Shown: piece by piece, positions 1 to 64,000 of the stretch
How the letters are laid out: every line of letters starts with the position of its first letter
How positions within the stretch are numbered: the stretch's first letter is position 1
Virus record (IMG/VR): IMGVR_UViG_3300025316_000590
Coordinates: 64,134-128,133 of that record
DNA from: a virus
Lineage: Duplodnaviria; Heunggongvirae; Uroviricota; Caudoviricetes
Direction: 5' to 3' (one strand)
DNA length: 64,000 bases
Translations under genes and position numbers: made by a program
The notes under the pieces: generated by a model
Told to the model about the DNA's origin: nothing
Database searches by the model: none
What the model saw: only the letters and a program-made list of their open reading frames with translations

Positions 1-615
1 CACGGTCGGTGGCTGCGTTCAGCTATAACGTCGGCCTATAAGCAGTCCTGGCCCGCACACGAGGTCATTGTTGTCGACGACGGATCGACGGATGATACTG
101 CTGCGGTCGCCACTGAAATGGGTGTGAAGCTCATACAGCAGCCCCACAGTGGCCCGTCTGCTGCTCGCAACGCCGGCATTGCTGCAGCCACTGGAAGCCA
201 CATTCTGCCGTTGGACGCAGACGATATTCTACATAAGAACTTCATCGAGGTGACTCTGCGTCGGCGACGTGATATCGTTGGAACTTACGTGCAGAACTTT
301 GGCACGGACAACCGGCTGTGGCGGCAGAACAATTTGCAGCCCACATATAACGATATGATGCGGGAGAACAGCTTGGTGGTGACCTGTCTATTCCAGCGTG
401 TGATCTGGGAAACCATCGGTGGATTCGACACCAAGTTCGACGGTGTTGAGGACTGGGAATTCTGGGTGCGGGCACTAGACCGTGGCTATACCGCGGTTAT
501 TGTACCGGAGGTGCTGTTCTACTATCGGCACTGCGATGGGCCGTCAGTATCCAAAAACACTATCGGCGTGCGAAGTTCGTTGCGGGAATCCGTGCGGGCT
601 AAGCGTGCTGTATGA
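1..615 (+). CDS. Glycosyltransferase family 2 (5' end outside window)
   Basis: Frame is open from base 1. It contains EVIVVDDGSTDDT, GPSAARNAG, LPLDADD and GGFD...EDWEFW, all GT2 motifs. Confidence 0.9.
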   Translation, partial: HGRWLRSAITSAYKQSWPAHEVIVVDDGSTDDTAAVATEMGVKLIQQPHSGPSAARNAGIAAATGSHILPLDADDILHKNFIEVTLRRRRDIVGTYVQNFGTDNRLWRQNNLQPTYNDMMRENSLVVTCLFQRVIWETIGGFDTKFDGVEDWEFWVRALDRGYTAVIVPEVLFYYRHCDGPSVSKNTIGVRSSLRESVRAKRAV

Positions 616-891
616 TACCAACGCCATTTTAAGACGATGAGGCATATCAATTTGTGCCTTGACGGTTTCTGTGGAAATCAACAGACTGGGATAAATGATG
701 TTGATGTGTCCGCAGGAGAACATGATACAAAACCCAATACTTGCCGGTTTAGACCAGCAAAAATAATCGTTGAACGACGTGCATAGAGATGGCACACTGA
801 ACGAAGCATTGGGAGATCAGTCGATCCTGATAGGAAACACTACGGCATCGGAAAGCACAGCCGTCGCACTTAAAACAAAGGAGATTTAGTC

Positions 892-1914
892 ATGCCTTCT
901 TATCCCGTTCTCGGCGAACTCATCAGGATTGGTGATATCATCCTGCAAGAACGCCCGAACTACGAGTCCCGCAAATTGGTCAACGTCGTGAATCCCACGA
1001 CCGCCGCCATGACCATCTTGAAGGGCCAGGTTCTGGCAGGCAACGCCGTCATGGCGACCTTCCCCGCGTACACCAGCAACGTCAACTACATGATCGGTGC
1101 CGTGGTCAACTACAGCGGTGCGAACTACGTCTGCACCGTGAACAACACGACCCAGACGCCTGGTTCGGGCACGGCCTGGGCCTTGCTGTCCGCAGCCAAG
1201 TCTGGCGTGGTCTACCCGCTGGCCGACAACCCGCTGGGTCAGTCGACCACGGTGACGATCACCCTCGCCGCGACGCCCACCGGCGGTACGTTCCAGATCG
1301 GCTACGGTTCGCTGGGCTACGGTGCTTACAGCCTGGGCCAGGAAATCACCGGAGCCTTGGCGTACAACGCCGCCGCGGCCACAATCGTGGCCGCCTTGCA
1401 GCAGCTCAGCCCCGACCTCGCGGGTGTCACCGCGACCTGGACAACCGCAGCGATTCTGACGCTGACCATTCCCGCCTCGGCCATGCCCCAGGACGGCCTG
1501 CTTCCGTTCACCGTCTACCCGGCGAGCTTGACGGGTGCAGGTGCTAACGGCATCCCGGTCATCGTCGTTCAGGAAGGTGTTCTGCCCCAGCAGCCCGCCT
1601 CCTGCGTGAGCCTTCAGCAGGTCACGGTGGCCGCAGGCCAGTCAGCCCAGCTTCTGGTGGTGGTCCGCGAAGCCATGTTGAAGCCTGGCTACCTCACCTA
1701 TGTTCCGGTGCAGAACACCAACGTGCTGGCCTCGGGCCTCACGCAAGTGGCCTTCACCGAAGCGGCGAGTGCGGCCACGATTGCCCTGGCCAACCAGCAA
1801 CTCGAATACTACCAGTTGATGGTAGTCCTCACGCAGCCGAGCTTCGGCACGGCTCAGGACGTCGACCTCAACGAGCGTGTGATGACTCCCACGCAGGGTA
1901 TCGTCGGCCTGTAA
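892..1914 (+). CDS. Head decoration protein with inserted carbohydrate-binding-like module
   Basis: Lies directly upstream of the capsid gene with a GGAG RBS. N-terminal IGDII..E...YESR and GQVLA resemble lambda gpD-like decoration proteins. Insert YMIGAVVNYSGANYVC...TPGSGTAW resembles CBM5/12. Confidence 0.65.
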   Translation: MPSYPVLGELIRIGDIILQERPNYESRKLVNVVNPTTAAMTILKGQVLAGNAVMATFPAYTSNVNYMIGAVVNYSGANYVCTVNNTTQTPGSGTAWALLSAAKSGVVYPLADNPLGQSTTVTITLAATPTGGTFQIGYGSLGYGAYSLGQEITGALAYNAAAATIVAALQQLSPDLAGVTATWTTAAILTLTIPASAMPQDGLLPFTVYPASLTGAGANGIPVIVVQEGVLPQQPASCVSLQQVTVAAGQSAQLLVVVREAMLKPGYLTYVPVQNTNVLASGLTQVAFTEAASAATIALANQQLEYYQLMVVLTQPSFGTAQDVDLNERVMTPTQGIVGL

Positions 1915-2082
1915 ACCGAAACGGTACGAACCACCTTACGGCCCGTTGGCTGCGACAGGATCGCGGCGACGGGCCTATAGGCGTGACAAAGGCCGATGCC
2001 TTGGAACCGAATACATTGACCACGGCGGCATGAGCCACGTGCGAACAAGCGAATGTAACCCGTCTCAGAAGGAGTTTTAACC

Positions 2083-3234
2083 ATGATTCTTGACGTCTTT
2101 CGCGGCGATGCCTACAGCATGACCGCGCTGACACAGTCCATCCTCAAGCTGCCCTACAAACCGGGACGCCTGGGCGAGATGGGCCTGTTCCAGGACAAGT
2201 CGGTCAACACCTTGACGGTGGTCGTCGAGGAAAAGAACGGCGTCCTGGCACTGCTGAACCCGATGCCCCGTGGGGCACAGTCGGCGAGCGACTACCGTAC
2301 CATGCGGAAGGCTCGTTCTTTCCTGATCCCGCACATCCCGATGGACGGCCAGATTCTGGCCGCCGATGTCATGGGCGTGCGAGCCTTCGGGTCCGAGAAC
2401 GAACTTCTCACGGTGGCGGGGCTTGTCAACGAGCGACTGATGGAAATGCGGTCGCACCACGAGGTCACCCTCGAATACCTGCGCATGGGCGCACTGCACG
2501 GTGTGATCCTGAACCCGGACGGCACAACCCTCTACGATCTCTTCAACGAGTTCGGCATGGCCAACGTTCCGGTTCCGGTGGGCTTCACCAGCGGCTACGC
2601 TCAGGCCACCACGCCCGACAGCAGCGCGGCAGCGTACAACCCCGAATTCGGCATGGGCCAAGCCTATCTCGACATCGGCGGTAAGGGCAACAGCCCGACG
2701 TTGCTCGGCTTGGGTGCCGGTCAGCACTGCTACACGTTCAACTTCTCCGATCCGACGTATGACGTCCGTGGAACGTGCGTGAGCATCGCCCGCGACATGG
2801 AGAAGAGCCTGGGCATGGCGACCTACGATCACCTGCACGCGTTCTGCGGTGCGAACTTCTTCGACGCCTTGATCGATCACGACGACGTTCGTGCGACCTT
2901 CCTGAACTGGTTCCAGGCCCAGAACCTGCGCCAGGACGTGCGCAAGGGTTTCGATTACGGCGGAATCGTGTGGGAAAACTACCGCGGTACGGTCGGCGGC
3001 ACGGTCTTCCAAGACCCGAATAGCTGCACGATCTTCCCGGTCGGCGTTCCCCAGTTGTTCATGACCTACTACGCCCCGGCAGACTTCGCCGAGACGGTGA
3101 ACACCCCCGGCTTGCCGATCTACGCCAAGCAGGAGCCGCTGCCCTTCAACCGCGGCGTTCAGCTTCACACGCAGAGCAACCCTCTGCCGCTGTGCTGCCG
3201 TCCGCTGACCCTGATCAAGGGCCGGGCCAGCTAA
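2083..3234 (+). CDS. Major capsid protein (lambda gpE-like, Phage_cap_E family)
   Basis: Family-typical segments MILDVF...MTALT..I...PYKPGRLG..GLF, HEVTLEYLRMGALHG and LHTQSNPLPLC. There is an extra ~45-aa insertion in the middle. AAGGAG RBS. Confidence 0.9.
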   Translation: MILDVFRGDAYSMTALTQSILKLPYKPGRLGEMGLFQDKSVNTLTVVVEEKNGVLALLNPMPRGAQSASDYRTMRKARSFLIPHIPMDGQILAADVMGVRAFGSENELLTVAGLVNERLMEMRSHHEVTLEYLRMGALHGVILNPDGTTLYDLFNEFGMANVPVPVGFTSGYAQATTPDSSAAAYNPEFGMGQAYLDIGGKGNSPTLLGLGAGQHCYTFNFSDPTYDVRGTCVSIARDMEKSLGMATYDHLHAFCGANFFDALIDHDDVRATFLNWFQAQNLRQDVRKGFDYGGIVWENYRGTVGGTVFQDPNSCTIFPVGVPQLFMTYYAPADFAETVNTPGLPIYAKQEPLPFNRGVQLHTQSNPLPLCCRPLTLIKGRAS

Positions 3235-3382
3235 GTACGAACCCTGATAGTAGCGGGGGTTGATTAAACATTGGAAACGTAACGGCCCGCGCAAGCGGGC
3301 CGCGGCGTTTCGGCAGACAGTACCGGGCCGAACGCCAACTATCATCGACGGTACAACCAACAATTGTTTGGAGATTACTCAA

Positions 3383-3616
3383 ATGGTCATCGCTCTTTCA
3401 GTCCACGCCACCCACGACGAAGCCCAGGCCCATGCCGTCACCATGTGTGAAGAGGCATACGGCGGTCAACTCGTGTCGGCCATCGTCGCCCTCATCAAGC
3501 AGGGCCTCACCAGCCTGCCGGAAATCCTGGCCGAACTCCAGAAGCTGGGCATCTCCCTGCCGCCTTGGGTGAGCTTGGTGATCAACATCCTTCTGACCGT
3601 CCTGAAGCCGGCCTAA
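3383..3616 (+). CDS. Small hypothetical protein with hydrophobic C-terminus
   Basis: GGAG RBS before the ATG at 3383; hydrophobic tail. Confidence 0.55.
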   Translation: MVIALSVHATHDEAQAHAVTMCEEAYGGQLVSAIVALIKQGLTSLPEILAELQKLGISLPPWVSLVINILLTVLKPA

Positions 3617-3841
3617 CCCGCCCGAGGTTTCAATGGACGGGAACCGGATTGTAATTAACCGGGTGGACGACGAGAATACAGGGTGCTGCGGCGTCGAGAT
3701 CAGTTACGGTAAGACGCTAATTGTTCTCGACCCCCAGCACAACTGCGCGCGGTCCACCCGGTTCGACTTGGTTCTCGAACGAACCATCATCTTCGATAGC
3801 AACCTCCACTGCAATCACAAACAGCCGAACGAGACCGAATC

Positions 3842-4984
3842 ATGCGAAAGTATCTCTTCTCCTGCGCAGTAATGTTTGTCACGACATTGCTCGCCTGCAT
3901 GGCCCTGCTGGCTGCCGCCGCGGGCACGAATGACTCCGATGTGCCTCCGCCGCCGAAGGCGACCGTGGCCGATCACCAAGTACCCGCGGGCGTCCTGCCC
4001 GCTAAACCGAAGGCGGCGGACCCAGTTCCCACGCCGACACCCGCACCAACGCCCATTCCTGCCCCGACACCGCCACCGTCGCCCGCACCCACGCCCGAGC
4101 CGTCCGATCCCCTAGTCAGCCTTCTGCTGGCCTCACAGACCGCCGACGCGGCCCTCAAGAAGGCTCAGGCTATAACGGACGACGCAGCAGCCGCCCTGGC
4201 CAAGACACAAGACGGCCTGAAAACAGCCCAGACTGCCAGCGAGGAAGCATGGCTGGCGTTTATGGGCGAGGTAAGTCGCCGACACCGCCCGACGCCCGTG
4301 CTGACGAAGATCACCGTATCCCCGACCAAGGTCGCCCTGGCAACAGGCAGCGTGCAGATATTTGCTGCCGCGGCCTACGACCAGACCGGCGTGAAGATGG
4401 ATAAGCAGCCCGCGTTCAAGTGGACGACCAGCGTAGGCACGATCAACAGCAACGGTATGCTGACCGCCAGGGCTTCGGCCTGTGAAGGCGACGTGACGGC
4501 CACCAGCGGCAACATCAGCGGCACGGCTACCGTGAACGTGACCGCCCCAGTCGATCCGAACCCGCCCGCACCACAGCCTCCTACGCCGCAGCCCGGAACC
4601 ACGAGCAACCTTCGCGTTCTGGTCTGCTACAACCCGATGGCTGACATTCAGGAAGCACAGTGGGTGATCTTCACGTCGCCTAAGCTACGCACGTGGCTGG
4701 ACGCTCATTGCCCGAACGAAGATGGTCAGATACGCAAGTGCAACGGTAACGGAACATGCACCATGCAAACCGTCACCAAGCACAGCTATCGGATCATCCC
4801 GTCGTCCAACGACCCCACCGGCGATACAGCCATCTGGTTGCCGCTGGAACGAGACATCATACAGCACGGCAACTTCCCGTGGATTCGCGCATGGGATACC
4901 AAGGGTGAATTGGTTATCGACCAGTCCCTGCCGTCGTCCGTCGCGGATACGTTGACGCTGCTGAAGAAGTACGGCGGCGACTAA
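3842..4984 (+). CDS. Secreted/virion protein with Pro-rich linkers and an Ig-like (Big_2) domain
   Basis: N-terminal signal peptide, PTP repeats, and ITVSPTKVALATGSVQIFAAAAYDQTG..W...VGTINSNG typical of Big_2. Confidence 0.75.
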   Translation: MRKYLFSCAVMFVTTLLACMALLAAAAGTNDSDVPPPPKATVADHQVPAGVLPAKPKAADPVPTPTPAPTPIPAPTPPPSPAPTPEPSDPLVSLLLASQTADAALKKAQAITDDAAAALAKTQDGLKTAQTASEEAWLAFMGEVSRRHRPTPVLTKITVSPTKVALATGSVQIFAAAAYDQTGVKMDKQPAFKWTTSVGTINSNGMLTARASACEGDVTATSGNISGTATVNVTAPVDPNPPAPQPPTPQPGTTSNLRVLVCYNPMADIQEAQWVIFTSPKLRTWLDAHCPNEDGQIRKCNGNGTCTMQTVTKHSYRIIPSSNDPTGDTAIWLPLERDIIQHGNFPWIRAWDTKGELVIDQSLPSSVADTLTLLKKYGGD

Positions 4985-5019
4985 TCATCCTTTAACCGAA
5001 GAACCTGGAGCATACGATC

Positions 5020-5835
5020 ATGTCTGCATTTCCCTACTTGGTTTTGACTTCCCGTAACCGCCGGCAGTACGCCGCGACCAAGGCGTCCCGCGGGACGCCG
5101 AACAGCAAGGGCTACATGGGCTGGACCAAGCCCGGCACGAACAAGATGATGGAGGCTGGCGAGCCCCTCACCGAGATCATTCCTCGCAGCGAGTGGAAGG
5201 ATCGCATCATCGCCGGGCAGGGCAACTTCCTGTCCGACTTGGTGAAACAGGCTGGCATGCCCGTGAAGGATCAGGACGGCCTGGGTTACTGCTGGGTCTA
5301 CGGATCCACCACCTGCGTTCAGGTGGCCCGTATCAAGGCCGGCCTGCCCCACGTCGAACTGTCTCCGGAAAGTGTCGGCGGTCCCTGCACCGGATGGCGC
5401 AACCAGGGCGGCTACGCCAGCGAGGCGTTCCAGCAGCTTGAGACGTATGGTGCGTGCGAGAGCAGCTTCATGAACGCCCCCAACAGCCTGAACTGGCGTG
5501 GTTGGCAGGCGGGTTGGCAAGCCAACGCCCTCAAGCACCGCGTGCAGCGATGGTACGATATCGGCAATGAGTTCCCGATCTACGATGAGGTGATCAGCCT
5601 CCTGCTCAAGGGCATGCCGGTCGCGGCGGGCTTGGATTGGTGGGGTCACCTGATCATCTTCATGGACGCCATCATCCTTCCCGACAACACGGTCGGTGTG
5701 CTGGCCCGCAACTCCTGGGGCACAAGCTGGCCTGGCATTCAGGGATTGACCAGCGACGGTTGGTTCTGCCTGGACGAGGACTCGGCCACTCCCGATGGTG
5801 CGGCTTCGCCAATTGTGGTGACTCTCGACCAGTAG
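5020..5835 (+). CDS. Papain-like (C1) cysteine peptidase
   Basis: Catalytic motifs QDGLGYCW (Gln/Cys), GHLII (His) and RNSWG (Asn). Confidence 0.85.
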   Translation: MSAFPYLVLTSRNRRQYAATKASRGTPNSKGYMGWTKPGTNKMMEAGEPLTEIIPRSEWKDRIIAGQGNFLSDLVKQAGMPVKDQDGLGYCWVYGSTTCVQVARIKAGLPHVELSPESVGGPCTGWRNQGGYASEAFQQLETYGACESSFMNAPNSLNWRGWQAGWQANALKHRVQRWYDIGNEFPIYDEVISLLLKGMPVAAGLDWWGHLIIFMDAIILPDNTVGVLARNSWGTSWPGIQGLTSDGWFCLDEDSATPDGAASPIVVTLDQ

Positions 5836-5965
5836 GATAAACGGGGTTTTTGTTCCCCGCCGAATCCTGTATAATAAACGCAACCGAAAGATGACCTGGA
5901 CCGACAAGGCAGGGCTGTGTGGCCCTGCCGTAAGTCGGTCAAAACCTTGGAAGGAGAATTTCCAA

Positions 5966-6394
5966 ATGAAGTTCGCGTGTTACCTGTTGGTCGCCGTGGC
6001 GGCCTTGTTCCTCCTCGCCTCGCCCGCAATGGCTTGGCCCTGGACCCCCGTACCGAAGCCCTGTGCTCCGGTTACCGTTCTTCCGGCTGCCTGTGCCCAG
6101 GTTGCGACCTGCACCACATGTGCCACCTGTGAGACTGCGATCTGCGAGGGCCGACGTCACATCGCTCCGGTACGAAATTTACTGAAGGGCGTCGTCGAAC
6201 GTCACCAGGCTCGCGTTGCCGACCGGGAGGCCCGCCGTGAGGCGAGACACGCGGCTAAGGCTACGTGCTCAGCTTGTGCCCCTGCGGCCAAGTGTACCGC
6301 GTGTGCCCCCGCGTGCTGCGCACCAGCAGCCTGCACGCCGAACGCTCCGCTAGGGTCTGTCCCCGCTATTCCAGCGGCACCGGCCCCCAAGTAA
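5966..6394 (+). CDS. Secreted Cys/Ala-rich hypothetical protein
   Basis: AAGGAG RBS, signal peptide, CxxC-rich segments. Confidence 0.65.
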   Translation: MKFACYLLVAVAALFLLASPAMAWPWTPVPKPCAPVTVLPAACAQVATCTTCATCETAICEGRRHIAPVRNLLKGVVERHQARVADREARREARHAAKATCSACAPAAKCTACAPACCAPAACTPNAPLGSVPAIPAAPAPK

Positions 6395-6482
6395 GCGTGA
6401 CGGCTTAGCTTCCGATGAGCCCTGCTGATCATCTCGGTACGGCTCATCCAAGGTAAGCCGTTGTTGTTGCAGAAAGGACATC

Positions 6483-6884
6483 ATGGACGTGCCAGGAACT
6501 GATACCGCAATTCGCATGGCTGAGCACCGTGGTTACGAAGCTGTGCTCCTAACAATCGTCGTCATAGCCTGCCTGCTTCTGGTTGGTGTTCTTATCCGCT
6601 GGCTCATGAAAAGCCAGGACGCCCGTTACGCTGATCTGACCACCGACAAAAACCGGCTGGAGAATCGTGTTTCGGAATTGGAGAAGTTCGTCGAGACCAC
6701 GATGCTGGAGCAGGTGCGGCAATGCACTATGGCTATACAGTCGAATACGGCGGCGGTGGAAACACTGAATAAGGCTTTAGATAATCGGCCATGTATGCTC
6801 GACCACGAGAAACAAACCACTTTAATCCAAGCTATCGCTATGGAGGCTGCGAAGGAGTCATCCGAAGCGAGGCAGGGTAGGTAA
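6483..6884 (+). CDS. Single-TM membrane protein (holin-like candidate)
   Basis: One TM helix followed by a coiled coil; AAGGA RBS. Confidence 0.5.
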   Translation: MDVPGTDTAIRMAEHRGYEAVLLTIVVIACLLLVGVLIRWLMKSQDARYADLTTDKNRLENRVSELEKFVETTMLEQVRQCTMAIQSNTAAVETLNKALDNRPCMLDHEKQTTLIQAIAMEAAKESSEARQGR

Positions 6885-6927
6885 ACGAACCAAGGAGACC
6901 GCCCTCCTGAGCGCGAAGAAAACCGTG

Positions 6928-7035
6928 CCCTGGATCCAAGCCTGGGATCAGAAGGGCAACATGGTGATCGACCAGGAGCTTCCCGGTACGGTCACCGACA
7001 CCCTCAGTCTCCTCAAGAAGTACGTGAGCGAGTAA
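6928..7035 (+). pseudogene. Remnant paralogous to the C-terminus of 3842..4984
   Basis: PWIQAWDQKGNMVIDQELPGTVTDTLSLLKKYVSE* aligns with PWIRAWDTKGELVIDQSLPSSVADTLTLLKKYGGD*. Confidence 0.8.
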
Positions 7036-7069
7036 TCATCAACCATCCACACTCCGGAGAGAAAGTACC

Positions 7070-7510
7070 ATGTCTGCGTTTCCTTATCTCGTCATGACCT
7101 CCCGCAACCGTCGCCAGTATTCGGCGACCAAGGCATCCCGTGGTGCGCCAAACGGCACGGGCTACAAGGGATGGTATAACCCGAACCAGCCCCGCATCAT
7201 GGAGGCCGGTGAGCCCCTGAACGCCATCATCCCCCGCGATGAATGGATCGAACGCATCACCACGGGCCAGGGCAGCATGCTGTCCGACATCGTGAAGCAG
7301 GCGGGCATCCCCGTGAAAAATCAGGACGGACTCGGCTACTGCTGGGTCTATGGATCCACGTCATGCGTCGAGGAGCGAAAGCAGCGACTCACAAAGCTGG
7401 AGCTGATCTCTGACGGTCATACCAAACAACTAGCCTGGTTTGAGCAGGTGCTTCGTCGTTGTTCGTCGTGCCAGCGCGCATCGCAGGAAATAGATAAGGG
7501 CGGATCATGA
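7070..7510 (+). pseudogene. Truncated, chimeric second copy of the papain-like peptidase
   Basis: First ~100 aa are paralogous to 5020..5835 through QDGLGYCWVYGST, then the sequence is unrelated. Catalytic His and Asn are absent. Confidence 0.75.
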
Positions 7511-7842
7511 TCGAAAAGATTCTAAGCAAGATCGCGGATATCGTCGATCGTGTATTCAAGTCGGGGCTCGCTAAGGAGCTGCTGCATGCGACGTGGTTCC
7601 CATCCGCGATGCTTGGGATTTTGATCGTCGCGTTATTCACGGTCGCCCAGCGGGGATACATCGATACGCCCAAGAAGAATCATGAGCTGATCCAGCACAA
7701 CACGGATCAGTTGAATAGCATTCAGGAAGAGCTGTCGACGCGCAAGAAGAAGTTTGAGCGGCTGGAGGCCGAGGACGTTAAGATAAAGGCGAAGATCGTC
7801 GAGCTATGTCCCGACAAGAACGCGAAGGCGGGGCCTAAATGA
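7507..7842 (+). CDS. Membrane protein with coiled coil
   Basis: TM segment followed by heptad-like region; ATGA overlap with the previous ORF. Confidence 0.6.
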   Translation: MIEKILSKIADIVDRVFKSGLAKELLHATWFPSAMLGILIVALFTVAQRGYIDTPKKNHELIQHNTDQLNSIQEELSTRKKKFERLEAEDVKIKAKIVELCPDKNAKAGPK

Positions 7843-8057
7843 ACTATCTCAACTACTCGATTGCCATCATACTCGGATCGCTTTGCGGAGGCCTCCTGTG
7901 GGATGCTTTTCTCGCATTTCGCGGGAAGTTGCGCGACGGATGCGATTACTGCGATGGACTGCGGGCCATCAACAGATACACGGGCGGCCTACTCGCCCTC
8001 ATCCTGCTGGCGATCTGGTGGCATTGTTTTGGTTGGATACCTGAAAATTGGAGATAA
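7839..8057 (+). CDS. Small two-TM membrane protein
   Basis: Two hydrophobic segments; overlaps the previous stop codon. Confidence 0.55.
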   Translation: MNYLNYSIAIILGSLCGGLLWDAFLAFRGKLRDGCDYCDGLRAINRYTGGLLALILLAIWWHCFGWIPENWR

Positions 8058-8060
8058 ATT

Positions 8061-8405
8061 ATGTCTAATCCGTTTATTTTAGTTACCACCCCTCCCACCC
8101 CCGAGCAGATCAAGTCCGCAAAGCTAGAACTAGAGCAGGTGCGGTTGATCCAGGACGGGCAGGCACTCTTGCAGCAATCGCTTGATGTCGTGACGAAGCA
8201 ATGGGAAGGAGTCTGGAACAATCCCGTGTTTACCCCCGCCGAAAAGCTGTCGGCGATGGGCACGAATGCCTGTGCGATCTTCGACACGTCGGCGATTTTC
8301 ACGGCGGCAATCTACTCGATCGACTCGTCATTGCTCGACGCGAAATACTTGTCGGCAGGCTTGCCGTACACCCGTCACGATGATGGCACGATTACACTGG
8401 CATAG
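8061..8405 (+). CDS. Hypothetical protein
   Basis: GGAG RBS; lies within the operon. Confidence 0.65.
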   Translation: MSNPFILVTTPPTPEQIKSAKLELEQVRLIQDGQALLQQSLDVVTKQWEGVWNNPVFTPAEKLSAMGTNACAIFDTSAIFTAAIYSIDSSLLDAKYLSAGLPYTRHDDGTITLA

Positions 8406-8415
8406 GAGTTAGGTT

Positions 8416-10743
8416 ATGTCAATAGCTGCTGCCGGAAATGGTGACTGGAACAGTATCACTCCAAATGCACCCTGGCCGAGTGGGACCATTCCCACTATCA
8501 CGGATGCCGTGGACCTGAATGGGAAAGCAGTCACGCTTGCCGCCACCGCCAACTGTCTCTCCCTAGTCAACGGCACTGGCACCGGCACGCTCACGATGGG
8601 CAACAATTCCATATTGAACTGTGCCACAATCACCACAGCGGCTCAGGTGATCGTCAATGGCACGAATTGTGTCATCAATGCTCAAACCATCACTGCCACG
8701 ACTGTCACTGCAATCTTTGTCAACGATGGATGCTCTGTTTCGGGGACCGGAAATATAACTGGTGGTTCTTCCGGCTCTGTTTATGGAATGGATTTATCTG
8801 GCTCTGGTGGCAACGCATTAGCTGGCACAGTAATTTCATGGTATGGAAATGTTACGGGTGGGGCTGGTTCTAGTTCTGCTGGTTTATATAGCAGAAATGG
8901 CGTAGTGCGATCCTGGTTCGGTAATGTTACAGCTGGTGGGTCCGCCAGTGCATACGGAGTATATTTTGGATATTCTGCATTCGCCGGAGCAGGGATAATC
9001 TATAACTGGTATGGGGATATTCGAGCGACTACTATAATTGGACTTTATCTTAATCATGGCGCAACTGTGGTTTCCTGGTATGGAAACGTCTACGGCGGAA
9101 CTGCTAATGGTGCTTATGGGATCAATAATGTTTCATCTACTCAAAATATCTATTCCTGGTATGGAAACGTCTACGGCGGAACCGTTTCAGGTGCTCATGG
9201 GGTCAGTTTTGGCAATCAGAGTCTTGCTATTTATTCATGGGTAGGTGACATATTCGCTACGGTAGTTGGAGCTTACGGCGTCTATACCTCTAACTCCAGC
9301 GGTAATACAGGTATTTTGTCATGGTACGGAAACCTTCACGCAAACACTGGTTGCTATGCAGTTTATTGCACTTCAACGAGTGGTACTAGAGTATTCTATA
9401 CCAGCATAGCTTGTCCAGCAGCGGCAGCGTATCAGGCAACTCCAACTCTGAATGCCGCACTCGTAACGGCGGCTTGGCAAGTTATGATGTTCGGCGGCAA
9501 TGTCTATACCATCGCCTATACCGGTGATGCCGTTGTTCCGAACCCTACCACGATTGACGGATACCTAATCACATCTGCCAAGAGCTATCAATTGGCCACA
9601 GGCACGGGAACCATCGTCGATCCCTCCACTGTGCTAGTGGGGGCAGCGGGGTATCCTACAGGAACCCGCGTGGACTGCCCCACTGCCGACGCCCGACACA
9701 AGGGGATCGGATATTACAAGGCAGGTGGTGCTAGCGATGGAACCTGTTATGTTCCAGCCGCGGCCAATGTGCGATCTGGAATTAGCGTCGATGCTACATC
9801 TGGAACCTGCATAGTGCCAGCCGCTTCCAGTGTGGCTTATGGCGTGCCGGTGGACGTTAGTCCCGGAGTTGGAACTGCGGTGCTGACGGCACAAGCGGCA
9901 CAGAACGCCGCAACCACCGCGCTCGGGGTAGCAGGATTCTCTGGTGCAACTCCGGACACTATTCCAGAGAAGATTACCAAAGCACTGAATCTACAAAGCA
10001 CGACTGCCGCGACTAAGGCCGCCGGAGAAGCGGGCGGGCTGGCGTTGTCGGATATAATCCAGATGTTTGGAATTGCCGGTATTCGGATGATTGGGAACCG
10101 CCCAAGTGGTGCTGCGTTCGATTACTCGTTTTATCCGTCTGAGGCTGGTGATTCCGGTGGTGTGTATTGGACCACAACGGACCAATTATCGTATATTACG
10201 ATTGCTGGGACAGGTGCTTATTGGACCATGGCCAGTTCCGAGGGAGATAGCATAACGGGAATTAGCTTAAGTCGCGGAATCCTATATAATTGGACGGTGA
10301 CCTCTGGGGGAAGTAGCGAGATCTCCAACATCACCGCCATCACCATCCAAGACGCCGCCACCGCCGCCATGCTGGGCGGCATCCAGGGATATCTGCCCGC
10401 CGTATCCCAGGTATCCATCAGCGGCAGCAAGGCCGCGGGCCTGGACGGGGTCTATAACATCAACGTCGGGGTCATTCACAATGGCACCCTTGTGTTCTTC
10501 AATAGTGCCGGCACCGCAGCCGTGTACAGCAGCACTGCCCTGGGCGTGTGGGTCGCCGCGGCTGTGACATCGGCCACCGCTATCGGCATTACAGACTCCC
10601 CCACGAACGGCCTTCGTGGCAACACCGGCCCGTATCCCACGGACGGCGTGTGGGGCGGCATGGGATCATACGCAACGAACATCGGTAACATCACAACTCT
10701 GGGTGTAGTACCGACCCTGACCAAAATTACTCAAAGGCGTTAA
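8416..10743 (+). CDS. Tail fibre / receptor-binding protein with beta-helix-like repeats
   Basis: Gly/Ala/Thr-rich, with repeated (S/N)WYG(N/D)(V/I)xGG units and an AT-richer central part. Confidence 0.7.
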   Translation: MSIAAAGNGDWNSITPNAPWPSGTIPTITDAVDLNGKAVTLAATANCLSLVNGTGTGTLTMGNNSILNCATITTAAQVIVNGTNCVINAQTITATTVTAIFVNDGCSVSGTGNITGGSSGSVYGMDLSGSGGNALAGTVISWYGNVTGGAGSSSAGLYSRNGVVRSWFGNVTAGGSASAYGVYFGYSAFAGAGIIYNWYGDIRATTIIGLYLNHGATVVSWYGNVYGGTANGAYGINNVSSTQNIYSWYGNVYGGTVSGAHGVSFGNQSLAIYSWVGDIFATVVGAYGVYTSNSSGNTGILSWYGNLHANTGCYAVYCTSTSGTRVFYTSIACPAAAAYQATPTLNAALVTAAWQVMMFGGNVYTIAYTGDAVVPNPTTIDGYLITSAKSYQLATGTGTIVDPSTVLVGAAGYPTGTRVDCPTADARHKGIGYYKAGGASDGTCYVPAAANVRSGISVDATSGTCIVPAASSVAYGVPVDVSPGVGTAVLTAQAAQNAATTALGVAGFSGATPDTIPEKITKALNLQSTTAATKAAGEAGGLALSDIIQMFGIAGIRMIGNRPSGAAFDYSFYPSEAGDSGGVYWTTTDQLSYITIAGTGAYWTMASSEGDSITGISLSRGILYNWTVTSGGSSEISNITAITIQDAATAAMLGGIQGYLPAVSQVSISGSKAAGLDGVYNINVGVIHNGTLVFFNSAGTAAVYSSTALGVWVAAAVTSATAIGITDSPTNGLRGNTGPYPTDGVWGGMGSYATNIGNITTLGVVPTLTKITQRR
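9072..9182 (+). repeat. Perfect 30-nt direct repeat inside the fibre gene
   Basis: TTCCTGGTATGGAAACGTCTACGGCGGAAC at 9072-9101 and 9153-9182. Confidence 0.9.
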
Positions 10744-10745
10744 TC

Positions 10746-11387
10746 ATGAGCACGGGCACGATCACGAGCGCAAGTGGAATCACGGTGACGGCATCGGGCC
10801 GATATCACGCTATCGACGACGTGGCATTGTGTTTTGGCATCGACAATATCGTGATCTGGTTGCGGCTGGGAGCGAGCGACACCGGCGACACGGTCGTGAA
10901 CGGCGCAGTAACCGTGAAGGGTACGATGAGCGCACGAGCCCAGCACATCATTAACTGGACGGAGAGCCTAGTGGATTCCTGGTTCCGCCGCAGCCGCTAC
11001 CTGACGCCGTTCACCCTGCCGCCACCGCTGGAGGTCGAGGAGATATGCTCGCACCTGAGCGGCAGTAAGATGTACGAACCGCGAACCACTGACGACTACA
11101 GCGGTGAGGGTGGGGCGTCGCCCCTGAAGACCTTCGTGATGGCCAAGCGGAAAGAAGCTATGGACACCATCAAGCAAATCCTCGCCGGGAAGATGGAACT
11201 TAACGCGGCCCTGGATCCCAGTATCACCGAGGCTCCAGCCCTGGTGCGAACGGATAGCATGCGTATGCACCAAGTTCGCAGCCAGGAGATCAACCTCGAT
11301 GCCTTGGCAAACATGATACTGACCTCGGACGGCGGCCAGCAGGCGTGCTTCAGCGATGGTAGTCCGCCGCCTCCCACGGGATGGTAA
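10746..11387 (+). CDS. Head-tail adaptor (Mu gp36/DUF1320-like)
   Basis: Pattern I......VDSWFRRSRYLTPF..PPP.EV..IC...Y..R....KRKEAMDTIKQILAGKMEL, plus gene position. Confidence 0.6.
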   Translation: MSTGTITSASGITVTASGRYHAIDDVALCFGIDNIVIWLRLGASDTGDTVVNGAVTVKGTMSARAQHIINWTESLVDSWFRRSRYLTPFTLPPPLEVEEICSHLSGSKMYEPRTTDDYSGEGGASPLKTFVMAKRKEAMDTIKQILAGKMELNAALDPSITEAPALVRTDSMRMHQVRSQEINLDALANMILTSDGGQQACFSDGSPPPPTGW

Positions 11388-11412
11388 CCGATTAGTTTGC
11401 GGGAGTGTTCTA

Positions 11413-11991
11413 ATGTCCTTAGTCATCGGAAATGATCCATTCAGCCTAGCGTTCACCGGCCTGTGGAGCACGCTTAACGCGTCGCCCGCGTTTACGTCGG
11501 TGGTTCCTACGACGAACCAGATCCACTACGATATGGGGAATCGTCAGCCCGAGAAGGTAATGGGACCGGCATCAAATGAACTGCCTGCCGACCGACCTCT
11601 GGTGCGTATCCAGCCGCGGGGCGGTGTATCGTACCTGCCAAGCGGCATCGCGTCGAACAGTACCAAGCTCGTCAAGCGATATCAGATACTGGTGGCCCTC
11701 GGTGATCTGCGTGTAAATGTCTGGCTCCATCCGCTACAATTCATCATTGTTGGTGCGCTGGCTAACTGGGAAACCTACCTCACGACGCTGACGTGGCAGG
11801 GGCGGGTATGTACAGACCAGTTCATCAAGGTGCTGCGTGTGGATGATATACCAGAGGGCAAGAACCTCGCCGACGCAGCGAAGGGCATTAATACATGGGC
11901 GGCCTTATTTAACATATCATTGGAGATGTGGTTCACTACCAGGAACTTGATAGCCCTACAACCCGGCGATATCAGCATAGGAGAATTTTAA
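11413..11991 (+). CDS. Tail terminator-like structural protein
   Basis: Position and size in the neck module; no decisive motif. Confidence 0.45.
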   Translation: MSLVIGNDPFSLAFTGLWSTLNASPAFTSVVPTTNQIHYDMGNRQPEKVMGPASNELPADRPLVRIQPRGGVSYLPSGIASNSTKLVKRYQILVALGDLRVNVWLHPLQFIIVGALANWETYLTTLTWQGRVCTDQFIKVLRVDDIPEGKNLADAAKGINTWAALFNISLEMWFTTRNLIALQPGDISIGEF

Positions 11992-11994
11992 GTT

Positions 11995-13167
11995 ATGAGT
12001 ATGATCAACGACAACCTTACGGTCACGGGCACGCTTCAGGCCGGTACTACCGTGCTGTCCGCTGGGTGTGTGAACGACACAATCGTCGCCCAGAACGCGG
12101 GTATCGCCGCCGCCAAATTGTGGCATCGCTATCGTAAGTCGCACGGGCCTGACGCCATTCTCATTCCAGGCACGAACTGCCTGCACCTCGTGCAGACGAC
12201 CAACGGGGCAACGCTGAACAGCGTCTACTTCGGGGCTCGGCTGATCGATACGAACGCCGCCCACACGTCGAACGTGGTGCTGGACGTGCGACGCAACGGC
12301 GTATCGGTACTTAGCTCGCCCGGCCCGATGTTCTTCGGATCAGCGGGCTGGTCTCCAGCCTCCTGGGCCGCGGGCAACGGCGACGGTGCGGCTGGAGTCT
12401 ATCTGGTGGGTCAAGTGGTGCAGGACAACGCCACAGGCGGCAACGGGTACTTCTACGTCGCCGTGGTGGCAGGCGGCGGGGCAACAGCACCGCACTTGGA
12501 CGTTTGGTCGACAGGCAGCCCAACAAACCACTGGCTCCAGGTGGCGAACGCGGGAATTACAGCATCGGCGGGTGGCGGCGGGAACCGCTTGGCTTTGTGC
12601 GTACCGACGCTGATCTTGTCCACGCTGAGCCAGTATGATTGGCTCGACTTTGTTATCATATCGACTTACCCAGGCGCACCGACCATCGCTACCGCAACCA
12701 TCAGCGTGACTGGCAGCAACGCGACTACGATCAAAACGGCGGCAACTCTGTCAGCCGGGCAGACCGGCACGATGCTCACGGGCGGGCAAGCGGGCCGGTA
12801 CTTTACCGTGGTTTCAGGATCAGCCCCAACTTATACGGTCACGAGCAACTTCGCCAACACGGCGGGCACTACGGCCCTGTGGCCCGCCGCCGGCGACGCT
12901 ATTTGCCTGAGTACGATATCGAACGTGGGCGTAAGCACGCCCACCCTTATCTACACCGCGGCTACCTTGACTGCGGGTCAGCCGTACTCGCTCAGCAGCG
13001 GGGCTCAAGCCGGTCGGTACTTTACCGTGGTTTCAGGGCCTGTCGGTGGGGCTTACGTGGTCACCAGTAACATGACGGCTGGGCCGCAGCCCGGTGATAT
13101 CATTGGACTTGGTATCATACCGCAGGGGCTGTATGGTTGTGTGGAAGTCGAAGAGGCTGCCCTGTGA
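11995..13167 (+). CDS. Virion structural protein with internal repeat
   Basis: GQAGRYFTVVSG and AQAGRYFTVVSG repeat; composition is fibre-like. Confidence 0.6.
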   Translation: MSMINDNLTVTGTLQAGTTVLSAGCVNDTIVAQNAGIAAAKLWHRYRKSHGPDAILIPGTNCLHLVQTTNGATLNSVYFGARLIDTNAAHTSNVVLDVRRNGVSVLSSPGPMFFGSAGWSPASWAAGNGDGAAGVYLVGQVVQDNATGGNGYFYVAVVAGGGATAPHLDVWSTGSPTNHWLQVANAGITASAGGGGNRLALCVPTLILSTLSQYDWLDFVIISTYPGAPTIATATISVTGSNATTIKTAATLSAGQTGTMLTGGQAGRYFTVVSGSAPTYTVTSNFANTAGTTALWPAAGDAICLSTISNVGVSTPTLIYTAATLTAGQPYSLSSGAQAGRYFTVVSGPVGGAYVVTSNMTAGPQPGDIIGLGIIPQGLYGCVEVEEAAL

Positions 13168-13811
13168 AATTGAATGTGAAGTGCAAAATCGATATGTCGG
13201 GATTCCGCAACCTGCGTGATCGCGTCGTTCGTATTGCACGTAAGGATACTTCAGGTGATGCTGCTCTGGAGGAGCTTGATCGTTCGTGGATGCGGCGGGT
13301 TCGGCAGTTCGTTGCCGATCATTTCGCAAAATCATCACAGGGTGGTGGCGACTGGACGGCTCTAGCCGAAGCAACCATGAAAGCCCGTGCCCGTGAGGTG
13401 AACGCCATCCGCGAGGCCCACGGGCAGAAGCCACTTAAGCTGGCCCGCACGAAGGGCGGAGAAGTATCACCAAGACGGAATCCAAATTCTGTCTCGCTTG
13501 GTGGGGGCAATTTCCCTATACTGGACGCTAATGGTACTTTGCGTGACGCGGTATCGTCCTTGGATGATGGATCGTCGATCATACAAGAGGCGAGCCCCTT
13601 GTTGGGGCGAGGTGGCCTTTTGTTCGTCGGCGGCGAGGCTGATGGTGGAATACTTACGTCAGAATTAGCAGCCATTCATCAACAGGGTAACGACCGCATG
13701 CCACCACGTGAGATCATCCCCGAAGAACTGGATGAAGACTGCAAGGCCGGTATGATGGAAGACTTGCAGGAAGCCATAAAACGAATCAAAGAAGAAACAA
13801 AGATTAAATAG
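13164..13811 (+). CDS. Virion morphogenesis / tail completion protein (Mu gpG-like)
   Basis: Motifs DWTALAEAT, ILDANGTLRDAV and AAIHQQG..MPPREII. Confidence 0.7.
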   Translation: MKLNVKCKIDMSGFRNLRDRVVRIARKDTSGDAALEELDRSWMRRVRQFVADHFAKSSQGGGDWTALAEATMKARAREVNAIREAHGQKPLKLARTKGGEVSPRRNPNSVSLGGGNFPILDANGTLRDAVSSLDDGSSIIQEASPLLGRGGLLFVGGEADGGILTSELAAIHQQGNDRMPPREIIPEELDEDCKAGMMEDLQEAIKRIKEETKIK

Positions 13812-13820
13812 GAGCATGCA

Positions 13821-14324
13821 ATGCCTACGCCAGTTGGACTTCGTCCCCTTCTCATCGCCAAGAACTACACCATCAATGGTGTACAGTTGCCCGCCCTTAA
13901 CCTATCGGCCACATCCGCAGACGGTGACCAGGTGGGTCCGGTTACGATTCCGAACGCTGGTGCGGGTATCGTGGGTGTGGCTCAAACCATCAACGCCCTT
14001 AACGGGCTGATTTCGGCCAACGCCGTGATGGTCTACTTGCTCGCCACTGGTGCTGACGTCGAGGTCGATATTACAGCATCTGGTGGTCCAGCGACAACGT
14101 ATAAGTTCTGCCTCACGGCGGGCGTCCCGTATATGTGGGATGCCGCGTCAGGCGGAACCAATCCGCTCACGCTGGCCGGCACTACGGTTACGGCAACCAC
14201 GGCGACGAACCGCGGATCGAGCGGAGCGTCGGGAACCAGCGGCACTGGAGCAACGAACTGGGGTTTGACGCCGACCAGTGCAAACGCCGCCACCCTGGTC
14301 ATGTACATTGAGGTTAACTCGTAA
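13821..14324 (+). CDS. Structural hypothetical protein
   Basis: AGGAG RBS; lies in the tail operon. Confidence 0.65.
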   Translation: MPTPVGLRPLLIAKNYTINGVQLPALNLSATSADGDQVGPVTIPNAGAGIVGVAQTINALNGLISANAVMVYLLATGADVEVDITASGGPATTYKFCLTAGVPYMWDAASGGTNPLTLAGTTVTATTATNRGSSGASGTSGTGATNWGLTPTSANAATLVMYIEVNS

Positions 14325-14365
14325 TCTTACACGCAACAGCAAACTAAAAATCGAGGGAGTATATC

Positions 14366-15535
14366 ATGCCCGCAACATTAACCGTCTATTCCGGCATCAA
14401 CGGCTTTGTCGGAAACGCTGCCGACAGTGCGGTGTCACTGCCCGCCGCTCCGACCAATACGATTAATGCCATCGGCAAGTGGGACATCAACCACAAGGCC
14501 GAGCTATCGGAGGTCGCGTCATCGGCTACGGCTCAGGCGATGGACCGCGTGGCGGGCAACGACGACTGGGACGGAAATTACATGGCCTATGGTGATTCGC
14601 CCGCGTACTTTCCGGGCGACTTCCTCATGATTTACGGGTTTGTGACGTCGAGCACCGTAGGCCCGCTGGCCAAGTACATGAGTGGCCGCGGCATCGTCGA
14701 TGAGGTCAGCGTCAAGCTGGATATCGAGGGTGCGAAGGAAATCGAGCATAGCGTCAAGATGTCGTGTGCCTACAACGGCATTGCCAACGGACAGCTCAAT
14801 CCCAGTGCGACGGAGGTACTGGCTCCTTACGACAGCAGCCCCATGAACGTGGCGAGTGCCGCGGGATGCGTGGTGGCCATCGCCCTGCCCGCATCCACAC
14901 CCGCAAGCCAGACATGGTATGTTCTCAAGGACGTGCGGTCGGTAGACTTGTCCCTGAAGACGTCCAACAAGAACTACCACTCCAGCGCGACAGCCAACCT
15001 CGACCAGAGCATCGCCACGGGCGGGTCGCCGGGTGGCATCTGGCGTAACTGGTGCGGTCGCGTGCGAGGCAATATGGACGCCACGGTCAGCGTGACGCAG
15101 TACGCCATCCCCGAAGAACTTATCCCGAACAAGGCCATTCTTGGCGTTCGTATCTACACGACGCCGCCGCCGTTGACTGAATTCTCGGCGGGTGCCACGT
15201 TCCTTCGATTGGACGGCACGACCAGCAACAGCGCACCGGGCATCGCAGTCACGGGAACCCTGCAGAACAGCAGCGCGGCTCGTTATTGGGAAGTCGACTG
15301 GATCCAGTTCCAGGCACACTCAGGCATCGAGGTTGACCGCAAGACAGCGAATATCCTCGGGGCAACAACCAACGGCGGCCTTAAGGCCGTGGCCAATATC
15401 AGCAACCTGTACCTGACCGCCAGCGGTGGTACACCGACGTTTGGCATGATCAAACCGCCGGCATACGGCAGCGTGGGATCGTCCTACCTGACGCCCGCAA
15501 CGTACTGGTGGCCCTGGACGCTACCTCGCAGTTGA
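14366..15535 (+). CDS. Major tail tube protein (putative)
   Basis: Precedes the chaperone pair and tape measure gene; beta-rich with two repeated tube-like halves. Confidence 0.6.
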   Translation: MPATLTVYSGINGFVGNAADSAVSLPAAPTNTINAIGKWDINHKAELSEVASSATAQAMDRVAGNDDWDGNYMAYGDSPAYFPGDFLMIYGFVTSSTVGPLAKYMSGRGIVDEVSVKLDIEGAKEIEHSVKMSCAYNGIANGQLNPSATEVLAPYDSSPMNVASAAGCVVAIALPASTPASQTWYVLKDVRSVDLSLKTSNKNYHSSATANLDQSIATGGSPGGIWRNWCGRVRGNMDATVSVTQYAIPEELIPNKAILGVRIYTTPPPLTEFSAGATFLRLDGTTSNSAPGIAVTGTLQNSSAARYWEVDWIQFQAHSGIEVDRKTANILGATTNGGLKAVANISNLYLTASGGTPTFGMIKPPAYGSVGSSYLTPATYWWPWTLPRS

Positions 15536-15644
15536 TTCAATGGCTGGGGGCGGCGGTCGGCCTGGATGATTCGGCTTCCGGGTAAGATGACCTCCGCCGT
15601 GCCCCAGCCTAAAATAGTTCCTTCATCATCTAAAGGAGAATATA

Positions 15645-16082
15645 GTGACGACGCAAGCTCAAGCTACGGGAGCATCCGTACCCGTGCAGATTGGCGAGAA
15701 GACATTCATGGCCAGTATGCTGTCCGACCGGCAGTGGGGTGAACTCACCCTATGGCTGCAGGCCCGCCAGCTTCGCATAGCCAAGGCCGCCATCGATCCC
15801 GAGTTGAACGAGCCTGATCATGACCGCGAGGAGTCTCGTGTCATGTCTTTGATCAGCCGCCTCGACGCTCGCATGTCGATGCGTGATATTGCGTCTGTTC
15901 CCGATGGATTCTCATACTGGACGTGGCAGCTTCTTCGCAAATCTCATCCTGCTATCACGATTGAGGAAGTGCACCAGATGATCGAGGCCAGTCCGGGCGA
16001 CACCAAGAACGTGTACGAGGCATGGAAGCTCCTGAACGCCGTTGGTGAAACCCGCCCTCCCGCAGCCGCGAAACAGGCGTAA
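15645..16082 (+). CDS. Tail assembly chaperone (G-like)
   Basis: Lies between tail tube and tape measure genes. Confidence 0.6.
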   Translation: MTTQAQATGASVPVQIGEKTFMASMLSDRQWGELTLWLQARQLRIAKAAIDPELNEPDHDREESRVMSLISRLDARMSMRDIASVPDGFSYWTWQLLRKSHPAITIEEVHQMIEASPGDTKNVYEAWKLLNAVGETRPPAAAKQA

Positions 16083-16267
16083 TGCCTGATAGCGGCGAGG
16101 TTTACAGGGCTCTTGCGAGTCGCTACGGGTTCGGGCCGGACATTGTGGCGAACATGACGGCGGATCAGCAGCTCATGTACTTTGAGGACTCGCAAGGAAA
16201 ATCCGTAGAGGTTTGCGGTACGATGGAGGAGGCCCGCGCCCTGCAGGCTATGCTACGCGGAGGATAG
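16082..16267 (+). CDS. Tail assembly chaperone (T-like)
   Basis: TAATG overlap. Pattern YRALASRYGFGPDIVANMT..Q...Y is typical of T-like segments. Confidence 0.6.
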   Translation: MPDSGEVYRALASRYGFGPDIVANMTADQQLMYFEDSQGKSVEVCGTMEEARALQAMLRGG

Positions 16268-16271
16268 TAAT

Positions 16272-19200
16272 ATGGCTCATGGTGACGTTGATACAACATT
16301 TGAAGCTGATCCTAGTCCGCTTCTGGGAGCTATCGATAAGTCCAAGGAGGCTTTCGAGAGCCTATCTAATAAGGTCGCCCTTGTTGCCGGCCTAGCGGAA
16401 ATTGCGTTTGCTTACGTTACCAACGCCTCGGCCAATCATATCGTGGCCATGAAGCGGTTGTCCGATCAGTACGATATGAACATCAAGACCGTGCAGGCGT
16501 TCAGCATTGCTATTCAGGAGCAAGGCGGAAGTGCCGAGCAGGCGATGGGTATGATCCAGCGCTTTGAGATGCGTTTGGGTCAGGCTGAAATGGGATCGGG
16601 ACGTCTGGGTAAAGCCATCCGCCGCATGGGTCTCGATCTTGATACCCTGAAGTCCGAGGATGCTGCGACCGCCCTCACTGACGTGTTGTCTCACATCAAC
16701 GAAATTCAGGGCGGTAGCGAACGCATGGCCATTGCCCGCCAGCTAGGTCTTGGTCCAGAAGCCATCCGAGCCTTCCAAGAAGGCGGGGAGGCGATGGAGG
16801 AGTATAAGAAGAAGGCCGAGGAGATGGGCGTCGCCATCGACGACCAGAAGGCCACACAGGTTCTTCAGGCAAAACTGGCGTATCAGGAGCTTCACCACTC
16901 GCTGGAAGGTTTGGCTCAGACGATTACGATTGCCGTAGCACCAACTGTGAAGATGCTGTCAAAGACTCTGGCTGAGCTAGTGCAGTGGTTCACACGACAC
17001 CAGTTCGTTGCCACGTTTGCAGCATCATTTGCGGGCTTGGTTGCTGGGGCTGTGAGCGTCGCGTGGACTATCCAGAAGGTGATCAAGGTCACGGAAACTC
17101 TGGCTGCGGTCACGAAGCTTTCGGCTATCGCCAACTTGTTCTGCATGGCTACGGCAAAAGCGAAGGCCACATCCGAGGTCGGCGATGCCCTTGCTACGAC
17201 TGTCGATACGGTGGCGACTAACGCCAACACCGCCGCCAAATACCGCGAGGCTGCGGCTAATGTCGCGGTTCAGGCGTCCAATCCCGCCGGCTGGGTTATG
17301 CTGGCTGTCGCTGCCGTGGCGGCCCTAGCTGTTGCTTGGTGGAACGCAGCACAGGCTACAGACGATGCTGCCGATAAGGCGGAAGGGGCACGTGAGGAAA
17401 CCGAACGCCTTCAGCACGCTCAGGACAAGGCGGCTAAACTGCACGAGTCTGAGTTCAATAAGTTTTTTGCGGGGAATGATTCGACGCAGCACATGTCCTC
17501 CGGCGGGGAGATGTTCGACAGTATGTCGGACTCGGCCAAGCACGCTCAGGACGAAGTTGATAAGGCATTCGACAAGGCCCACGAAGCCTACGATAAATGG
17601 TCAAAGCTGAATGACGAGTGGAGTGCCCTGCCACTGAAAGGCCCGAGTACGGCTACGGTCGATAAGGCTGGAGCCGAAGTTGACGCGGCTAATAAGGAAT
17701 ATGCTGACGCACTGGAGGTGTGGAAGCAGGTAGCCGAAACAAAGGCTGGAGCCATTGCTAAGGCGATGGGTAAGATGTGGGAAGAAGGCATGATGCCGGA
17801 AACCATGAAGGGCCGTAAGGCGGCGGCAACAGCCCTTACCGAGGGCATGTTCGGCAGTCCCATGCAGCAGATCAAGGTGCAGGAGCGTGCCCGTAAGCAA
17901 CTTGATGATTTGATAGCTAATCCGCGTGCCATCGAGAAGCTGGAAAAGGAGGCATCGGAGAAGGCCGGGCATCAGGTTCACTTCGAGGCCGGTCGAGCTA
18001 CACGCGAGATGCACGACGCACAGTTAAAGCAGGCCGGTATCGCTCCAGAGGCAGCATCTGAAATCGGCAAGCTCAACGATACCATTCGCCGGAATGTCGA
18101 GATTAATAAGCTTGGTATCATCACCACGGATACCATGATCCGTGAGTTCTATAAGCTGACGTCAACGTTCGGAGTTACCGAGTCAAAGGCCGACGCGTAC
18201 AGGCATCAGATGGCGGCGATTGCCGCTACCGACTGGACAGGGCACGAGAAGGAGCATCAGCAGGCCATAGATGCTACGACAGCGAAGTTCTCCGGTGTGA
18301 AGGACGCGGCCAAAGACTACAATCGAGCCCTCGACGACATCAAAAAATCACACTTCGACAAGGCCACCGAGGCGAAGGCCATTGCCAAGATTGGCGAGGA
18401 GTATTTCCACGTCAAGGACGCCGTGCTGGAATATCAGAAGGCCAGCGACGCCATCAACCGATCTAACATGTCCTCGGACGAGAAGGCCAAGGCGAACCGA
18501 GCCCACGTATCCAGCACTTTCGGCATCAAGGAAGAAGGCCAGGACTTCCTACAGCGTAAGAAGGAACTGGAAACAATGCTCGCGGGCGCACCGAGTTTGC
18601 TGGATCGGGCCATGCAGGAAGCCCGCAAGAAGGCGTTCGGCGAAGGATCCCTCACAGCTACCGATAAGGACACGGAGAAATGGCGTCGCATCGATGAGCT
18701 TCAGTTCGCGGGAGCGTTCGGTAACAAGCCGGGTACGGGCGTTGGTGATATGACCGGCGAGCAGAAGGCGGCCATGCTGGAGATGGGTGGCTACAAGGAA
18801 GCTGCTGAAATGGCCCGCGGCGGCAAAGCTGGTGTGATGCAGTTTGAACTGGCTTCTCTGGAACTGCACAGGGAGGCTATGACCGCCGTGGGCTACCGCA
18901 AGGAGCAGGTCGCCATCATGAACAAGCTCGCCAAGGAGGCCGGTGCGAGCGACGTGCGGTCGCCTAGCGAGGTGCTGAACGAAACGTCGGCTCATATCCG
19001 TGAGGCGTTTGACGCCGGTATATTTGGCAACGGTCCGCAGGTGGCGGCATTGCGTCGTAAGCTGGAACACCAGGCCGATGAGAAGTGGTCGCAAGCTATG
19101 GGTCTCAGCGGCGAGGGTATGAAGGCAAGCAGAGGTGGAGTCCCAGGTGAGTTGGCTGATGCCTTGCGGAACCTCACCGAGAACCGGGCGGAGCTAATTG

Positions 19201-19490
19201 CTAAATTCGGAACAGCCGGCTACGGGGCCGAGGTTAAGTCGAAGATGGACATGTTCGCCCCCGAGAAGCAGCGTTCGGTGCAGCTTGAGGGAGCATCGGC
19301 GACTTACGACCGCATCGCCAAGTCAGCGTTCTCGCGTTCGACGCAGGATCCCGCACTTCGTATTCAGCAGCGTATTCACGATGTTATGGTGGCCCAGCAG
19401 AAAGCCCAGCAGGAGCAGATTGCGTACTCGAAGACCAGCGACCAGGCTTTGCAGTTGCTGACTAAGGGTATTACGGCCCGCGTGGGCTAG
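16272..19490 (+). CDS. Tape measure protein
   Basis: 1072 aa, helical and Ala/Lys/Glu-rich, with central hydrophobic segments and canonical position. Confidence 0.85.
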   Translation: MAHGDVDTTFEADPSPLLGAIDKSKEAFESLSNKVALVAGLAEIAFAYVTNASANHIVAMKRLSDQYDMNIKTVQAFSIAIQEQGGSAEQAMGMIQRFEMRLGQAEMGSGRLGKAIRRMGLDLDTLKSEDAATALTDVLSHINEIQGGSERMAIARQLGLGPEAIRAFQEGGEAMEEYKKKAEEMGVAIDDQKATQVLQAKLAYQELHHSLEGLAQTITIAVAPTVKMLSKTLAELVQWFTRHQFVATFAASFAGLVAGAVSVAWTIQKVIKVTETLAAVTKLSAIANLFCMATAKAKATSEVGDALATTVDTVATNANTAAKYREAAANVAVQASNPAGWVMLAVAAVAALAVAWWNAAQATDDAADKAEGAREETERLQHAQDKAAKLHESEFNKFFAGNDSTQHMSSGGEMFDSMSDSAKHAQDEVDKAFDKAHEAYDKWSKLNDEWSALPLKGPSTATVDKAGAEVDAANKEYADALEVWKQVAETKAGAIAKAMGKMWEEGMMPETMKGRKAAATALTEGMFGSPMQQIKVQERARKQLDDLIANPRAIEKLEKEASEKAGHQVHFEAGRATREMHDAQLKQAGIAPEAASEIGKLNDTIRRNVEINKLGIITTDTMIREFYKLTSTFGVTESKADAYRHQMAAIAATDWTGHEKEHQQAIDATTAKFSGVKDAAKDYNRALDDIKKSHFDKATEAKAIAKIGEEYFHVKDAVLEYQKASDAINRSNMSSDEKAKANRAHVSSTFGIKEEGQDFLQRKKELETMLAGAPSLLDRAMQEARKKAFGEGSLTATDKDTEKWRRIDELQFAGAFGNKPGTGVGDMTGEQKAAMLEMGGYKEAAEMARGGKAGVMQFELASLELHREAMTAVGYRKEQVAIMNKLAKEAGASDVRSPSEVLNETSAHIREAFDAGIFGNGPQVAALRRKLEHQADEKWSQAMGLSGEGMKASRGGVPGELADALRNLTENRAELIAKFGTAGYGAEVKSKMDMFAPEKQRSVQLEGASATYDRIAKSAFSRSTQDPALRIQQRIHDVMVAQQKAQQEQIAYSKTSDQALQLLTKGITARVG

Positions 19491-19499
19491 GAGGAATAA

Positions 19500-20906
19500 G
19501 TGTCATATTCATCGACGATATGGTGTGAGGAGATGCTGGGATCGCCCCAGGAATCTGGCAGTAACGATAAGGGCGGTTCGTTCCAGGCCACGGTGAATCT
19601 CAAGTGTGCGTGGAGTAAGCGTTACGATCTTCTTGCCGATATCATCGGCAACCAGAACCTGTATCCGCGTCTAAAGAAAAGCGGGGCTCGTGCCGTCAGT
19701 GGCACAGCCAAACCGCATCCGGGTGCTGTCAGGAACATGACGAACCCGACAGATTACGGCGGTGCCGACTACGACTTCGCCCAGGTGGATATCACCTATA
19801 AGGTGCAGGCCGAGACGAAAGATCTGATCAGCGAGACACTCACGCCCACTCTGGAAATCATGACGTTGGATTACCGGAGGTTCCGCTGGGCCACGGATAC
19901 AAGCTCTGCTGTCATTCCCGATGGTCGCTATCAGCTAATGAAGTCCGCCCTCACACAGGGATTCGGAAAGATTAACTGGGGGCGATCAGTTGATGAGGTT
20001 TTCAACGATACCGTAACCATCATCATGAACGCGTGCAAGACGAAGCCCTGCACCATTGCGATTAACACAAGCGGTGGATGCTATGCAGCGTCGGGAACCG
20101 GGCACGGACCGTACTTCAAGGACTCGGTCGCTGCCGTTCAGCCGTTGATGAACGCCGTGAGCGCAGCCCGAGACTTGGCCATCAAACCGCCACCGCGGAA
20201 CGCGAAGGAGGCGAAGGCCGCTCCGACGAGCATGGATCAGTTCACGAACATGCTCAAGACCAGCCCCATCGTCAATGCACGCGGTGTTAACGTAGCAGGC
20301 CCGCCCAACGCAAACACGCCGGTCAATGTCCAGGGCAAGGCGGCGGATATCCAGAAGGCAGTTAATAACTTTCTGGGCGGCATGACGCCACGATTCCAAA
20401 AGCTGGGTACACCGATCAATGAGAACGAAGCTCCGGGTCGGCGTATGCTGGGTCTGGACTACGGCCTGACGTTTTACAAGGTGAAAGACTTGCCGTGGTG
20501 GCTTACGTGCTACCTGGGATGCGTCAACGACGACGTTGTTATAGCCAAACTGCTGGGCCTGTCATTCGCTCCCGGCACGCTGCTGTTCGATACGCCCAAT
20601 GTCAGTCGCAAATGGAATTTCGTCGACGATCCGTACTGGCAGGTGGAGTACAAACTCAAGTTCAAGCCGCAGGGCTGGAACGTTTTTCCACGTTCCGACA
20701 TCAATAGCTGGATTCAGGATTCCAAGGGGAACAAGTATCTATCGTGCGGAGCGTTCGACTCTATGATCGTTAACTCCGGAACCGACGCAGCACCGCGGTG
20801 GGGGCCGTTCTTCCAGTATCCACCCGCTGACTTCGGCCAGATCTGGGGTATGAGTGGTGGCGGTAGCGGTACGTTCTCCACAGCATGGCCCACAGGAGGT
20901 CCGTGA
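19500..20906 (+). CDS. Distal tail / hub protein (putative)
   Basis: Follows the tape measure gene; AGGAGG RBS region. Confidence 0.55.
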   Translation: MSYSSTIWCEEMLGSPQESGSNDKGGSFQATVNLKCAWSKRYDLLADIIGNQNLYPRLKKSGARAVSGTAKPHPGAVRNMTNPTDYGGADYDFAQVDITYKVQAETKDLISETLTPTLEIMTLDYRRFRWATDTSSAVIPDGRYQLMKSALTQGFGKINWGRSVDEVFNDTVTIIMNACKTKPCTIAINTSGGCYAASGTGHGPYFKDSVAAVQPLMNAVSAARDLAIKPPPRNAKEAKAAPTSMDQFTNMLKTSPIVNARGVNVAGPPNANTPVNVQGKAADIQKAVNNFLGGMTPRFQKLGTPINENEAPGRRMLGLDYGLTFYKVKDLPWWLTCYLGCVNDDVVIAKLLGLSFAPGTLLFDTPNVSRKWNFVDDPYWQVEYKLKFKPQGWNVFPRSDINSWIQDSKGNKYLSCGAFDSMIVNSGTDAAPRWGPFFQYPPADFGQIWGMSGGGSGTFSTAWPTGGP

Positions 20907-22564
20907 TGGCGGGTGAACGATTACGCGTTCTGAGTGCGGGCGATCCCATACTGGCATCGCAGTGGAACGAGATTGTCCGCAACCTCCAGAGATCCAACAC
21001 CGAAGCGGAGGGCGTGACTGAAGACAACGGTTCGGCTCGCCGCATAAAGGCTATGCCCGCCCCGTGGATGCAGGTCAAGGTACACAACCTGCCTAATACC
21101 ACCAGCGACGACAGCAGCAGCGGCGGTATAAGCTGTGGCGCAGCCGTGGCCGTTCCCTGGCCGATGCAGTCCCCAACCGGCGACGAGGACACGCCCGACC
21201 ACGACGGGATGAACGAGCTTCTCTCCCGCCCGCTGGATATGATGGGCGTACTGCCGCATCTGGAGACTTCACCACCCAATAACGGACCGACGTCGTTCGG
21301 TAAGTTCGCGGTGACGGTCGCCGACGCCGACGAACACGATAACGCCGAGGGCGTCATGAGCGGTCCTGTGGTGGCCTGGGTCAATATCGACGAGGGCCAT
21401 GAATGGTACGGATTCGCGGATGTTGTGGACGGTAACAATCATCTGCAGGCGTATCCAATTGGTAGTGCTCAGATCATCTGGCAGCCGGTCGAAGATGACG
21501 GTGTTCCCAAGTCGGGGGCACAATTATGCGTCGTGCGTGTAGGAAACGCCCACGCGTGTACGATGCCGTTTGAGCTGCACACCAGGCTGGAGCCAAACGG
21601 AACATGCCAGGGCACGCCCATGTTCTGGGATGGTCAATCATACACCGCACAGAAGGCTGTCGACAATGGATGGCAGGAAACGCTGCACGATGATGTCAGC
21701 AAGCACAGCGACGCGTTAGTTGGTAGTGTCGTGTGGGCTCGCTGGGAGATGGGCGACGGAGGTTGCGGAAGCGGTCGCTGGGAGGTGATCTCGCATACGC
21801 CGAAGATTCGTCGCGTGCGGCTGCTCGATGATTTATATGAATGCGGTACAGCCAACGCCGTGGTGCTACGCACTATTAACGGTCAAGTGCAACCTGATCC
21901 TGATAATCCAGATATCATAGGAATCTGTGACCCGTTGGATACTGTACTGGCGAGTTTGCTTGCGATAGAGGCTACGGGTGGGTTGTTCTACGTTCCAGCG
22001 GGAACGTGTGCTTATGTTACGATCAGCGACAACCCACGGCCCGTGAGCAGCATGGGTAGCGACGTTGAGACAAGTTCATTTGCAAGCGTTCCTGATGCGA
22101 GTTCCTATAACTCGGATGCATGGTGGGAACCAATATCATTCGGGTTATGCTGCATGGAGACCAGCGGCAGCGAACAATCCGAGGGCAGTGAGGGCAGTGA
22201 GCATAGCGAACATAGCGAGGGCTCAGAAGTGTCTGGTGTGTCGGAAACCAGCATTCACGGCTGCGATTGCTGGATCGGTCTCGACGGTTGTCACCTGACA
22301 CCGCAGGTATCGCGGCAAATTCCAGACTGCAGTAAGGCATGGGTTGCCGGTCCGAACGGCGGAGGTCTGTGCGGACCATCGGGATACTCAGCACTGGTGT
22401 TTGACGACGCTGGTCACTATATGGGTTATTGGGATTGCGGTTCACACAGATACGGATATCCAGATGTTACACCAGCATGGCATTCTCCGTGGGGCCTGCC
22501 CGCACCGAAGGGATCATGGTCGTGGAACGGAACGACGTATGGTTGGGATTGGACACCGGGATAA
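20906..22564 (+). CDS. Tail tip protein (putative) with Ser/Glu/Gly repeat
   Basis: AGGAGG RBS, modular beta-rich segments, and SEQSEGSEGSEHSEHSEGSE repeat. Confidence 0.55.
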   Translation: MAGERLRVLSAGDPILASQWNEIVRNLQRSNTEAEGVTEDNGSARRIKAMPAPWMQVKVHNLPNTTSDDSSSGGISCGAAVAVPWPMQSPTGDEDTPDHDGMNELLSRPLDMMGVLPHLETSPPNNGPTSFGKFAVTVADADEHDNAEGVMSGPVVAWVNIDEGHEWYGFADVVDGNNHLQAYPIGSAQIIWQPVEDDGVPKSGAQLCVVRVGNAHACTMPFELHTRLEPNGTCQGTPMFWDGQSYTAQKAVDNGWQETLHDDVSKHSDALVGSVVWARWEMGDGGCGSGRWEVISHTPKIRRVRLLDDLYECGTANAVVLRTINGQVQPDPDNPDIIGICDPLDTVLASLLAIEATGGLFYVPAGTCAYVTISDNPRPVSSMGSDVETSSFASVPDASSYNSDAWWEPISFGLCCMETSGSEQSEGSEGSEHSEHSEGSEVSGVSETSIHGCDCWIGLDGCHLTPQVSRQIPDCSKAWVAGPNGGGLCGPSGYSALVFDDAGHYMGYWDCGSHRYGYPDVTPAWHSPWGLPAPKGSWSWNGTTYGWDWTPG

Positions 22565-22567
22565 ATC

Positions 22568-23134
22568 ATGACAGCGATGGCTTCATTACAGGTGATCGTG
22601 ATGTCGAACGGCACGCCACCGTGCAAAGAGTTGGCATTATGGCTGTCCGATAACTGCCCCGGATGGAAGTACGGGAGTGAGGACTACGGAATTGATAACG
22701 CCCGCAACCAAAACTGTGAGCGTTTTCTCGCTGATGATGTCGGTAAGTCGCATTTGATGATGATCGACCACGATATGGTTCCGGTGACCAGCACCAGTGC
22801 CATATTCACGGCGACGGAGGAACTGGTCTACTGTGGCTATGCTGATCGCTACGGGTCGAAGGGTCATTACGGCGACGGCGACTTTGGTGCTGCCTGCTTT
22901 AAGGTATCTCGCGATCTGTTAATTACAATGGGCATGCCGTGGTTTGCCACCAGATCGATTCATAGTCATCGGCAGAATTGTGAATGTAACTTCTTTCGCG
23001 TTAAAGCGGCCACGTTCGGAATCATCCCGCGCATGGTTGGCGTCGTAGGTCATCAGCAGCGGTGTATACTGTTGCCTGATCCGAAGCCTCCGGGATGGCG
23101 TATCGCTTGGCCCGGAGACATCAAACGGATATGA
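22568..23134 (+). CDS. GT-A fold glycosyltransferase-like protein
   Basis: IDNARNQNC..FL....KSHLMMIDHD (DxD-like) followed by FGAACFKVSR. Confidence 0.65.
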   Translation: MTAMASLQVIVMSNGTPPCKELALWLSDNCPGWKYGSEDYGIDNARNQNCERFLADDVGKSHLMMIDHDMVPVTSTSAIFTATEELVYCGYADRYGSKGHYGDGDFGAACFKVSRDLLITMGMPWFATRSIHSHRQNCECNFFRVKAATFGIIPRMVGVVGHQQRCILLPDPKPPGWRIAWPGDIKRI

Positions 23135-24540
23135 ACTGCGATTTCGAGACAACGCTTGAAACCGGCACACAAAATTACTGGCATGTTTGCCGCGTGTGTG
23201 CTCGCACGCGATGCACGCTAGAATCTACGCTAGTGATGCAATGTCCAGGATCATCGGTTCTGCACGGGCCACCAGTACAGGACTACTTGCCACCACAGCA
23301 GGAACGTGCGCCCATCGATGAGGCTGTGCAGCGTCTGGCGATCTGCCGAACTTGCGAACACCACCGGCGCGACGACATGAAGTACTGGTGCGATAAGTTT
23401 GATGACAATCATTCGAGTAACTACAACTGCTCGCGCTCGAAGTACGCTCGATGTACTGTGCGATTGTTGCGTCGCATGTCGACGTGCGATGAATGGTCGC
23501 GGAAACTGATCCCGCACGAGGACTCGACGATTGAAACTGCGTTTGCTCCCATGTCATCGTTGTGCCACGTATGTACGATTGATATGGGACCGATCACGAC
23601 AATTCACGAAGTTCATCGAGCCGTAGGTGAAATCATTCACAGCGATCTACAACCGCCAGCGACATTCAAACTGCCGCGATGTATTGTCACCGCTGGTGAG
23701 GGTATGTACGAAGACGGCATTGTAATCATGGTACGGCTGCTGCGTGATAACGTGAAATGTGGTATCCCGATCAAAATATTTCATAAAGGCCCGTGGCGTA
23801 CTGACCTAAGCAACTATGAGAATGTTGAGCTGATTGATACGCGTGCCATGCAGCCCGCACACCCGGCCAAGGAGTACGGTGGGTGGGCTGCCAAGACGTA
23901 TGCCGTAATGCATGCCGATGCTGAGCGTGTGATGTGGCTGGACGCGGATGCCTACCCGGTTCGTGATCCGACGCCGTTGTTCAATTTGCTAGATAATCAT
24001 CGGTATATTTTATGGGCCGACTACGGGCCGGGCGAGGCGTGCGACGAGATGCCGAACCCCGTCAGGCATCATCAGAACGGTGGCGAGTATCTAGTGAACA
24101 TGCGCACGTACTGGCGTGAGATGATGGCGACGCGGTTCCTCGATAACCATTCCCGCATCTACTGGAGCACTCGCAAGAACGGGCAGTCGTATCGCAGCAT
24201 CGGTGACGAGTGCAGCACGCGGTTGGTGCGCAGCCTGATTTCCGATAAGGGCGTGTTGACTGCCGACTGGGTTAGGCGTACACGTGGCGTCGGTATTCTG
24301 TGTTGCTGGCGTAACCATCCGTATGTAGCTCACCGCATGCGGAGGGAATCGAAGTTAATTCTAGGTCGTGTTCCGGTGAGCAATCCAAAGTGGCCATACG
24401 AGAAAGAGGTGATGCGGTACTTCGCTGAGGTATCGCCAGGATTCCCGATTCTACGCCCGGAGCATCTTGGTGATACGCGTGACGAGATGATCAAGAACCG
24501 TGAGCGACGTTTAGCCGCCGCGGGGAGAAAGTCACGATGA
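23131..24540 (+). CDS. Cys-rich N-terminal domain fused to a mannosyltransferase-like glycosyltransferase
   Basis: RCIVTAG, GWAAKTYAV..RVMWLDADAYP and ILWAD resemble MNN/GT71-like enzymes; N-terminus has CxxC clusters. Confidence 0.65.
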   Translation: MNCDFETTLETGTQNYWHVCRVCARTRCTLESTLVMQCPGSSVLHGPPVQDYLPPQQERAPIDEAVQRLAICRTCEHHRRDDMKYWCDKFDDNHSSNYNCSRSKYARCTVRLLRRMSTCDEWSRKLIPHEDSTIETAFAPMSSLCHVCTIDMGPITTIHEVHRAVGEIIHSDLQPPATFKLPRCIVTAGEGMYEDGIVIMVRLLRDNVKCGIPIKIFHKGPWRTDLSNYENVELIDTRAMQPAHPAKEYGGWAAKTYAVMHADAERVMWLDADAYPVRDPTPLFNLLDNHRYILWADYGPGEACDEMPNPVRHHQNGGEYLVNMRTYWREMMATRFLDNHSRIYWSTRKNGQSYRSIGDECSTRLVRSLISDKGVLTADWVRRTRGVGILCCWRNHPYVAHRMRRESKLILGRVPVSNPKWPYEKEVMRYFAEVSPGFPILRPEHLGDTRDEMIKNRERRLAAAGRKSR

Positions 24541-25295
24541 GGTTTTTTACATACTCGTCACTACCCCTTCAAGATAATAGAAATCTGAGCCGCAACCGAC
24601 AGCCGTGGATGATGGTGGAATCAACACAGTACTACGAGATACCGCTGGAGGTTTTGTTATGGCCCGCTGACTGGTCGGGACGAACGCACATAGCAAGAAT
24701 GATTGATGTATGCCGCAGCGTTCCGAGAAACGAAATCATATTATTTAGCGACGGATGGGATGTGTTCTACAACGCCGGCCCGCAGGAAATTCTAGACAAG
24801 TTTCTGGCCGCAGATACGCCGGTGTTGTTGCATGCAGAGCGTCAGTACTGGTCTGGGTGCGAGGATCCAAATTTCCCGCATCCCAGGTCGCCGACGAGCT
24901 TCGGTCACGTTAACGGAGGTGGTGTTGTAGCCTACGCGGGTGCGTTCGCCGACATACTGTCAGCTCCGGACTTCTGGCCCGCTGCCGCAGGCAATAACCA
25001 GATGGCACTGGAGCATTGGTACGATCATCACCCAGATACATGCAAGCTCGATCATTACTGCCATGTATTTCAGTGGTACTATTCAGGAGTTGCTGTCGAC
25101 GTGGTGGGCGACCGCGTGGTGAACTTCGAGACGAATTCAAAGCCATCGATAATTCACGGATGCGGAGGGCACGCGTTTTGGGCATCCGAAATGTGGCGTA
25201 GGGTGCGTCAACTGTTGCCGAACCGGAACCCGCCGTTAGATCGTGTCACGCGTGCTCGCAACGACCGCCGTCGCGTTATTGCACGCCGGCGGTGA
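24537..25295 (+). CDS. PLOD-type glycosyltransferase domain protein
   Basis: IILFSDGWDVFY, VLLHAE..YW, VNGGG..AYAG and LDHYCHVFQ match the PLOD GT domain pattern. Confidence 0.7.
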   Translation: MRFFTYSSLPLQDNRNLSRNRQPWMMVESTQYYEIPLEVLLWPADWSGRTHIARMIDVCRSVPRNEIILFSDGWDVFYNAGPQEILDKFLAADTPVLLHAERQYWSGCEDPNFPHPRSPTSFGHVNGGGVVAYAGAFADILSAPDFWPAAAGNNQMALEHWYDHHPDTCKLDHYCHVFQWYYSGVAVDVVGDRVVNFETNSKPSIIHGCGGHAFWASEMWRRVRQLLPNRNPPLDRVTRARNDRRRVIARRR

Positions 25296-25961
25296 TCAGG
25301 ACGCCTGGTTCTGCAACGCCTCCTCGCGGGCAAGCTGCCGGTGCAGGCCCATGATGATATCATAGACATGTTTGTTGGGGCGGAACCGCCCGTGGCAGCC
25401 GCCGTTCACGAACTCGCCGTCGTCGCCGAAGTAGATGTTCGATAGGGCCGCAGCCGTGCCTGCTGATCGCGAGATACCGGCTTGGCAGTGAACCACAAGC
25501 ACGTCGATCTTGGGCCACACCTTGGCCGCGAATTCCAGAACCTGACGGCCCTGGTCCACCGAGAACAGCTTATCGCCGGGGCGAAGCCAGGGTGACGTCG
25601 GCGTGGCATCGTGAAACTTCAACCGCAGGATATCGACGCGGTGGGCATCGTTCAAGTCGGCGTCGCGTGAGATCGGGCTGGTGATGCTGATGCAGGCCCA
25701 CGGGCAGTGGTAGGCCGACAGGGCTTCGGCTTCCTCCTGCGACTGCACGATGATATGAGGCTTGCGGTGGGCTTTGTATTCGGCCTTGCCAACGTAATAA
25801 GTGCCGGGTCGAACGTCGATCAAGCCAGCCTCGTTCCGGGTGAAGTGCAGGCGGCGGAAGTTCTCCAAGGCCCGAGCCTGCCCACGAACCGTACCCCAGT
25901 CAAACGGGAATGTCTGGTTCTTGCGGATATAGCGTTCGATCTGGAAGGTAGCAGTAGGCAT
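25296..25961 (-). CDS. Protein-tyrosine/dual-specificity phosphatase-like protein
   Basis: CX5R loop VHCQAGISRS, preceded by LKFHD. Confidence 0.8.
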   Translation of the reverse strand: MPTATFQIERYIRKNQTFPFDWGTVRGQARALENFRRLHFTRNEAGLIDVRPGTYYVGKAEYKAHRKPHIIVQSQEEAEALSAYHCPWACISITSPISRDADLNDAHRVDILRLKFHDATPTSPWLRPGDKLFSVDQGRQVLEFAAKVWPKIDVLVVHCQAGISRSAGTAAALSNIYFGDDGEFVNGGCHGRFRPNKHVYDIIMGLHRQLAREEALQNQAS

Positions 25962-25962
25962 A

Positions 25963-26238
25963 TCAGGATTCCTTAACGTGAGCCGCTACGCGGCGAGACA
26001 GTTCGATGATGGTTTGCAACATGCCAGGACCGATGCTGGTACATGCTGGGTTCAGCTTGTCGATCTCGTCGGTCAGGCGGCGAGCGTCCACGACAAGGGC
26101 TGCGAGATCATACATCATGCCCGAAGCCAGCCAGGCCATGCGTTCTTCATTCACCAGTTCGCAGCCGGGCGTGGCCTCGCGGCCTCGCAGCCAAGCGTCG
26201 CACAGGCGTCGTAGTTCGTTGAGTTGTTCGGTGGTCAT
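25963..26238 (-). CDS. Hypothetical protein
   Basis: ORF in the minus-strand early operon. Confidence 0.6.
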   Translation of the reverse strand: MTTEQLNELRRLCDAWLRGREATPGCELVNEERMAWLASGMMYDLAALVVDARRLTDEIDKLNPACTSIGPGMLQTIIELSRRVAAHVKES

Positions 26239-26241
26239 GAC

Positions 26242-26463
26242 TTAGCTCTTTTGGTACACGGGGCAATTCGCACCGTGCGAAATCACGATGACGTACTTGG
26301 TGTCGGGGTTGGCCGGGTTCAAGCTCCAGATCACGGTCTGGCCCCATGTCTCGACGGATCCCGATGCTGAGCTGTTGATGACTTCAGCTAAGGCCGCTGA
26401 CGCGTTGGGGTTCAGTTTGTCCCGCAGGAACGCAAGCATATCAGATTTGAGTACAAGACGCAT
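26242..26463 (-). CDS. Hypothetical protein
   Basis: ORF in the operon; ATG at 26463. Confidence 0.5.
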   Translation of the reverse strand: MRLVLKSDMLAFLRDKLNPNASAALAEVINSSASGSVETWGQTVIWSLNPANPDTKYVIVISHGANCPVYQKS

Positions 26464-26816
26464 GTTGGGCTTTCTAATACCTTTCACCGCCCGAGGCGAC
26501 CACGGGTGGTTCGCGTCCTTCGCGGAGGGCCGCCTTGGTTTCATGGCGAAACTTGCGGGCGACCTTTTTCGTCGTAACCTTGACCGCGGGCAGGTGTTGA
26601 ATGCACTTGCTCCAGGGTTCGCGGCAGAGTTTGATGGGGTTGATCTTCATATCGATGTCCTGTAATCGGTGTACGCCAGTATCGCAGCACCAATGATCAT
26701 GGAAACTACACATCCCAGGGCGGGACTCCAGAACTGGGTTACCTCGGTTGTGTAGTAATGCGTGCATCCGCAAATACCGGAACCGAAAATCGTGTAGCCT
26801 ACAAATCTGGTGAACA

Positions 26817-27029
26817 CTATTCGATCTCCTTCTTGAGTCGGCGTGCGGCAAGGGCTTTGTCGACACGCTTCAGGTAGCGGCGAGACTCCGCTTTGTGCTT
26901 GGGGGACTGGTTGCTGCGAGCCTTGCCACCGCGGACGCGGAGGTTCACAGCCGAAGCCTTGCGGCCTTCCAGCTTGCCGTCCGCGACGTCGGGGCAGGGG
27001 TCGAGCTTGATGTGCTGATATGGTTTCAT
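26817..27029 (-). CDS. Small basic hypothetical protein
   Basis: AAGGAAAG RBS before MKPYQHIK. Confidence 0.6.
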   Translation of the reverse strand: MKPYQHIKLDPCPDVADGKLEGRKASAVNLRVRGGKARSNQSPKHKAESRRYLKRVDKALAARRLKKEIE

Positions 27030-27242
27030 GGTTCTTTCCTTTCGCAGGGACGCCCGCGCGCCGCCCTTCCTACTGCTCCCAAGCACGTATGCGTCCACCG
27101 TCTACTTGGCTTCAGTCGGGCGGAAAGCGGTCGTCCCCGCGTTACGCTGACTTCGCCTGCACCAAGTTTACCCAAGGCACGCGTATCCTTGGGAAGCTCC
27201 CTCGATGCAGGCGGGGTCAGCGTTCTACCTTTCTAGGTTCAG

Positions 27243-27263
27243 TATCATGCGAACCGCGTGCCG
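27243..27263 (-). promoter_or_regulatory. sigma54-type (-24/-12) promoter
   Basis: CGGCAC-GCGGT-TCGCATGATA on the minus strand. Confidence 0.75.
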
Positions 27264-27423
27264 AAACACGCAAAACCTGAATTTCATCACCAAGCTCCTC
27301 GTCGGGAGCGAAGCCGTACCGTTCCTCAAATGCTGCGAGGGCTTCGCGTTCGGCGGTCTTCAGGCTTTCGGAGGTGATCACGACTGCCCGCCCGTTGCTG
27401 CGGCATAGGTATCGGGGCATGGT

Positions 27424-27798
27424 TCATTCTCCGCACGGGCACATCGGGCCGCAAAGGTGGTCGGGGCCGCTGGTGTTCGCCTGCGGCAGGTCATACTCAG
27501 TGTTGCGGGATCCGTCCGCGTTCCAGGCGGTCGCCTCCTGCATGGCCAAGGCCCGGTCGCTGCATACGGCGGCCAAGGCGTGCCAGCCGCAGTCGTTGCT
27601 GCGGGCCATTTCATCCAGAGCCTGGAAGTTCGCCCCGATCACCGGCAGTTCATCGGTCTGCACGCACAGGCACTGGGCGATGCGGGCGATGGCAATTCGC
27701 AGCCGTATCGCGCTGTCCTCGGCGTTATTCACCGCCACTTCGGCCAAATTGCCGCGGGCCAGTTCACGCATACTTCTGCCTTGGGGAAATATGGACAC
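27424..27798 (-). CDS. Hypothetical protein
   Basis: AGGAG RBS; lies in the operon. Confidence 0.55.
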   Translation of the reverse strand: MSIFPQGRSMRELARGNLAEVAVNNAEDSAIRLRIAIARIAQCLCVQTDELPVIGANFQALDEMARSNDCGWHALAAVCSDRALAMQEATAWNADGSRNTEYDLPQANTSGPDHLCGPMCPCGE

Positions 27799-27976
27799 GG
27801 TAGTCTCCTAATGAGTTCGGTGGTTGACGGTCAGCTTTCGTCGCGGGGCTTTCCGTTTTGGTTCATCGTAATGGCTTGGAGCGATATCGAAAAGCGTCCG
27901 CTGCACGGGGGTGTCGTCGAGGCACGCTCCGATCTCACGATCAAAGCGTTCGACGCTTTCTTTCGGTGGCCAGGGC

Positions 27977-28462
27977 TTATTCATCTTTGGGCTCCTCGGT
28001 TTTGCCGTAGTACTGATCCTGCTCGGCCTCGGTCATATCATGAACGTGGATGGGCGTGGCCGAGGTGATATCCCACGTCCAGTCGCCGCTGCCGACAACC
28101 TTCAGTTGGCATGGTCCGTCACGGTGTAGGGTCTCGTGGCCGGCAATATCGGCTTCGTCTCCGTCCGTGGGCACAACGTCGGGGCCTGTGGGCTGCGGGG
28201 CAACGGTGGGCGTCCACTTGAAGCTATCGTAGAACGGGGCCAGCGTGCCCGGAACACGGCGATACACGCCGATCAGCCGCCCGCCGTCCTCAAAGCTCTC
28301 GACATACTCGTGCAGTTCGGTAGCGGCTTCAGGACCATCGCAGTAGAACAGCCGCACGTCGCCGATGATCAAAGCCAGGCCGATCCATTCGCAGTTGGGA
28401 TCGAAGTCGTAGCTGATGCCTTTGTATGTGCGGTCTTGACCGCGAACATGAATGCTTCTCAT
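27977..28462 (-). CDS. Hypothetical protein
   Basis: ATG at 28462 abuts the upstream stop codon. Confidence 0.55.
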   Translation of the reverse strand: MRSIHVRGQDRTYKGISYDFDPNCEWIGLALIIGDVRLFYCDGPEAATELHEYVESFEDGGRLIGVYRRVPGTLAPFYDSFKWTPTVAPQPTGPDVVPTDGDEADIAGHETLHRDGPCQLKVVGSGDWTWDITSATPIHVHDMTEAEQDQYYGKTEEPKDE

Positions 28463-28463
28463 A

Positions 28464-28853
28464 TCAGTCGATTTCCTCTCCGGTAAAGTGCTTAGTGCAG
28501 TACGGGCACGTCCAGTCCGCACCGAGGGGCCGGTTGACGAACGGGTCGCCTTCCATCGGGCAGCAGAACTCGCAGCCCGAGTATGCTGCGGGACGACCGT
28601 GGCAGACACTGGCTTCAGCACCGTGGCGGACACCGGCTTCAGCACCGTGAGCAAACGCCACCAGTGTATGAATCCAGTCGCGGCTAATCGGCCTGCCAGT
28701 GTTGCGAACGGCAGTGATATCGATACCGTTGCCGCCGTTACGTGCGACCTTAGCGAACGTCATATCGGTATATGTACGCCGCAGGGCGTTCAGGGTGGAT
28801 TCGGTGACGGCGTCGTTGCCGCCGTTGTAAATAGTGATCGGGGGTCGCGGCAT
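28464..28853 (-). CDS. Hypothetical protein with C-terminal Zn-ribbon-like CxxC pairs
   Basis: CEFC and CPYC motifs; AAAGGA RBS; 24-nt tandem duplication at ~28596-28649. Confidence 0.6.
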   Translation of the reverse strand: MPRPPITIYNGGNDAVTESTLNALRRTYTDMTFAKVARNGGNGIDITAVRNTGRPISRDWIHTLVAFAHGAEAGVRHGAEASVCHGRPAAYSGCEFCCPMEGDPFVNRPLGADWTCPYCTKHFTGEEID

Positions 28854-28856
28854 GGT

Positions 28857-29024
28857 TTATCCTTTCAGGTATCCGAGATCGTCCTTGGGCCAGTCGTGGC
28901 GGGCATACAGGGCTTGCCACCAAGCCGCCGCCTCCTTCTCGTCGGCGGGCTTGGGCTTCCAGCACTTGTCGCACGAACAATTCACCGCAGCGTGGCGTTC
29001 GGGCTTCTGTTTGTTCTTGGGCAT
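28857..29024 (-). CDS. Small hypothetical protein
   Basis: AAAGGA RBS, just downstream of a promoter motif. Confidence 0.55.
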   Translation of the reverse strand: MPKNKQKPERHAAVNCSCDKCWKPKPADEKEAAAWWQALYARHDWPKDDLGYLKG

Positions 29025-29047
29025 GATACGGTTCCTTTCGGTATCCG

Positions 29048-29068
29048 TATCATGCAATCGCCGTGCCC
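29048..29068 (-). promoter_or_regulatory. sigma54-type promoter
   Basis: GGGCAC-GGCGA-TTGCATGATA. Confidence 0.8.
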
Positions 29069-29074
29069 GTCGAA

Positions 29075-29320
29075 TCAAACCTCGTCGCGGATTCGCAGGT
29101 AGGTCGGGAACCGAGGCACTCCGTCGTCGGTCAGTTCTTGGTAGCGGAAGGTGATCACGGTGCCGACCGGGAATCGGGACTCTTCGCGTTGTACGTCGTC
29201 GAACCCGCTGCCGACCGAGAACTCTTTACCGTTCGTCGCCCGGCATCGCAGGGCACCGAGGCGTCCGCGATGGCGGCCCTTGCCCGCGACGTAGCCGATT
29301 ACCGTAGCCTCGGCGTCGTG
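29075..29320 (-). pseudogene. Orphan C-terminal OB-fold of a second ATP-dependent DNA ligase
   Basis: HDAEATVIG..GKGRHRG.LGAL...FSVGSGF...YQELTDDGVPRFPTYLR is paralogous to the C-terminus of 29996..31018. Confidence 0.85.
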
Positions 29321-29905
29321 GGTTAGCCATGTTCTACCGTGTAGGACGTGCTGCACCGCACCCTTGCTCACGTCAAGTTCTGTTGCGATTTCTCGAATCA
29401 ACCACCCGATTCCGCGTAGTCTCCATACTTCATGAATATCGTCTTCTGTCAGTTTTGACCGGCAGTGCTGCTCGCCCCTGGGCATTCGACCTTTGGAAAC
29501 AGCATCTCGAATATTGTCTTCTTGTGATCCTAAAAACAGGTGGTCGGGACGGCAGCACCCACGGTTATCACAATGATGACAGACACTCTGGCCTTCCGGT
29601 ATAGGACCGTGGGTTATGATCCATGCCGCCACATGCGGTCCGTACCCCGCGAACTTGCAACTCTCCATAGCCCGTGCTTCCGTGACCACCGAGCCATTCC
29701 CAGCAGCTAGTGGCATCGTCTACTTTTGCAACGCGAGACCATAGACGGTCTGCGAGACTAGCCTCCCGATCTCCGATCAAAATCGCTAGCGGGTCACCGT
29801 GTGTTTTCCATCGCAGGTAGTGCTTTCGGCACCAACCGCGAGCTAGATGCACGTTCGGTTCGCTTGACCCAGTGTCTGACGTTCGCTAGATTTACGTTTA
29901 GCCAT
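29321..29905 (-). pseudogene. Frameshifted HNH endonuclease
   Basis: Pieces HLARGWCRKHYLRW, CWEWLG..GYG and VCHHCDNRGCCRPDHLFLGSQEDN lie in different frames. The last piece is fused to the ligase OB remnant. Confidence 0.8.
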
Positions 29906-29935
29906 GACTGCACTTCTACTGCATGTTGTGGATAG

Positions 29936-29999
29936 AACAGCCTGGAGGTTGGCCCCTCCAGGCTGTTTGTATTCTAGCCCAACTTGCGGAAAGCGTCAA
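29936..29999 (-). promoter_or_regulatory. sigma70-type promoter plus 13-bp hairpin leader
   Basis: TTGACG-17-TAGAAT (29994-99, 29971-76); hairpin 29936-29948/29955-29967. Confidence 0.75.
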
Positions 30000-31018
30000 G
30001 CTTGGTTTTCCGCCATTCGTAAGAACGTAGGAAAGCGTGGAACTCCTCGGTCGGTCAACTCTTGATAGCTGTAAGTGATGCGGCTGCCGATAGTCGGTGG
30101 GTTCGACCGCTGTTCGTCTGAAAAACCAGACCCGACCGAAAACGTCTGGCCGTCTGGCATCTCGCAAATCACTGCACCCATCACGCCTCGGTGCCTGCCC
30201 TTGCCCTGGGTGATACCGACGACTCTGGCTTCCATATCATGTCGGGTCTTCACCTTCAGGAGGGTCGTGCTGCGGCGGGCTTCGTACTTCGACTTGGGCT
30301 TGCGAAGCATCAAACCTTCCGCACCCTGAGCTTCGACCGAGGCGAGGTGCTGCCGCAGGTGTTCTTCGCCCTTGCAGCGAACCTGTCGAACCACCTGGGC
30401 CGGTCCTTCGCCTTGGACGACCTCGCGGAGGTATTCGTACCGTTCCTCAAACTCGCCGCCGTGCTTGGGGGCGTCGAAGACCATGTACTTGATCTGATGC
30501 CATTCCTCGCCGGGGTTCAGGCGACGGACGATGCTCATGGTTTCCTGAAACCGCTTGCGTCCGAGCCAAAGTTCGCCGTCCAGACAGACGTTCTTGGGCA
30601 TCGCGTCTTTGAACCACTGCGGGGCGTGGAATTCGTTGCCCAGGCGGCTTATGAACTTCTTGCCGTCCCACCAAGCCCGAACCCCGTCGAGCTTCTCGCT
30701 CATGTGCCATCCAGTCGGATCTTGGACACCGTCCCACTTTTCGGCCAACAGTACGGGCGGGGCTTCGACCGTTGGTTTTTCGATAGCAGGCCGTAACGTA
30801 GTACTTGCGATTGATGCAGTAGCCAAACCAAGACGTTCGTTTTCGGAAGCTTCACCTCGGAATTTCTTCAGGTGCTTGCACGTCCTCTGGTCTGGATGCA
30901 GATGTTGGTTTCTCCAGGACGGACAGGAGCAACTGTAGGCCCCGTTCGTGTTCTTAAGGATGTACGGGTTTTTACCCGATCCTTGCATGGTAGTTGATTC
31001 GCCGTTTTTCAAGTTCAT
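29996..31018 (-). CDS. ATP-dependent DNA ligase with N-terminal SWIM-like Zn finger
   Basis: Motif I SEKLDGVRA; LDGELW, YMVFD, EGLMLR and LLKVK; C-terminal OB-fold; N-terminal YSCSCP..TCKH. Confidence 0.93.
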   Translation of the reverse strand: MNLKNGESTTMQGSGKNPYILKNTNGAYSCSCPSWRNQHLHPDQRTCKHLKKFRGEASENERLGLATASIASTTLRPAIEKPTVEAPPVLLAEKWDGVQDPTGWHMSEKLDGVRAWWDGKKFISRLGNEFHAPQWFKDAMPKNVCLDGELWLGRKRFQETMSIVRRLNPGEEWHQIKYMVFDAPKHGGEFEERYEYLREVVQGEGPAQVVRQVRCKGEEHLRQHLASVEAQGAEGLMLRKPKSKYEARRSTTLLKVKTRHDMEARVVGITQGKGRHRGVMGAVICEMPDGQTFSVGSGFSDEQRSNPPTIGSRITYSYQELTDRGVPRFPTFLRMAENQA

Positions 31019-31054
31019 GGTTAAGTTCCTTGGAGTTTGTGTTTCCGTAGGCTA

Positions 31055-31075
31055 CATCATGCATCTTACGTGCCA
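31055..31075 (-). promoter_or_regulatory. sigma54-type promoter
   Basis: TGGCAC-GTAAG-ATGCATGATG, overlapping the HNH stop codon. Confidence 0.7.
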
Positions 31076-31716
31076 ATATTTTGAATTCGACGGCGTATCA
31101 GAAGCGGCTTGCGGCCTGAACTCATTTTGGGCATGGATAGGGCAATTTCGACTCCGTGTTTTTGAATACGTTCACGAAGCGTTCCCCAGGAAATTCCTAT
31201 GCGTCGTGCCCATTCCGTTAGACTGGCTGTTTGACCATTGTAAGTTAGCGGGGCTTTCCGAATTTCAGTGCGAAAGGCACGATGTGGGTCAACGTGCAGG
31301 CGGATATTCACAGCTTCCTTTGTAATGCCAAGACGACGTGCCCAGCCAGGAGCCGATAAGGTAATTCCGTCGTAAGTGTACATGGCCTTACGACGGTTGC
31401 CCTGCTGTTCCAGCCATGTGGCCCAGCGGCAGTTTTCTGGACAGTAGTTGCCGTCGTTATCGGGGTAGCGATCAATACTATGGCCGGGCGACGGGCGAGG
31501 CCCTATGTCGGCTAGGAAATTATCGAATGACTCGATCCAACGATCACAGACGCGAATTCCTCGACCACCGTAGTTTGCGTATTCACGGCGGTTCGAGTTG
31601 TAGCATCTCTGTAGCATGCCAGTCCAAATACTGTATTCAGTTGGATACTGAGATCGTCGTGTAGATCGCCTGTATTTTCTTCGGACGTTTTCAACGCTAG
31701 AATGGCTTTTAGCCAT
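31066..31716 (-). CDS. Free-standing HNH-type homing endonuclease
   Basis: EYSIWTGMLQRCYN..YGGRGIRVCDRW..SIDRYPDNDGNYCPENCRWAT plus repeated DNA-binding modules. Confidence 0.88.
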   Translation of the reverse strand: MAKSHSSVENVRRKYRRSTRRSQYPTEYSIWTGMLQRCYNSNRREYANYGGRGIRVCDRWIESFDNFLADIGPRPSPGHSIDRYPDNDGNYCPENCRWATWLEQQGNRRKAMYTYDGITLSAPGWARRLGITKEAVNIRLHVDPHRAFRTEIRKAPLTYNGQTASLTEWARRIGISWGTLRERIQKHGVEIALSMPKMSSGRKPLLIRRRIQNIGT

Positions 31717-31744
31717 GACAGCCTCTGTAATAGGTTGTAGTGGT

Positions 31745-31807
31745 GAACGGTCAAGGTATAGGCACCTTGACCGTTCTTATTCTAGCACGACCCCGTCTAA
31801 CTTTCAA
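31745..31807 (-). promoter_or_regulatory. sigma70-type promoter plus 13-bp hairpin leader
   Basis: TTGAAA-17-TAGAAT with extended -10 TG; hairpin 31745-57/31764-76. Confidence 0.75.
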
Positions 31808-31811
31808 GTGC

Positions 31812-32204
31812 TCACAATTCCCAACTTGGTCGTTCGATATCGGGCGTCCATTTCTCGGCCAGCAGGCAGGGCAGGTCGCCTGCAACCCCGACCGCTACGG
31901 GGGCCGCTGAGCGGCTCACGCGGGCTACCGAGCGTCGTGCGGCTGAAACTGCGACCGGGGCTGCTACGGCGGCGGGTGCTACCTGTACGGCGACCTGCTG
32001 GCCCAGGCGGGCCAGTTCTGCGGCGACTCCGCGAAGGGCCTTGATATGCTTGCAGGTTCGCATATCGGGGTGCAGGTGTTGGTTCCGCCACGCGGGGCAA
32101 GAACAGCTATACACGCCGTGAACGTTCTTGATCTGGTAGGGCTCGCGGGCCGAACCCTGAACATAGGCGACTTCGCCGTCTGCGAGGTTTCGGAAGGCTG
32201 GCAT
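31812..32204 (-). pseudogene. N-terminal remnant of a second DNA ligase (SWIM finger to LLAEKW)
   Basis: PYQIKNVHGVYSCSCPAWRNQHLHPDMRTCKH and LLAEKW are paralogous to the ligase N-terminus; the ORF then ends in ERPSWEL*. Confidence 0.85.
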
Positions 32205-32270
32205 GGTACTTTCCTTCGGTTGGGTGGCCGGGCCGCGTGGGGCCGGCAGGGTGTATTTTTCTACCGACCA

Positions 32271-32291
32271 TATCATGCGAACGCCGTGCCA
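32271..32291 (-). promoter_or_regulatory. sigma54-type promoter (leftward member of divergent pair)
   Basis: TGGCAC-GGCGT-TCGCATGATA. Confidence 0.8.
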
Positions 32292-32386
32292 GGCCGCATT
32301 AAAACCAGACACGTAATATGGTGGGCCGGGCGGAGCGGAAACGGGCAAAACGGGCCGGATTTAGGCCAATACGAATTCTGATTCAC

Positions 32387-32407
32387 TGGCACGCCGTTCG
32401 CATGATA
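32387..32407 (+). promoter_or_regulatory. sigma54-type promoter (rightward member of divergent pair)
   Basis: TGGCAC-GCCGT-TCGCATGATA. Confidence 0.8.
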
Positions 32408-32477
32408 TGCCCCGTAGAAAACACGAACCCGCCGAGGCAGGCACCCCGCCCGCCGAGGCCCAACCAAGGAAAAAGCC

Positions 32478-33173
32478 ATGCCCGCTACGATTAGAAGCTT
32501 TCTGGACACGCAGTTACACGCCGGCTGCAACATCATCAGCCTTGCCTACATCAGCAAGAAGACAGCAGGCGACGGCCTTTTGCAAAAGAGCCGAGCGACC
32601 GGCCAGCCGACCTCCGAGGTTTATCTGATGGGGGTGCAGCGTGAGGCCCAAGGTCGGTTTTTCCTGGGGTTCGACTACGCCAAGAACGTCGACGCCCAGC
32701 GGGAACGCGAGGGCAAAGCCGGCGACCCCTACGTGGTCGAGGGCCTGTGGTGCGACAAGGACGGCAACGCCAAGGGCCGCCACTTTGCCGACTACCCCAG
32801 CTTGGTTTTCCACGTTGACCGGCCCGCCAGCGAGTACCTTTACACGCGACCGTACCAGGACAAACAGGGGAGGATTCAGAAAGAGTACAGCGTGTGGCGG
32901 GATATCGCTACCCAGCGGATCCTGACCGCCGAAGAGGTGGCCGACCTCAAGGCCAACTACCTGCCCAAGGTCAGCCCGAGCAAGAAGCAGGATTTGGCGA
33001 AGGAAATCCCGGTGCGGGTTTTCAAACTGGAAACCATGTTCGCCCTCAAGGTCAAGGGCAAGGGCGAGTGGGTTTACCTTACCGAAGACCGCCCGAGCCG
33101 AGCCGAGCGAGTTGTGGCCCGCCGCCGCATGCAAACCGCCAACGCCGAACTTCGGCCCACCTGGGAAATCTGA
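32478..33173 (+). CDS. Hypothetical early protein
   Basis: AAGGA RBS; first gene after the promoter motif; ends RPTWEI*. Confidence 0.75.
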   Translation: MPATIRSFLDTQLHAGCNIISLAYISKKTAGDGLLQKSRATGQPTSEVYLMGVQREAQGRFFLGFDYAKNVDAQREREGKAGDPYVVEGLWCDKDGNAKGRHFADYPSLVFHVDRPASEYLYTRPYQDKQGRIQKEYSVWRDIATQRILTAEEVADLKANYLPKVSPSKKQDLAKEIPVRVFKLETMFALKVKGKGEWVYLTEDRPSRAERVVARRRMQTANAELRPTWEI

Positions 33174-33206
33174 GGTTGACCTCGGGCTAGACAAACTATA
33201 ATACTA

Positions 33207-33293
33207 GTGTTGTCAGCACATACCCCAAACACCCCCGTCCCGCAGAGGCTCTGCATCTTCTAGATGCTGTGCTGACAACACCTGCGGGGCGGG
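33207..33293 (+). ncRNA. Endonuclease-leader structured RNA, copy 1
   Basis: 33207-20 pairs with 33268-81 (14 bp); 33234-45 pairs with 33282-93. Starts just after TATAAT at 33197-202. Confidence 0.65.
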
Positions 33294-33310
33294 CTTTTAA
33301 TTCAACGATC

Positions 33311-33985
33311 ATGCCGTACAAAAACCCTGCCGACAAAAAGGCGAATGACGCACGACGTGCGGCGGCTATCCTTGCTGACCCTGTTCAACGGGAGAGACGC
33401 AATGCACGGCATTGTAAGAACTATGCCCGCCTCAAAAAGAACTCATCTTGGTGTAGGAAACGAGCCGAGGATTCGCACCGCCGCAACCAAACCAAATACT
33501 ACGCTGATGTGGCGGCATCCCGCAAGCTCGTGCGGGAGCGGTTATCGCAAATGCGGGTGGCCAACACAGGCAATATCAACGGAAAAACCAAGGCGTATCG
33601 CCAACAGCACCGGAAGCAAATCAACGCCAGTACCAAGGCATGGCTGGTGGCCCATCCTGAACGGGCCAAAGCGTACCGGCGGGCGGCACATCTTCAGGCA
33701 AAATATAAGATGACCCACAAAACATACGAGGAGATGTTTAACGCTCAGGGTGGCGTATGTGCTGCGTGCGGTCAGCCTGAAACAAGTAAACGGCTAGGAG
33801 TGATTCGGCACATGCACGTCGATCACGACCACGCCACCGGCAAGGTGCGAGCCCTATTGTGCCACAGATGTAATTCCGCCCTTGGACTTCTCAAGGACGA
33901 CCGAACACTGGTGGCTAACCTGCTACTCTACATCAGCAAGTACCAACCCGTCACCCGCCGAAGAATTCAAACTGTTGGCACATGA
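33311..33985 (+). CDS. Endonuclease VII-like HNH endonuclease
   Basis: QGGVCAACG..HVDHDHATGKVRALLCHRCNSALG. Confidence 0.9.
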   Translation: MPYKNPADKKANDARRAAAILADPVQRERRNARHCKNYARLKKNSSWCRKRAEDSHRRNQTKYYADVAASRKLVRERLSQMRVANTGNINGKTKAYRQQHRKQINASTKAWLVAHPERAKAYRRAAHLQAKYKMTHKTYEEMFNAQGGVCAACGQPETSKRLGVIRHMHVDHDHATGKVRALLCHRCNSALGLLKDDRTLVANLLLYISKYQPVTRRRIQTVGT

Positions 33986-33996
33986 CGTGCATGATA
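33976..33996 (+). promoter_or_regulatory. sigma54-type promoter
   Basis: TGGCAC-ATGAC-GTGCATGATA, overlapping the stop codon. Confidence 0.7.
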
Positions 33997-34019
33997 CGAC
34001 CAGCGAAAGGAACTGAATT

Positions 34020-34214
34020 ATGAGAATTAGAAGACCAGCAGTCGAATGCCCAAACTGGTGCCCGTACAAGACCTATACGTGGACGACCAAACAACTGGCC
34101 GCGTGGTATCTCAAGTATGGCGAATGGTGCCAGTACGATGGCCGTGTGTGGGTGCCCGTGACGAAACGTCTCGGTGGCGGAGTAGTGAGTGTCAGATTCA
34201 AGGAGAAGGTGTAG
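34020..34214 (+). CDS. Small hypothetical protein
   Basis: AAAGGA RBS. Confidence 0.6.
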   Translation: MRIRRPAVECPNWCPYKTYTWTTKQLAAWYLKYGEWCQYDGRVWVPVTKRLGGGVVSVRFKEKV

Positions 34215-34217
34215 GCT

Positions 34218-34472
34218 ATGAACGTCGGTGACATATTCTACAACACGCAGGACGAGCCATCACTGCCCGGCGTTCCGCCGTTCAAGAAGGGATTCTACAA
34301 GGTCATCAGCATCCGCGACAGCCTGCTCCTGCGACACCTGAAACCGCACCAGCGGCGGATGTACGAAATCCGCCGTTGCACCAAGAACGGTGGCAAACTG
34401 ATGAAGTACCACAACGACTGGTGCTGTACGAAGCTCGACGCGTGGTTGGCGTCCGGTCGGCTACAGCAATAA
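34218..34472 (+). CDS. Small hypothetical protein
   Basis: Lies in the operon. Confidence 0.55.
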   Translation: MNVGDIFYNTQDEPSLPGVPPFKKGFYKVISIRDSLLLRHLKPHQRRMYEIRRCTKNGGKLMKYHNDWCCTKLDAWLASGRLQQ

Positions 34473-34479
34473 ATACGAA

Positions 34480-34500
34480 CGGCACGCCGGTTGCATGATA
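34480..34500 (+). promoter_or_regulatory. sigma54-type promoter
   Basis: CGGCAC-GCCGG-TTGCATGATA. Confidence 0.8.
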
Positions 34501-34630
34501 AGACCGGCATACGAAACAACAGCCGCTCAATAAGCGGAATGCGGGTGCAGGTCTCGTAGACCTGCACCCTGCGGATACAAGAGGCGACGGTCGGCGGGCG
34601 GTGAAGTCCTCACCGCCTGGGCCACCACGG

Positions 34631-34758
34631 TTGACGTAGCGAGTAGATCAGCTAGACTAACGTTAGTCGGTTGACCTTGCACTTGGCCGACGAGCTTTGA
34701 TTCATTTACGCCCAACCCGTCTCACGTCACTCGCAAGGTCAAACGTGGGGCGGGTTGG
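34631..34758 (+). ncRNA. sigma70-type promoter plus endonuclease-leader structured RNA, copy 2
   Basis: TTGACG-16-TAGACT; 34671-80 pairs with 34733-42; 34712-26 pairs with 34744-58. Confidence 0.7.
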
Positions 34759-34776
34759 TGTCGTTAGGATCATATC

Positions 34777-35298
34777 ATGCCGGAAAGACGCAGAATAACG
34801 AGCGTGCGGTTCATACCGCTGACGCAGGGCCGGTTTGCTATCGTGGATGCAGCCGATTACGAATGGCTGACGCGATTCAGCAAGTGGTGCTACAACGGAA
34901 CCAAAGGCTATGCCGTCAGCAGCCTAGTTCGCCGGTTGTCTCGGGCCGGCGAATCGTATCAGATGCACCAGATCATTATGCGGGCTCCTCCCGGCGTAAG
35001 CCCAGACCATAAGAATGGCAACAAGCTCGATAACCGCCGCAGCAATCTGCGGCTGGCCAACGGTACGCAGAATATGGCCAACCGCGATCTACAGAGCAAC
35101 AACACGACCGGCTACAAAGGTGTAGTTAGGCATCGTGGTAAATTCCGAGCCCGCATCGGCGATGGACTTCGCAAGGGTGGTCGGCATCTTGGCATATTCT
35201 TGACCGTTGAAGAAGCAGCTTTGGCCTACAACACGGCGGCTGTTGAAATGTACGGTGAGTTCGCTTGTTTGAATTCGGTTGGCACGCGATTCGCATGA
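34777..35298 (+). CDS. HNH endonuclease with AP2 domain
   Basis: IPLTQGRFAIVD, DHKNGNKLDNRRSNLRLA, and AP2 motif GYKGV..FRARI..HLG.F..EEAALAYN. Confidence 0.92.
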   Translation: MPERRRITSVRFIPLTQGRFAIVDAADYEWLTRFSKWCYNGTKGYAVSSLVRRLSRAGESYQMHQIIMRAPPGVSPDHKNGNKLDNRRSNLRLANGTQNMANRDLQSNNTTGYKGVVRHRGKFRARIGDGLRKGGRHLGIFLTVEEAALAYNTAAVEMYGEFACLNSVGTRFA

Positions 35299-35300
35299 TA
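35280..35300 (+). promoter_or_regulatory. sigma54-type promoter
   Basis: TGGCAC-GCGAT-TCGCATGATA, overlapping the HNH stop codon. Confidence 0.8.
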
Positions 35301-35546
35301 CTTCCATCGTAAACGGTCAGCGTAAATCCTGCGGGCTCCCAAGCCTTCGGGCAGCAAAACAAGGTGGGCATACCCCACCGAATACGCTGACCGCCGCTCA
35401 AACCAGCAGCGAAGGAATGCTAGAATGTCTGAACGAGAAAAAAACGCCTGGAACGAGATCGACGAACAAGCCGCCCGCGAGGGTTCGGCCCGCCGCCGCG
35501 AGTTGCACGGCCCCGAAAACGGCCCCGAAGATGATGGAGACGCACC

Positions 35547-35810
35547 GTGCTAACCGTCGAACTCAAACACGAACGAGCGAAGGGCCGAACCGCCGAGGTC
35601 GCCACCCTCCGCGAAGCATCCGAGACCGTTCGCCTATACATCAGCTACTTTAGCCTTGGGAACGGCAACTGGCAGGGCGGGCTGGTACGCCAGAACGGCA
35701 AGCGGAAGTACATGATCTCTTACAATGGTCGTGTCTGGAAGTATGAGCCGAAAGGCTGGACGAACACGACGCCTGAAATCACTGGTGAAGAACTGGACAA
35801 ACCATTATGA
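35547..35810 (+). CDS. Hypothetical protein
   Basis: ORF in the early operon. Confidence 0.6.
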   Translation: MLTVELKHERAKGRTAEVATLREASETVRLYISYFSLGNGNWQGGLVRQNGKRKYMISYNGRVWKYEPKGWTNTTPEITGEELDKPL

Positions 35811-36160
35811 CCACAGCGACGCAACCGACCCTCGACGCCCGCGGCTGGTTTGACTTCGTCAGCGAGATTCACGAGCAGGTGAAAAAGGCGGGCCGCATCT
35901 ACACGACCGGCCAGATCGCTCGCCGCATCCGGGTCAAAGTCCTGAAGCAGTACCGCGATCAGGGCGACGACGAGATGACCGCCGAACGCGTGCGGCATGG
36001 CCTCGACCGTGTTGGCCCAGGCGGGCTTACCGGAATGATACTGCGATATGTAGAGGGCACCCTGGCCGTGCGAACGCGGGCGGGCGTGATCGATCAGCGG
36101 AACTACCACAACCGCGACGCATTCCTTGCGGCCATCCGAAACCTGAATCCAAGGGCATAG
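35807..36160 (+). CDS. Hypothetical protein
   Basis: ATGA overlap with the upstream gene. Confidence 0.65.
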   Translation: MTTATQPTLDARGWFDFVSEIHEQVKKAGRIYTTGQIARRIRVKVLKQYRDQGDDEMTAERVRHGLDRVGPGGLTGMILRYVEGTLAVRTRAGVIDQRNYHNRDAFLAAIRNLNPRA

Positions 36161-36366
36161 TCATGGACGAAGATATCGACGAACTCGATTACGAGTGCCC
36201 GCCGGTGTGCAGCGAGTGTGGCGAGAATCTTTGCGATTCGTGCGGCTGCTGCGGCAACCCGCACTGCGAAGCGTGCTGCTGCCCGCTTGTGGAACGCGAG
36301 GACGACGCGGGAGAATGAGCCATGAACGAATATGAAAAGTAATTCGCCTCGTTATCCCTAGCGGAG

Positions 36367-36720
36367 GTGATGGAGCTTCGGAAGATCAAGACGAAGCTGA
36401 CCGATCAGTACCTGCATGAGGAACTGCCCACGGTGCAGGGCTGGTGTAACAAGTGCGATGCCTGCGGGGCGGTCGGATACCAAGACCCGCCCGTGATGTA
36501 CACCGATCCCGAGTCTGGATCAGTGATCACGTTGCAGGGCCGTATTTACAACAAGACGATGTTTCGCGCGATCGGCGAGATTTTATGCGAGAAGTGTTTC
36601 GTCCGGGAGTATTACAACGGACCGACCAACGACGTGCCCAAGCGGGGCAACCCACACCTGACGACACCGCACTCGCAGTGGAGTTACGACGGTGGTAGAT
36701 TTGGAAGCGGAGAATGGTGA
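36367..36720 (+). CDS. Zn-finger-like hypothetical protein
   Basis: CDAC and CEKC motifs; GGAGG RBS. Confidence 0.6.
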   Translation: MMELRKIKTKLTDQYLHEELPTVQGWCNKCDACGAVGYQDPPVMYTDPESGSVITLQGRIYNKTMFRAIGEILCEKCFVREYYNGPTNDVPKRGNPHLTTPHSQWSYDGGRFGSGEW

Positions 36721-36721
36721 T

Positions 36722-37054
36722 ATGAACCACGAAGAATTCCTCAAGTTTCTTGGCAGCGAGGCCCGACCCAAGTGTGGCCGGTGCTGGTGGCGGGAGGGCC
36801 GCAAGTGCTACAACGAGAACCTCGGTGCAGTACCGGGCGAGGGTCAGGACATCACCGCTGAACTGTGGGCTACCTGCTCTGCCACACCCGCGTACCAGAA
36901 CAGTCGGGCGACCCTGGCTCAGGCCCTGCCGAACATCTTGCTGGCCGTCGCGGCACAGACGCAGCCCGCTGAAAAGGTTGTCCAGTGCTGCGAAGCTGTC
37001 GAGTCGGCATACGATTCGCATGATACCGCTGGTCAGAAAGGAACTGAATCATGA
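36722..37054 (+). CDS. Hypothetical protein
   Basis: Lies in the operon. Confidence 0.55.
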   Translation: MNHEEFLKFLGSEARPKCGRCWWREGRKCYNENLGAVPGEGQDITAELWATCSATPAYQNSRATLAQALPNILLAVAAQTQPAEKVVQCCEAVESAYDSHDTAGQKGTES

Positions 37055-37509
37055 CTATCGGAACCCCAAGTGTCTGCGAGTGGATTCGCAGCCTGCCGAA
37101 TACTAGCAACGTTCGCCCGTGCCGAGTCACCATCAAGGGCCAAACCTGGGAGGGTGCTTATTACGAGGAGGAACGCGAGTGGCAGCAGGGCATGGACGGC
37201 GTGCAGCGAGGTGAACACAAGGCGGGCGATAAGTACGTCATCCGCCGCATCTACCTGCTCGGCGACCGGCCTGTGTTCAACCGTGAACGTGTCTGCTTCC
37301 CGTCGTATGAGGGCCTGGACTGGTACGTTTCGGGCTACTGCGTCACCTTCAAGCCCGAGCAGAAAAAGTATCATCCCTTCGGCAAGAGCTTTCAGATCAT
37401 GCCGTGGGAGATCGAGGGCAAGCCCGACTGCAAGATCGACAGTCACGAACTGCACCCGTACCTGCGGGTGCCGATGACGGTCGAGTTCATCGAGGAGACC
37501 GCGTCATGA
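37051..37509 (+). CDS. Hypothetical protein
   Basis: AAAGGA RBS; ATGA overlap. Confidence 0.65.
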   Translation: MTIGTPSVCEWIRSLPNTSNVRPCRVTIKGQTWEGAYYEEEREWQQGMDGVQRGEHKAGDKYVIRRIYLLGDRPVFNRERVCFPSYEGLDWYVSGYCVTFKPEQKKYHPFGKSFQIMPWEIEGKPDCKIDSHELHPYLRVPMTVEFIEETAS

Positions 37510-37844
37510 CATGCCCCAACAAGCACCCCGAAGGCCCGGTTTGTCCGACCTGCGGCGGATCCTGTGCTCCGTCCGGAGTCGACAGAGGATCGTGGGTTCA
37601 CTTCCCTGTGACGGCCAGCGGTCGCGTGATCGATAGACTGGCCATCGAAGGTCATGGTGCGATTCAGGTGGACGAGTCTCCCGACCGCGAGCCGCCCATC
37701 ATCGTCCTCGCCGGCCCGATCAAGTTCTGGTGGCAGGAAGGTCAGTGGGATAGCCTGCGGCATCAGGAATACGTGCAGTGGCGGGACGCAGTGCGGGTGG
37801 CCTTGGTGAAGGCCGGATTCGCCGTCTATTCGCCACAGGTCTAG
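37506..37844 (+). CDS. N-terminal half of a split nucleoside 2-deoxyribosyltransferase-like protein
   Basis: IVLAGPI...ALVKAGFAVYSP; continues as 38330..38572 if 37836-38341 is removed. Confidence 0.7.
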   Translation: MTCPNKHPEGPVCPTCGGSCAPSGVDRGSWVHFPVTASGRVIDRLAIEGHGAIQVDESPDREPPIIVLAGPIKFWWQEGQWDSLRHQEYVQWRDAVRVALVKAGFAVYSPQV

Positions 37845-37870
37845 ACATTATGCCCTGTATAGCCTATACT
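37842..37870 (+). promoter_or_regulatory. sigma70-type promoter of the inserted HNH gene
   Basis: TAGACA-17-TATACT; the TAG is also the stop codon of the upstream half-gene. Confidence 0.7.
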
Positions 37871-37874
37871 ATGT

Positions 37875-38333
37875 TTGGAGGGCGTAAGTATGCTATGCAG
37901 AGTATGCAACGAGCGAGAGGTTCCTGAAGGCCACAAACGGAACAGGAATTACATTTGTAGCCAGTGCCACTACGGACGATACAAGGAAAAGGCACAAATC
38001 CTAAATCGAAGGAACGGTAAACGTTACCGCAAGGAGTTGCGGGAACGTATGTTTGATGCTTACGGCAGGGAGTGTGTTTACTGCCACAGCACGACGAATT
38101 TGCAGTTCGATCATACTAACGGTGACGGTTGCCGCAAAACGCGGGGATATGATACGCGGCAGTGGTTTCTGATGCTTATTGCCGCAGGATTCCCGCCTAG
38201 CTGCCAAGTGGTGTGCGGGCAGTGTAACGTAGCAAAACAGAATATGACCGATGCTCAGTTCCGAGCCTGGATCAAGATGGTATATCACGCTATTCACGGC
38301 GTGGAACGGCGACGCATACGGAGTACTACATGA
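37875..38333 (+). CDS. HNH endonuclease inserted in the NDT-like gene
   Basis: YGRECVYC..NLQFDHTNGDG..CQVVCGQCN. ATG at 37890 is an alternative start. Confidence 0.8.
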   Translation: MEGVSMLCRVCNEREVPEGHKRNRNYICSQCHYGRYKEKAQILNRRNGKRYRKELRERMFDAYGRECVYCHSTTNLQFDHTNGDGCRKTRGYDTRQWFLMLIAAGFPPSCQVVCGQCNVAKQNMTDAQFRAWIKMVYHAIHGVERRRIRSTT

Positions 38334-38572
38334 TCCTTCAACACCGAGCGATCCAGGGCCGCTGGAACGAAGGGCTTCAGCGGATTAACGATGCCGCGAT
38401 CATGAACGCCGACGTCATCGTGGTGCTGACGCCGCGGGACGTGCCCGCCGAAGGAACAGCACGCGAGGTCAAATTGGCGAAGCGGTTCAACATACCAGTC
38501 ATTACCGCCCCACCAGGCAGCGATAGAAATCTCAGCACGCTCGTTGAAAGCTGCCTTGAGGAGGCTCGATGA
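38330..38572 (+). CDS. C-terminal half of the split NDT-like protein
   Basis: HRAI..INDAAIMNADVIVVL..GTAREVKLAKRFNIPV carries the GTxxE catalytic motif; ATGA overlap with the HNH stop. Confidence 0.7.
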   Translation: MILQHRAIQGRWNEGLQRINDAAIMNADVIVVLTPRDVPAEGTAREVKLAKRFNIPVITAPPGSDRNLSTLVESCLEEAR

Positions 38573-39477
38573 ACTTCCACGAGTTCCCACTGTTCTACGT
38601 TTCGGCCAAACGCCTGGGCATGGTTCCCAGAGGCGTCTCATCTGCGGTGTTCTACGCGAACCACTTTCGTGATATGCATTGCATCGGAACATCCGCCGAG
38701 GCTGAAGTGCTGGGCGTTCACCTGTTCATGGAAGGCTGGTGGGCGGAGCATAACCGGCCCTTCTATAACGTGTGGCCTAAGATCATCCCGATGCTGACCC
38801 GCCTCGACCTGTCACAGATCACGGGCAAGATGCTGAAGTCTCCCAAGCAGGTCATGTGTCTGCGGTTCCCGCAGGAAGGAAACCCGTTGACCCGCGACGG
38901 CGTGACTCTGCGGTCGATGCTGGTTGGTCCGGTCAGCACAACCGCAGGTCACCCGGCCTATTTCACGGCACAGGACTACGGAGAAACGATAAGCGGCCTG
39001 CCCGTGGTATCAACGAACTGGGTGCCGCTGCGGCCCGACCAGCCGCTGCTGGAGACCTTCGGCGGTTGCAAGAAGCGGGAATCCGCGATGGACGGCATCC
39101 AGATTCCCGAGGAACTAATGCTAGATGTGTGGCGTCTGGTGTTCACCTTGTCCCTACTGGATGATGATCCCGAATTGATCGAACGCATCGTCCTCGCCGC
39201 CGACCGGAACGACTATGATCGCAGCGGTGACCAGAAGTACGTTGCCAAGGCGGAACGTCGCGGCGTGTTGGGTTGGGATATCGGCAAACGTGTCGAGGTG
39301 ATGCCGCACTATCGCCGCCCGCACCTGGGCCTGCGGTGGACGGGCGAGGGCCGTACCGTGGCCAAGATCGTGCCGATCAAGGGAGCAATCATTCACCGCG
39401 AGGCTGTTCTTCAACAGCCGACCGGCGAGGAAGGGCCGGTGGACGTGTCTAATGATCAACAAGGAGACAAGCCATGA
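38569..39477 (+). CDS. Hypothetical phage protein with C-terminal HYRRPH..W.G.GR motif
   Basis: 302-aa ORF, GAGG RBS. Confidence 0.75.
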   Translation: MNFHEFPLFYVSAKRLGMVPRGVSSAVFYANHFRDMHCIGTSAEAEVLGVHLFMEGWWAEHNRPFYNVWPKIIPMLTRLDLSQITGKMLKSPKQVMCLRFPQEGNPLTRDGVTLRSMLVGPVSTTAGHPAYFTAQDYGETISGLPVVSTNWVPLRPDQPLLETFGGCKKRESAMDGIQIPEELMLDVWRLVFTLSLLDDDPELIERIVLAADRNDYDRSGDQKYVAKAERRGVLGWDIGKRVEVMPHYRRPHLGLRWTGEGRTVAKIVPIKGAIIHREAVLQQPTGEEGPVDVSNDQQGDKP

Positions 39478-39911
39478 ACGACAGCGACGTTAAGTATGTA
39501 GCTGTACCCCGCACCAATCCTGAGATGTACCAGGAAATTCGTGCGAAGTACTATTCCCGCAAATGGTGGATGGCTATTGGATTTGATGGCGAGGACGCGA
39601 TGTCGGTCATGGAGGCTATCGGTGCAGCCGTCGATCTTACCGGAGACGTCGATGGATCCGTGCTGTATGAGTGCCCCGTGGGGATTTACGGAGATGACGG
39701 TGTACCAGAGAAAGATATATTCTGCATCCTGTTCATTCACAAACGGGTTGACTGGAATGCAATATTCCGAGCGTGTCGTCAAAATCGCCTGGATGCGTTT
39801 CCAGAGCAGCCGCCCCAGCAGGACGTTTTGATTCTTAGCACGAGTCTGCATAAAACAGCCATGACTACCTACGATAATGTTCTGAGCTGTTACTCGCATC
39901 TGGACAACTAG
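39474..39911 (+). CDS. Hypothetical protein
   Basis: AAGGAG RBS; ATGA overlap. Confidence 0.65.
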   Translation: MNDSDVKYVAVPRTNPEMYQEIRAKYYSRKWWMAIGFDGEDAMSVMEAIGAAVDLTGDVDGSVLYECPVGIYGDDGVPEKDIFCILFIHKRVDWNAIFRACRQNRLDAFPEQPPQQDVLILSTSLHKTAMTTYDNVLSCYSHLDN

Positions 39912-39944
39912 CGTGAAACGAAACGAGTAGACCAGATTGAGGAT

Positions 39945-40136
39945 ATGATGCGATACATAGTAATTGAGCACAACAGCCGTGACCCGCAGAACCCGAAGGT
40001 GAAGGTGTTCTCAGGATCGAGTGCGAAGAGTAACGCACTGTTATTCGATGACGTATCATCGAACACATGCCAGATTTACTTTGTGAAGGGCGACCTGACC
40101 CTCCAACCCGTAGAACGAAACGGAAAGTCATCTTGA
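39945..40136 (+). CDS. Small hypothetical protein
   Basis: GAGG RBS. Confidence 0.5.
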   Translation: MMRYIVIEHNSRDPQNPKVKVFSGSSAKSNALLFDDVSSNTCQIYFVKGDLTLQPVERNGKSS

Positions 40137-40148
40137 TCGGAAGTACCT

Positions 40149-40451
40149 ATGAAATCCAAAGACTGGGCTAATCCGCTGCGGAAACACCTGAAGGCCAAAG
40201 GCTGGGCGAGGCAGGACAGGGGCGGTGTCGAGCTATGGCGGGATCCGATTCGCCGCGACACGCTGGGCCACTCCTTCTTTATGACGTTCGCCGGGGCGGT
40301 CAAAGTGCAGAAGAGCCGCGATGACGGCAGCGACAAGATCACCTGCCAGGCCAACATCGTCGATCACGATTTATTCGGCATTCGCAAGTGCAGTCGCAAG
40401 CCAAAGGCGAACGGGTACTGCCACCAGCACAGGAAGCAAGCACAATCATGA
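40149..40451 (+). CDS. Hypothetical protein with C-terminal Cys/His finger
   Basis: C...CSRKPKANGYCHQH. Confidence 0.6.
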   Translation: MKSKDWANPLRKHLKAKGWARQDRGGVELWRDPIRRDTLGHSFFMTFAGAVKVQKSRDDGSDKITCQANIVDHDLFGIRKCSRKPKANGYCHQHRKQAQS

Positions 40452-40825
40452 AGATCACCATCGTAGACCAGATCGTGCGGCCCAAGGTTGAGGGCGGATG
40501 TGAGTGGGGCAATTTTCGCAAGGTGCTGGTCAGGCTCGTGCGGGGCGGAAAGCCCGTGAAGGAACTGTGGTGGATGCCGGGCTTCACGGGTTGGGCCGGC
40601 AGGGGATGTACCGACTACTATCATTCTCAGCTTATGACCGATGCTGAAGACGGCAGCGGACGCCCGCTGGGCGGGGCCAACAGTGAGTGGAAAACACTGC
40701 ACGAGGGCGGCAGGCTCAGCGTGAAACTTATTGCAAAATACGCGAAGCAAATCGACGCGTTCTTCGGTGATTCGGTGTCTGGTCTTATCAGGAATACCAG
40801 AAAAACCATGATCATCGAGGACTAG
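40448..40825 (+). CDS. Hypothetical protein
   Basis: ATGA overlap with the upstream gene. Confidence 0.65.
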   Translation: MKITIVDQIVRPKVEGGCEWGNFRKVLVRLVRGGKPVKELWWMPGFTGWAGRGCTDYYHSQLMTDAEDGSGRPLGGANSEWKTLHEGGRLSVKLIAKYAKQIDAFFGDSVSGLIRNTRKTMIIED

Positions 40826-40829
40826 TCAA

Positions 40830-41624
40830 TTGCCCCACATGCGAGTCTTCATCCGAGTTAGGCTGAGCGAGGCCGGTCGCCGTGCCGACGTGACCGCCGG
40901 CGGCAATGGGGCAGCCGAGTTTGATATCGAGGTGTTCCGGGCAACGACCGCACCGGATGATTGGGCCGCCGTCGTCGATCAGGCCGACCTCGACCGCGAC
41001 GAAGCTGTCCTCGATATGCGAGGCGGTATCACACGCGACGGCATCACTGTACCCATCGCGGACTTCTCGTGGGTTCCCGACGTCAGGCAGGCCCTAGTTG
41101 TCTATCGGGACGCTGTACGAGAATGGGTACGAATGCGATGGGAGGAGGACACTCGCCGAGCAAATCTGGGCCTGCGGCCTGGTGATTTTGATTTCCCGAT
41201 GTGCCGCGACGTGCTACTGCGGGTGCCGGTCTATGAGAAGACGCCCGGCAGCAGGAACTGGATGGCGTCTGTGCGGCTTGCCCCGAACGCACCGGGAGGC
41301 CTGGATCGAGCGTGGATGATGCGGGTGCGCGACGGCGACGACGGTTACTACAGGCTGCGACCGTTGCAAATAGGTGACGTGGTTGAGTTCGGGGCTGACC
41401 TGCTGACCGACCGCAGTAAGAGGTTCAAAAACCGCTGGTACGGATACGTGGTGCGACGTACCGATGATATGCTCGTCTTGCACAAGACCAACACCGCCGA
41501 GGTGGCATTCCGCGAGGGGGCGGTTTACGCAGCCAGCGTTGCCCCGCCGCCCGTCGTGCCCAAGCCCCGCCGACGCCGAATTGGTGGCCATATCGAGGAA
41601 GAACGCCCGACGTGGGAGCTGTGA
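40830..41624 (+). CDS. Hypothetical protein
   Basis: 264-aa ORF ending RPTWEL*. Confidence 0.7.
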   Translation: MPHMRVFIRVRLSEAGRRADVTAGGNGAAEFDIEVFRATTAPDDWAAVVDQADLDRDEAVLDMRGGITRDGITVPIADFSWVPDVRQALVVYRDAVREWVRMRWEEDTRRANLGLRPGDFDFPMCRDVLLRVPVYEKTPGSRNWMASVRLAPNAPGGLDRAWMMRVRDGDDGYYRLRPLQIGDVVEFGADLLTDRSKRFKNRWYGYVVRRTDDMLVLHKTNTAEVAFREGAVYAASVAPPPVVPKPRRRRIGGHIEEERPTWEL

Positions 41625-41737
41625 GGCGACTTTATGCCGCGTGCGGGCCACTGTAGGCCAGACGTGGCGAGGTGTTCCCGACTGCGGCTACCGGGCCACC
41701 CGAGCCGCCTGCCGCACAGCGGGCCTATACAGGCGGC

Positions 41738-42256
41738 TTACACGGGCGGAGCTTCCACAGTCTGATTCCGAAATAGCACCTCGTCTTCGGGCGACCTGAA
41801 GGCATAGAGTATCATGTCTCCGGTGACAAGGGCTAAAACGTCACACTTACCGTTCTGGAACTGGCGGTTTTTGCAGTGCTGAACAAGACTCGTGGTCTTG
41901 TACATTTTGCCAGTCGATACCTGTACGGTGAGCAGGCGGTCGCCGATACCCACAACGAGATCATGCCCACACCCCGCCGAGATCGCACGGTAAACGTCCC
42001 ACCCACGTCGAAGCATATCGACAGAAACGATTAGCTCATGGGCCGCACCCGTATCGCTGTTGCACTTGCAGCTTGACGTTGCGGATGTGGTTCGGAGGAA
42101 TCGTGTGCCAGAACAATCCCAGATATGATCGGCAGTAGCGATGCGTCGCCGCACTGATCGCCTAGCCGCGTTTGATGCACAAGATCGAGAGCAGAACATC
42201 TGGTTGGCGTTGCCGCTGTACCGCCCTCCGCAGAAATCACAGTAGCCTAACATCAT
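41738..42256 (-). CDS. PD-(D/E)XK endonuclease with N-terminal Zn finger
   Basis: CDFC..FCSRSC; GAAHELIV..L..G.DVY...GHDLVV..LLTVQVSTG; GGAG RBS. Confidence 0.75.
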   Translation of the reverse strand: MMLGYCDFCGGRYSGNANQMFCSRSCASNAARRSVRRRIATADHIWDCSGTRFLRTTSATSSCKCNSDTGAAHELIVSVDMLRRGWDVYRAISAGCGHDLVVGIGDRLLTVQVSTGKMYKTTSLVQHCKNRQFQNGKCDVLALVTGDMILYAFRSPEDEVLFRNQTVEAPPV

Positions 42257-42264
42257 TAGACTCC

Positions 42265-42381
42265 ACCCGCCCGCCGTGCATGGCCATACCACTGGAGACG
42301 CACAGCGGGACGGGTAGGTTTGGTTTGTTAGGTGGTATGGCCGAACAGCAGTCATAATAGCACAAACCAGCCCTGTGACCA
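42265..42381 (-). ncRNA. sigma70-type promoter plus endonuclease-leader structured RNA, copy 4
   Basis: TGGTCA-16-TATTAT with extended -10; 42332-42 pairs with 42282-92; 42300-15 pairs with 42265-79. Confidence 0.65.
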
Positions 42382-42445
42382 ACCTGGCCCTTCGGCAGTC
42401 GCCAGTGACCAACCTCGGTGACCAAGTTCCGGTATTTGATTCAAT

Positions 42446-42466
42446 TGGCACAGCGTTCGCATGATA
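42446..42466 (+). promoter_or_regulatory. sigma54-type promoter
   Basis: TGGCAC-AGCGT-TCGCATGATA. Confidence 0.8.
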
Positions 42467-42522
42467 TGCCTCCTAGAAATACAACCTCGCGGGCCAACGC
42501 CCGCCCAAGCAAGGAAACGAAC

Positions 42523-42828
42523 ATGACCGCCACAACGATTCAACTGTCCGCCCTGGCTGACGTGATCCAAGTTTACAGCGGCAGGGCGAACGCCTGCTGC
42601 TGCGGATGCAGCGGCAAGCATACCGTAGCCTCGGCCCACCGAGCCGAAGCGGCCCGACGCTGCGGATACGCGGTGGCTGACGAGGACGTCAGCGACCGCA
42701 CGGTCAAGCTGATCTACAACAAGGTCGCAAAAGCCGCCGAGGCCGGTGTCGAGTTCATTTGCACGGGCGAGTCGAACTGCTGGTCGGTCGATGTCGGCAG
42801 CCGCACGTATTGCCTGTACATAGCATAA
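42523..42828 (+). CDS. Hypothetical protein
   Basis: AAGGA RBS; contains CCCGC. Confidence 0.7.
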   Translation: MTATTIQLSALADVIQVYSGRANACCCGCSGKHTVASAHRAEAARRCGYAVADEDVSDRTVKLIYNKVAKAAEAGVEFICTGESNCWSVDVGSRTYCLYIA

Positions 42829-42840
42829 AGCAGATTCGGC

Positions 42841-42861
42841 TGGCACGCCATTCGCATGATA
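42841..42861 (+). promoter_or_regulatory. sigma54-type promoter
   Basis: TGGCAC-GCCAT-TCGCATGATA. Confidence 0.8.
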
Positions 42862-42873
42862 TGCCAGCCGATA

Positions 42874-43073
42874 GCACCCTGCCGGTAAGCCCGCAAAGAA
42901 TCGTCGCGGGCCTTGGTGCAACCCACCGACCGCCGTTAAGCCAGCACCTAGCAGGACTCGTCGCTGGCCGGTCGGAAACCGCTGAACCCACGGCGGTAAG
43001 CCCTAGCGAGGCTTTGTGGGGTCTTTTCTTCGGACGGGTTAGGTGGGCGAGGGCTCGTAGCTCCTCGCCCACC
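42874..43073 (+). ncRNA. Structured leader: three related hairpins plus a C(UCGUA)G-capped hairpin
   Basis: Stems read directly from the sequence; no plausible ORF. Confidence 0.55.
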
Positions 43074-43099
43074 AACCTCCTAAGCATAGCAGGTGAACC

Positions 43100-43213
43100 A
43101 TGAACGGTAAACGAGCCATCAAAAAGAGCAGCAGGAACAACCCAGTGAAGAAGTCGCTGCGGTTGGTGAAGGCCAAGGTTCGCAAGCTGCATCTCAAAGA
43201 GCATAAGAACTAA
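43100..43213 (+). CDS. 37-aa Lys/Arg-rich peptide (absent from the ORF track)
   Basis: MNGKRAIKKSSRNNPVKKSLRLVKAKVRKLHLKEHKN; AGGTG RBS. Confidence 0.5.
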   Translation: MNGKRAIKKSSRNNPVKKSLRLVKAKVRKLHLKEHKN

Positions 43214-43224
43214 GGAACCTGAAC

Positions 43225-43488
43225 GTGATACAGGCACTGAAAGATCTGGTCGCCGCCGACCAAACCGAGGTCGCGGCCATCAAACGGCAGTTGCGTCAGC
43301 ACCGCAAGGAGCGATACGAGCAACTGGCTCTGACTCTGATGGCCGAGTTCAACCTGCCCCGCGACCGTGTGGATTGCCACATCGCAGAGGGCCGACTGCG
43401 TAATACCGACTTCGTTGAAGTTTGCCGTATTGCCGAGCGTCAGAGCATCGCTTCGCGGAGACAACTTGATCAAGGAGTTCGACGATGA
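43225..43488 (+). CDS. Hypothetical protein
   Basis: AAGGA RBS. Confidence 0.55.
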   Translation: MIQALKDLVAADQTEVAAIKRQLRQHRKERYEQLALTLMAEFNLPRDRVDCHIAEGRLRNTDFVEVCRIAERQSIASRRQLDQGVRR

Positions 43489-43841
43489 ACGCAAACGAAC
43501 CAACAATTCTCAGCAGCGAAGAAGCTGGCGTGAGGATCACCCTCACGCCCGACAAAAAGGAATGGCTGGAGCAGGGCCTGAAGATCGAGTGCCTGAAGGT
43601 GGACTGCGGACGCGAGTTTGAAGTGGGCCACATCCTCGATCCCTATGGCCCCGCGCCAGCCCTGCGTCTCGACGCTCCGCTGGGCGTCCGCACCGTAGCC
43701 CTAATCCTGAAGGCTTTGGAACTGCGACTTGTATGTATTCCTCCTGGGCCAGCCAATGGGCCTACAACGGGCTACCAGGCTGAAACAGGGGCCGAACGGT
43801 CGCATCGGGCCGCGACCCAATGGCCAGATTTCACCCAATGA
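43485..43841 (+). CDS. Hypothetical protein
   Basis: AAGGAG RBS; ATGA overlap. Confidence 0.6.
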   Translation: MNANEPTILSSEEAGVRITLTPDKKEWLEQGLKIECLKVDCGREFEVGHILDPYGPAPALRLDAPLGVRTVALILKALELRLVCIPPGPANGPTTGYQAETGAERSHRAATQWPDFTQ

Positions 43842-43868
43842 GACGTAGACCGTCGAATTCGGATTTAT

Positions 43869-43889
43869 TGGCACGGCATTCGCATGATA
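43869..43889 (+). promoter_or_regulatory. sigma54-type promoter
   Basis: TGGCAC-GGCAT-TCGCATGATA. Confidence 0.8.
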
Positions 43890-43894
43890 TGCTT

Positions 43895-44184
43895 ACCGTT
43901 CCTGCGGCCCTTGCCTGAGTGAGGTGAAGGCCCGACAAGCGAGGTGCGAAGTACAAGCAATACCGGCTCCGTCCCCCGACGCCAAGATCGAGGGCACGAG
44001 GCCGCAGGAGCGAACGGTCCTTAGAACGCGGGGTAAAACCTGCGGGTCAGGTCTTACGGGAGTAAGACCGCAGCGGTTCGATTCCGCAGGGATCACCTCA
44101 GAAACCGAACTGGCTCGAAAATCATGGCTGGGCAACACTCGCGCGTGAGCCCACGGGTTCCTGCGGCCCCAAGAGCAGTTCGGT
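43895..44184 (+). ncRNA. Candidate ~290-nt structured RNA with an internal tRNA-like domain (44016-44095)
   Basis: Long-range stems, a GGGA tetraloop hairpin, a TTCGATT T-loop and an acceptor-like stem; no credible ORF. Confidence 0.6.
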
Positions 44185-44198
44185 GGATTCACAGCGAA

Positions 44199-44219
44199 TG
44201 GCACAGCCTTCGCATGATA
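44199..44219 (+). promoter_or_regulatory. sigma54-type promoter
   Basis: TGGCAC-AGCCT-TCGCATGATA. Confidence 0.8.
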
Positions 44220-44277
44220 GGGTAGGCAGAAAGCAAACACGACCGAGTCGGGTGACGGCCCAAAGTGCGGCGTCCCG

Positions 44278-44403
44278 TTGACGCCGCAGGTAAACCGACT
44301 AGAATAAGGGCAGTCGGTTGACCTCACAACTTGGCCGACAAACGAATCATGACTAACCAACCCGTCCTGCGTGACTTGTGAGGTCAAACGTGGGGCGGGT
44401 TGG
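44278..44403 (+). ncRNA. sigma70-type promoter plus endonuclease-leader structured RNA, copy 3
   Basis: TTGACG-16-TAGAAT; 44318-29 pairs with 44376-87; 44357-71 pairs with 44389-403. Confidence 0.7.
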
Positions 44404-44423
44404 CGTCATTTCGGAGTTATATT

Positions 44424-44921
44424 ATGTCGCGTAATCCAGTTGGTACGGCGTGGCGGGACATGAAGTACCGCTGTTTTAATTCAAGCCACCAAGCCTATTT
44501 TAACTATGGTGGTCGTGGAATTACGGTCTGCTTGGGTTTACAAGATTTTACTAAGTTCACCCAGGTTCTAGGCCCACGACCAGAAGGCTACACTCTTGAC
44601 CGCGAAGATAACGAGGGTAGCTACACCTGTGGTGAATGCGACCAGTGCCGGGAGAATGAGTGGGTGAAGAACGTAAGGTGGGCTACGCGAAGTGATCAGC
44701 AGCTTAACCGAAGGACAACGAATCATACCGTACTGTACAGGGGTGTAAGTCTCCATCTTGGAAAGTACTACTTAGCCCAAATTCGCTGTAACGGGTTACT
44801 ACAATACGTGGGGTGTTTTCCTACGGCAAGGGAAGCCGCCATCGCGTACAACCAGGCGGCTACAGCCATTCGAGGGGCGAACGCTAAGATAAACCGAATT
44901 CGGATTCAGACCGGCACGTGA
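44424..44921 (+). CDS. HNH-type endonuclease with AP2 domain
   Basis: WRDMKYRCFN..YGGRGITVC..LDREDNEG..NVRWAT and YRGV..YLAQI..EAAIAYN. Confidence 0.85.
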   Translation: MSRNPVGTAWRDMKYRCFNSSHQAYFNYGGRGITVCLGLQDFTKFTQVLGPRPEGYTLDREDNEGSYTCGECDQCRENEWVKNVRWATRSDQQLNRRTTNHTVLYRGVSLHLGKYYLAQIRCNGLLQYVGCFPTAREAAIAYNQAATAIRGANAKINRIRIQTGT

Positions 44922-44932
44922 TTCGCATGTTA
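44912..44932 (+). promoter_or_regulatory. sigma54-type promoter
   Basis: CGGCAC-GTGAT-TCGCATGTTA, overlapping the HNH stop codon. Confidence 0.7.
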
Positions 44933-45023
44933 ATTCTTCTGAAATAGGTAGGCTAACCGATAGTAATAAACGCTTACGGTTCACCCGCCTCGGTTCTATA
45001 AACCACAAACCCCTGAAACGACC

Positions 45024-45650
45024 ATGCTAGACAAAACATTCATCCTCGGCGGCAAGGCCATCTTCACCCTTGAGGTTTCGCCGGCCTTCCAAGCAGCCAA
45101 CGCGAGTGCCAAGCCGCACTATACCTACAAGGTCACGCACAAGGCCCCGACCCCGCAGTACCCAAACGAGAAGTGGTTCGTGGCCCTGCTGACCGGCCCT
45201 GATAACACCAACGACTATCAGTACCAGGGGATGCTCGACGCCGCGACCGGAATTTTCATTCGCGGCAAGAAGGCCCTGCCCGAGACCTGCCACCCCCTGC
45301 GGCTGTTCGCCCGAACCATGAAGGCGATTTGGGAAGGCCGCAGCGAGCAGATCGAAGCGGCTGGTTTCAGCCTGCACCACGAAGGACGGTGCGGCTGCTG
45401 CGGTCGCCGCCTGACCACCCCGGCCAGCATCGAGCTGGGCATCGGGCCTGAGTGTGCCGCGAAGCGAGGCTTGGGCCTTGCGGTCGCCGCCGTACACGCG
45501 GCTGACGAGGATATCGACCTTACGGCAGAGCAGCGGGGCGTGCTGAACGCTCTGGGTGTAGAACCTACAGCCGCTGCCCAAAAAGCCCTTGTGCGGGCGG
45601 GCATTCCGACCTACAACACGCCCAACGTACAGCTTTCCCTTTTGAGCTAA
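45024..45650 (+). CDS. DUF6011-like Zn-finger protein
   Basis: GRCGCCGRRLTTPASIELGIGPECA. Confidence 0.8.
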   Translation: MLDKTFILGGKAIFTLEVSPAFQAANASAKPHYTYKVTHKAPTPQYPNEKWFVALLTGPDNTNDYQYQGMLDAATGIFIRGKKALPETCHPLRLFARTMKAIWEGRSEQIEAAGFSLHHEGRCGCCGRRLTTPASIELGIGPECAAKRGLGLAVAAVHAADEDIDLTAEQRGVLNALGVEPTAAAQKALVRAGIPTYNTPNVQLSLLS

Positions 45651-45653
45651 ACT

Positions 45654-45842
45654 ATGGATGACCTAACCAGAAAGCTGATCAGCAAGTGTTCGTACCAGCA
45701 AGACTTCGCGGCAGCCCTGAAATTTGCCGCCGACGTCTTGGCGATTCTGAACAAGCACGATGCCGATCAGCCGACCATCCTGATGTCATCCATCGAGTTG
45801 TACGAAACTGAAAAAGTAGTAAACGGCACGTCAAGTGCATGA
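45654..45842 (+). CDS. Small hypothetical protein
   Basis: ORF ending inside the next promoter motif. Confidence 0.5.
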   Translation: MDDLTRKLISKCSYQQDFAAALKFAADVLAILNKHDADQPTILMSSIELYETEKVVNGTSSA

Positions 45843-45844
45843 TA
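45824..45844 (+). promoter_or_regulatory. sigma54-type promoter
   Basis: CGGCAC-GTCAA-GTGCATGATA. Confidence 0.7.
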
Positions 45845-45925
45845 TGCCCAACGGAAAAACAACCGCCAACGCGGCGGTCACCGTGTCCAGTATGATAGCA
45901 ACCTGAAGAACTAAGGAGTTCCACC

Positions 45926-46528
45926 ATGCCCGAAAACCGACCTATGCCCGCCCCGACCGAACTGGTCAACGAGTCCATCGAGTTCAGCCAAGACCTCTTG
46001 GAGGCCGCTCAGAACTTCGCCCGCAGCAAGCCGTGGAAGGGCGACCTCGACCTGCGTATCGCCAAGTTCCGCGAGTTTCACGACGCCATTTGCGGCGGCA
46101 GCGGCCCGGCCCTGATGATCGACATCGACGATGTCGAGACCAACAGTGGGGAGAGCCGCTTCAACCCGGAAATGAACGCCATCGAGATCAATGGTAAGCT
46201 CTCGGTGGTGACGTATCTGTTCCTGTACTTCATGAGCGTGGCCTTTGAGGACGTACAGCGAGGCACGTTCGACGGAGTCGAGCCGATGGTCAAGGCCATG
46301 ACCTTGTTCAAGAAGGTCTTCCCCCGCAGCTTCGCCCGCCTTCGCGGCGAGAACGGTATTTTTGTCGCGGGTGGCCTGCACCGCGACCACAACCTTCCCG
46401 TCGCCGCCCCGAGCCAAGCACCGGCCCTGGGTACGGAGAGCGACCCGCAGGTGTTGCCTCCCGCCCCGCAGGTGATCGACATCACCAGCAAGCCGACCCG
46501 CACCGACGAGGAGGTCGGCGAACTGTAA
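45926..46528 (+). CDS. Hypothetical protein
   Basis: TAAGGAG RBS. Confidence 0.75.
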   Translation: MPENRPMPAPTELVNESIEFSQDLLEAAQNFARSKPWKGDLDLRIAKFREFHDAICGGSGPALMIDIDDVETNSGESRFNPEMNAIEINGKLSVVTYLFLYFMSVAFEDVQRGTFDGVEPMVKAMTLFKKVFPRSFARLRGENGIFVAGGLHRDHNLPVAAPSQAPALGTESDPQVLPPAPQVIDITSKPTRTDEEVGEL

Positions 46529-46632
46529 TCCTGAACGGTGGGCTCAGCATCCGAGCGTAATCGGGTCAAACCGAGTTGACGGTGCTGAGCCTGCCGACCA
46601 AGCAACGCACGGCCCGCCTGGGTCTACGATAT

Positions 46633-47073
46633 ATGAACACAAAACTACGCACGAAGATCGACGAATTCCTTCAGCACCGGCGGAAGAGTGAGGCTGGAGG
46701 CTGGGCCAAGATCACGAACGACGACGTCACGAAGCTGGAGGAGATCATCCGACTGCTGATCGAAGCCAAGTGCAAGCCCGACTCCGAGGGCGAGCGACCC
46801 ATCGAGTTCATGCTCATCAACCGTCGCACGCACCACAGCATGAACTACTGCGCCCTGCCCTACGACGCGTGGATCCGTCACGACGATGCTGATCTTCCGC
46901 CGCCAGCGACCGCCGACGAAATCATGGACCTGGCAATGCTGAACCTGGGCCTCGCCAGCGGCGACGTGACCCAGCAGTATCGCCAGCAGCGGCACGACCG
47001 CACCGAAGCCGCACAGCGGGCCAAGAGCGAGCCCAAGCCGCGGGCTGACGATATCGAAGACGAGGATAACTGA
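46633..47073 (+). CDS. Hypothetical protein
   Basis: ORF with an acidic tail. Confidence 0.6.
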   Translation: MNTKLRTKIDEFLQHRRKSEAGGWAKITNDDVTKLEEIIRLLIEAKCKPDSEGERPIEFMLINRRTHHSMNYCALPYDAWIRHDDADLPPPATADEIMDLAMLNLGLASGDVTQQYRQQRHDRTEAAQRAKSEPKPRADDIEDEDN

Positions 47074-47086
47074 CGAAGGGTCATCG

Positions 47087-47148
47087 TTGACACAAGGCCC
47101 AACGTGTACTATGCTGCGGTTCAGCCGCGTGCTTAGTACACGTTGGGC
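47087..47148 (+). promoter_or_regulatory. sigma70-type promoter of the tRNA/tmRNA unit, overlapped by a 15-bp perfect inverted repeat
   Basis: TTGACA-17-TATGCT; GCCCAACGTGTACTA (47097-111) / TAGTACACGTTGGGC (47134-148). Confidence 0.8.
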
Positions 47149-47261
47149 TTCAAATAATAGGGACGGGAGCATCACCGAGGGATGTTACCGAGGTGGTGGA
47201 TAGAAACGCGGGAGTGGAGGTGATGAACCTCCACTCCCGTGCCCGAGTCTGGTAAGTATGA

Positions 47262-47335
47262 CGCGGAGTGGAGCAGTCCGGTAGCTCATGAGATTCATAA
47301 TCTCAAGGTCGCAGGTTCAAATCCTGTCTCCGCCA
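47262..47335 (+). tRNA. tRNA-Met(CAT), initiator-like
   Basis: Full cloverleaf with C1xC72 mismatch and GGTTCAAATCC T-arm. Anticodon arm is TGAGA-TTCATAA-TCTCA. CCA is not encoded. Confidence 0.9.
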
Positions 47336-47413
47336 CTCGTAGCCATCAGGCTAGGTTAGGTCGCCCGCACGAACGCCGACAGCGTGCGGGACGGCAGCAG
47401 ATTGTCGGCAACC

Positions 47414-47789
47414 GGGGGCGAATTGGATTCGACCGGGCAGCTAGAAGATTGAGTTGCGTGTCGTGGTTGGTCAGCAGGCCACGTTAATAGCCGACCAAAA
47501 ACTTACTTGCCAAAAACAAGTTCGAGAAGGCTCCGGCCTTCGCCCTCGTGGCCTAATAACCACGAGCCGACTGCGAACCCATCCGAGAGGTTCAAAAGCC
47601 GGCTGTAAACTCGGATCGTTCACGGTCGCTGCTGGTCACGCCGTGGATTAAAAATGCTACCGGCTGGTCGAACGACAACCCTGTTGATCCGGGGATCGCG
47701 AGACGACAGCTTGCAAATAGGATCGACTACACACGTAGACGCTTGATCGGAAATGTCGCGGGACGCGGGTTCGATCCCCGCCGCCTCCA
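47414..47789 (+). ncRNA. ssrA: tmRNA
   Basis: 5' GGGGGCG..GGATTCGAC and 3' GGGTTCGATCCCCGCCGCCTCCA with G3-U70. Tag ORF 47509-47556 encodes AKNKFEKAPAFALVA*. Confidence 0.95.
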
Positions 47790-47862
47790 CTAGGCCGACT
47801 GCACGCCGGGACTACATCTACCATGAACGAAGATGTCTCGGCAAACACCTCGTCGGCCTTTT

Positions 47863-48810
47863 CTACTTCCAGATGGTAGCCGCCTCGGCGGCGTTCATCT
47901 CGCCGGGATCCTTGCGGTGTTCCGGAACCAGAGCCGTGCGGTTCTCGTGGATAAGCTGACCGGCCAGGACCAGAGCCTGCTCCTCCGCCGCCTGGTCGAG
48001 GAGAATCACCACCTCATCGAAACGCTCCGACAGCTTGTTGAGGATGACCTTCTGCTGCGGCGTGATCGATGTGGTTTGCACCGATACCGCGTAGCATCCG
48101 CGAGGAGCGTAGACGTTCAGGTTCAGGGCATCGAACGGGCCTTCGTTCACGATGAGCTTTCGTCCGCCGTGTTTGGCCTGCGGCAGTCCGAAGATGCCCC
48201 ACTTTGGCTGCGGGCCGGCGGGCTCGGCTTTGTACCGCAGTCGGGACTTGGTGATCGCCCTGCCGTAGAACGCGATCATGTTTCCGGCCCAGTCGTGAAT
48301 CGGGAACAGGATGCGATTGGCATGTTTGCCGGTTACGGCACACTTCAGGTCATACTCGTCGCAGGCCCAGGCGATATCGCGGTTGGGTATCTTGCGGTCA
48401 TAACGCATGTAATCCCAATAGTCCCGCGTGACGCCTTCAGGGTGTATTATGCGGGCTTCCTGCGGCCAATTGATCACCTTGACCGATTTCTTTACGGGAT
48501 GCTCCTTGGCCATGAACGCGGCGACCGCGGCTTCGTAACCTTCCAGCGGCGGACCTTCATCTTCGCCGATACTGCGGGCCGCCTCGTGGCCGGCGAGCAG
48601 TGAGATGATCCGTTGGAAACTCATGCCGTGGTTTTTGTTACGCCAGCAGAAGTAACCGCCGTCACGCAAACTGATATTACCGTGTTCGCTGCGGTCGGCT
48701 TCGCCACACATCGGGCAGTGGATGCTTACGCAGCCTCGCTTCGTGTTCTTGCCGTCCGTGACGTACTTAATACGGAAGCGGTCGAGGATTTCTTTAACGT
48801 TCATGATCAC
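47863..48810 (-). CDS. DNA primase (Zn-binding + TOPRIM)
   Basis: HCPMC..YFCW; RILFPI..IAFYGRAI..RYK; IVNEGPFDA; ILLDQ. Confidence 0.88.
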   Translation of the reverse strand: MIMNVKEILDRFRIKYVTDGKNTKRGCVSIHCPMCGEADRSEHGNISLRDGGYFCWRNKNHGMSFQRIISLLAGHEAARSIGEDEGPPLEGYEAAVAAFMAKEHPVKKSVKVINWPQEARIIHPEGVTRDYWDYMRYDRKIPNRDIAWACDEYDLKCAVTGKHANRILFPIHDWAGNMIAFYGRAITKSRLRYKAEPAGPQPKWGIFGLPQAKHGGRKLIVNEGPFDALNLNVYAPRGCYAVSVQTTSITPQQKVILNKLSERFDEVVILLDQAAEEQALVLAGQLIHENRTALVPEHRKDPGEMNAAEAATIWK

Positions 48811-48816
48811 CTCATG

Positions 48817-48940
48817 TGGAGCATACGGGGATCGAACCCGCAGGCGAATGGCTACGCTGCGAGTCGGTCGCCTCCATTGCGCGGTAGCGACCGCCGCCCT
48901 GCGTAACTATTCAGCATCCGCGCCGCGTGCGGCATGCCCC
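48817..48940 (-). ncRNA. tRNA-Ala-identity tRNA-like RNA (non-canonical body)
   Basis: Acceptor GGGGCAT/ATGCTCC-A with G3-U70; T-arm GCGGG-TTCGATC-CCCGT; ~80-nt interior without a standard D or anticodon arm. Confidence 0.65.
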
Positions 48941-49120
48941 GTACCACAAATAGACACGGCAAAGCTCATCGTGTCTAGTCGTTAGCTCGGCCTGCGGTGG
49001 CCAGTAATAGTGCCAGGGGCGGATCTTCGGATCCGACGCCACACCGCGGCGGCGACGCCCGCCCATAGCGGACGTGGGCAGCCGCGGGCCGGGCGTTTGA
49101 TAACCTCGCGTTGACGGGAG

Positions 49121-49627
49121 GTGGCAACCTCGCTATGTTGGGAAGTTGCTAACGAAATACCGATAAACGAGGAACAGGCGACCCGCGACGGTCGCCTGTT
49201 CATGGCTTGCAGCAATCGGAGGTTGCTAGTGCCTACTCCTCATCCTAACACGATCATACAGGACGGTCAAGGGCCACATCGTACTATCTCGGAATCTACA
49301 CGACGGCTTATTCTAGCCATCGATCAGCAGCTACTCGACGATCTTAGCAAGCGTGACCTTCTGCTCATGCTGGAGTGCTTTTATCACACGGACAAAGATA
49401 CGTGCCGGTTCCCGATGCGTAATCGGGACGTCATGCAGCGGTTTCGATGGAGCCACCAGGAGACTCTACACCACATCTGGGAGCTTGAGCGTCGCTTTAT
49501 CATCATGTGTAGAACAGGGTGTCGGTGGGAGTTCCTACCCGACCGTGAATACTACAGCGAACTGGTAGTCGAATTAAATAAAACACGGAAACGCGTCAGT
49601 CCGCGTTCTCGCAACGGGGAATTGTAG
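49121..49627 (+). CDS. Winged-helix-like DNA-binding/replication protein
   Basis: Pattern CRFPMRNRDVMQRFRWSHQET..HIWELERRFII is wHTH-like; start codon uncertain. Confidence 0.5.
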   Translation: MATSLCWEVANEIPINEEQATRDGRLFMACSNRRLLVPTPHPNTIIQDGQGPHRTISESTRRLILAIDQQLLDDLSKRDLLLMLECFYHTDKDTCRFPMRNRDVMQRFRWSHQETLHHIWELERRFIIMCRTGCRWEFLPDREYYSELVVELNKTRKRVSPRSRNGEL

Positions 49628-49629
49628 GC

Positions 49630-50703
49630 ATGGCTAGATTACACGAATCAGAATACCGAAGCCGTGAGGCTACCCGCCTCCGCCGCCTGGATCATATCAG
49701 CAAGCGTGGCATGCTGCTGTACGAGTTTTGCAGGCAGCGGGCACACTGGAAATCATGCCGGTTCTATATGAGCCCAGGCGAAACCGCCGAGACCCTTGGT
49801 TGGTGTGCGAGGGAGGAATATCGCCGCCGCAGGGAACTGATCGATGCCGGTATCATCAAGATCATCAAGGGGCGACGATACGAGTTTCTCCCGTGGTTGG
49901 AAACCGCAGAAACCAATGCAGTCACAGAAGATACCGCTGCTGTTGATGATACACGTCCCGCAGATCATACAGCAGATCATACAGCCGGTTGTGACGAAGT
50001 GAATCGGACAACTCTTGTCCGGTTAATCGGACAAAAGCTGTCCGACCATGAAACAGAACACCTAAACAGAAGCAACGAGTACGTTGCCGCCGCAAAGCGG
50101 CGACGACAGCAGCCGCCAGTTGTTGGCAGGGAAGACACCAATAGATCATCCACCCCTGGATCATCAACGCGACGCTTCCAGCGAAGACGTCCAATACGGC
50201 CTGTCGAGGATGAGACAACCGTCCTGCAAGATCATGAAAATATCGTAACCCAGCACAGTACACCAGAAGGAGATCATACAGTGCCAAGTCGACAAGTACC
50301 TGCTCGCCCTGTGCGACCAATATCATATAACAACCGAACCAGCAACAGTCGTCTCTCAGCAATCATGGCAGACGAGATCAGCAACGCCCTGCATCCGTCG
50401 CGTAGCGACTGGCAGCGTATCAGCGAAATGACGTCCATCGGCCTGCGTGGGGCACGCAGCCATTACTTCAGGTTGGGATCAGCCACCTGTGTCCGTATGC
50501 TGCAGCGACTTCAGGACGAACGTCGCCGGATGGAAGACGTGGAAATGCGAACCGAAGACTACATCGCATCCCGCCTGCTCGTAATGATCAAGCGTTACGT
50601 TGCCCATCCCGTGGAGATCACGTTTGATATGGAAGAAGCACCCGAAGAGGAATCTTGGGCCGACGTGCGATGCAACCGGCCCAAACCGGACGGAGTCATT
50701 TAA
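49630..50703 (+). CDS. Replication initiator-like protein (N-terminal wHTH, low-complexity middle)
   Basis: FYMSPGETAETLGW..YRRRRELIDAGII; lies directly before the helicase; contains repeated AGATCATACAG. Confidence 0.55.
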   Translation: MARLHESEYRSREATRLRRLDHISKRGMLLYEFCRQRAHWKSCRFYMSPGETAETLGWCAREEYRRRRELIDAGIIKIIKGRRYEFLPWLETAETNAVTEDTAAVDDTRPADHTADHTAGCDEVNRTTLVRLIGQKLSDHETEHLNRSNEYVAAAKRRRQQPPVVGREDTNRSSTPGSSTRRFQRRRPIRPVEDETTVLQDHENIVTQHSTPEGDHTVPSRQVPARPVRPISYNNRTSNSRLSAIMADEISNALHPSRSDWQRISEMTSIGLRGARSHYFRLGSATCVRMLQRLQDERRRMEDVEMRTEDYIASRLLVMIKRYVAHPVEITFDMEEAPEEESWADVRCNRPKPDGVI

Positions 50704-50711
50704 TTGTGAGC

Positions 50712-52262
50712 ATGAATTACCTTGAGCAGATAGACCTGCTCACCATTTGCTGTTACCGCGACCGCGGCGGCAAAACAATCTCAGCTATCTGTCCCACGAC
50801 CCTGTACGAACCCGCCGAGGTACGCAACCTCGCCGATAAGCTGTACGCCTATATCGACGAGCATCACTGCCCGCCCAAAGATCTGTTCATCAACATGATC
50901 GAGGAACTGCGGGAACGCTACCCCGACGACGAGGATACTTACGATCACATTCAGCGGTCGATTCTCGACGCCAAGACGACCGTCAACGAGGACTACACCG
51001 TCCCCAAGCTGCGGCGGTTCATGCGAACGCAGAACATGAGCCTGGCACTGCGAAGGATCATCGAACTGCACAACGCCGGCGATGACGAGGCCGCGATGCA
51101 CGCGATGGTGAAGGCCGCCGACGAACGTGACGCAGCCCTTGACCCTGGCCTCGACCTGAATCTTCTGGGTAAGTTCGTTGGCCCGCAGCACCGCGAGCAG
51201 AACGACAGCTTCGAGACCGGCATCGAAATCCTCGACAAGCATCGCGTGACGCCCGCCCGCAAAGAGATGCTGATGTTCGTCGCCCCAGCGAAGCACGGCA
51301 AGACCTTTGCGATGGTACAGTTTGGCAAGCGGGCCATGCTCCAGCGCAAGAAGGTCTGCCACGTGACCTTGGAGATGTCGCAAGAGGAGATCATGTATCG
51401 CTATGTGCGAACCATGACGACGATGGGCGACGCAGATACGATCACCAGGCCGTGGATTCAAAAGGACGAGGAAGGCAAGTTCCTCGACTGCGGCACCACG
51501 GAGGTTCCCAACCCAGCCCGGTTCGGCACCGACGAGGGCGACCGAGTCATCAACAAGTTCCTGCGGAAGTTCAAGGGCAGGCTACCCCTGAAGATTAAGG
51601 AGTTCCCCAGCGGCCAGCTTTCGGTGATGGCCCTGCGGAAGTGGCTGCGGGCCTTGGAAAGCGTGCATAACTACGTCCCCGACCTGCTCCTGGTTGATTA
51701 TCCCGACCTGATGAAGGAAGACCAGTCCAGCAACCGCGACTATCGTATTCAGCTAGACAAAATTCTGGTCGGGCTTCGCGGCATCGCCAGTGAGATGGCG
51801 TGTGCCGTGGTGGTGGCCAGCCAGACGAACCGCGACGGGGCTCACAAGAAGAACGTGCGGGCTCACGACGTTGCTGAATCGTTCGGCAAGGTGATGACGT
51901 TTGACAAGGGCATCTTCTACAGCCAGACCGACGACGAGAAGAAGGCCAACCTCGCCCGCCTGTTCGTGCTGGGCCGCAACGTCAAGAGCAGCTTCGAGTT
52001 TCTCATCAGCCAGTGCTACGATACGAATACGTTCGCCGTGGACTGTGCTTACATCGACAAGGATTGTTACCCGCCGCGTGGATCGCCGGATCGCGATTCT
52101 AATACCGCGCGAAGTGGGCGGCAACGAGTGCCTGAACGGGAAGCGGAGGACGACGGAGAGACTGCCGTCGCTCCGCCGCGAGGTCGGGCTCAGGGAAGAG
52201 CCCGACCGGACCCGGTTCTTGCGGCATATAGCGGAAGTGCTAATGCAAGTGGCCACGTTTGA
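50712..52262 (+). CDS. DnaB-like replicative helicase
   Basis: Walker A APAKHGKT, VTLEMS, LLVDYPDLM, VVASQTNR and IFYSQ. Confidence 0.9.
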   Translation: MNYLEQIDLLTICCYRDRGGKTISAICPTTLYEPAEVRNLADKLYAYIDEHHCPPKDLFINMIEELRERYPDDEDTYDHIQRSILDAKTTVNEDYTVPKLRRFMRTQNMSLALRRIIELHNAGDDEAAMHAMVKAADERDAALDPGLDLNLLGKFVGPQHREQNDSFETGIEILDKHRVTPARKEMLMFVAPAKHGKTFAMVQFGKRAMLQRKKVCHVTLEMSQEEIMYRYVRTMTTMGDADTITRPWIQKDEEGKFLDCGTTEVPNPARFGTDEGDRVINKFLRKFKGRLPLKIKEFPSGQLSVMALRKWLRALESVHNYVPDLLLVDYPDLMKEDQSSNRDYRIQLDKILVGLRGIASEMACAVVVASQTNRDGAHKKNVRAHDVAESFGKVMTFDKGIFYSQTDDEKKANLARLFVLGRNVKSSFEFLISQCYDTNTFAVDCAYIDKDCYPPRGSPDRDSNTARSGRQRVPEREAEDDGETAVAPPRGRAQGRARPDPVLAAYSGSANASGHV

Positions 52263-53230
52263 TAGAACCTGTCATAATGAGGCGTGTCTGGTTCGCTAGG
52301 AGAAATAACATGCTCACATCCGTGGCCCGCAGACCCATTGACGCTGTTCGTCACCGCCTGATTGTTCGGGTGCGTGAGCTGGACTTGGTTTATATTCCGA
52401 ACATATCATTTAGCCGCGTCAAATCCCGACAGGAGGCACGCATCCTTGCGGATCGCCCGGTAGGACCGCCCGTGAAGGCCGTGAAACCCACACCGGGCCT
52501 GCCTCCGTACCTGCGGGCACTGTACGATACGCCCCTGCTGACGCGGGAACAGGAGGCTCACCTGTTCCGCAAGATGAACTACTTGAAATACAAGACGTCC
52601 CGCCTGCGAGATGATCTTGATTCGCACCGGCCATCCGTGCGGGCCATGCATGAGATTCTGCAATTAGCCGACCAGGCTATGGCCGTCCGCAACGAGATCA
52701 TCACGGCCAACTTGCGACTGGTGGTGAACATCGCCCGCCGGTATGCACACAGCAGCGATGAACTGTTCGACCTGATTAGCGACGGCAATATCTCCCTGAT
52801 GCGGGCTGTGGACAGGTTCGATTACGACCGCGGCTTCAGGTTTTCAACCTATGCGACCTGGGCATTGATCAAGAACTATTCACGCAGCATCGCTGTGGAG
52901 ATTCGGCAACTGGCACGTTTCCGCACGGGCGAGGAGAACCCGCTGGATAACGTGGAAAGCCCGTTAAGCGACCTTCCGCATCGTGTTGACGTGATGCAGG
53001 CCCGGCAGCATGGAATCGCCAAGATGCTTCAGCACCTTGACGAACGCGAGCATTTCATCATTGTCAGCCGATTCGGACTTGATCGCGACGCGATGACTCT
53101 TACGGACGTCGGCAAGGCCCTTGGCGTCGGCAAAGAACGCATTCGGCAGTTGGAGGCCCGAGCGATGGATAAGCTGATGCGGGCCGCCGTAACGGAACGC
53201 ATCGATCCATTCAGTATGATCCAAGTTTGA
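52259..53230 (+). CDS. Sigma-70 family RNA polymerase sigma factor (Planctomycete-like)
   Basis: Region 1.2 PLLTREQE; region 2 NLRLVVNIARRY..FDYDRGFRFSTYATW; region 4 TL.DVG..LGV.KERIRQLE. Confidence 0.92.
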   Translation: MIEPVIMRRVWFARRNNMLTSVARRPIDAVRHRLIVRVRELDLVYIPNISFSRVKSRQEARILADRPVGPPVKAVKPTPGLPPYLRALYDTPLLTREQEAHLFRKMNYLKYKTSRLRDDLDSHRPSVRAMHEILQLADQAMAVRNEIITANLRLVVNIARRYAHSSDELFDLISDGNISLMRAVDRFDYDRGFRFSTYATWALIKNYSRSIAVEIRQLARFRTGEENPLDNVESPLSDLPHRVDVMQARQHGIAKMLQHLDEREHFIIVSRFGLDRDAMTLTDVGKALGVGKERIRQLEARAMDKLMRAAVTERIDPFSMIQV

Positions 53231-53307
53231 CGGTGTCTGGTCTTGTTGCCAGTCGACGTGGATGGTATCCTCGTTGCGTATAGCACCAACAATCGGACCC
53301 AAATATT

Positions 53308-53880
53308 ATGCCAACAACCTATGAGGTCGCCGACGATTCGGTGAAGGAATTCGTCAACAGCGTCATGCGGTTATACCACGGTGGGCTATCGGCCCTGGAG
53401 ACCACGGTCGATATTCTGATGGCTATGCCGCCTCGCGACCAGAACGGCGACCCGACTGGCCCGGCCCTTAAATTTCACGGGCACAAAGCCTACGCCATTA
53501 TCCGCCAGACAAAGCCCGACGAACGAGCCTTGGGCCAAGCGGACACCCACCTGAAGATCGACAGGGAGGCGTGGGAGGAGATGGACTCCGAGGAACGCAC
53601 GGCTCTGATCGACCACGAACTGTCGCACCTCGTGCCGAAGTTGGCCAGCGACGGTTCGGTGAAGCGGGATGACTATGAACGCCCGTTGTTCTGCGGCAAG
53701 CACCACGACTACGAGGTGGGCTGGTTCTTCTCGGTCGCCCACCGGCACGGTAGGAAGAGCATTGAGTGCCGTCAGCTTCAGGACTTGATGGACAGCGAGA
53801 GCTATCAGCGGTGCATGCAGCCATCGATCACGGTGACGCCGCCCGTGCGTCGCCGCATGGCCAGCACAGGCGAGATATGA
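53308..53880 (+). CDS. Putative phage metallopeptidase
   Basis: ALIDHELSH followed by HHDYEVG.F..V..RHG. Confidence 0.75.
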   Translation: MPTTYEVADDSVKEFVNSVMRLYHGGLSALETTVDILMAMPPRDQNGDPTGPALKFHGHKAYAIIRQTKPDERALGQADTHLKIDREAWEEMDSEERTALIDHELSHLVPKLASDGSVKRDDYERPLFCGKHHDYEVGWFFSVAHRHGRKSIECRQLQDLMDSESYQRCMQPSITVTPPVRRRMASTGEI

Positions 53881-55427
53881 TTGCAAAGACCGCAATTCTC
53901 GATTGGTTAGACCGACCGCTGCGGAGCGTGTCGCGTCTGAAGCTCATCCCGCCGGCGGAAGTCGATAGACGCATCGCCGCCCTGGATCCGTCGCCCGTGT
54001 TTCATACGCCGCCCCGCCACCACCAGAAGGTGGCCTTTCTGGCGGCGGCCAAATACGACGCGTTGATGCTAATGTTCGGCCTGGGGCTGGGCAAGACATA
54101 TACAAGCTACATGATTATCTGCGATAAGCTGTCGTGTGGCGTGGCGAAGAAGGCTCTAGTGCTTGTGCCGACCGTCACCGTCTGTGGCGTGTGGGAGGAT
54201 GAGGCCCGCCTGCACGCCCCGCACCTGCGGGTGCAGGTGATCGATGCAGAAGGACGCGAGGCCCGCATCGAGCAGGCCACACGGCCCGACGTGGACGTCG
54301 TGGTGGTAACGTACCAGGGGTTCCTGGCTATGTGCAGCAAGACCGAACGCAACACCAAGAAGCCGGGCAAGAACAAGTGGGTGATCGGCAGGCACGCCGA
54401 CAAAATCATCAAACAGTTCGATATCCTGGTTTGCGACGAAAGTACCAGTATCAAGTCACAGGACAGCCTGTACTTCCGTCTGTGCCGCAAGATTGGAACG
54501 CACGCCCGATTCCGGTATTGCTTGACCGGCACACCATTCGGCAGCGATCCGCAAGACCTGTGGTCGCAGTACTATGTCATTGATTACGGTGAAAGCCTGG
54601 GCGAAAGCCTGGGCCTTCTGCGTGAGGCGTGTTTCTCGGGCAAGCAGGGATACTTCGGCGGCACGGAGTGGACGCTGAAGAAAAGCCACCAGAAGGACAT
54701 CCGCCGATTCCTCGACCACAGTACGCTGCGATACGACGAGAAGGAGTGCATGGATCTGCCTGCGCAGATATTCCAGACCATCCATGTGCCGGCCCCTGCC
54801 GATTTGCTGACCCATTACGAACGCGTGGTTCACGATTTCCGCGAGGCCACCGGCGATATCACGGTGATGCAGAATGTGTTCGTGTTGATGCGGCAGCTTA
54901 CCTCTGGGTTCATGACGGGCCGCAACGAGACCGGCGATAAGGTGTATTCGGACTTCAGGCCGAATCCAAAGCTCGACGCCGCACAGGAACTACTGGAGCT
55001 TCTGCCGCCCAACAAGAAGATGGTGATATTCCACAGCTACGTCCATACGGGCGAGATTCTGGAAGGGCTTGTGGGATTCATCCTTGGCATGAACTATGAG
55101 CGGGTGTGGGGCGGGGCGAACAACAAGACGAAACGCATCGACAGGTTCCGGACGGATCCCGACTGCCGCGTGCTGATCCTCAACGACCAGGCCGGTGCGT
55201 TGGGCCTGAACCTCCAGGCCGCGAACTACTGCGTATTCTACGAGTGTCCCGTGAGCCCCATCGTCAGGCAGCAGGCTGAGAAACGCTGCCACCGGGCCGG
55301 GCAGACCGAGAGCGTTCACTATTACGATCTCGTGATGCGAAACACCATCGACGTGAAGATACTGGCGGCAGTTCGAGCCGGCAAGAACCTGATGGAGGAA
55401 CTTCTTGGCGGGCGAGCGAAGATATGA
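53877..55427 (+). CDS. SNF2-family helicase
   Basis: GLGLGKT, LVCDEST, LTGTP, GLNLQAAN, QAEKRCHRAGQ. Confidence 0.92.
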   Translation: MIAKTAILDWLDRPLRSVSRLKLIPPAEVDRRIAALDPSPVFHTPPRHHQKVAFLAAAKYDALMLMFGLGLGKTYTSYMIICDKLSCGVAKKALVLVPTVTVCGVWEDEARLHAPHLRVQVIDAEGREARIEQATRPDVDVVVVTYQGFLAMCSKTERNTKKPGKNKWVIGRHADKIIKQFDILVCDESTSIKSQDSLYFRLCRKIGTHARFRYCLTGTPFGSDPQDLWSQYYVIDYGESLGESLGLLREACFSGKQGYFGGTEWTLKKSHQKDIRRFLDHSTLRYDEKECMDLPAQIFQTIHVPAPADLLTHYERVVHDFREATGDITVMQNVFVLMRQLTSGFMTGRNETGDKVYSDFRPNPKLDAAQELLELLPPNKKMVIFHSYVHTGEILEGLVGFILGMNYERVWGGANNKTKRIDRFRTDPDCRVLILNDQAGALGLNLQAANYCVFYECPVSPIVRQQAEKRCHRAGQTESVHYYDLVMRNTIDVKILAAVRAGKNLMEELLGGRAKI

Positions 55428-55461
55428 TGTGTTCAGTGATGTAGAAAGAAGGTAATACAAC

Positions 55462-55674
55462 ATGCCCGCACTACAAGCTAAAGCAGTCACCTCCCGTGCT
55501 CGTGAGTTATTTTGCCGCGATCCCGACCTGACCGTCGACGACGTTATGCGAATGCTGGAAGACGAGGGCTACGAGCCGAAACGTCCAGCCATTTCATTTG
55601 GCCGAAGTTACGTGCGCAATACTATCCGCGAATTGCGTAGTATCGGATGGCGGAATATAGGACGCAGCGAGTAA
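55462..55674 (+). CDS. Small DNA-binding-like protein
   Basis: AAGG RBS; basic and helical. Confidence 0.55.
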   Translation: MPALQAKAVTSRARELFCRDPDLTVDDVMRMLEDEGYEPKRPAISFGRSYVRNTIRELRSIGWRNIGRSE

Positions 55675-55680
55675 CGCCGT

Positions 55681-55908
55681 CTAACGTGCGACGAGTTCTA
55701 GCGGTTTGTTCATGTATGCAGGCCGCGGGCGGGTTTCGATGTGGATGGAGTCCCACATTTCCTTACGCTGCACGTCTATGCAGTCGAAACCCAGCGTCAC
55801 GGTTCCGTTGTTGATGGCCACCACGTGAACGCTGATCCGGCGGCTGATGCCATCGTTGCCGCCAATGATAACTGATTCGTTAGGCTTGCGGTTCATAACT
55901 CGCATCAT
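55681..55908 (-). CDS. csrA: CsrA (carbon storage regulator)-like RNA-binding protein
   Basis: MRVMNRKPNESVIIG..ISVHVVAI..TVTLGF..VQRKE follows the CsrA pattern MLxLxRxxGESIxIG..VxLG..xRxE. Confidence 0.7.
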   Translation of the reverse strand: MMRVMNRKPNESVIIGGNDGISRRISVHVVAINNGTVTLGFDCIDVQRKEMWDSIHIETRPRPAYMNKPLELVAR

Positions 55909-55933
55909 GATACGCCTTCGGCTAGAGGAAACG

Positions 55934-55975
55934 AAAAAAGCCGACGTGACCGCTGGTAGTGGTCGCGTCGGCTTA
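55934..55975 (-). terminator. Intrinsic terminator-like hairpin
   Basis: GCCGAC..GTCGGC stem followed by T6 on the minus strand. Confidence 0.55.
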
Positions 55976-56364
55976 CTATCTAACTAATCCCACCATGATG
56001 ATCTGGCGGTATTTTTTATCCAGTCTTCCAACTATGGAAGTGTAGGTCAAGCACAGCCTCGGGGGCAAGTCCTCAAAGTAAAGAAGCCGGTCGGTGACCG
56101 TAATGATCACCGCCGGCGTCAGAAAGGATCGCTTGCCTCGCGTCAGTACCAAGATAGACTCGGCGACTTGGCTAGTCAAGGATGATTTTAGTTATCGGTG
56201 ATGATGGTGTCTGGATGAAATGACCGATTTGCCAGAATACGGATTCCAAGGGCTTGACGGTAGCATAGAATTAACTAGAGTGTATTTAGATATGGGCCGA
56301 CGTTCGGCCCGAACCCATCGCCCCTGCTGATTTGCCGACAGGGACGACCAACCGAGGAGATGTC

Positions 56365-56763
56365 ATGGCAAAAGCAAAAGCATCGAAGAGCGAAGACACC
56401 GAGGGCGGAACTGCCACGGCTGCTCCTGCACGGCGGCGGGCGCAGACAACTGAGGCGGCGAAGCCAGCCAAGGCCGAGAAGCCAAAGGCCGCAGCGGAGT
56501 CGAACGGTAAGGCCGAGAAGCCCATGTCGGGCACGGCAGCGGCGGTGAAGGTTCTCCGCCGGCGTAAGAACAAGGAGATGTCCGCGAACGATCTGTTGAC
56601 TGCGTGCCAGGAGGCGGGCTGGAAGCCGGAAGGCAAGACGCCCAAGCAGACCCTGGTCGCCGCAATCCAAAACGAGATCAAGCGTAAGGGTGACAAGGCC
56701 CGTTTCGCCAAAGGCGGCGAGCCCGGCACCTGGAAGCTATCGGAAGTCGGATTGACCGGCTGA
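56365..56763 (+). CDS. Histone H1-like N-terminus plus HARE-HTH domain protein
   Basis: Ala/Lys-rich N-terminus; AA.KVL..MSA..L...GW..GKTP.QTL.AAI..EIK.KG..ARF.K. Confidence 0.8.
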   Translation: MAKAKASKSEDTEGGTATAAPARRRAQTTEAAKPAKAEKPKAAAESNGKAEKPMSGTAAAVKVLRRRKNKEMSANDLLTACQEAGWKPEGKTPKQTLVAAIQNEIKRKGDKARFAKGGEPGTWKLSEVGLTG

Positions 56764-56789
56764 TCGATACGCCAACGATTTAGGTTGGT

Positions 56790-56833
56790 GCAGGCTGGAC
56801 AGAATCATCTTTCTGCCCAGCCTGTAGTTGTTT
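56790..56833 (+). terminator. Terminator-like hairpin
   Basis: CAGGCTGGACAGAA / TTCTGCCCAGCCTG followed by a T-rich run. Confidence 0.55.
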
Positions 56834-56888
56834 GTGCATGTGTCTAGTGACACGAGGTATTAGAACTTGCAACCACAGGAGAAGTACG

Positions 56889-57590
56889 ATGCCCTTCCGA
56901 CGACCTAAACGAGAAAGCGGCTCGGATGTAGTCGCCCGCTGGCTGATCAACAACCCCGATGCGACTCACCGGATGGTTGAAGATCACTTTGAGGTTGATA
57001 ACCCCGATGCCAATCCACCCCGCATTTACCCCAACGGCAAGATGTTTCTGGTCGACGGTAAGATGATCAGAATCACCCTGGGCCATGTTCGCGGAGGACG
57101 CAGGAAGCTGATGTCCGACCCGTACAAGACCGCAACCCACGTCGGAGCGTCTTCAGCCAAGGCTGTGGTAGCGTCTGACTCGCTGCGAGCCCAGTCATCG
57201 GAGAGGAAGGCGTTTGATTCCAACGCGAAGTGCCGGGCTAACGCGGGCAAGGCTGGTGTGGGCGTGACCGAGGATACCCGCGCGCTCACGAACGGTACGC
57301 CGAAGCCGAGGCCAAAGCGCAAACGCCGCAAAGACGCCGGGTACGTCAAAGTCGAGGACAGTCCGCTGTTGTCGGCCAAGCCCCCGGTTGCTGCCCCGCC
57401 GCCTCGGCAGTTGACGGTGGCCCCCGACGCCCAGGCTAACGACCTGTCCGAGGTGTTCATCGCCAGCATGAAGGCCCAGATCGCGGCGAAGAATCCGCCT
57501 GTGGACGAGGGGGATGAGATACTGAACCAGGCCACCTTTGATGAACTCGTCGCCCGCCACCGCAGCCGGAATGCGACACGAGGCGTCTGA
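56889..57590 (+). CDS. Hypothetical protein
   Basis: AGGAG RBS. Confidence 0.7.
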   Translation: MPFRRPKRESGSDVVARWLINNPDATHRMVEDHFEVDNPDANPPRIYPNGKMFLVDGKMIRITLGHVRGGRRKLMSDPYKTATHVGASSAKAVVASDSLRAQSSERKAFDSNAKCRANAGKAGVGVTEDTRALTNGTPKPRPKRKRRKDAGYVKVEDSPLLSAKPPVAAPPPRQLTVAPDAQANDLSEVFIASMKAQIAAKNPPVDEGDEILNQATFDELVARHRSRNATRGV

Positions 57591-57591
57591 T

Positions 57592-57840
57592 ATGATCACG
57601 CCTATTATCAGCGGCCTGCCGGCAACGCCATGCGATGATCCGAACTGCTATGTCAAGGCCCTTGGCATGGGAGATGCATTCAGCGAATGGATTTGTCCGC
57701 ACTGTGGGGCTCATTTGGGAAGCGGTAATATCTGTTTGAACCTGTGCGGACTGAGTTACCCCGCCGCCCGACGTTTCAACGACATCCTGGCTGAGGCTGT
57801 TGCCGCAGTTAATAGCCGTCGCCTGGAAAATCCAGGCTAA
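57592..57840 (+). CDS. Zn-ribbon hypothetical protein
   Basis: CPHCG..CLNLC. Confidence 0.6.
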   Translation: MITPIISGLPATPCDDPNCYVKALGMGDAFSEWICPHCGAHLGSGNICLNLCGLSYPAARRFNDILAEAVAAVNSRRLENPG

Positions 57841-57882
57841 GGATGTATGATCGCGTGTCTGGTTGGGAAAGGAGGATTTCCC

Positions 57883-58290
57883 ATGAAGGCAAAACGCTTC
57901 GTCGCCCTGGTTCGGATTTGGCGGTTTGTGCCGCCTTGTATCGATCAAGGGACAAACGAGATCGAACACGAAGGTACGATGGTCGTGAACCGGGCGACCA
58001 CAGTCTGGCCGGTTTGGCGTGGCTGTACCCGCCAGCCGCTACGATCCCGCGAATACTTCTGGATCACCTATCGCGGGAAACGGTATCCTGTAGACAGGGC
58101 CGAGGACGGTGAGGGTGTGGCGTATGAGGTGCGATTGGCATCCGACGACAACCCATTGACGGCAACACAGCTTGACCGTAAGACGATCACCCGCGAGACG
58201 GCCCGCGAAACCGCACTGGCCCGTGAACTTCTACACCGCGGCCTGGTTGCCAAAGCCAAAACCGGGCGGCAGAAAGGAGGCCGCCGATGA
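57883..58290 (+). CDS. Hypothetical protein
   Basis: AAGGAGG RBS. Confidence 0.65.
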   Translation: MKAKRFVALVRIWRFVPPCIDQGTNEIEHEGTMVVNRATTVWPVWRGCTRQPLRSREYFWITYRGKRYPVDRAEDGEGVAYEVRLASDDNPLTATQLDRKTITRETARETALARELLHRGLVAKAKTGRQKGGRR

Positions 58291-58898
58291 TGCACGTCAC
58301 AGCACTATTCAAGACACCAAAGGATACGACCTGGAGGCCGGTCAGCTACGGCACTGGAAGCAACCTGCGATGGGCGGCACATAGCTGCTTCGTTGCGACA
58401 GCAGGCACCGGCATTACCTATGAAGAGGTGAAGATCGAGGGCAAGCCCAAGGGCGAGTATGATATGGAGGCCCACGTCACCCGCAAGAACCCTGACGGGA
58501 GCGTGGCCGCCGAATGGCGGATCGTACCATCGCCGGGTTCTCGCCCCGACCCCGATGCCCCCAAGTTCGTACCGCAGCCGCCCCGACCGTCTGTGGCCGA
58601 TACGCGGGCCAATAGCAAGGCCCACAAGCCCGCCGTGGCCGCACAGGCGGCCCGCCGTGGCGTGGCAGTGGGTACGGTGGTAGAACGGGCCAAGACGCCC
58701 GAACCCGCCGAACTGCCCCCAATACCGTCGCACGCGTCGGCAGGTTTGGTTCGGCGACCTATCGCCCGCCGCCCCCTGACCCGCAAGTCCCTCGACAACG
58801 CCCCGCCAGCCCCGACCGTTCGCGGTCCATTGCCCCGCCGCAGGCTAACGGTCAGCGGGCAGGCCCAGGCTGGCAGGACTATCGTGGAATACGACTGA
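58287..58898 (+). CDS. Hypothetical Pro/Arg-rich protein
   Basis: AAGGAGG RBS. Confidence 0.7.
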   Translation: MMHVTALFKTPKDTTWRPVSYGTGSNLRWAAHSCFVATAGTGITYEEVKIEGKPKGEYDMEAHVTRKNPDGSVAAEWRIVPSPGSRPDPDAPKFVPQPPRPSVADTRANSKAHKPAVAAQAARRGVAVGTVVERAKTPEPAELPPIPSHASAGLVRRPIARRPLTRKSLDNAPPAPTVRGPLPRRRLTVSGQAQAGRTIVEYD

Positions 58899-58924
58899 AA
58901 TCCGCGAATTCAAATTTTGGCAAT

Positions 58925-58945
58925 TGGCACGGCGGTTGCATGATA
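58925..58945 (+). promoter_or_regulatory. sigma54-type promoter
   Basis: TGGCAC-GGCGG-TTGCATGATA, a perfect consensus match. Confidence 0.85.
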
Positions 58946-58980
58946 CTACCCACAGAGCCGCGAGGCTAAACAACCCGACA

Positions 58981-59115
58981 ACCCAGATGTTTTCCTGCTC
59001 CTTCAAATGCGGTGCCGCGAGGCTGCCTACAATCGGGGATAGTATGGCCCCAACCGCACAACTCGGCGAGGGTTGCACTTCTGAAACGAAGTGGGGAGCA
59101 GAAAGACCTCTGGGT
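58981..59115 (+). ncRNA. Multibranch structured leader RNA
   Basis: Nested stems ACCCAGA/TCTGGGT, CTGCTCC/GGAGCAG, TGCGGT/ACCGCA and CACTTC/GAAGTG. Confidence 0.55.
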
Positions 59116-59143
59116 AAACCCTGAAAGCAGAAGGAAGAATACC

Positions 59144-59473
59144 ATGCCCTGGCGCGAAGTGATCACCGACGAGGATACGCCTGAGTACGCCTTGTTCCTG
59201 GCCTTGGACAACCAAGCCTTTATGTTCCGCAGCGTCGATGCCCTTGTGGCGAAGACTTGCCGTCCCGCCGAGTGGATCCGCGAAGTGGTCGCGGCCCACC
59301 CCGATTTGGTTCGCCGTAGCAACGGCCAGCGTGAAACCTACGGGTTGGTCGAGCGAATCGGCAACCTGGAGCCCGCCCCCGTCTCGGCCCATTACGAGCA
59401 GCCGATGGTGAACGACAACCTCGGCGAGGTCGAGGACGAGGTCACCCCGCCCGACGCAGACGGCGAACTGTAG
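59144..59473 (+). CDS. Hypothetical protein
   Basis: AAGGA RBS. Confidence 0.65.
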   Translation: MPWREVITDEDTPEYALFLALDNQAFMFRSVDALVAKTCRPAEWIREVVAAHPDLVRRSNGQRETYGLVERIGNLEPAPVSAHYEQPMVNDNLGEVEDEVTPPDADGEL

Positions 59474-59486
59474 AATTGAATGCGAC

Positions 59487-59507
59487 TGGCACGGCGGTTG
59501 CATGATA
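59487..59507 (+). promoter_or_regulatory. sigma54-type promoter
   Basis: TGGCAC-GGCGG-TTGCATGATA, a perfect consensus match. Confidence 0.85.
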
Positions 59508-59576
59508 CTACGGTAGAAACCAAACCCGCCCGCCCGCGAGACCCAAACGCGGGCGGGCCTAACCGAGAGCAGAAAC

Positions 59577-60452
59577 ATGAACGCGAATGAGCTGACCTTT
59601 GGTGTTGAGATCGAGACCATTGCGGGCCAAGACGCCCGCAACGCTGGCCTGCGGGTCGGAGCTTACGGGTCGCCAGTTCAGGTTCCCTACCTGCCGCACG
59701 GATGGCGGTGCAAAGGGGACGGCAGCATTAGCTGCAACAACAGCAACCAGAACGCCTGCGAGGTGATCAGCCCGATTCTTCGCGGTGCGGCGGGGATGGC
59801 CCAAGTGGTCGCCGCCTGCCAAGCCCTGCGGGAAAAAGGTCATATCGTCAACACGACCTGCGGCGTCCACGTCCATATCGGATGGGACCAGAGCCGCAGC
59901 GAGGTGAACGCGGAAAGCCTGAAACGTCTCATCACGATAGTGGCATACCTTGAGAAGGGACTGTACGCGATCACGGGCACGAAGGCTCGCGAGCGAGGAC
60001 GCTACAGCAAGCCGGTGCGGCAGTACCTGCGACCAACGCAGGTGCAGCGTCACGCTACCTCCGACCGCTACCACGCTTTGAACCTCGCCAACATTCGGCC
60101 CGGTGGCAAGCAGACGGTCGAGTTCCGAATCTTCAGCGGCAGCATTTCTGCCACGAAGATAGTCGGGTGGATTCAGGTTTGCCTGGGCATCGTCGAGCGA
60201 GCCCAAAACGGCAAGCGATGCCCAGCTTGGTCGCCCAAGCCCCTGCAAGGTGGCTGGCGGAAGAAGGGCGAGGGCGCGGGTGAGTGCGAGCGTCTCCTCG
60301 GCTACCTTGCCTGGGCTGAAGCCTATGCACGGCGGCACGGCGGAAACAAGTACGGCTTGATCGCCCCCGACCTGATTCCTGCCGACACGATCATGGCCGA
60401 GTTTCGCCGCCTTGCCAAACGCTACGATAGCGAGGCCCGCGACGAGTTGTAA
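59577..60452 (+). CDS. Putative amidoligase (Amidoligase_2 / COOH-NH2 ligase)
   Basis: TFGVEIE, DGSI..EVISPIL, TCGVHVHIG and TVEFR. Confidence 0.88.
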   Translation: MNANELTFGVEIETIAGQDARNAGLRVGAYGSPVQVPYLPHGWRCKGDGSISCNNSNQNACEVISPILRGAAGMAQVVAACQALREKGHIVNTTCGVHVHIGWDQSRSEVNAESLKRLITIVAYLEKGLYAITGTKARERGRYSKPVRQYLRPTQVQRHATSDRYHALNLANIRPGGKQTVEFRIFSGSISATKIVGWIQVCLGIVERAQNGKRCPAWSPKPLQGGWRKKGEGAGECERLLGYLAWAEAYARRHGGNKYGLIAPDLIPADTIMAEFRRLAKRYDSEARDEL

Positions 60453-60457
60453 ACCAA

Positions 60458-60478
60458 AGGCACACCAGATGCATGGTA
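60458..60478 (+). promoter_or_regulatory. sigma54-type promoter (degenerate)
   Basis: AGGCAC-ACCAG-ATGCATGGTA. Confidence 0.55.
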
Positions 60479-60549
60479 GTGTCTAGAGAAGCCCGCCCGC
60501 ACCCACGGGCCTTACCGAACCAAACCCATAGAGCAGAAGGACGAGTATC

Positions 60550-60756
60550 ATGTGTGAAGAACAGGAAATTCGCAGTTACGATGAGGGTCTGGAAGTTAGC
60601 GTGATGTCAGTCGAAGACTATTCGGACGAAGTTTCGGACGAATATGCTGATCGACTGGTTGTCGTAATAACCAACGCGGACTGCGTGACGCATTCCGCCG
60701 ATCTGCAAGACCTGATCGACTGGGTAAAGCAGAATCGCCCAGATATGCTGAAGTAA
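60550..60756 (+). CDS. Small acidic hypothetical protein
   Basis: AAGGA RBS. Confidence 0.55.
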   Translation: MCEEQEIRSYDEGLEVSVMSVEDYSDEVSDEYADRLVVVITNADCVTHSADLQDLIDWVKQNRPDMLK

Positions 60757-60775
60757 GTGTGCCCGTGATGGCTAG

Positions 60776-60804
60776 TTGACTAATCGCGGACACCCGTCTA
60801 GAAT
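60776..60804 (+). promoter_or_regulatory. sigma70-type promoter of the HNH gene
   Basis: TTGACT-17-TAGAAT. Confidence 0.75.
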
Positions 60805-60821
60805 AGCTGTAGGAGGACGTT

Positions 60822-61436
60822 ATGAAACGCCGAACGCAGCCAGACGAATGTATGACTGAGGGATGCCGCTGCAAAGCCCTGTCGCGGGGCCTGTGCCCGC
60901 CGTGTTACGCGAGAGTGAGCAGGCTGGTACAACTAGGCCAGACGACCTGGAACGTCGAGGTGTCCGCAGGGCGGGCTATACCGGCCCGCGACAACCACGG
61001 AGAAAGCGGGACAAGGCTGCACGATATTTGGGAAGGGATACGAGGCCGCTGCTACAACCGTAACAGTACCAGCTATCGGCACTACGGAGCCCAAGGGATA
61101 CGGATGTGCCGATCATGGCACCGCTACCTGAACTTCAGGGATTGGGCACTGGCGAACGGCTACCGCGACGGGCTGGTATGCGACCGCAAGGACGGAAGGA
61201 AGAATTATACTCCCGGCAACTGCCGGTGGGTTACGCAGGCTGAGAATGTCCGCAACAATTTGAACGTGGAGTGGTTCACGGCCTGGGGCGAAACGAAAAC
61301 GGTGGGTCAGTGGTTTCAGGACGCACGGTGCGTGTTGGATAATGAAAGTACGCTGCGAATGCGGATTGCTCACGGATGGGATGTGGAAAAATCGATTACA
61401 AAACCGGCCAGGGCTTATGGCACGCGAAGTGCATGA
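60822..61436 (+). CDS. HNH-type homing endonuclease with N-terminal Zn finger
   Basis: CMTEGC..RGLCPPCY; RLHDIW.GIRGRCYN..YG.QGI.MC..DRKD..NY.PGNCRWVT. Confidence 0.85.
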   Translation: MKRRTQPDECMTEGCRCKALSRGLCPPCYARVSRLVQLGQTTWNVEVSAGRAIPARDNHGESGTRLHDIWEGIRGRCYNRNSTSYRHYGAQGIRMCRSWHRYLNFRDWALANGYRDGLVCDRKDGRKNYTPGNCRWVTQAENVRNNLNVEWFTAWGETKTVGQWFQDARCVLDNESTLRMRIAHGWDVEKSITKPARAYGTRSA

Positions 61437-61438
61437 TA
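61418..61438 (+). promoter_or_regulatory. sigma54-type promoter
   Basis: TGGCAC-GCGAA-GTGCATGATA, overlapping the HNH stop codon. Confidence 0.75.
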
Positions 61439-61484
61439 TAGCCAGCAGGAAAGAACAATACACCATATTGAAAGGAAGATTACT

Positions 61485-62165
61485 GTGTGCGGAATCAGTG
61501 GCTTTATCAGTCAAGACGGGCGCGGCCCGCACATCGAAACCCTGAAGAAGATCATTCTCGCGTGCGAAGCACGCCGTGGCGGTCACGCCGCAGGGCTGGC
61601 CTGGATCGATCAGCAGGGTGAGCTTCACGCCTGGAAGCGACCGGGCGAATTCGCCAGCAACAACGGTGCGGACGTCGATCAGGTTGACGGGGCACTGGCG
61701 GTTGTAGCCCATGCTCGGTGGGCGACGCACGGTAACGTCCAGATTAACGAGAACAACCATCCGCACAAAGCGGGTCGCGGCTGGCTCGTCCACAACGGTG
61801 TGGTGCATAACTACCGCGAACTGGCGGCACAGTACAAGCTGGAATTGCAGACCGAGTGCGATAGCGAAGTCCTCGGCAAGCTCATCCAGCACTGGCCTGG
61901 AAGCCTCGCCGACCGAGCCAAGTGGGCTGCGGAGCAAACGACCGGCCCGCTGGCGGTGATGGGCCTTTGGGCCAACCCGGTGCGGCTGCTCTTGGTGAAG
62001 TCGGGCAACCCGCTAGTCTTCTCGCGAGTCAAGCGAGGGTACTACATCAGCAGCGTCACGGACGGGATTCCGGGCGTAGTCAAAACGGTTCCCGACGACT
62101 TCGTTGACGTTCTGCGGTTTCCCACCATCAAAAGCGAGGCCGCGACCGCCGCAGTTACGCTGTAA
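61485..62165 (+). CDS. Class II (Ntn) glutamine amidotransferase
   Basis: N-terminal MCGISG; RRGGHAAG, HARWATHG, HPH, HNGVVHN and CDSEVL. Confidence 0.92.
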   Translation: MCGISGFISQDGRGPHIETLKKIILACEARRGGHAAGLAWIDQQGELHAWKRPGEFASNNGADVDQVDGALAVVAHARWATHGNVQINENNHPHKAGRGWLVHNGVVHNYRELAAQYKLELQTECDSEVLGKLIQHWPGSLADRAKWAAEQTTGPLAVMGLWANPVRLLLVKSGNPLVFSRVKRGYYISSVTDGIPGVVKTVPDDFVDVLRFPTIKSEAATAAVTL

Positions 62166-62224
62166 GTCTTGGCACGATTTAACGTACTACATTTACTCTA
62201 ATTGCGAATCTGTAAGGAGAAGTT

Positions 62225-62464
62225 ATGAATATCGAGACTGAACTTTTGCAGGCAACTGGACAACACCCACGTGGTGCGGAAGAGACCGAGCAGGTCTACT
62301 TGAATCGAATCGCATGGGCTGTCGATGACATGCCCGAGTCGGTGTGGGATGCCTTGTCACAGGATGCCAAGGACTGGTTCAATTCAGCGTCCGATGTTTA
62401 CGATGAGTGTAAGCAGATTCCGGCGGGTGCCGTTCTGCCGACGTTCGACGCGGTTGGATCATGA
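62225..62464 (+). CDS. Small acidic hypothetical protein
   Basis: TAAGGAG RBS; paralogous to the N-terminus of 62992..63399. Confidence 0.65.
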   Translation: MNIETELLQATGQHPRGAEETEQVYLNRIAWAVDDMPESVWDALSQDAKDWFNSASDVYDECKQIPAGAVLPTFDAVGS

Positions 62465-62506
62465 TTTGGGCGAATTCTTCGGCAGCAAGATAAATGGAGC
62501 AAGATC

Positions 62507-62995
62507 ATGAGCAAGTTCAAGTTGTGGCCAGGGCGGGTGCAGACGGTGGTTGGGGTGGTGTTCTACCTCTATCTGATGTTCGTCTGCATTCGCGGCCCGT
62601 GGTGGTCGAAGCTGGTTGCTGTGATCTTCGCCCTGTACGCAGTCAATGTGGTTGCGAGTCTGGCCCTGCACCGCACGGCGTGGTATACGAAGTCCACGAG
62701 CAGGGGTTGGTGGTATCGGTGGGCCTTCCGCCGCCTTCGTTTTAAGATGAAGCAGATCTTACCCGACCATGCCTTGTTGTCTTACCCTTGGGCTATTTTT
62801 GTTGAGCTAGAAATACCTGCGATCTTCGAGCAAGGCGGCCTGCCGGCAGTACGCGAGGCCATCGATGGATGGGGTGAGAAGCAGGAGAAGGCGTTCGACG
62901 CGATGATCCACAAGGTATGCGAGAAGCATTTCGCAACCGAGTCTATACTCGATGACGACTTCGTGCTGACGCCCGACGAGGATGAATCACCATGA
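62507..62995 (+). CDS. Membrane protein
   Basis: Two N-terminal TM segments. Confidence 0.65.
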   Translation: MSKFKLWPGRVQTVVGVVFYLYLMFVCIRGPWWSKLVAVIFALYAVNVVASLALHRTAWYTKSTSRGWWYRWAFRRLRFKMKQILPDHALLSYPWAIFVELEIPAIFEQGGLPAVREAIDGWGEKQEKAFDAMIHKVCEKHFATESILDDDFVLTPDEDESP

Positions 62996-63399
62996 GCGTC
63001 GAAAGTGAAATCCTGGCCGCGACAAACCAGGTTGGTCGCCGCCCGACCGAGGACGAGCAAGATTACCTGAAGCGAATCAGCCAAGCCACGTTCGATCTGT
63101 CACCGACAGTATGGAACCGCATGTCGGAACAGGCTCGCAGGTGGTCTTACGATTCGGTTGTGGCTCAGGACGGAAACGGCGTGTTACCGCCGATGCCCGT
63201 CACGCCGAAGAGCAAGTTTGGCGAGGCCCACATCGAAATGCTTCAGGAGGCCATCCAGCAGGCACTAGACCGCGTGGCCATCGAGTTTTTGACCAGTAGC
63301 GACCGCTTCCGCAACCTCGACCTGAACTTCGACGTGGGTGTAGGTATCACCAGCGGTGAACGCAGCGTGACCTTCAAGGTCGAAGCAACAACCCCGTAA
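62992..63399 (+). CDS. Hypothetical protein
   Basis: ATGA overlap with the upstream gene. Confidence 0.65.
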   Translation: MSVESEILAATNQVGRRPTEDEQDYLKRISQATFDLSPTVWNRMSEQARRWSYDSVVAQDGNGVLPPMPVTPKSKFGEAHIEMLQEAIQQALDRVAIEFLTSSDRFRNLDLNFDVGVGITSGERSVTFKVEATTP

Positions 63400-63501
63400 C
63401 CAACGAACTTCTGCTCCCCGTGCCGAGATGCCTTGGGCGGCATACGGTTGGCGAAAGCCAGCCGACCTCGGCACGGGTATTTAAACAATGGAGACCGTAT
63501 C

Positions 63502-63903
63502 ATGCCCCGCACAGCCGACCTCGCTCCCATGCCCGACGATTGGGCACCCTGGTGTACTGACTACGACCGCCGCCGAGCCTGGGAGCAGCACCTGAAGCTG
63601 ACCGCCGCCATGCAACGCGAGAACGAGCAACTGCGGAAGCACGCCGCGAAGCTGCCCCGTCGCCAGTATATGGCATCAGCGACGACCGGCGAACGCAGCC
63701 TGCTGAACGCTGCGGTGGAGACGTTCACCGATTTCGGCGAGGAGGGCCGCAAGACCAGAATTGGCCAGCACCTGACCATCGCTACGGCCTTAACGCAGTA
63801 CGCCCGCCTGTGGAATACCTATGGGCGGCTTCACGGCTTCCGGGTCTGGCAGGAGGAGACCGAACTGGGCAAACAGCAGCGTCTGGCCCGCCGCCGAAAA
63901 TGA
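63502..63903 (+). CDS. Hypothetical protein
   Basis: GGAG RBS. Confidence 0.6.
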   Translation: MPRTADLAPMPDDWAPWCTDYDRRRAWEQHLKLTAAMQRENEQLRKHAAKLPRRQYMASATTGERSLLNAAVETFTDFGEEGRKTRIGQHLTIATALTQYARLWNTYGRLHGFRVWQEETELGKQQRLARRRK

Positions 63904-63910
63904 ATCCGAA

Positions 63911-63931
63911 CGGCACACGGGTTGCATGATA
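63911..63931 (+). promoter_or_regulatory. sigma54-type promoter
   Basis: CGGCAC-ACGGG-TTGCATGATA. Confidence 0.8.
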
Positions 63932-64000
63932 TGACCTGCGATAGCGAGGCCGACCGGCCCGCGACGAAACACCGCAAGGAAAGCTACCATGTACACGAAG

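Follow-up and report, generated by a model that had tools for sequence, protein, structure and literature searches.

The 192,133-bp genome of an uncultivated lake phage carries a short, almost invariant DNA element in many copies, raising the question of which RNA polymerase recognizes it and how such putative promoters would be opened. The starting point was a 64,000-nt stretch of this genome, referred to here as the window, in which an initial annotation had interpreted the element, GGCAC-N7-GCATG, as a sigma-54 (RpoN) promoter. Our preferred interpretation, held with moderate confidence and derived from sequence, is that the 25 sites recognized genome-wide are core promoters for host RNA polymerase carrying the host sigma-54 factor.

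Motif occurrence and consensus

The previously reported number of window sites was reproduced exactly, with 19 matches to GGCAC-N7-GCATG (minus strand, four; plus strand, 15), and their coordinates agree when the motif is taken as the 21-mer T-GGCAC-N7-GCATG-ATA. Dinucleotide-preserving shuffles of the window contained 0.31 copies of GGCAC-N7-GCATG on average and 2 at most, in keeping with the earlier expectation of well under one chance occurrence. Scanning the whole genome, as envisaged at that stage, identified 22 exact copies, and a weight matrix applied to the full 192,133 bp with a cut-off of 18 bits recovered 25 sites, leaving the range from 10 to 18 bits empty. Two degenerate copies lie within the window, at 8824 and 37006.

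The consensus of the 22 copies reads T-GGCACG-N4-TYGCA, followed by an almost invariant TGATA. Its 5' part comprises T at -26 (14/22), GGCAC (22/22) and G at -20 (17/22), and its 3' part T at -15 (17/22), Y at -14 (22/22) and GCA (22/22). The GG-N10-GC spacing is kept in 24 of the 25 weight-matrix sites, the weakest (window 8824) having TC instead of GC. Two further elements are specific to the phage: ATGATA, which occupies -11 to -6, and a GAWTC/GAATTC in a proximal position, roughly -35 to -45. As first described, the extension to GCATGATA is present in 16 of the 19 window sites (exceptions: 31058, GATG; 44913, GTTA; 60459, GGTA), GAATTC or GATTC occurs in 11 of the 19 within about 20 nt upstream, and a purine-rich (T)AGAAA/GAAA follows GATA by 7–8 nt, near the predicted start. 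Additionally, a pyrimidine–purine step is conserved 14–15 nt past the C of the GC doublet. The near-invariance of the extension would equally fit a phage-specific recognition factor.

Inferred host and comparison with bacterial sigma-54 promoters

The host is probably a planctomycete bacterium, judging from two phage genes. The closest genes to the phage sigma-70-type gene are from Planctomycetota, and the phage tmRNA can be aligned end to end with Pirellulales tmRNAs at 66–71% identity, similarities that together point to Pirellulales as the probable host lineage. All five genomes examined from this lineage encode rpoN (PF04552, E ~1e-60), along with 12–26 matches per genome to the activator domain PF00158.

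The bacterial sigma-54 consensus is quoted as TGGCAC-N5-7-TTGCT/TTGCA (PMC12316311), and the phage motif matches TGGCACG-N4-TTGCW in sequence, including the GG-N10-GC spacing. As in E. coli glnAp2 and pspA, the GG and GC doublets lie 10 bp apart within a consensus of TGGCACG-N4-T(T/C)GCA; the TCGC variant is likewise present in glnAp2 (table of PMC12316311). Start sites in E. coli fall 13–14 nt past the C of the GC doublet (PMC12316311), a geometry with which the phage pyrimidine–purine step is compatible, although a step 15 nt past the C lies 1–2 nt beyond the E. coli examples. Furthermore, the phage sites resemble bacterial -24/-12 promoters in being directional and located upstream of genes.

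Several features set the phage sites apart. Their density is far higher, with 25 copies in 192 kb compared with a few consensus matches per 5–7 Mb Pirellulaceae genome, and they carry in addition a nearly invariant TGATA (-10 to -6) and the proximal GAWTC/GAATTC. TGATA after GCA falls outside the sigma-54 consensus. A table of 720 validated promoters (PMC12316311), many of whose entries are too short to judge, shows no such extension at the -12 box, and it is essentially absent from Pirellulales (24 matches vs 12 in the control across 301 genomes, at most one per genome). Among about 150 Pirellulaceae TGGCACG-N4-TTGC sites listed, variable bases follow. These comparisons rule out a host-specific preference for GCATGATA. 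In contrast to bacterial sigma-54 promoters, the phage sites lack a shared distal enhancer, no common element being found between -245 and -47, and the phage encodes no detectable activator.

Other promoter types were also considered. A sigma-70-type -35/-10 reading fails because GGCAC and ATGATA are just 9 bp apart, where the hexamers need 16–18 bp, and because the -10 position is unconserved when the spacer is set to 17 bp. Hairpin promoters of the N4 virion polymerase consist of a conserved inverted repeat with a 5–7 bp stem and a 3-nt loop; this type was rejected, since no more than about 7 of the 22 sites have both GCAT/ATGC arms intact. A T4-type promoter-early stem-loop (PeSL) was rejected on a mean folding z of +0.1 for the -75 to -5 region.

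Genomic placement and downstream genes

All 25 sites share the orientation of the next gene. Eighteen are intergenic and seven lie within the final 50 nt of the upstream gene, so the earlier description of co-oriented sites between genes or at upstream 3' ends holds throughout. The distance to the start codon ranges from 24 to 370 nt, and other sites precede stretches without a called gene. Downstream of the sites lie small genes without known function, a ligase, endonuclease VII, homing-nuclease cassettes, an amidoligase and an amidotransferase, as well as two or more long stretches without a called gene. Outside the window, four copies occur in a minus-strand cassette located between the portal gene and that for a 3461-aa protein. 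This cassette lies inside the virion module, where the initial annotation had seen no copy.

Table 1 Sigma-54-type sites of the window and the phage sigma-70-family gene
Feature	Coordinates	Strand	Variant or score	Context
Weakest candidate	8823..8843	+	TTTCATGGTA, 18.4 bits	Virion module, inside possible 775-aa frame; function doubtful
Sigma-54-type site	27243..27263	-		Heads small-gene operon 27029..25296 (-), last gene phosphatase-like
Sigma-54-type site	29048..29068	-		Small gene 29024..28857 starts 27 nt downstream
Sigma-54-type site	31055..31075	-	GCATGATG	ATP-dependent DNA ligase gene 31018..29996, 40 nt downstream
Sigma-54-type site	32271..32291	-		Leftward half of divergent pair; GTGTCTGG box 13 nt upstream
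Sigma-54-type site	32387..32407	+		Rightward half of divergent pair; 231-aa gene 32478..33173, 74 nt downstream
Sigma-54-type site	33976..33996	+		Overlaps endonuclease VII gene 3' end
Sigma-54-type site	34480..34500	+		Strongly structured leader follows (z = -5.2); HNH-AP2 gene 34777..35298 downstream
Sigma-54-type site	35280..35300	+		Heads long small-gene run 35425..41624
Degenerate site	37005..37025	+	GGCAT..GCATGATA, 20.2 bits	In gene 3' end; next start codon 29 nt on
Sigma-54-type site	42446..42466	+		Gene 42523..42828 begins 60 nt downstream
Sigma-54-type site	42841..42861	+		Followed by 367 nt without called gene
Sigma-54-type site	43869..43889	+		Followed by stretch without called gene
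Sigma-54-type site	44199..44219	+		Sigma-70-like TTGACG-16-TAGAAT next, at 44278-44305
Sigma-54-type site	44912..44932	+	GCATGTTA	DUF6011 gene 45024..45650, 95 nt downstream
Sigma-54-type site	45824..45844	+		Gene 45926..46528, 85 nt downstream
Phage sigma-70-family factor gene	52310..53230	+		Regions 2 and 4
Sigma-54-type site	58925..58945	+		Gene 59144..59473 downstream
Sigma-54-type site	59487..59507	+		Amidoligase gene 59577..60452, 73 nt downstream
Weak hybrid site	60458..60478	+	GCATGGTA	GTGTCTAG box abuts directly
Sigma-54-type site	61418..61438	+		Glutamine amidotransferase gene 61485..62165, 50 nt downstream
Sigma-54-type site	63911..63931	+		Gene starting 63989, 61 nt downstream

Phage transcription genes and other promoter classes

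The earlier remark that no activator gene is visible in the window extends to the whole genome, in which none was detected by PF00158, GAFTGA or GESGxGK; the sole AAA+ protein of the phage is clamp-loader-like. Neither sigma-54 (PF04552, RpoN box) nor a phage RNA polymerase (PF00940, PF00623, catalytic motifs) was detected. The phage does encode three sigma-related proteins (sigma-region-2-like and region-4-only proteins among them), a HARE-HTH protein and four giant proteins (1250 to 3461 aa) to which no function could be assigned. The giant proteins have no polymerase motif or Pfam match and resemble no polymerase in the PDB by sequence, but a cryptic fold may have escaped these comparisons. 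PHROGs returned almost nothing for the proteins of this phage.

The view that the sites by themselves organize the early region has to be revised, since they are interleaved with two further promoter classes. One, GTGTCTRG, is present in 35 copies, one of which precedes the gene for the phage sigma-70-family factor; the second consists of sigma-70-like TTGACG-N16/17-TAgAaT sites. Both could plausibly be matched to the phage sigma-like proteins as their targets. Upstream of the sigma-70-family gene, GTGTCTGG occurs at 52284 and there is no sigma-54-type site. Hybrid sites, in which the sigma-54-type motif and GTGTCTRG abut, also exist.

Conservation in relatives and strain variants

Stretches of 22 kb, 9 kb and 7.6 kb were read from relatives of the phage. 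In the closer one (L094, ~77% amino-acid identity), the motif lies upstream of two orthologous genes and the flanks upstream of it fail to align with the phage; this relative also shares the hybrid arrangement of 60458, a weak site abutted by the GTGTCTAG box. The more distant one (L216, 45–66% identity) has two full sites, both intergenic and co-oriented. One precedes homologues of the very genes that follow the window site at 27246; a homologue of gene 42523..42828 is found downstream of a site, and gene 45926..46528 is 66% identical to its L216 counterpart. Judging by these stretches, the full motif is kept in two relatives, partly at equivalent positions, with diverged flanking DNA. IMG/VR yielded no close relative by ligase and only single chance matches to the extended motif; portal relatives there were at most 45% identical, and the portions of them examined were not enriched in sigma-54-like sites.

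Among the strain differences listed (40 of 207), a strain variant alters the motif in its spacer bases only; at the 32387 site, a variant carries CTGGCACGCCAGATGCATGATAG. Loose ends of strain variants fall at or next to the motif at 34481 and 45845, and low-support joints connect motif copies (32411 to 42832; 34500 to 45825). These promoter-to-promoter joints have only 20–27 matching letters on one side and may therefore be repeat mapping artefacts.

Proposed mechanism and alternative explanations

The identity to the consensus, the placement of the sites, their conservation in two relatives, the lack of detected phage factors and the presence of the sigma-54 machinery in the probable host lineage make the host sigma-54 reading well supported at the sequence level. 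The earlier proposal that a whole gene class is driven from the sigma-54 holoenzyme is strengthened as a prediction by consensus, spacing, orientation, placement and the rpoN of the probable host lineage. The holoenzyme would bind the sites as a closed complex. Opening would then depend on a host activator that needs no distal enhancer common to the sites, or else on a phage factor, and ATGATA and GAWTC/GAATTC may serve opening or strengthen the promoter. Transcription is predicted to begin 13–15 nt past the C of the GC doublet, on or immediately before the pyrimidine–purine step, and the sites would drive one class of phage genes. Since the phage yielded no activator and the sites no shared distal element, classical enhancer-dependent activation is left unexplained for 25 promoters. 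A stronger version, which we consider quite unlikely, is that host sigma-54 polymerase runs the 25-promoter class without any enhancer-binding protein, a phage protein or the ATGATA/GAWTC elements replacing the activator.

A somewhat unlikely alternative is that host core polymerase uses a phage-encoded specificity factor, or that a cryptic phage polymerase reads the sites, the sigma-54 likeness being mimicry or coincidence. The candidate factor would be an unrecognized protein or the combination of the sigma-region-2-like and region-4-only proteins. Near-invariance over 20 nt, including a TGATA foreign to host-lineage sites, is typical of phage-specific promoters, and the three sigma-related, one HARE-HTH and four giant proteins offer candidates. 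GTGTCTRG boxes, too, show a mild upstream enrichment of TGAT(A) (12/35 vs 4.7 expected), and the hybrid sites fit this explanation. However, a chance match to 11–12 sigma-54 positions with exact spacing is very unlikely, and the 9-bp gap between GGCAC and ATGATA differs from sigma-70-family -35/-10 geometry. The giant proteins show no sequence sign of a polymerase, and the other two motif classes already supply plausible targets for the sigma-like proteins.

More doubtful still is a mainly non-promoter role, in which the sites either act as decoys that tie up host sigma-54 polymerase or serve as cassette-boundary repeats for module exchange, as has been proposed for T4-type PeSLs: the missing activator and enhancer, the loose ends and low-support joints at the motif, and the many flanked homing-nuclease or small accessory genes would suit it, but strict co-orientation in 25/25 sites, short distances to start codons and a site–gene pairing that persists in relatives despite rearrangement indicate an expression signal, no stem-loop lies upstream (mean z = 0.1), and the joints may be artefactual.

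Comparison with known phage systems

The initial annotation knew of no phage with such a design, yet Pseudomonas phage YuA provides a published precedent: PMC10914365 (citing Ceyssens 2008; NC_010116) describes three promoters in its late region that depend on host sigma-54, as reported from an rpoN mutant. YuA is a lytic phage that lacks an RNA polymerase of its own and, as is proposed for the present phage, uses host sigma-54 for some promoters; no phage activator is annotated. Its three promoters serve the virion and lysis region, whereas the present phage has 25 near-consensus sites in non-structural gene blocks. In the annotated fragments scanned, the YuA promoters are poor consensus matches and share no common extension. 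What is new relative to YuA is the scale (25 sites) and the conserved extension.

T4 late promoters consist of TATAAATA and are recognized by gp55 together with gp33 and the sliding clamp. They similarly mark a gene class with a short, nearly invariant element and need no fixed upstream DNA enhancer; they differ in that a sigma-like protein of the phage reads one -10-type box instead of the bipartite host sigma-54 consensus. The gp55-like candidate of the present phage seems tied to the other motif, GTGTCTRG. PeSLs resemble the sites as a repeated promoter module between many small accessory or homing-nuclease genes, with strain variants differing by whole cassettes, but no stem-loop precedes the sites here, and their type is sigma-54-like, not sigma-70 early.

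Biological significance

To our knowledge, no other bacterial promoter type depends absolutely, as sigma-54 promoters do, on an activator that consumes ATP, so a virus placing a whole gene class under their control needs a route to opening. If a host activator provides it, the phage programme would be tied to the signalling state of the host; alternatively, the phage may have a novel means of unlocking sigma-54 polymerase. Both routes would teach something about gene regulation in phages and about how sigma-54 works, and the conserved element, at 21 nt, is short enough to be moved easily. An activator bypass, if true, would be a natural sigma-54 bypass in a virus of Planctomycetota. With only three weak sites in YuA, this genome and its two relatives would represent a much clearer case, and would add to the very little that is known about the viruses of Planctomycetota.

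Distribution and placement of the sigma-54-type sites

The window contains 19 copies of GGCAC-N7-GCATG, 4 on the minus strand and 15 on the plus strand, compared with a mean of 0.31 and a maximum of 2 in shuffled sequences. This equals the count in the initial annotation, whose coordinates fit the 21-mer T-GGCAC-N7-GCATG-ATA. Across the 192,133-bp genome, of which the window covers bases 64134-128133, 22 exact copies were identified, and a weight matrix derived from them returned 25 sites scoring above 18 bits, with the range from 10 to 18 bits empty. They are concentrated at genome 91-110 kb and 123-128 kb, with an additional small minus-strand cassette at 29.3-30.8 kb, located between the portal gene and the gene for a 3461-aa protein. 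Relative to the 258 genes called across the genome from codon usage and Shine-Dalgarno scores, all 25 sites are co-directional with the next gene; 18 are intergenic and 7 lie in the final 50 nt of the preceding gene, so that the orientation and placement first described for the window apply to every site. The first 25 kb of the window form a virion module, including a match to major capsid protein E. With the exception of one doubtful copy, the earlier statement that the virion module lacks the motif is correct for the window; it fails for the genome, where the 29.3-30.8 kb cassette carries it. Because the ends of the record (genome 1-130 and 192007-192133) repeat each other, the record, labelled "linear", represents an assembly that is either circularly closed or terminally redundant.

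Motif anatomy and match to the sigma-54 consensus

Positions were counted over the 22 exact copies, with the GG doublet set at -25/-24. In the core, GGCAC is invariant, T(-26) is present in 14 of 22 copies and G(-20) in 17, followed by a variable spacer; on the -12 side, T(-15) occurs in 17 of 22, position -14 is always T or C (22/22), and GCA is invariant. This core, with its GG-N10-GC spacing, is the sigma-54 consensus TGGCACG-N4-TTGCW. In a 2025 survey covering 720 validated promoters, the consensus is given as TGGCAC-N5-7-TTGCT, with TGGCA/TTGCA as boxes; the table of that survey lists a TCGC variant for E. coli glnAp2, and transcription in its E. coli examples starts 13-14 nt downstream of the C in the GC doublet (PMC12316311). 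In the phage copies, a pyrimidine (19/22), a purine (22/22) and then GAA follow 14-15 nt past that C.

Beyond the core, each position of the extension TGATA (-10 to -6) is kept in 20-22 of the 22 sites. Upstream, GAATTC, GATTC or GAATC lies at a variable distance of 7-20 nt before GG in 17 of the 25 sites, and ATTC is found in 13 of 25 against 1.7 expected. Three further features described from the window were recovered: continuation to GCATGATA in 16 of its 19 sites, GAATTC or GATTC no more than about 20 nt upstream in 11 of 19, and, for the TAGAAA noted near the predicted start, purine-rich (T)AGAAA or GAAA after the sites.

Probable host and its sigma-54 machinery

The phage sigma-70-family protein shares 50-58% identity with Planctomycetota sigma factors, its best matches among 185,579 species genomes being in Pirellula, Pirellulaceae and Planctomycetaceae, and the phage tmRNA can be aligned end to end (66-71%) with tmRNAs of many Pirellulales genomes. 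DNA runs bearing the phage come from freshwater, lake-water and sediment metagenomes. The protein and tmRNA similarities point to a probable host in the Pirellulales/Planctomycetota lineage. All five such planctomycete genomes contain rpoN, together with 12-26 activator-domain matches each.

Across 41 genomes of Pirellulaceae, TGGCACG-N4-TTGC exceeds its control about 2.5-fold in frequency and is followed by variable bases. GGCAC-N7-GCATGATA is near-absent from 301 Pirellulales genomes (24 occurrences versus 12 for the control, at most one per genome), and the extension was rejected as a host feature; given this rarity, the presence of 22 copies in 192 kb is a trait of the phage. At a few loci, host genomes do have a sigma-54-like promoter whose end reads TTGCATGAT(A/G); three of these loci share a conserved non-coding stretch downstream, with repeated GGGGCCGG and GGA-rich segments and without a match in Rfam. 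Possibly this stretch is a sigma-54-dependent small RNA not yet described.

Candidate readers of the motif

In the best-supported reading, which we consider probable, host sigma-54 recognizes these sites as the promoters of one class of phage genes. To open the closed complex, a host activator might act from solution; alternatively, a phage factor might do so through the phage-specific elements. The initial annotation saw no activator gene in the window, and genome-wide searches for PF00158, GAFTGA and GESGxGK were also empty; the sole AAA+ protein of the phage resembles a clamp-loader. Cryptic activator-like phage factors are conceivable, since Htm, a T4-like phage protein described in a 2026 preprint, has an activator-like AAA+ fold without GAFTGA. 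No k-mer was common beyond chance in the regions from -245 to -47, and therefore no distal enhancer is common to the sites; their sole recurring upstream element is the proximal GAWTC/GAATTC.

The main rival to host sigma-54, a phage-encoded specificity factor whose site mimics that of sigma-54, appears rather unlikely to us. Searches of the phage genome returned neither a sigma-54 (PF04552, RpoN box) nor a phage RNA polymerase (PF00940 and PF00623 absent, no catalytic motifs detected); by sequence, the four giant phage proteins had no polymerase match in the PDB. Two other promoter types were rejected. For a sigma-70-family reading, GGCAC and ATGATA are only 9 bp apart and positions at a 17-bp spacer are unconserved; for an N4-type hairpin promoter, the GCAT/ATGC arms are complete in just about 7 of 22 sites. 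Ahead of the sites, no stem-loop was found (mean folding z = +0.1).

Conservation in relatives and strain variants

In a related phage contig from ENA (L094; portal 79% identical, adjacent proteins about 77%), the orthologous cassette on the minus strand retains three sites. Orthologous genes lie downstream of two of them, and there the alignment takes in the motif and the next 20-30 nt but not the DNA upstream. A second relative, the 21-kb contig L216, emerged from a scan of JGI metagenomes for the extended motif; six phage proteins have homologues on it (42-66% identity). Within the 7.6 kb read, the full motif (TGGCAC..TCGCATGATATGCC) appears twice, each time between genes and pointing the way of the downstream gene; one of these sites precedes homologues of the genes headed by window site 27246. 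More distant portal relatives showed no enrichment of sigma-54-like sites in the stretches covered.

Cassette-level variants of the phage are present on contigs from other lake samples. In one strain variant, the promoter before gene 32478 is altered in spacer bases only. Contigs from two other lake samples skip two segments of the window, the first of which holds the endonuclease VII cassette and is replaced by 11 other letters. Several loose ends and low-support joints of the variants fall at motif edges. A lesser rival reading, in which the sites serve as decoys or recombination repeats, is improbable.

Other promoter classes and phage genes

The initial annotation had sigma-54-type sites organizing the early region; they proved to be one of three interleaved promoter classes. 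GTGTCTRG is present in 35 copies genome-wide, 33 on the plus strand and many 6-45 nt before start codons, including those of the sigma-70-family and DNA polymerase genes. GTGTCTRG and the sigma-54-type sites are complementary in distribution, and TGAT(A) is slightly enriched upstream of GTGTCTRG (12/35 versus 4.7 expected). The third class, TTGACG-N16/17-TA(G/A)(G/A)AT, probably read by host sigma-70, precedes the region-2-like gene, the tRNA-Met/tmRNA pair, homing-nuclease cassettes, the CsrA homologue and the HARE-HTH gene. K-mer enrichment of upstream regions revealed no fourth signal. Hybrid promoters, arranged alike in the phage and in its relative L094, consist of a sigma-54-type site in weakened form (GCATGGTA or GCATGAC) with GTGTCTAG or GTGTCTAC immediately downstream. 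For the sigma-like proteins of the phage itself, plausible targets thus exist outside the sigma-54-type class.

The phage also encodes a tRNA-Met and a full tmRNA (tag AKNKFEKAPAFALVA). Two of its four giant proteins contain a short PI3/PI4-kinase-like match, and the largest has an InPase domain that also matches a solved phage portal chain (9b41_L) over the C-terminal part of that chain. A 921-aa virion-module gene contains an intein with a LAGLIDADG endonuclease domain.

Coordinates of features in the phage, its relative and host genomes
Feature	Coordinates	Remark
Weight-matrix sites beyond exact copies	genome 30765; 72957; 101139	the latter two = window 8824 and 37006
Site heading minus-strand operon of small genes	window 27243..27263 (-)	window site 27246
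Major capsid protein E match	window 2083-3234
Sigma-70-family factor	window 52310-53230	complete
Region-4-only sigma protein	genome 160202-160681
Sigma region-2 match	genome 130127-130651	weak
GTGTCTRG copies	window 32305(-), 35731, 40775, 48971, 52284, 53233, 56207, 56840, 57855, 60479
Sigma-70-like sites	window 29971(-), 31779(-), 34631-34658, 44278-44305, 47087-47115, 56253-56281, 60776-60804; L013 2055-2088	L013, stretch of phage genome
Hybrid promoters	window 60458-60486; L094 15439-15494 (minus strand)	phage and relative
tRNA-Met and tmRNA	window 47262-47336 and 47414-47792
CsrA homologue	window 55681-55908(-)
HARE-HTH protein	window 56365-56763
Giant proteins (3461, 1677, 1559, 1250 aa)	genome 33366-43751, 19590-24623, 46162-50841, 3760-7512	stretches L009-L011
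Intein-containing gene	genome 16570-19335	stretch L009
Segments skipped in other contigs	window 33186-34444; 34521-39376	first holds endonuclease VII cassette
Host loci with promoter ending TTGCATGAT(A/G)	L208 ~560-900; L209; L213	Pirellulales genomes G274, G076, G032

Precedents and implications

The observation made from the window is confirmed, and its interpretation is supported in part. The initial annotation knew of no phage described with this design; a published precedent is Pseudomonas phage YuA, some promoters of which depend on host sigma-54 according to a passage in PMC10914365 citing Ceyssens 2008. In the GenBank entry for YuA, three promoter fragments are annotated as "-24/-12", all within the region of virion and lysis genes; in our scan these match the sigma-54 consensus poorly, whereas the sites described here correspond to it. 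The sigma-54-type sites of this phage are directly testable in vitro.

Follow-up and report, generated by a model that had tools for sequence, protein, structure and literature searches.

The window analysed here comprises 64,000 nt of record IMGVR_UViG_3300025316_000590, the 192-kb genome of an uncultured lake phage. An earlier note had described four elements of A-B-A'-B' topology in this window, each lying downstream of a sigma70-like promoter and ahead of a nuclease gene, and all four were recovered at the same positions and on the same strands. The elements, the genes behind them and two further elements used for comparison are as follows.

33176..33202, + strand: promoter of copy 1; -35 box TTGACC (33176-33181), -10 box TATAAT (33197-33202), read directly and found by consensus scan
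33207..33293, + strand: leader fold of copy 1; A 33207-33220, L1 33221-33233, B 33234-33245, P3 mini-hairpin 33253-33267, A' 33268-33281, B' 33282-33293; A:A' 14 bp, B:B' 12 bp; followed by CTTTTAATT
33311..33985, + strand: Endonuclease VII-like gene behind copy 1, 224 aa; Pfam PF02945, E 4.6e-21
34631..34658, + strand: promoter of copy 2; TTGACG, 16-nt spacer, TAGACT; consensus scan
34666..34758, + strand: leader fold of copy 2; 5' hairpin H0 (34666-34672 with 34685-34691), A 34671-34680, B 34712-34727, A' 34733-34742, B' 34743-34758; A:A' 10 bp, B:B' 16 bp
34777..35298, + strand: HNH_3 endonuclease gene behind copy 2, 173 aa; Pfam PF13392, E 5.5e-8; weak AP2 match, E 0.0044
44278..44305, + strand: promoter of copy 3; TTGACG, 16-nt spacer, TAGAAT; consensus scan
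44313..44403, + strand: leader fold of copy 3; H0 (44313-44319 with 44333-44339), A 44318-44329, B 44357-44372, A' 44376-44387, B' 44388-44403; A:A' 12 bp, B:B' 16 bp
44424..44921, + strand: HNH-family endonuclease gene behind copy 3, 165 aa, with an AP2-like C-terminal part; PHROG phrog_374, E 4e-29
42354..42381, - strand: promoter of copy 4; TGGTCA, 16-nt spacer, TATTAT, TG extension; consensus scan
42266..42342, - strand: leader fold of copy 4; A 42342-42332, B 42314-42300, A' 42292-42282, B' 42279-42266; A:A' 11 bp, B:B' 14 bp with one bulged C
41738..42256, - strand: probable PD-(D/E)XK nuclease gene behind copy 4, 172 aa; PF11645 at 22.1 bits, under the 26.1-bit cut-off; PHROG phrog_5018, E 7e-12; similar to the copy-6 protein, E 9e-6
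29971..29999, - strand: comparison element, not a copy; sigma70-like promoter, then a simple perfect 13-bp 5' hairpin at the transcript start, ahead of an HNH_3/ligase-OB gene
31779..31807, - strand: comparison element, not a copy; sigma70-like promoter, then a simple perfect 14-bp 5' hairpin, ahead of an HNH-family gene (31066-31716, - strand)

The proposed dimensions also held. Helix A:A' measures 14, 10, 12 and 11 bp in copies 1 to 4, as expected from the claimed range of 10-14 bp, and the two 3' strands are indeed contiguous, with 0, 0, 0 and 2 nt between A' and B'. The extra GTCGGTT/GGCCGAC hairpin described for copies 2 and 3 is present in both. A fifth copy lies in the same genome but beyond the window (G000:C1:169407-169482), ahead of another HNH gene, and a sixth was found in a relative with 79% identity in the DnaB helicase (L142:2379-2461), ahead of a PD-(D/E)XK gene. 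The conserved U-G wobble said to mark the CCCGTC:GGCGGG pairing is confined to the four window copies; at that position copies 5 and 6 have C-G, and the copy-1 orthologue of ten ENA contigs has A.C. Across the six copies, helix B has a duplex energy of -25 to -29 kcal/mol and helix A one of -15 to -23.5 kcal/mol, and 12-24 nt separate the end of B' from the start codon (12-20 nt in the four window copies). Every copy, including copy 4 on the minus strand, lies in the sense orientation relative to its own gene, and strand A begins 0-10 nt from the predicted start site, as placed by promoter spacing only.

The 192-kb genome contains 4 sets of perfectly paired interleaved stems in which A has 10 bp or more, B has 11 bp or more and the gap does not exceed 3 nt; its dinucleotide shuffles, 16 in number, gave 0.31 on average and 2 at most. 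Copy 4, which has one bulge, is additional to these. Moreover, the pattern CCCGTC-N20-50-GGCGGG occurs 7 times in the window, where 0.72 occurrences are expected. A chance origin of the elements is excluded. Strand A pairs over its full length (10-14 bp) only with its own A', and over 3-7 bp with the A' of other copies. Between copies 2 and 3 the distal part of helix A is altered on both strands, and three changes in B still pair with an identical B' through G-U. In the relative L225, the orthologue of copy 1 retains A and A' unchanged, P3 carries a compensatory change from A-U to G-C, and L1 holds the majority of the changes. Since the substitutions between copies are compensatory or retain pairing by way of G-U, the pairing acts in the sense-strand RNA. 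As judged from these comparisons, which covered a small set of divergent relatives (the sixth copy plus two orthologues, one of them truncated), the pairings are demonstrated to exist and to be selected at the RNA level, in agreement with the earlier proposal of covarying, interleaved helices.

We then consider the genes that the leader precedes. The Endonuclease VII-like and first HNH assignments were borne out by Pfam (Endonuclease_7 and HNH_3), and that behind copy 3 by a PHROG HNH family, as was the protein behind copy 5. The PD-(D/E)XK assignment behind copy 4 fell just under the Pfam PDDEXK_5 threshold, yet this protein is similar to the copy-6 protein, a strong match to PF11645. All five copies in the genome, and the single copy in the relative, thus stand ahead of nuclease genes, which belong to three folds; the claim that one leader type is common to unrelated nucleases was correct. 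In keeping with the earlier note, which did not recognise it as a named family, no copy matches any Rfam family. A search of the window against Rfam 15 at the gathering threshold returned one tmRNA and one tRNA only, and in E-value mode (E up to 10) all copies gave only chance matches to microRNA hairpins far under threshold. A riboswitch was rejected, as L1 and L2 are free in both length and sequence and there is no Rfam match. The HEARO or omega RNA of IscB and TnpB was likewise rejected, as the genes encode EndoVII, small HNH and PD-(D/E)XK proteins and neither RNA was matched at E up to 10.

The RNA could act in trans or bound to protein, either as a cofactor or guide of the nuclease or as a receptor for the arginine-rich ERRRIQT-like tag of these nucleases. 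Arginine-rich peptides do bind RNA hairpins, as in lambda N and boxB. An RRRIQT-like stretch is present in all the leader-linked nucleases, and the core of helix B, G-Y-CCC paired with GGGGC, is kept in sequence in six copies. However, the tag is also found on nucleases without a leader and on many other proteins, strand A has no other match or target in the genome, one guide for three unrelated nuclease folds is implausible, and Rfam gave no HEARO or omega-RNA match. We consider such a role highly improbable, and the earlier suggestion that the leader binds or guides the nuclease was not upheld, the leader also being kept while the nuclease is swapped.

The extent of the conserved unit was defined by comparing copies and strains. 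Copies 2 and 3 are approximately 80% identical strictly from the -35 box to the ATG, and the proteins they precede align over 81 aa only, with 38% identity (BLASTP). The L225 leader shares 95% identity with copy 1, but the EndoVII gene behind it matches only over the C-terminal half, at 49% identity. Both promoter boxes of copy 1 are kept in L225 and L223 with consensus-preserving changes, and in lake strains a joint starts inside the copy-1 promoter (33186 to 34444). Because the conserved unit is bounded exactly by the -35 box and the start codon, and the nuclease genes are unrelated or swapped, it is a portable promoter-plus-leader module for homing-endonuclease cassettes. At the level of sequence comparison, the promoter-to-ATG unit is established as a discrete module that is retained while the nuclease gene changes.

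These same boundaries would be expected if the block worked in DNA as a linker for cassette exchange, its RNA fold being incidental. A close precedent is the PeSL cassette of T4-type phages, which combines a sigma70-like early promoter with a stem-loop terminator and flanks variable genes (PMC2839356, PMC4122927); PeSLs have been described as recombination linkers (PMC2839356). As in PeSLs, a strong host-type promoter is combined with a stable stem-loop in a conserved block of approximately 100-150 bp, this block recurs within a variable region of the genome, and homology ends at the adjacent ORFs, which makes a recombination linker plausible. The exact end of copy 2/3 homology at the -35 box and ATG, the gene swapped behind a kept leader in L225 and the joint within the copy-1 promoter all fit this account. 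However, helix A is wholly different between copies and yet always perfectly self-complementary, and one-sided changes occur only where G-U saves the pair, always on the sense strand; this is selection on RNA pairing and not on DNA identity. The PeSL stem-loop, moreover, is a simple hairpin that terminates upstream transcription and is described at or ahead of the promoter boxes, whereas the phage fold lies downstream of the promoter, within its transcript, and is interleaved, with a different helix A in every copy. Recombination as the sole purpose of the block is improbable in our assessment, although it and a role in RNA are not mutually exclusive.

A further possibility is that B:B' serves as a transcription terminator whose folding is promoted or impeded when the 5' end pairs with its loop, and that this sets read-through into the nuclease gene. 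In copy 1, B' is followed by CTTTTAATT, a clear U-tract. The same topology was also found in an AT-rich phage (record G001), where a promoter is followed by an A-B-A'-B' leader whose first transcribed segment pairs with a downstream hairpin loop; its two copies end in clear U-tracts, TTTTTTAAAT and TTAAATTTTT. In contrast, most copies in the GC-rich phage lack a U-tract, all stand ahead of nuclease genes, and the two sets share no sequence similarity. By a criterion that may not be the host's, the U-tract is weak in copies 2 and 3 and absent from copies 4, 5 and 6. Since a clear tract is confined to copy 1, termination cannot be a mechanism common to the copies in this phage; with a GC-rich hairpin plus U-tract in copy 1 only, the leader was not classed as an intrinsic terminator or attenuator. 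No antiterminator uses strand B or B', and we regard attenuation as unlikely.

Of the roles that can be inferred from the leader's position and structure, a limit on nuclease expression is the most plausible. Specifically, we propose, with about even confidence, that the leader of these free-standing homing-endonuclease cassettes is a cis-acting 5' domain, which would hold back or time the expression of the nuclease and cap the 5' end of the mRNA. A host-type, sigma70-like promoter would fire 0-10 nt upstream of strand A, and the RNA would fold into a GC-rich hairpin, B:B', bearing A' in its apical loop, with which the 5'-terminal A pairs. This pairing would form a tail-to-loop pseudoknot in copies 1 and 4-6, and a loop-loop kiss in copies 2 and 3, in which A sits in the loop of the small 5' hairpin. 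The contiguity of A' and B' allows the two helices to stack as one rod ending 12-24 nt ahead of the start codon, and since they have no strand in common nothing forces them to alternate. The module would thereby bury the mRNA 5' end and set a very stable structure directly ahead of the ribosome-binding region, to which copy 1 adds a terminator-like U-tract, so that a potentially toxic nuclease would be kept at a low, controlled level despite a strong early promoter.

Restraint of this kind is known from T-even phages, where leader hairpins hold back the homing endonucleases I-TevI, I-TevII, I-TevIII, segB, mobE and seg43(25); the seg43(25) hairpin lies just upstream of the RBS and does not cover it (PMC2988022). 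In this phage, also a large one, a stable RNA structure similarly stands directly ahead of the ORF of a selfish nuclease, probably with the same purpose of keeping nuclease synthesis low or timed, and, as in seg43(25), it stops just upstream of the RBS and is not clearly over it. Folding predictions pair the SD or the start codon in copies 2-6, though no more strongly than in the control (the fraction of L1 shuffles at or below native was 0.15-0.91), and a recognisable SD was not found in copy 1. Unlike the single T-even hairpins, the phage leader consists of two interleaved helices with its 5' end pairing with a hairpin loop, and one module serves three nuclease folds. T-even control of this type uses a late promoter within the hairpin, whose transcripts are unable to fold it, whereas here the promoter precedes the entire fold; a consensus scan placed promoter-like sites only upstream of strand A, and the phage-specific GTGTCTRG promoter motif occurs in no leader. 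The leader is absent from other HNH genes of this phage and is thus not required for nuclease control.

It is well established that 5'-terminal stem-loops stabilise mRNAs. Helix A might therefore mainly hide the 5' end from decay by RNase E/RppH or RNase J, with hairpin B as only a scaffold for A'. This account suits the location of strand A, which in every copy begins within 0-10 nt of the predicted start site. It also suits the two other sigma70-like promoters examined ahead of HEG-like genes (at 29971 and 31779), whose transcripts open directly with a simple perfect hairpin. This 5'-end rule of the phage equally favours the cis-acting domain proposed above. However, a simple hairpin would be enough and is used elsewhere in the phage, the conserved GC-rich B core and the strict A'/B' contiguity are left unexplained, and stabilising a selfish-nuclease mRNA from a strong promoter is at odds with the known tendency towards restraint of such genes (PMC2988022). 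Stabilisation as the main function is a minority possibility, and restraint of expression is preferred.

With regard to architecture, A' and B' interleave with A and B as in an H-type pseudoknot, with short loops: L2 in copies 2 and 3 (5 and 3 nt) spans 10-12 bp, and L1 in copies 1 and 6 (13 nt) spans 23-26 bp, both at or below the length needed by our own estimate. With an L2 of 3-5 nt both helices could hardly form in full, and a single rod may not fit every copy. The element may be either the pseudoknot or the switch between competing helices put forward in the earlier note. Like the T4 gene 32 leader pseudoknot and the L5-L13 kiss of the cobalamin riboswitch, the element pairs a hairpin loop with a distant strand or loop in a 5' leader near expression signals. 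It differs from H-type and kissing-loop leaders in having no conserved ligand pocket and in that its zero-length junction joins the two 3' strands and not the 5' strand of stem 2 to the 3' strand of stem 1. Its helices are also far longer than those of either kind, at 10-14 and 11-16 bp.

Read directly, the sequence bore out the description in the earlier note at all four places: an interleaved A-B-A'-B' topology lies between a promoter and a nuclease start. The source is a 192,133-bp IMG/VR phage record (approximately 99% complete), of which bases 64134-128133 form the window.

Leaders in the window
33207-33293, plus strand: c1, before the EndoVII-like gene
34666-34758, plus strand: c2, before an HNH gene
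44313-44403, plus strand: c3, before another HNH gene
42266-42342, minus strand: c4, before a PD-(D/E)XK gene

The elements are ordered alike in c1-c4: a sigma70-like promoter, strand A, linker L1, strand B, linker L2, strands A' and B', and the nuclease start codon. Strand A lies 0-10 nt from the predicted start site, L1 is A/C-rich and 13-31 nt long, L2 measures 3-22 nt, A' and B' are separated by 0-2 nt, and the start codon follows 12-20 nt beyond B'. Helix A (A:A') comprises 14, 10, 12 and 11 perfect base pairs in c1-c4, respectively, and helix B (B:B') 12, 16, 16 and 14 pairs, the last with one bulged C. A 7-bp 5' hairpin, H0, is present in c2 and c3, where most of A sits in its loop.

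A search for perfect interleaved stems covered the whole genome and required a helix A of at least 10 bp, a helix B of 11 bp or more and a gap of no more than 3 nt. Four such pairs were found, compared with a mean of 0.31 and a maximum of 2 in 16 dinucleotide shuffles; these were c1-c3 and a new fifth copy outside the window.

Further copy from the perfect-stem scan
Genome 169407-169482: copy 5

Copy 5 has its own upstream promoter (TTGTAC-17-TATACT) and precedes a gene for a 145-aa HNH protein (PHROG phrog_2255, E 1.7e-22). A sixth copy is carried by ENA contig L142, which comes from a relative with 79% identity in the DnaB-like helicase; this copy combines a promoter, a 12-bp helix A, an 11-bp helix B and a zero gap, and is followed by an uncalled 143-aa ORF with a strong PD-(D/E)XK match (PF11645, E 7.8e-25). 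Only c1 among the six carries a terminator-like U-tract. By our own geometric estimate from the loop lengths, c1 and copy 6 would just allow both helices to form in full at once, and c2 and c3 would do so only with difficulty. Relaxed scans, based on duplex energy or allowing one interruption per stem, were no more productive in the genome than in shuffles and could not reveal degenerate copies, because the shuffles gave as many matches as the genome.

In all-against-all pairing, each strand A formed 10-14 bp with its own A' versus 3-7 bp with the A' of other copies, and the paralogues c2 and c3 differ from each other on both strands of distal helix A. Helix B behaves differently between these two copies, with three substitutions in B, none in B', and pairing saved only via G-U. 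Sequence conservation is seen in the core of B (G-Y-CCC with GGGGC). A U-G wobble within it, which the earlier note had taken to be conserved, is not universal, being C-G in copies 5 and 6. A c1 orthologue with the same sequence was present in ten ENA contigs. There A and A' are unaltered and most changes fall in L1; P3, a 6-bp mini-hairpin in L2, shows a compensatory A-U to G-C swap, and the wobble pair of B is altered on both sides (U.G to A.C). In L223, a contig of the GROS21 relatives that ends within the leader, A carries three changes. A P3 is present in copy 6 too, with a sequence of its own. The near-identical strains (L133-L141, at least 99.8% identity) contributed zero informative changes, and MAFFT alignments of the copies were structurally inconsistent. 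Every copy, the minus-strand c4 included, has the sense orientation of its gene, and the sequence patterns indicate pairing at the level of RNA.

Among the selfish genes of large phages, homing endonucleases are the main ones, and, to our knowledge, the control that keeps them harmless is understood for only a few T-even cases. A nuclease gene of one of three folds lies downstream of all five leaders of this genome and of the single one in the relative, while other HNH genes of the phage have no leader. In every leader-linked nuclease (c1-c6), an arginine-rich stretch resembling RRRI(Q/T/S/A)T occupies one end or lies near the N-terminus; an HNH gene without a leader has it too.

Leader-linked nucleases with the arginine-rich stretch
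Window 33311-33985, plus strand: behind c1
Window 34777-35298, plus strand: behind c2
Window 44424-44921, plus strand: behind c3
Window 41738-42256, minus strand: behind c4
L142:2486-2917: behind copy 6

Identity between c2 and c3 is approximately 80% over the stretch bounded by the -35 box and the ATG, beyond which the two are unrelated; their proteins can be aligned over 81 residues only, at 38% identity. Contig L225, from a relative, matches the window at 95% identity over the upstream gene and the leader, and the similarity ends at the start codon, beyond which lies a different EndoVII allele (L225:3356-3910, 184 aa) with 49% identity to the protein of window 33311-33985 in the C-terminal half only. 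Lake-metagenome contigs join 33186 to 34444, a joint that starts inside the c1 promoter and skips approximately 1.25 kb, omitting the -10 box, the c1 leader, the EndoVII gene and two small ORFs; a second joint connects 34521 to 39376. These joints indicate that strains differ by whole cassettes. The identity limits of c2 and c3, the L225 allele and the joint inside the c1 promoter therefore show promoter plus leader to be the conserved unit, with interchangeable nuclease genes. We regard both the structure and its modularity as well supported. As a side observation, the L225 and window EndoVII proteins both terminate in RRRIQT-x-GT. In many near-identical strains the window EndoVII gene (33311-33985) is called at 144 aa rather than 224 aa (L137:10001-10435), seemingly through a small indel that breaks the N-terminal part.

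Two minus-strand sigma70-like promoters (29999-29971 and 31807-31779) also precede genes resembling homing endonuclease genes, with a simple perfect hairpin of 13-14 bp at the start of each transcript. On the plus strand, these hairpins read as terminators with T-tracts, so that the two places (29940-29999 and 31745-31807, minus strand) are composite promoter/terminator elements. Since the leaders and both simple-hairpin cassettes share it, a base-paired 5' end looks like a rule for these nuclease cassettes. The HNH_3/ligase-OB gene behind the first promoter (29513-29999, minus strand) consists of a 20-codon frame, a stop and a 214-aa open frame and appears to be interrupted in this strain; other strains have versions of 197-260 aa.

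Relatives elsewhere were sparse. Among the matches listed for the exact pattern CCCGTC..GGGGCGGG in IMG/VR, all those inspected were chance occurrences inside genes, and approximately 1 Mb of unrelated viral contigs among the matches listed by the pattern scan held no promoter-linked case. Distant homologues of the HNH-AP2 nucleases (L009-L013) have short leaders without the fold, single-protein scans of IMG/VR with EndoVII and DnaB gave no close relative, and JGI metagenomes yielded nothing by a promoter-based pattern or a flanking-protein profile. In 1.1 Mb around distant DnaB homologues, the same architecture occurred in one AT-rich phage record only (28% GC), in two copies.

Leaders of the AT-rich phage IMGVR_UViG_3300009537_003934 (same topology, U-tracts)
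L227:2783-2890: first copy
L227:7798-7912: second copy

Each has a consensus promoter, an 11-bp helix A, a 12-16-bp helix B, contiguous A' and B' and a clear U-tract; they precede genes for a Rep3 initiator and a DnaG-type primase, not nucleases.

The most likely function, we infer, is that of a cis-regulatory throttle and 5'-end cap. A guide or trans-acting role was not borne out by a genome search, in which strand A had no other target. In c2-c6 the predicted folds pair the Shine-Dalgarno sequence or the start codon, but shuffled L1 gave similar occlusion, which lends no support to an evolved pairing of L1 with the Shine-Dalgarno sequence or to specific sequestration of the ribosome-binding site. 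An HDV-like ribozyme, which has the same helix order, was rejected because J4/2 would not fit, the helices have the wrong lengths and Rfam returned no match. Upstream ORFs whose starts coincide with the first bases of A (c1-c3 and copy 6) were discounted because their lengths and frames are inconsistent between copies. In L142:2379-2486, the first base of A opens a GTG-initiated frame of 35 codons, which closes with a TAA that overlaps the ATG of the nuclease (TAATG); in L225, reading from this GTG leads without a frame change into the nuclease ORF.

No copy matched Rfam, in line with the earlier note, which did not recognise the leader as a named family. A radC RNA match (RF01754, 42581-42710, minus strand) lies upstream of the c4 promoter, outside the element; it scores 22 bits, where the gathering score is 40 (E 0.85), and is probably due to chance. 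The nearest published systems are the T-even homing endonuclease leader hairpins and the PeSL cassettes. T-even homing endonucleases are restrained by leader hairpins, that of seg43(25) lying just before the ribosome-binding site (PMC2988022), and PeSL promoter/stem-loop cassettes mediate gene shuffling (PMC2839356, PMC4122927). The phage leader shares features with both; unlike them, it has an interleaved clasp, a promoter upstream of the entire fold, and reuse before three nuclease folds. It is a compact, portable promoter-leader module of unusual fold and would be a natural expression-control part, directly testable with compensatory mutants.

We consider it unlikely that the leader represents, for this lineage, a class of phage early leaders that is widespread and uncatalogued, in which the 5' end would clasp the loop of an expression-platform hairpin (a terminator in AT-rich phages, a hairpin near the ribosome-binding site in GC-rich ones). 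Such a leader would be a topological switch with no strand shared between states, and here the ERRRIQT-like arginine-rich tag of the nucleases could be the trigger and provide feedback by attaching to the conserved, G-rich core of B. If the clasped architectures of other phages do form one class, it would represent a common, hitherto undescribed gating of phage early genes. Behind a consensus-like promoter (TTGACA-17-TATGCT, 47087-47115), the window also contains a tRNA (47262-47335) and a full-length tmRNA (47414-47792, 166.6 bits).

Follow-up and report, generated by a model that had tools for sequence, protein, structure and literature searches.

The element described here lies in the early/replication region of a phage whose 192,133-bp record is rated 99% complete; the window, the whole 64,000-nucleotide stretch of DNA that was analysed, corresponds to bases 64134-128133 of that record. 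The same phage is also present in freshwater and lake-sediment metagenomes from several studies. The features of the locus, in window coordinates, are as follows.

43485-43841: 118-aa gene with an unassigned product, upstream of the element
43869..43889, + strand: promoter P1, TGGCACGGCATTCGCATGATA, sigma54-type with -24 GG and -12 GC; predicted +1 at ~43895
43897..44012, + strand: D1, a 5' hairpin whose basal helix spans 13-14 bp (43897-43910/43998-44012) beneath an irregular upper part
43898..43910, + strand: copy 1 of the 13-mer GTTCCTGCGGCCC, the 5' strand of the D1 basal helix
44016..44097, + strand: tRNA-like cloverleaf, an 80-nt domain (44016-44095) followed by CC
44104..44184, + strand: D3, a 3' hairpin closed by ACCGAACUG/CAGUUCGGU and present in the MFE fold
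44157..44169, + strand: copy 2 of GTTCCTGCGGCCC, inside D3, which could replace copy 1 on 44000-44011
44199..44219, + strand: promoter P2, with the motif of P1, heading the leader of the next genes
44276..44961, + strand: mobile HNH endonuclease cassette, inserted in the leader downstream of P2 and outside the RNA
44425 (ATG) to 44921 (end): HNH endonuclease gene, downstream (PHROG 374, E = 3.5e-29)
45024-45650: DUF6011 gene, downstream of the HNH gene
Beyond the DUF6011 gene, farther downstream: DnaB-like helicase gene
47262: tRNA-Met, downstream of the element
47414-47792: standard tmRNA (166 bits), ~3.3 kb downstream of the element
~48817-48940, minus strand: second anticodon-less tRNA mimic, with G3-U70, a T-arm and a long hairpin replacing the anticodon arm

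The neighbourhood is thus rich in tRNA-type genes: tRNA-Met and the tmRNA lie 3.2-3.4 kb downstream, and the interval within 3-5 kb of the element also holds the second anticodon-less RNA, which is alanine-type. The HNH cassette is a separate matter. A contig from sequencing run X2 joins position 44275 to 44962 with GCGTGAATAC between them, and the same GCGTGAATAC sequence occurs in a relative (L103) from which the HNH gene is absent; we therefore regard the cassette (44276-44961) as a later insertion into the P2 leader. In another relative (L017), homology ends at ~43731 with an unrelated gene beyond, and this break, taken together with the HNH insertion, places the whole unit in a mosaic region.

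The promoter motif, TGGCAC-N5-TYGCATGATA, has 20 matches in the window (three or fewer mismatches) compared with 0.48 expected, all of them oriented in the local gene direction, and 19-20 of the sites carry the sequence and spacing of a sigma54-dependent promoter (TGGCAC-N5-TTGC). It is evidently a genuine signal that recurs in the phage. Among its copies, the conserved block extends past the sigma54 consensus (GCATGATA), and TAGAAA stands near the predicted start of many of them, though not of P1. P2 is conserved in L103, with 93% identity across the 3' strand of D3 and P2. A scan of IMG/VR for the motif returned only five single matches. The leader that P1 would produce is 529 nt long, the longest among the 19 promoters listed, and stable hairpins also open other transcripts predicted from the same promoter class. 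The initial annotation had reported two sigma54-type motifs flanking the region and described the RNA as sigma54-driven. Both motifs are present, at 43869-43889 and 44199-44219, and fit the consensus; the designation of sigma54 as the driver is unsupported, as the phage genome encodes neither sigma54 nor an enhancer-binding ATPase as activator. Sigma54-driven transcription of the element is therefore a possibility that the motif suggests.

The interval 43895-44198 was judged at the outset to hold no credible open reading frame, and this view stands. Searches of Pfam and PHROG returned nothing for either a 164-aa antisense ORF (43893-44387) or a 74-aa sense ORF, and the alignment to L103 contains 1-nt indels in the region, so a protein-coding reading was rejected. 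The Rfam search proposed by the initial annotation, run on 43600-44500, matched no family even at E <= 10. A group I intron or HEARO-type RNA tied to the HNH gene was likewise rejected, given the lack of an Rfam match and the separate insertion of the HNH cassette.

The MFE fold of 43895-44198 comprises three independent domains: D1, the cloverleaf and D3. D1 is considerably more stable than shuffled sequence (z = -3.9, none of 200 shuffles equally stable), and its basal-helix pairs have probabilities of 0.92-1.0. A stem beginning at the predicted +1 and pairing with 44000-44018 had been proposed; the stem exists but its register is shifted, with 43897-43909 pairing with 44000-44012 (13 bp) plus the pair 43910-43998. 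The closing stem of the 3' domain, ACCGAACTG/CAGTTCGGT, is present in the MFE fold as originally described, and D3 as a whole has ordinary stability (z = -0.7). A search for an intrinsic terminator after the RNA, between P1 and the downstream genes, found none, so that transcription is likely to run on past P2 into the HNH and DUF6011 genes. The idea of a single ~290-nt RNA consequently lacks support, its three parts also folding independently.

The central domain is built from the following parts.

44016-22/44088-94, + strand: acceptor stem GGUCCUU/AGGGAUC, 7 bp, with G-U at 2:71 and 6:67
44024-44048, + strand: arm 1, with outer GA/UC pairs, an internal loop, a 6-bp CGCGGG/CCUGCG stem and a GUAAAA loop
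44050-44069, + strand: arm 2, GGUCUUAC-GGGA-GUAAGACC, 8 bp with a GNRA tetraloop, in the anticodon-arm position
44073-44087, + strand: T-arm GCGG-UUCGAUU-CCGC, 4 bp with a canonical loop
44095, + strand: discriminator A44095, followed by CC (A-CCT in the DNA)

The cloverleaf is the MFE structure of this domain (z = -5.0, 0 of 200 shuffles equally stable, MFE frequency 0.30), and in the full-length context its pair probabilities are 1.0 for arm 2, 0.8 for arm 1, 0.76 for the T-arm and 0.65 for the acceptor stem. All the arms first reported recur in this fold, including the acceptor stem GGTCCTT/AGGGATC, the 8-bp GGGA arm, the GCGG-TTCGATT-CCGC T-arm and the A-CCT end. The arm with the GTAAAA loop was correctly recognized, its stem being 6 bp plus GA/TC outer pairs rather than 5 bp. 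The term 'D-armless', by contrast, does not apply, as the domain forms a four-arm cloverleaf. In outline, the element retains a tRNA's four arms, with its acceptor stem and T-arm; an 8-bp helix sealed by a GNRA tetraloop stands where the anticodon arm would be, and a hairpin that is longer and likewise closed stands in for the D-arm.

Several observations connect this domain to tRNA. Its T-loop, UUCGAUU closed by G-C, is a canonical tRNA T-loop; across the 192-kb genome there are seven T-arm-like motifs, and five of them lie within tRNA-type genes (the cloverleaf element, tRNA-Met, the tmRNA, an odd tRNA and the second anticodon-less mimic). A covariance model built from the cloverleaf domain alone (R1) found no paralogue of the cloverleaf in the phage genome. 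In Sphingomonadaceae, it gave one match of ~24 bits in each of 21 of 151 genomes, and all six matches checked by ARAGORN were tRNA-Ala(CGC); as a pointer to the host, this family is at most a faint one. In the R1-tRNA-Ala alignments, the GA/UC pairs of arm 1 coincide with D-stem pairs one and two, and arm 2 falls on the anticodon arm. Because the model retrieves tRNA-Ala genes with the arms in register, we conclude that the cloverleaf is tRNA-derived: the D-loop has become a closed hairpin, the anticodon loop has been sealed and one T-stem nucleotide has been lost (a 7/4 acceptor branch).

Compared with tRNA (RF00005), the element shares the four arms, the 7-bp acceptor stem, the discriminator A and the G-C-closed UUCGAUU loop of the TPsiC type, and has similar linker lengths. 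No full CCA is encoded, as in the phage's own tRNA-Met; CCA is also absent from the tmRNA and the second tRNA mimic and, more generally, from every tRNA-type gene of the phage. The differences are concentrated in the other arms. Where a tRNA has a 7-nt anticodon loop on a 5-bp stem, the element has an 8-bp stem and a GGGA tetraloop (44050-44069); where a tRNA has U8 and a D-arm with a 3-4-bp stem, A14 and G18G19, it has A8 and, lacking G18/G19, a GUAAAA loop on a 2+6-bp stem; and its T-stem of only 4 bp makes an acceptor branch of 11 bp, not 12. Neither tRNA detector registered it, with no RF00005 match at E <= 10 in 43600-44500 and no ARAGORN call. The tRNA-like domain of tmRNA resembles the element in being an anticodon-less mimic with an acceptor stem and T-arm. 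In tmRNA (RF00023), however, distant 5' and 3' ends enclose a tag reading frame and pseudoknots, alanine identity is conferred by G3-U70 and SmpB is the partner, whereas the element fits compactly into 80 nt, carries G2-U71 and encloses no reading frame. We rejected a tmRNA assignment on the basis of the missing Rfam and ARAGORN calls, the acceptor strands being 65 nt apart and the G-U at 2:71.

We then considered how the domain varies among relatives. Assemblies of the phage itself, which come from several lakes and years, are all 100% identical here and thus uninformative about variation. One partial variant, X7, comes from a 177-nt contig of a freshwater run in a different study. Over 44045-44082, a stretch that spans arm 2 and the T-arm's 5' half, it agrees with the phage at 37 of 38 positions, and its next 30 bases upstream, GGCCCTCAGAGGGGTGGGTAACACCACCTT, align to 44016-44044. 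In arm 1, CGCGGG/CCTGCG is replaced by GGGTGG/CCACCT, so that three of the six pairs are doubly changed and all six remain paired; slid-alignment controls gave 0-1 doubly changed pairs, but, with only two sequences to compare, the statistics of covariation are weak, 60 of 500 shuffles reaching the observed value. The arm 1 loop differs by one base (GUAAAA to GUAACA). The 5' strand of the acceptor stem has two changes (GGCCCUC), and its 3' partner lies beyond the contig end. The comparison indicates that what is kept of arm 1 is its helix, and what is kept of arm 2 and the T-arm's 5' half is their sequence, although recent recombination, rather than constraint, could account for how closely the two variants agree in arm 2. 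Together with the strong fold statistics and the lack of an Rfam match, the compensatory changes in arm 1 bear out the initial suggestion of an undescribed non-coding element or tRNA mimic.

The best relative, L103, is a lake contig of 1.5 kb; its DUF6011 protein and that of the phage share 74% identity. It begins exactly at D3, with the cloverleaf region outside its span, and the D3 and leader sequences that flank the cloverleaf in the phage have homologues in it. Its D3 closing stem, ACCGAACCG...CGGTTCGGT compared with ACCGAACTG...CAGTTCGGT, contains one compensatory change (U-A to C-G) and surrounds an extra promoter and a 130-nt hairpin module. Identity to L103 is only 77% in the D3 interior, compared with 69% at third codon positions of the neighbouring gene. 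For D1, the relatives supplied no homologue.

Wider searches returned few homologues. With blastn, the 1.6-kb region had no match among 50,697 phage records, and the 83-nt domain had only chance-level T-arm matches in the phage collection. Exact-pattern scans of IMG/VR for the 3' half, the D3/P2 junction and arm 2 gave 0 matches, as did two pattern scans of JGI metagenome contigs. Single-protein locus searches of IMG/VR with the 118-aa, DUF6011 and DnaB-like proteins yielded no confirmed relative. An alignment-based DnaB search retrieved 80 loci with identities of 33% or less, and R1 found nothing in these loci, in a DUF6011-bearing 48-kb phage or in the relative L016 (79% DnaB identity). A home-made scan for non-tRNA cloverleaves across 1.1 Mb of distant-relative loci detected none.

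What might such an RNA do? Our leading, still tentative, reading is that 44016-44095 encodes a tRNA-derived, non-decoding mimic that is cut out by host tRNA-processing enzymes and acts in trans. The scheme, in which we infer the transcription, ends, stability, processing and binding partner of the element, would start with early transcription from P1, placing the domain inside a longer non-coding precursor made up of D1, the cloverleaf and D3. Host RNase P would then cut 5' of G44016, and the 3' end would be trimmed after A44095 and CCA completed. The resulting ~80-nt RNA would work in trans as a tRNA look-alike, occupying, or being used by, a protein that reads the tRNA body or acceptor end and for which the anticodon is not needed. 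The domain's acceptor stem of 7 bp, its T-arm and its 3' ACC are features by which RNase P is known to recognize substrates. A perfect 8-bp helix with a GNRA cap is unlike the expected product of anticodon-arm decay and counts in favour of a mimic. Other findings count against it. The searches yielded a single homologue of the cloverleaf, itself partial, and the proposed RNase P site lies just 3 nt downstream of the end of a stable hairpin. With no G18/G19-type loop in its D-arm substitute, a 4-bp T-stem and A8, the domain need not adopt an L-shape or be recognized by RNase P and other tRNA enzymes. As for partners that the phage might itself supply, its genome contains no gene for a CCA-adding enzyme, SmpB, RtcB, Pth (PF01195), Pth2 (PF01981) or Ro60.

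The chief competitor, doubtful in our estimation but deserving of weight, is that the domain is a cis-acting processing or stability element, no more than a signal for cleavage by RNase P and RNase Z ('tRNA punctuation', known from mitochondrial transcripts and MALAT1-mascRNA), with an excised piece that has no function of its own. Cleavage would part D1 from the downstream early mRNA (HNH and DUF6011) or set the 5' end of that mRNA. The missing terminator between P1 and the genes fits this account, as the domain then probably lies within the unusually long P1 leader, and so do the stable hairpins with which other transcripts of the promoter class begin. Acceptor stem, T-arm and ACC are also what RNase P needs, as generally understood and as discussed for YrlA RNAs (PMC4201824). 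For cleavage, however, a minihelix of acceptor stem and T-arm suffices, which leaves the compensatory changes of arm 1 and the near-invariance of arm 2 unexplained, and P2, situated between the cloverleaf and the genes, is able to express them alone. Because arms 1 and 2 are both kept although RNase P and RNase Z can do without them, we argue for a role beyond that of a cleavage signal and, on the same ground, rank the trans-acting mimic above the cis-acting element.

A decaying tRNA gene, the relic of an ancestral phage tRNA with no present function, seems an unlikely origin for these features. It would account for a sequence that is tRNA-derived yet missed by tRNA detectors, for the non-canonical A8, 4-bp T-stem and absent D-loop, for a position in a mosaic region (L017 homology ending at ~43731 and an HNH cassette nearby) and for the very small number of homologues. 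Decay would not, however, turn a 5-bp stem and 7-nt loop into a perfect 8-bp GNRA-capped helix, nor produce three compensatory double substitutions in arm 1, and it sits poorly with a fold far more stable than shuffled sequence and with a sequence that is identical across phage assemblies from several lakes and years.

We think it very unlikely that the whole ~290-nt transcript is one regulatory RNA in which the two copies of GTTCCTGCGGCCC alternate on 44000-44011 and thereby control processing or read-through. The repeat that the initial annotation described is real. In the whole 192-kb genome, the 13-mer has two exact copies and no more, those at 43898 and 44157, and either copy is able to pair with 44000-44011. 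By our own estimate, such a repeat within 300 nt would arise by chance less than 1 time in 1000; the alternative helix would be 12 bp long with no mismatch, and both folds retain the cloverleaf. The alternative folds that were proposed on this basis are not supported, however. Forcing the 3' copy to pair with 44000-44011 changed the energy from -126.3 to -118.9 kcal/mol, a cost of +7.4 kcal/mol that leaves the alternative an equilibrium probability of ~0, and the alternative fold excludes the D3 closing stem, the sole covarying feature of D3. In L103, the sequence at the 3' 13-mer site is GGGTTCCGGATGCCCG; the 3' copy is not conserved there and a different local hairpin forms instead. Given the energy cost, the negligible probability and the lack of conservation of the 3' copy, we find no support for a switch.

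A DNA-level role as an attP core or homing site copying the 3' end of a host tRNA gene is barely credible: the 3' 24 nt (GGTTCGATTCCGCAGGGATCA, there followed by CCA) occur once in 185,579 species genomes, in Sphingomonas sp. Leaf208, where they form a lone 3' fragment next to an IS3 element, and HNH endonucleases are active in the region, but this single 21-mer match, which includes the common T-loop, is about at chance level, and a complete cloverleaf with its 5' strand, two internal hairpins and a covarying arm 1 argues for selection on RNA. No tyrosine integrase was found in the phage, which makes an attP role in particular unlikely.

Another class to be weighed is that of the YrlA RNAs, non-decoding tRNA mimics that are present in phages (Chen et al. 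2014, PMC4201824). The M. smegmatis YrlA is cleaved by RNase P and has CCA added (PMC4201824). The YrlA gene is adjacent to that for Ro60, the Ro60-binding stem is formed from the 5' and 3' ends of the RNA with the motif GNCGAAN0-1G, and the tRNA module is permuted, comprising a T-arm, a closed acceptor-like stem and a D-arm (PMC4201824). By analogy, the element would be functionally most like YrlA-type Y RNAs and the tRNA-like domain of tmRNA, although it shows none of their defining features. That it is itself a YrlA-type Y RNA, with a tRNA-like module on a stem that binds Ro60 (Rsr) and tethers a nuclease, is extremely improbable. The sequence AGCGAAC (44009-44015) is one base short of the Ro60-binding motif, lacking its first G. 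The element differs from YrlA in its ordinary, unpermuted arm order and open acceptor stem; the 99%-complete phage genome has no match to Ro60/TROVE (PF05731) and no RtcB gene; and there was no Rfam match of any sort at E <= 10. The rsr-yrlA-rtcBA operon of Salmonella is sigma54-dependent, a parallel that favours the Y RNA reading.

Other tRNA-shaped RNAs lie within longer transcripts. The mascRNA of MALAT1, the tRNA punctuation of organelles and the stable RNAs C and D in the tRNA cluster of phage T4 are excised by RNase P and 3' tRNA processing and are non-decoding. The element has the tRNA shape in common with them and no sequence or family relatedness; they are eukaryotic, organellar or specific to T4.

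Phage tRNA genes are usually explained by codon supply or by the replacement of tRNAs cut by host defences, and a tRNA-shaped RNA with a sealed anticodon fits neither. We consider the element a real, unusual tRNA-derived RNA element that is predicted to be non-decoding. A sealed anticodon alongside a kept acceptor stem and T-arm points to proteins that read the tRNA body and, if such mimics are matured and stable, they would represent a new layer of phage-host interaction at tRNA-binding enzymes. Going further, large phages may carry an undescribed class of tRNA-derived RNAs with sealed anticodons, of which this phage would have two, expressed from early sigma54-consensus promoters and matured by the host to serve as uncleavable decoys or acceptor-end carriers; this generalization is speculative and, on present evidence, improbable. 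If it were true, such RNAs might, for instance, titrate a defence enzyme with which the host targets tRNAs, or might be charged for extra-ribosomal use. Our literature search found no description of phage tRNA mimics with a sealed anticodon arm, and an IMG/VR catalogue of 10,006 candidate RNAs mentions tRNA-like candidates without using the word 'anticodon'; standard tRNA finders and Rfam miss such mimics. Comparative support for the element is thin. The example is nonetheless compact, consisting of one promoter and one 80-nt domain, and its natural variant indicates which parts are free to change (arm 1 and the acceptor stem) and which are not (arm 2 and the T-arm).

Modules that combine a promoter with a hairpin seem to be mobile as units, because one such module sits inside the homologue of D3, the 3′ hairpin of the RNA unit, in a 1.5-kb lake contig (L103) from the relative with 74% protein identity:

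L103:116-256, extra promoter motif with an RNA of about 130 nt, inserted within the D3 homologue

The promoter motif copy of this module reads TGGCACACGGGTTGCATGATA, and its RNA contains a 14-bp stem (GCCGAAGCTGGTTC...GAACCAGCTTCGG). Upstream of the RNA unit in the phage, the 118-aa gene departs at its 3′ end (window 43731-43841) from its 78%-identical homologue in another relative, L017, where the protein is 86 aa long, terminates ...LKALELRLAAMA and is followed directly by an unrelated gene; the present tail of the 118-aa gene may have been created when the RNA unit inserted. Downstream, the P2 leader carries an insertion, an HNH endonuclease cassette (window 44276-44961) that lies within a conserved leader hairpin. 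With the cassette in between, the two strands of the leader stem (near 44245-44262 and near 44975-44993) are now separated by 700 nt, and at the corresponding spot both L103 and a contig of freshwater metagenome run X2 have GCGTGAATAC. Copies of the HNH gene that are approximately 95% identical occur in differing flanks in contigs of runs X7-X9.

Promoters of one sequence class recur across the phage:

Window 27243-63931, and G000:C1:30031 and 30434 on the whole phage record, promoter class TGGCAC-N5-TYGCATGATA

Many copies have (T/C)AGAAA 6-9 nt beyond the motif, close to the inferred start. Most leaders measure 18-76 nt, and the few long ones include those of 358 nt after promoter 42841, 271 nt after 34480 and 241 nt after 35280; further non-coding RNAs may be hidden in such long leaders.

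Two other tRNA-type genes of the phage also depart from the standard form:

Window 48817-48940, minus strand, second anticodon-less tRNA-like RNA
G000:C1:44689-44763, about 19.4 kb before the window start, 75-nt tRNA with no identity assigned (ARAGORN call)

The minus-strand RNA combines a GGGGCAU/AUGCUCC acceptor containing G3-U70 (alanine type) with the T-arm GCGGGUUCGAUCCCCGU, and a long closed hairpin takes the position of the anticodon arm. The 75-nt gene is a further non-standard tRNA within the same phage as the cloverleaf, the 80-nt tRNA-like domain of the RNA unit; ARAGORN gives it a 6-nt anticodon loop, UUCUAA, in which the anticodon could be UCU or CUA.

Among 185,579 species genomes, the 3′-terminal 21 nt of the cloverleaf had a sole exact match, in Sphingomonas sp. 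Leaf208 (L114:1713-1736, minus strand). This match is an isolated fragment, GGTTCGATTCCGCAGGGATCACCA, rather than a full tRNA-like gene; it shares the unusual 4+7 spacing of the cloverleaf, encodes CCA and adjoins an element of the IS3 type, whose ALIL pseudoknot scores 98.7 bits. The match could reflect chance or an att-type remnant.

Follow-up and report, generated by a model that had tools for sequence, protein, structure and literature searches.

Genes surrounding the tRNA-like element

Analysis of the region upstream of a phage gene encoding a DnaG-like primase revealed a tRNA-like element positioned between this gene and a divergently oriented set of genes (Table 1). The window, that is, the whole stretch of 64,000 nt that was analyzed, comprises bases 64134-128133 of a 192-kb virus record of an uncultured phage. 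The record is 99% complete, and identical DNA is present in freshwater and lake metagenomes; among the public runs listed for it, none is registered as RNA. Only two RNA genes were identified within the window by ARAGORN and Rfam, namely, a tRNA-Met gene and a full tmRNA gene. The primase start was assigned to the ATG at 48804, and the resulting N terminus, MNV(K/R)(E/D)ILDR, is common to the relatives. On the other side of the element, the divergent plus-strand genes encode a small unknown protein, a 357-amino-acid unknown protein, a DnaB helicase, and a sigma-70-type protein. A genome-wide scan with a covariance model built from the element demonstrated that it is present as a single copy in the 192-kb genome. 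Neither an SmpB gene nor a Ro/TROVE protein gene was found in the phage genome.

Two further tRNA-like features of this genome were recorded. The tRNA-Met gene carries a C1/C72 mismatch at the top of its acceptor stem and thereby resembles the bacterial initiator tRNA, in which position 1:72 is unpaired. Outside the window, a further irregular tRNA-like gene (C1:44689-44763) was reported by ARAGORN as "tRNA-???" with a two-base anticodon (ct).

Table 1. Coordinates of the tRNA-like RNA gene, its parts, and the adjacent features in the window
Feature	Position	Strand	Remarks
tRNA-Met gene	47262-47336	+	ARAGORN/Rfam
Full tmRNA gene	47414-47790	+	ARAGORN/Rfam
DnaG-like primase gene	47863..48804	-	phrog_47 "DNA primase," E=5e-26; weak Pfam DNAG_N and Toprim matches
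Spacer, 12 nt	48805..48816	-	Between element and primase; contains Shine-Dalgarno-like GAGGUG (48813-48808)
tRNA-like RNA gene, 124 nt	48817..48940	-	G1 = 48940; discriminator A = 48817
Acceptor stem, 3' strand AUGCUCC, plus discriminator A	48817..48824	-	CCA not encoded; next bases CAU
T arm GCGGG / UUCGAUC / CCCGU	48825..48841	-	Canonical; loop invariant
Long closed irregular hairpin (rod), about 73 nt	48843..48915	-	Replaces anticodon arm; 72-73 nt, pairing kept in both lineages
Apical block CC(G/A)-CGCAA-UGGA	48873..48884	-	3-4-bp stem and pentaloop; 11/12 positions identical between lineages
D-arm-like hairpin, CCGC/GCGG stem, 7-nt loop ACGCGGC	48918..48932	-	RNAalifold
Acceptor stem, 5' strand GGGGCAU	48934..48940	-	Same in L005 and in the ARAGORN-called phage tRNA-Ala(GGC) of L003
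Promoter-like motif GTGTCTAT	48950..48957	-	Faces the element; last base 9 nt before G1
Second, back-to-back motif copy GTGTCTAG	48971..48978	+	Faces divergent plus-strand (helicase-side) genes

Structure of the 124-nt RNA gene

The acceptor stem GGGGCAU/AUGCUCC consists of seven pairs in which G3 stands opposite U70. The complete alanine identity set (G1:C72, G2:C71, G3:U70, G4:C69, and A73) is present and invariant in both lineages that carry the element. Further canonical tRNA features, besides the 7-bp acceptor stem and the discriminator base, are a 5-bp T stem and a 7-nt UUCRANY loop. In the preliminary description of this DNA, a 7-bp acceptor stem with G3:U70, a discriminator A, and a canonical T arm had been placed on the minus strand at 48940..48817, and these coordinates proved to be exact. 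A GGTCGC/GCGACC hairpin noted in the interior is also present, at element positions 49-54 and 70-75. The distance of 7 nt given there for the gap to the primase needs correction, as the gap measures 12 nt when counted to the ATG at 48804.

RNAalifold analysis of a plain MAFFT alignment predicted the acceptor stem, a 4-bp D stem, a long irregular hairpin with an apical 3-bp stem and CGCAA loop, and the T arm. The 7-nt loop of the D-arm-like part starts with A and contains GG, an alternative 3-bp CCG/CGG hairpin fits equally well, and the acceptor and D stems are separated by 0 to 1 nt only. Folds constrained to a cloverleaf lie above the minimum free energy by 3.7 kcal/mol in the window phage and by 3.3 kcal/mol in L005. 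The statement that the interior has neither a standard D arm nor a standard anticodon arm was thus upheld for the latter: no 5-bp anticodon stem with a 7-nt U33 loop is common to both lineages, and this place is occupied by the closed rod. For the D arm, it has to be modified because a D-arm-like hairpin is predicted, and one of its pairs is changed on both sides.

Comparison of the two lineages revealed no conserved open reading frame in the element and no conserved peptide in the rod. A putative upstream open reading frame starting at an AUG in the apical loop was rejected, since the two lineages do not share the same frame and their peptides bear no relation to each other. No 9-nt target complementary to the apical block was found in the phage genome except the element's own antisense strand. 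An interpretation as an attP or tRNA-fragment integration site was rejected as well; both acceptor strands are present, and there is no integrase nearby.

As foreseen in the preliminary description, the element was submitted to searches for standard RNAs, and none was called: ARAGORN gave no call at the element, and Rfam gave no match there, at gathering thresholds or at E<=10, including RF00005 (tRNA), RF00023, and RF02553. The specificity of the structural pattern was estimated on shuffled windows. An acceptor stem with any 7-bp closure combined with any T arm was matched 0.66 times per shuffled window, and the addition of G3:U70 and A73 reduced this value to 0.005. The shape of acceptor stem and T arm taken alone would therefore be weak evidence for an RNA gene, and the decisive support comes from the conserved homologue described below.

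Conservation of the element in related phages

A search of metagenome assemblies for close relatives of the primase revealed two lineages. In the L005/L030 lineage, whose primase is 65% identical, a homologous element is located at the same locus and is again exactly 124 nt long; conservation in related phages, set beforehand as a check, was thereby confirmed for this lineage. In the L024 lineage, whose primase is 71 to 72% identical to that of the window phage and 66% identical to that of L030, the element and the leader are cleanly absent, the upstream region and the promoter-like motif are retained, and the primase ATG follows 7 nt after the motif. Because a lineage with such a similar primase does without the element, the primase can be expressed in its absence, and the phage may not need it either. 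Within the window type, and likewise within the L005 type, all remaining copies are identical, so that the number of distinct sequences is two. Contigs from four DNA runs, among which population variants were looked for, are identical across the element.

Distant primase homologues (30 to 36% identity) have no intergenic space upstream, and a blastn search against a phage GenBank collection gave no match to the element. No further member was detected with covariance model R1 in the whole phage genome, in all loci, or in 80 viral loci containing the 16-mer of the T arm. Pattern scans of viral, metagenome, and genome contigs returned only true tRNA-Ala genes, a permuted tmRNA, and unrelated tRNA-Ala-like genes with inserts. 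One of the latter (L018:4819-4933, plus strand; the same in L020 and L021) lies in a 21-tRNA array of a low-GC phage and specifies a 115-nt RNA followed by an encoded CCA, which is not called by ARAGORN. Its alanine-type acceptor stem (G3:U70) is the same, its 5' half contains an AT-rich insert of about 45 nt, and its 3' half resembles a class II tRNA-Tyr with a variable arm and an anticodon arm carrying GUA. The others (L019:3387-3512, minus strand, and L042:4303-4430, plus strand, from a Brevibacillus metagenome-assembled genome with a second copy in L041) are tRNA-Ala-like genes with the anticodons CGC and GGC, respectively. Their variable-arm region contains a hairpin of about 55 nt. They are likewise not called by ARAGORN and have an interior unrelated to that of the window element.

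On a short contig of one relative with a 71% identical primase (L007:1-197), an HNH/HTH-type homing-endonuclease-like open reading frame ends directly at the primase start. In L024:1-1759 (also L025, L027, and L028), the DnaB helicase contains an intein with a LAGLIDADG domain and measures 949 to 969 amino acids, compared to 535 amino acids in the window phage.

Comparison of the two lineages demonstrated that the parts of the element are conserved to different degrees. The acceptor stem and discriminator are identical at 15/15 positions, and the T loop is identical at 7/7 positions. Identity amounts to 65% in the T arm, 80% in the D arm, and 58% in the rod, and third codon positions of the primase are 52% identical. 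If the last value is taken as a roughly neutral rate, the probability of 15/15 identity is about 5e-5. Since the acceptor is invariant in comparison with both the rod and the third codon positions, the acceptor sequence itself is, judging from this alignment, under constraint beyond its pairing.

In the consensus of 33 pairs, 98.5% of the pair cells are paired, compared with 31 to 44% when the partners are slid by 1 to 3 columns; this statistic rests on two rows, so that covariation is weak and the shuffle control is uninformative. Five pairs are changed on both sides with pairing kept; the rod and the T stem account for two each and the D stem for one. Another four are changed on one side in a wobble-compatible manner, and one is broken. 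The D-stem pair 12:20 changes from C-G to U-A, and the double changes of the T stem in L005 are G-C to C-G and G-C to A-U. A single recombination patch, instead of stepwise compensation, could account for both T-stem changes. These comparisons show that sequence is under selection in the acceptor stem and the T loop, and shape in the other helices. Such a constraint on the acceptor would be imposed by a partner that reads sequence, such as alanyl-tRNA synthetase (AlaRS), and would not be imposed by processing enzymes that read shape.

Relationship to tRNA-Ala

The element shares with tRNA-Ala, both the phage tRNA-Ala(GGC) of L003 and bacterial tRNA-Ala, an identical acceptor stem with G3:U70 and A73, a canonical T arm, and the order of a cloverleaf, along with a predicted D-type hairpin whose loop contains GG. 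It differs from tRNA-Ala in the closed rod that takes the place of the anticodon stem-loop and in its fusion to an mRNA leader. Outside the family, the covariance model built from the element scored best with tRNA-Ala (36.9 and 29.5 bits), and lower scores were obtained with the RNA of mycobacteriophage DS6A (25.8 bits) and the 3' end of the window tmRNA (16.5 bits). Together with the conservation described above, this points to a conserved RNA gene that is derived from tRNA-Ala, lacks an anticodon, and is predicted to be made together with the primase message.

A tRNA-Ala gene that is decaying or was hit by an insertion, and that survives in the gap between promoter and primase, would account for the silence of the standard tRNA finders and for the loss of the element in the L024 lineage. 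Genes of tRNA-Ala type with large inserts do occur elsewhere, in the variable arm (L019 and L042) or in the 5' half (L018). A relic, however, would not be expected to keep the same length, all helices, the GG of the D loop, the T loop, and the full acceptor sequence in lineages whose third codon positions in the primase are only 52% identical, and no remnant of an anticodon loop is common to both lineages. This explanation is therefore considered very unlikely.

The insert exceeds the length of an anticodon arm by about 48 nt and lies at the usual site of tRNA introns, so that an intron-containing tRNA, from which the rod would be spliced out to yield a decoding tRNA, was also considered. Whichever internal segment is excised, however, no 7-nt loop results that is conserved, contains U33, and carries the same anticodon in both lineages. 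By eye, the candidate loops differ between the lineages, and those of the window phage have no U33. The rod contains no bulge-helix-bulge motif in either of the two lineages compared, and its length is far below that of a group I intron. A spliced, decoding tRNA is hence extremely unlikely. The lack of a conserved anticodon loop also makes it unlikely that the RNA is a decoy for anticodon nucleases, as had been suggested.

Comparison with tmRNA and the DS6A RNA

The preliminary description had regarded the element as an alanylatable mimic of tRNA or tmRNA. The full alanine acceptor identity, the missing anticodon, and the conserved homologue speak for such a mimic, but the part referring to tmRNA was not supported, since the element does not show the tmRNA signature. 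Helix 2 of the phage's own tmRNA is flanked by an unpaired D-loop analogue with GGAUUCGAC and by a GGAC before the T arm, and both are absent from the element.

The 16-mer of the T arm, which had been reported to be identical in the 3' end of the tmRNA, indeed matches there, at 47765-47780 and not at 47764-47779. The meaning attached to this match, a T arm shared with the tmRNA as a link or partnership, was not borne out: the 16-mer represents a generic T arm that occurs in at least 119 viral contigs, and in L005 it is not kept, the T stem of the homologue being different and compensated. A functional link to the tmRNA via the 16-mer was consequently rejected. A tmRNA-like tag frame ending in LAA-stop in the window phage was rejected too; its stop is lost in L005, the frames differ by indels, and no tag frame is conserved in the rod between the two lineages.

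The only published phage precedent that was found is the CDS-less tmRNA of mycobacteriophage DS6A, which consists of the tRNA-like domain (TLD) only. This RNA (L022:28478-28557) is similar to the window element in that it is phage encoded, combines an alanine-type acceptor stem with a T arm, has neither an anticodon nor a tag frame, and lies just upstream of a replication gene, the DNA polymerase III gene gp34. A molecule much like it is reported to inhibit tmRNA strongly, perhaps via titration of SmpB (PMC4131195), and the same is reported for the DS6A form when expressed in E. coli (PMC11915505). Similar CDS-less forms are found in jakobid mitochondria and Mallomonadaceae plastids (PMC4131195, PMC11915505).

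A tag-less tmRNA of this kind would bind SmpB and would either rescue ribosomes without tagging or titrate SmpB from tmRNA. The element resembles tmRNA in its G3:U70 pair, A73, and T arm, its rod is about as long as helix 2 of tmRNA, and its covariance model matches the DS6A RNA with an E value of 0.003. The same model, however, ranks tRNA-Ala above both DS6A and tmRNA, and the Rfam tmRNA model (RF00023) does not match the element at E<=10. The DS6A RNA, in contrast to the element, is 80 nt long, has a short helix 2, and retains the tmRNA motifs in the forms GGUCGAC and GCAC. The 124-nt element has a long rod and contains neither the 5' UUCGAC nor the 3' GGAC motif, between which helix 2 lies in tmRNA and DS6A. 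At the site where SmpB binds, a paired D arm is predicted for the element; such an arm is absent in tmRNAs. A complete tmRNA is encoded 1 kb away, and the phage has no SmpB gene, so that titration of SmpB would disable its own tmRNA too. In view of these differences, a tag-less tmRNA appears improbable.

Promoter-like motifs and the predicted primase transcript

The motif GTGTCTRG, two copies of which lie next to the element, occurs 11 times in the window, compared to 3.3 expected occurrences, and none of 100 shuffles reached 11. The sites are oriented in the same direction as the surrounding genes and lie shortly upstream of gene starts. The two copies at the element form an AGACACG...CGTGTCT palindrome that is unique within the window; elsewhere, the motif is single. 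The spacing between the arms of the palindrome is 11 nt in the window phage, compared to 1 nt in L005. Because the spacing is variable and single copies occur elsewhere, two promoters fit better than one operator. From the last base of the motif to G1 the distance is 9 nt in both the window phage and L005, and in L005 the divergent gene likewise has its ATG 9 nt from the motif. On the basis of these spacings, the transcript probably starts at G1 or at most 3 nt before it. No terminator was found between the element and the primase, and the two should therefore be cotranscribed.

Two conserved features in primase direction were observed upstream of the palindrome. A GC-rich hairpin, ACAGGCGACC...GGTCGCCTGT, at 49172-49201 (minus strand) is conserved and is shared with L024, which lacks the element. 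At 49001-49015 (minus strand), the motif CTGGCACTATTA is present in the window phage, L024, and L005 and is similar to the -24 half of a sigma-54 promoter. Because of the conserved upstream hairpin and motif, and because the gene calls of identical ENA contigs start at 49367, the open reading frame at 49121-49366 is probably noncoding. In L024:2985-3003 and upstream of the divergent HAD_SAK_2 gene of L005/L030, GTGTCTGG or GTGTCTGT lies only 7 to 9 nt before the ATG, a distance that suggests leaderless mRNAs in this phage group.

The position of the element between the promoter motif and the ribosome-binding site, without a terminator, raises the question of whether it serves purely in cis as a leader of the primase mRNA. 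The tRNA shape would then recruit RNase P, RNase Z, or RNase E or bury the 5' end in a helix, and would set the 5' end, the stability, or the translation mode of the primase message; a processing signal for RNase P/Z had been among the suggestions of the preliminary description. In this case, the alanine identity would merely have been inherited from the source tRNA. With a transcription start at or just before G1, the 5' end would indeed be base-paired. In the lineage without the element, the primase mRNA appears to be leaderless (motif, 7 nt, ATG), and the lineages with the element have leaders of 12 or 24 nt, so that the module would alter the mode of translation start. Enzymes that read shape, however, need no given acceptor sequence, and yet the acceptor and discriminator are invariant and the other stems vary. 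No alignment is possible between the 3' leaders of the two lineages, and L024-type phages drive the primase without the module, directly from the same promoter. A purely cis-acting leader is thus regarded as possible, though unlikely.

Predicted maturation and charging with alanine

The best reading of the element is that of an alanine-accepting, non-decoding RNA, with charging as a prediction. AlaRS charges RNAs with a G3:U70 acceptor helix whatever the anticodon, as established for tRNA-Ala minihelices and tmRNA. Because AlaRS reads the acceptor stem only, the host enzyme would be expected to charge the element.

The RNA would arise as the 5' portion of the primase transcript and would be freed by the tRNA 3'-processing machinery, which would cut after A73 before CCA is added. 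The tRNA-Met and tmRNA genes of the phage also do not encode CCA, and each has an A followed by CU. Since none of the three RNA genes of the phage encodes CCA, a shared maturation route, with cleavage after the discriminator and subsequent addition of CCA, may be assumed. Host AlaRS would then load the RNA with alanine, and the rod would exclude it from normal decoding. The half formed by acceptor and T arm could act in trans on a host factor that recognizes acceptor arms of the alanine type, which it would occupy or divert. Candidate targets are AlaRS itself, EF-Tu, the ribosome-rescue machinery, and a nuclease or modifier directed at acceptor stems; the trans-acting target is a matter of pure inference. 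Charging with alanine in combination with a role in trans via the acceptor half is considered, with moderate confidence, to be the most likely mechanism.

The usual explanations for tRNA genes in phages are codon supply and the replacement of tRNAs cut by defense nucleases. An RNA that bears every mark of alanine charging and yet is non-decoding fits neither of these explanations. Because it lacks a defining feature of standard tRNA, of tmRNA, and of YrlA, the element was classed as a variant of a loose kind, the phage-encoded, alanine-type, non-decoding tRNA mimic, and the D-arm-like hairpin combined with a rod of about 72 nt constitutes a new architecture here. We consider it quite unlikely that the element belongs to a widespread, undescribed class of alanine-accepting, anticodon-less phage mimics acting on host translation, ribosome rescue, or tRNA surveillance. 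If this were true, one early transcript would deliver a replication enzyme together with a charged decoy, and the processing or charging state of the RNA could couple the expression of a replication gene to the state of the host tRNA machinery. Should such mimics be charged and act on AlaRS, EF-Tu, SmpB, or toxins directed at acceptor stems, they would add a new level at which phages control the translation of their hosts. The defined promoter and the defined mRNA partner make clean tests feasible.

Comparison with other noncoding phage RNAs and tRNA-mRNA cotranscripts

Modules with the shape of a tRNA that are transcribed with a message and cut off by tRNA-processing enzymes are known from the E. 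coli tRNA-tufB operon, the mitochondrial tRNA punctuation model, and MALAT1-mascRNA. In these examples, the modules are decoding tRNAs or 3'-end signals, whereas the window element is a non-decoding 5' module with strictly kept alanine identity, and its cutting is a prediction.

The RNAC and RNAD (species 1 and 2) of phage T4 resemble the element as phage-encoded stable RNAs of 119 to 139 nt, and at least RNAC ends in a T arm of the tRNA type. They differ in that they are located in a tRNA cluster and not in an mRNA leader and have, by eye, no alanine-type acceptor stem; they exhibit no sequence similarity to the element and no match to its model. To our knowledge, no role has been recognized for them in 50 years. 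Both originate from the tRNA region of T4, and their role is still described as unknown (PMC3014915).

YrlA RNAs (RF02553), the bacterial and phage Y RNA-like molecules, are also non-decoding and join a module of tRNA-like T arm, D arm, and acceptor to a long helix. Their topology is reversed: the ends of YrlA lie within the long protein-binding stem and the acceptor is closed, whereas the window element has an open acceptor and a closed rod. Directly 3' of the tmRNA gene, at 47792-47862 (plus strand), Rfam reported a weak YrlA match of 18.3 bits, compared to a gathering score of 69, which is probably noise.
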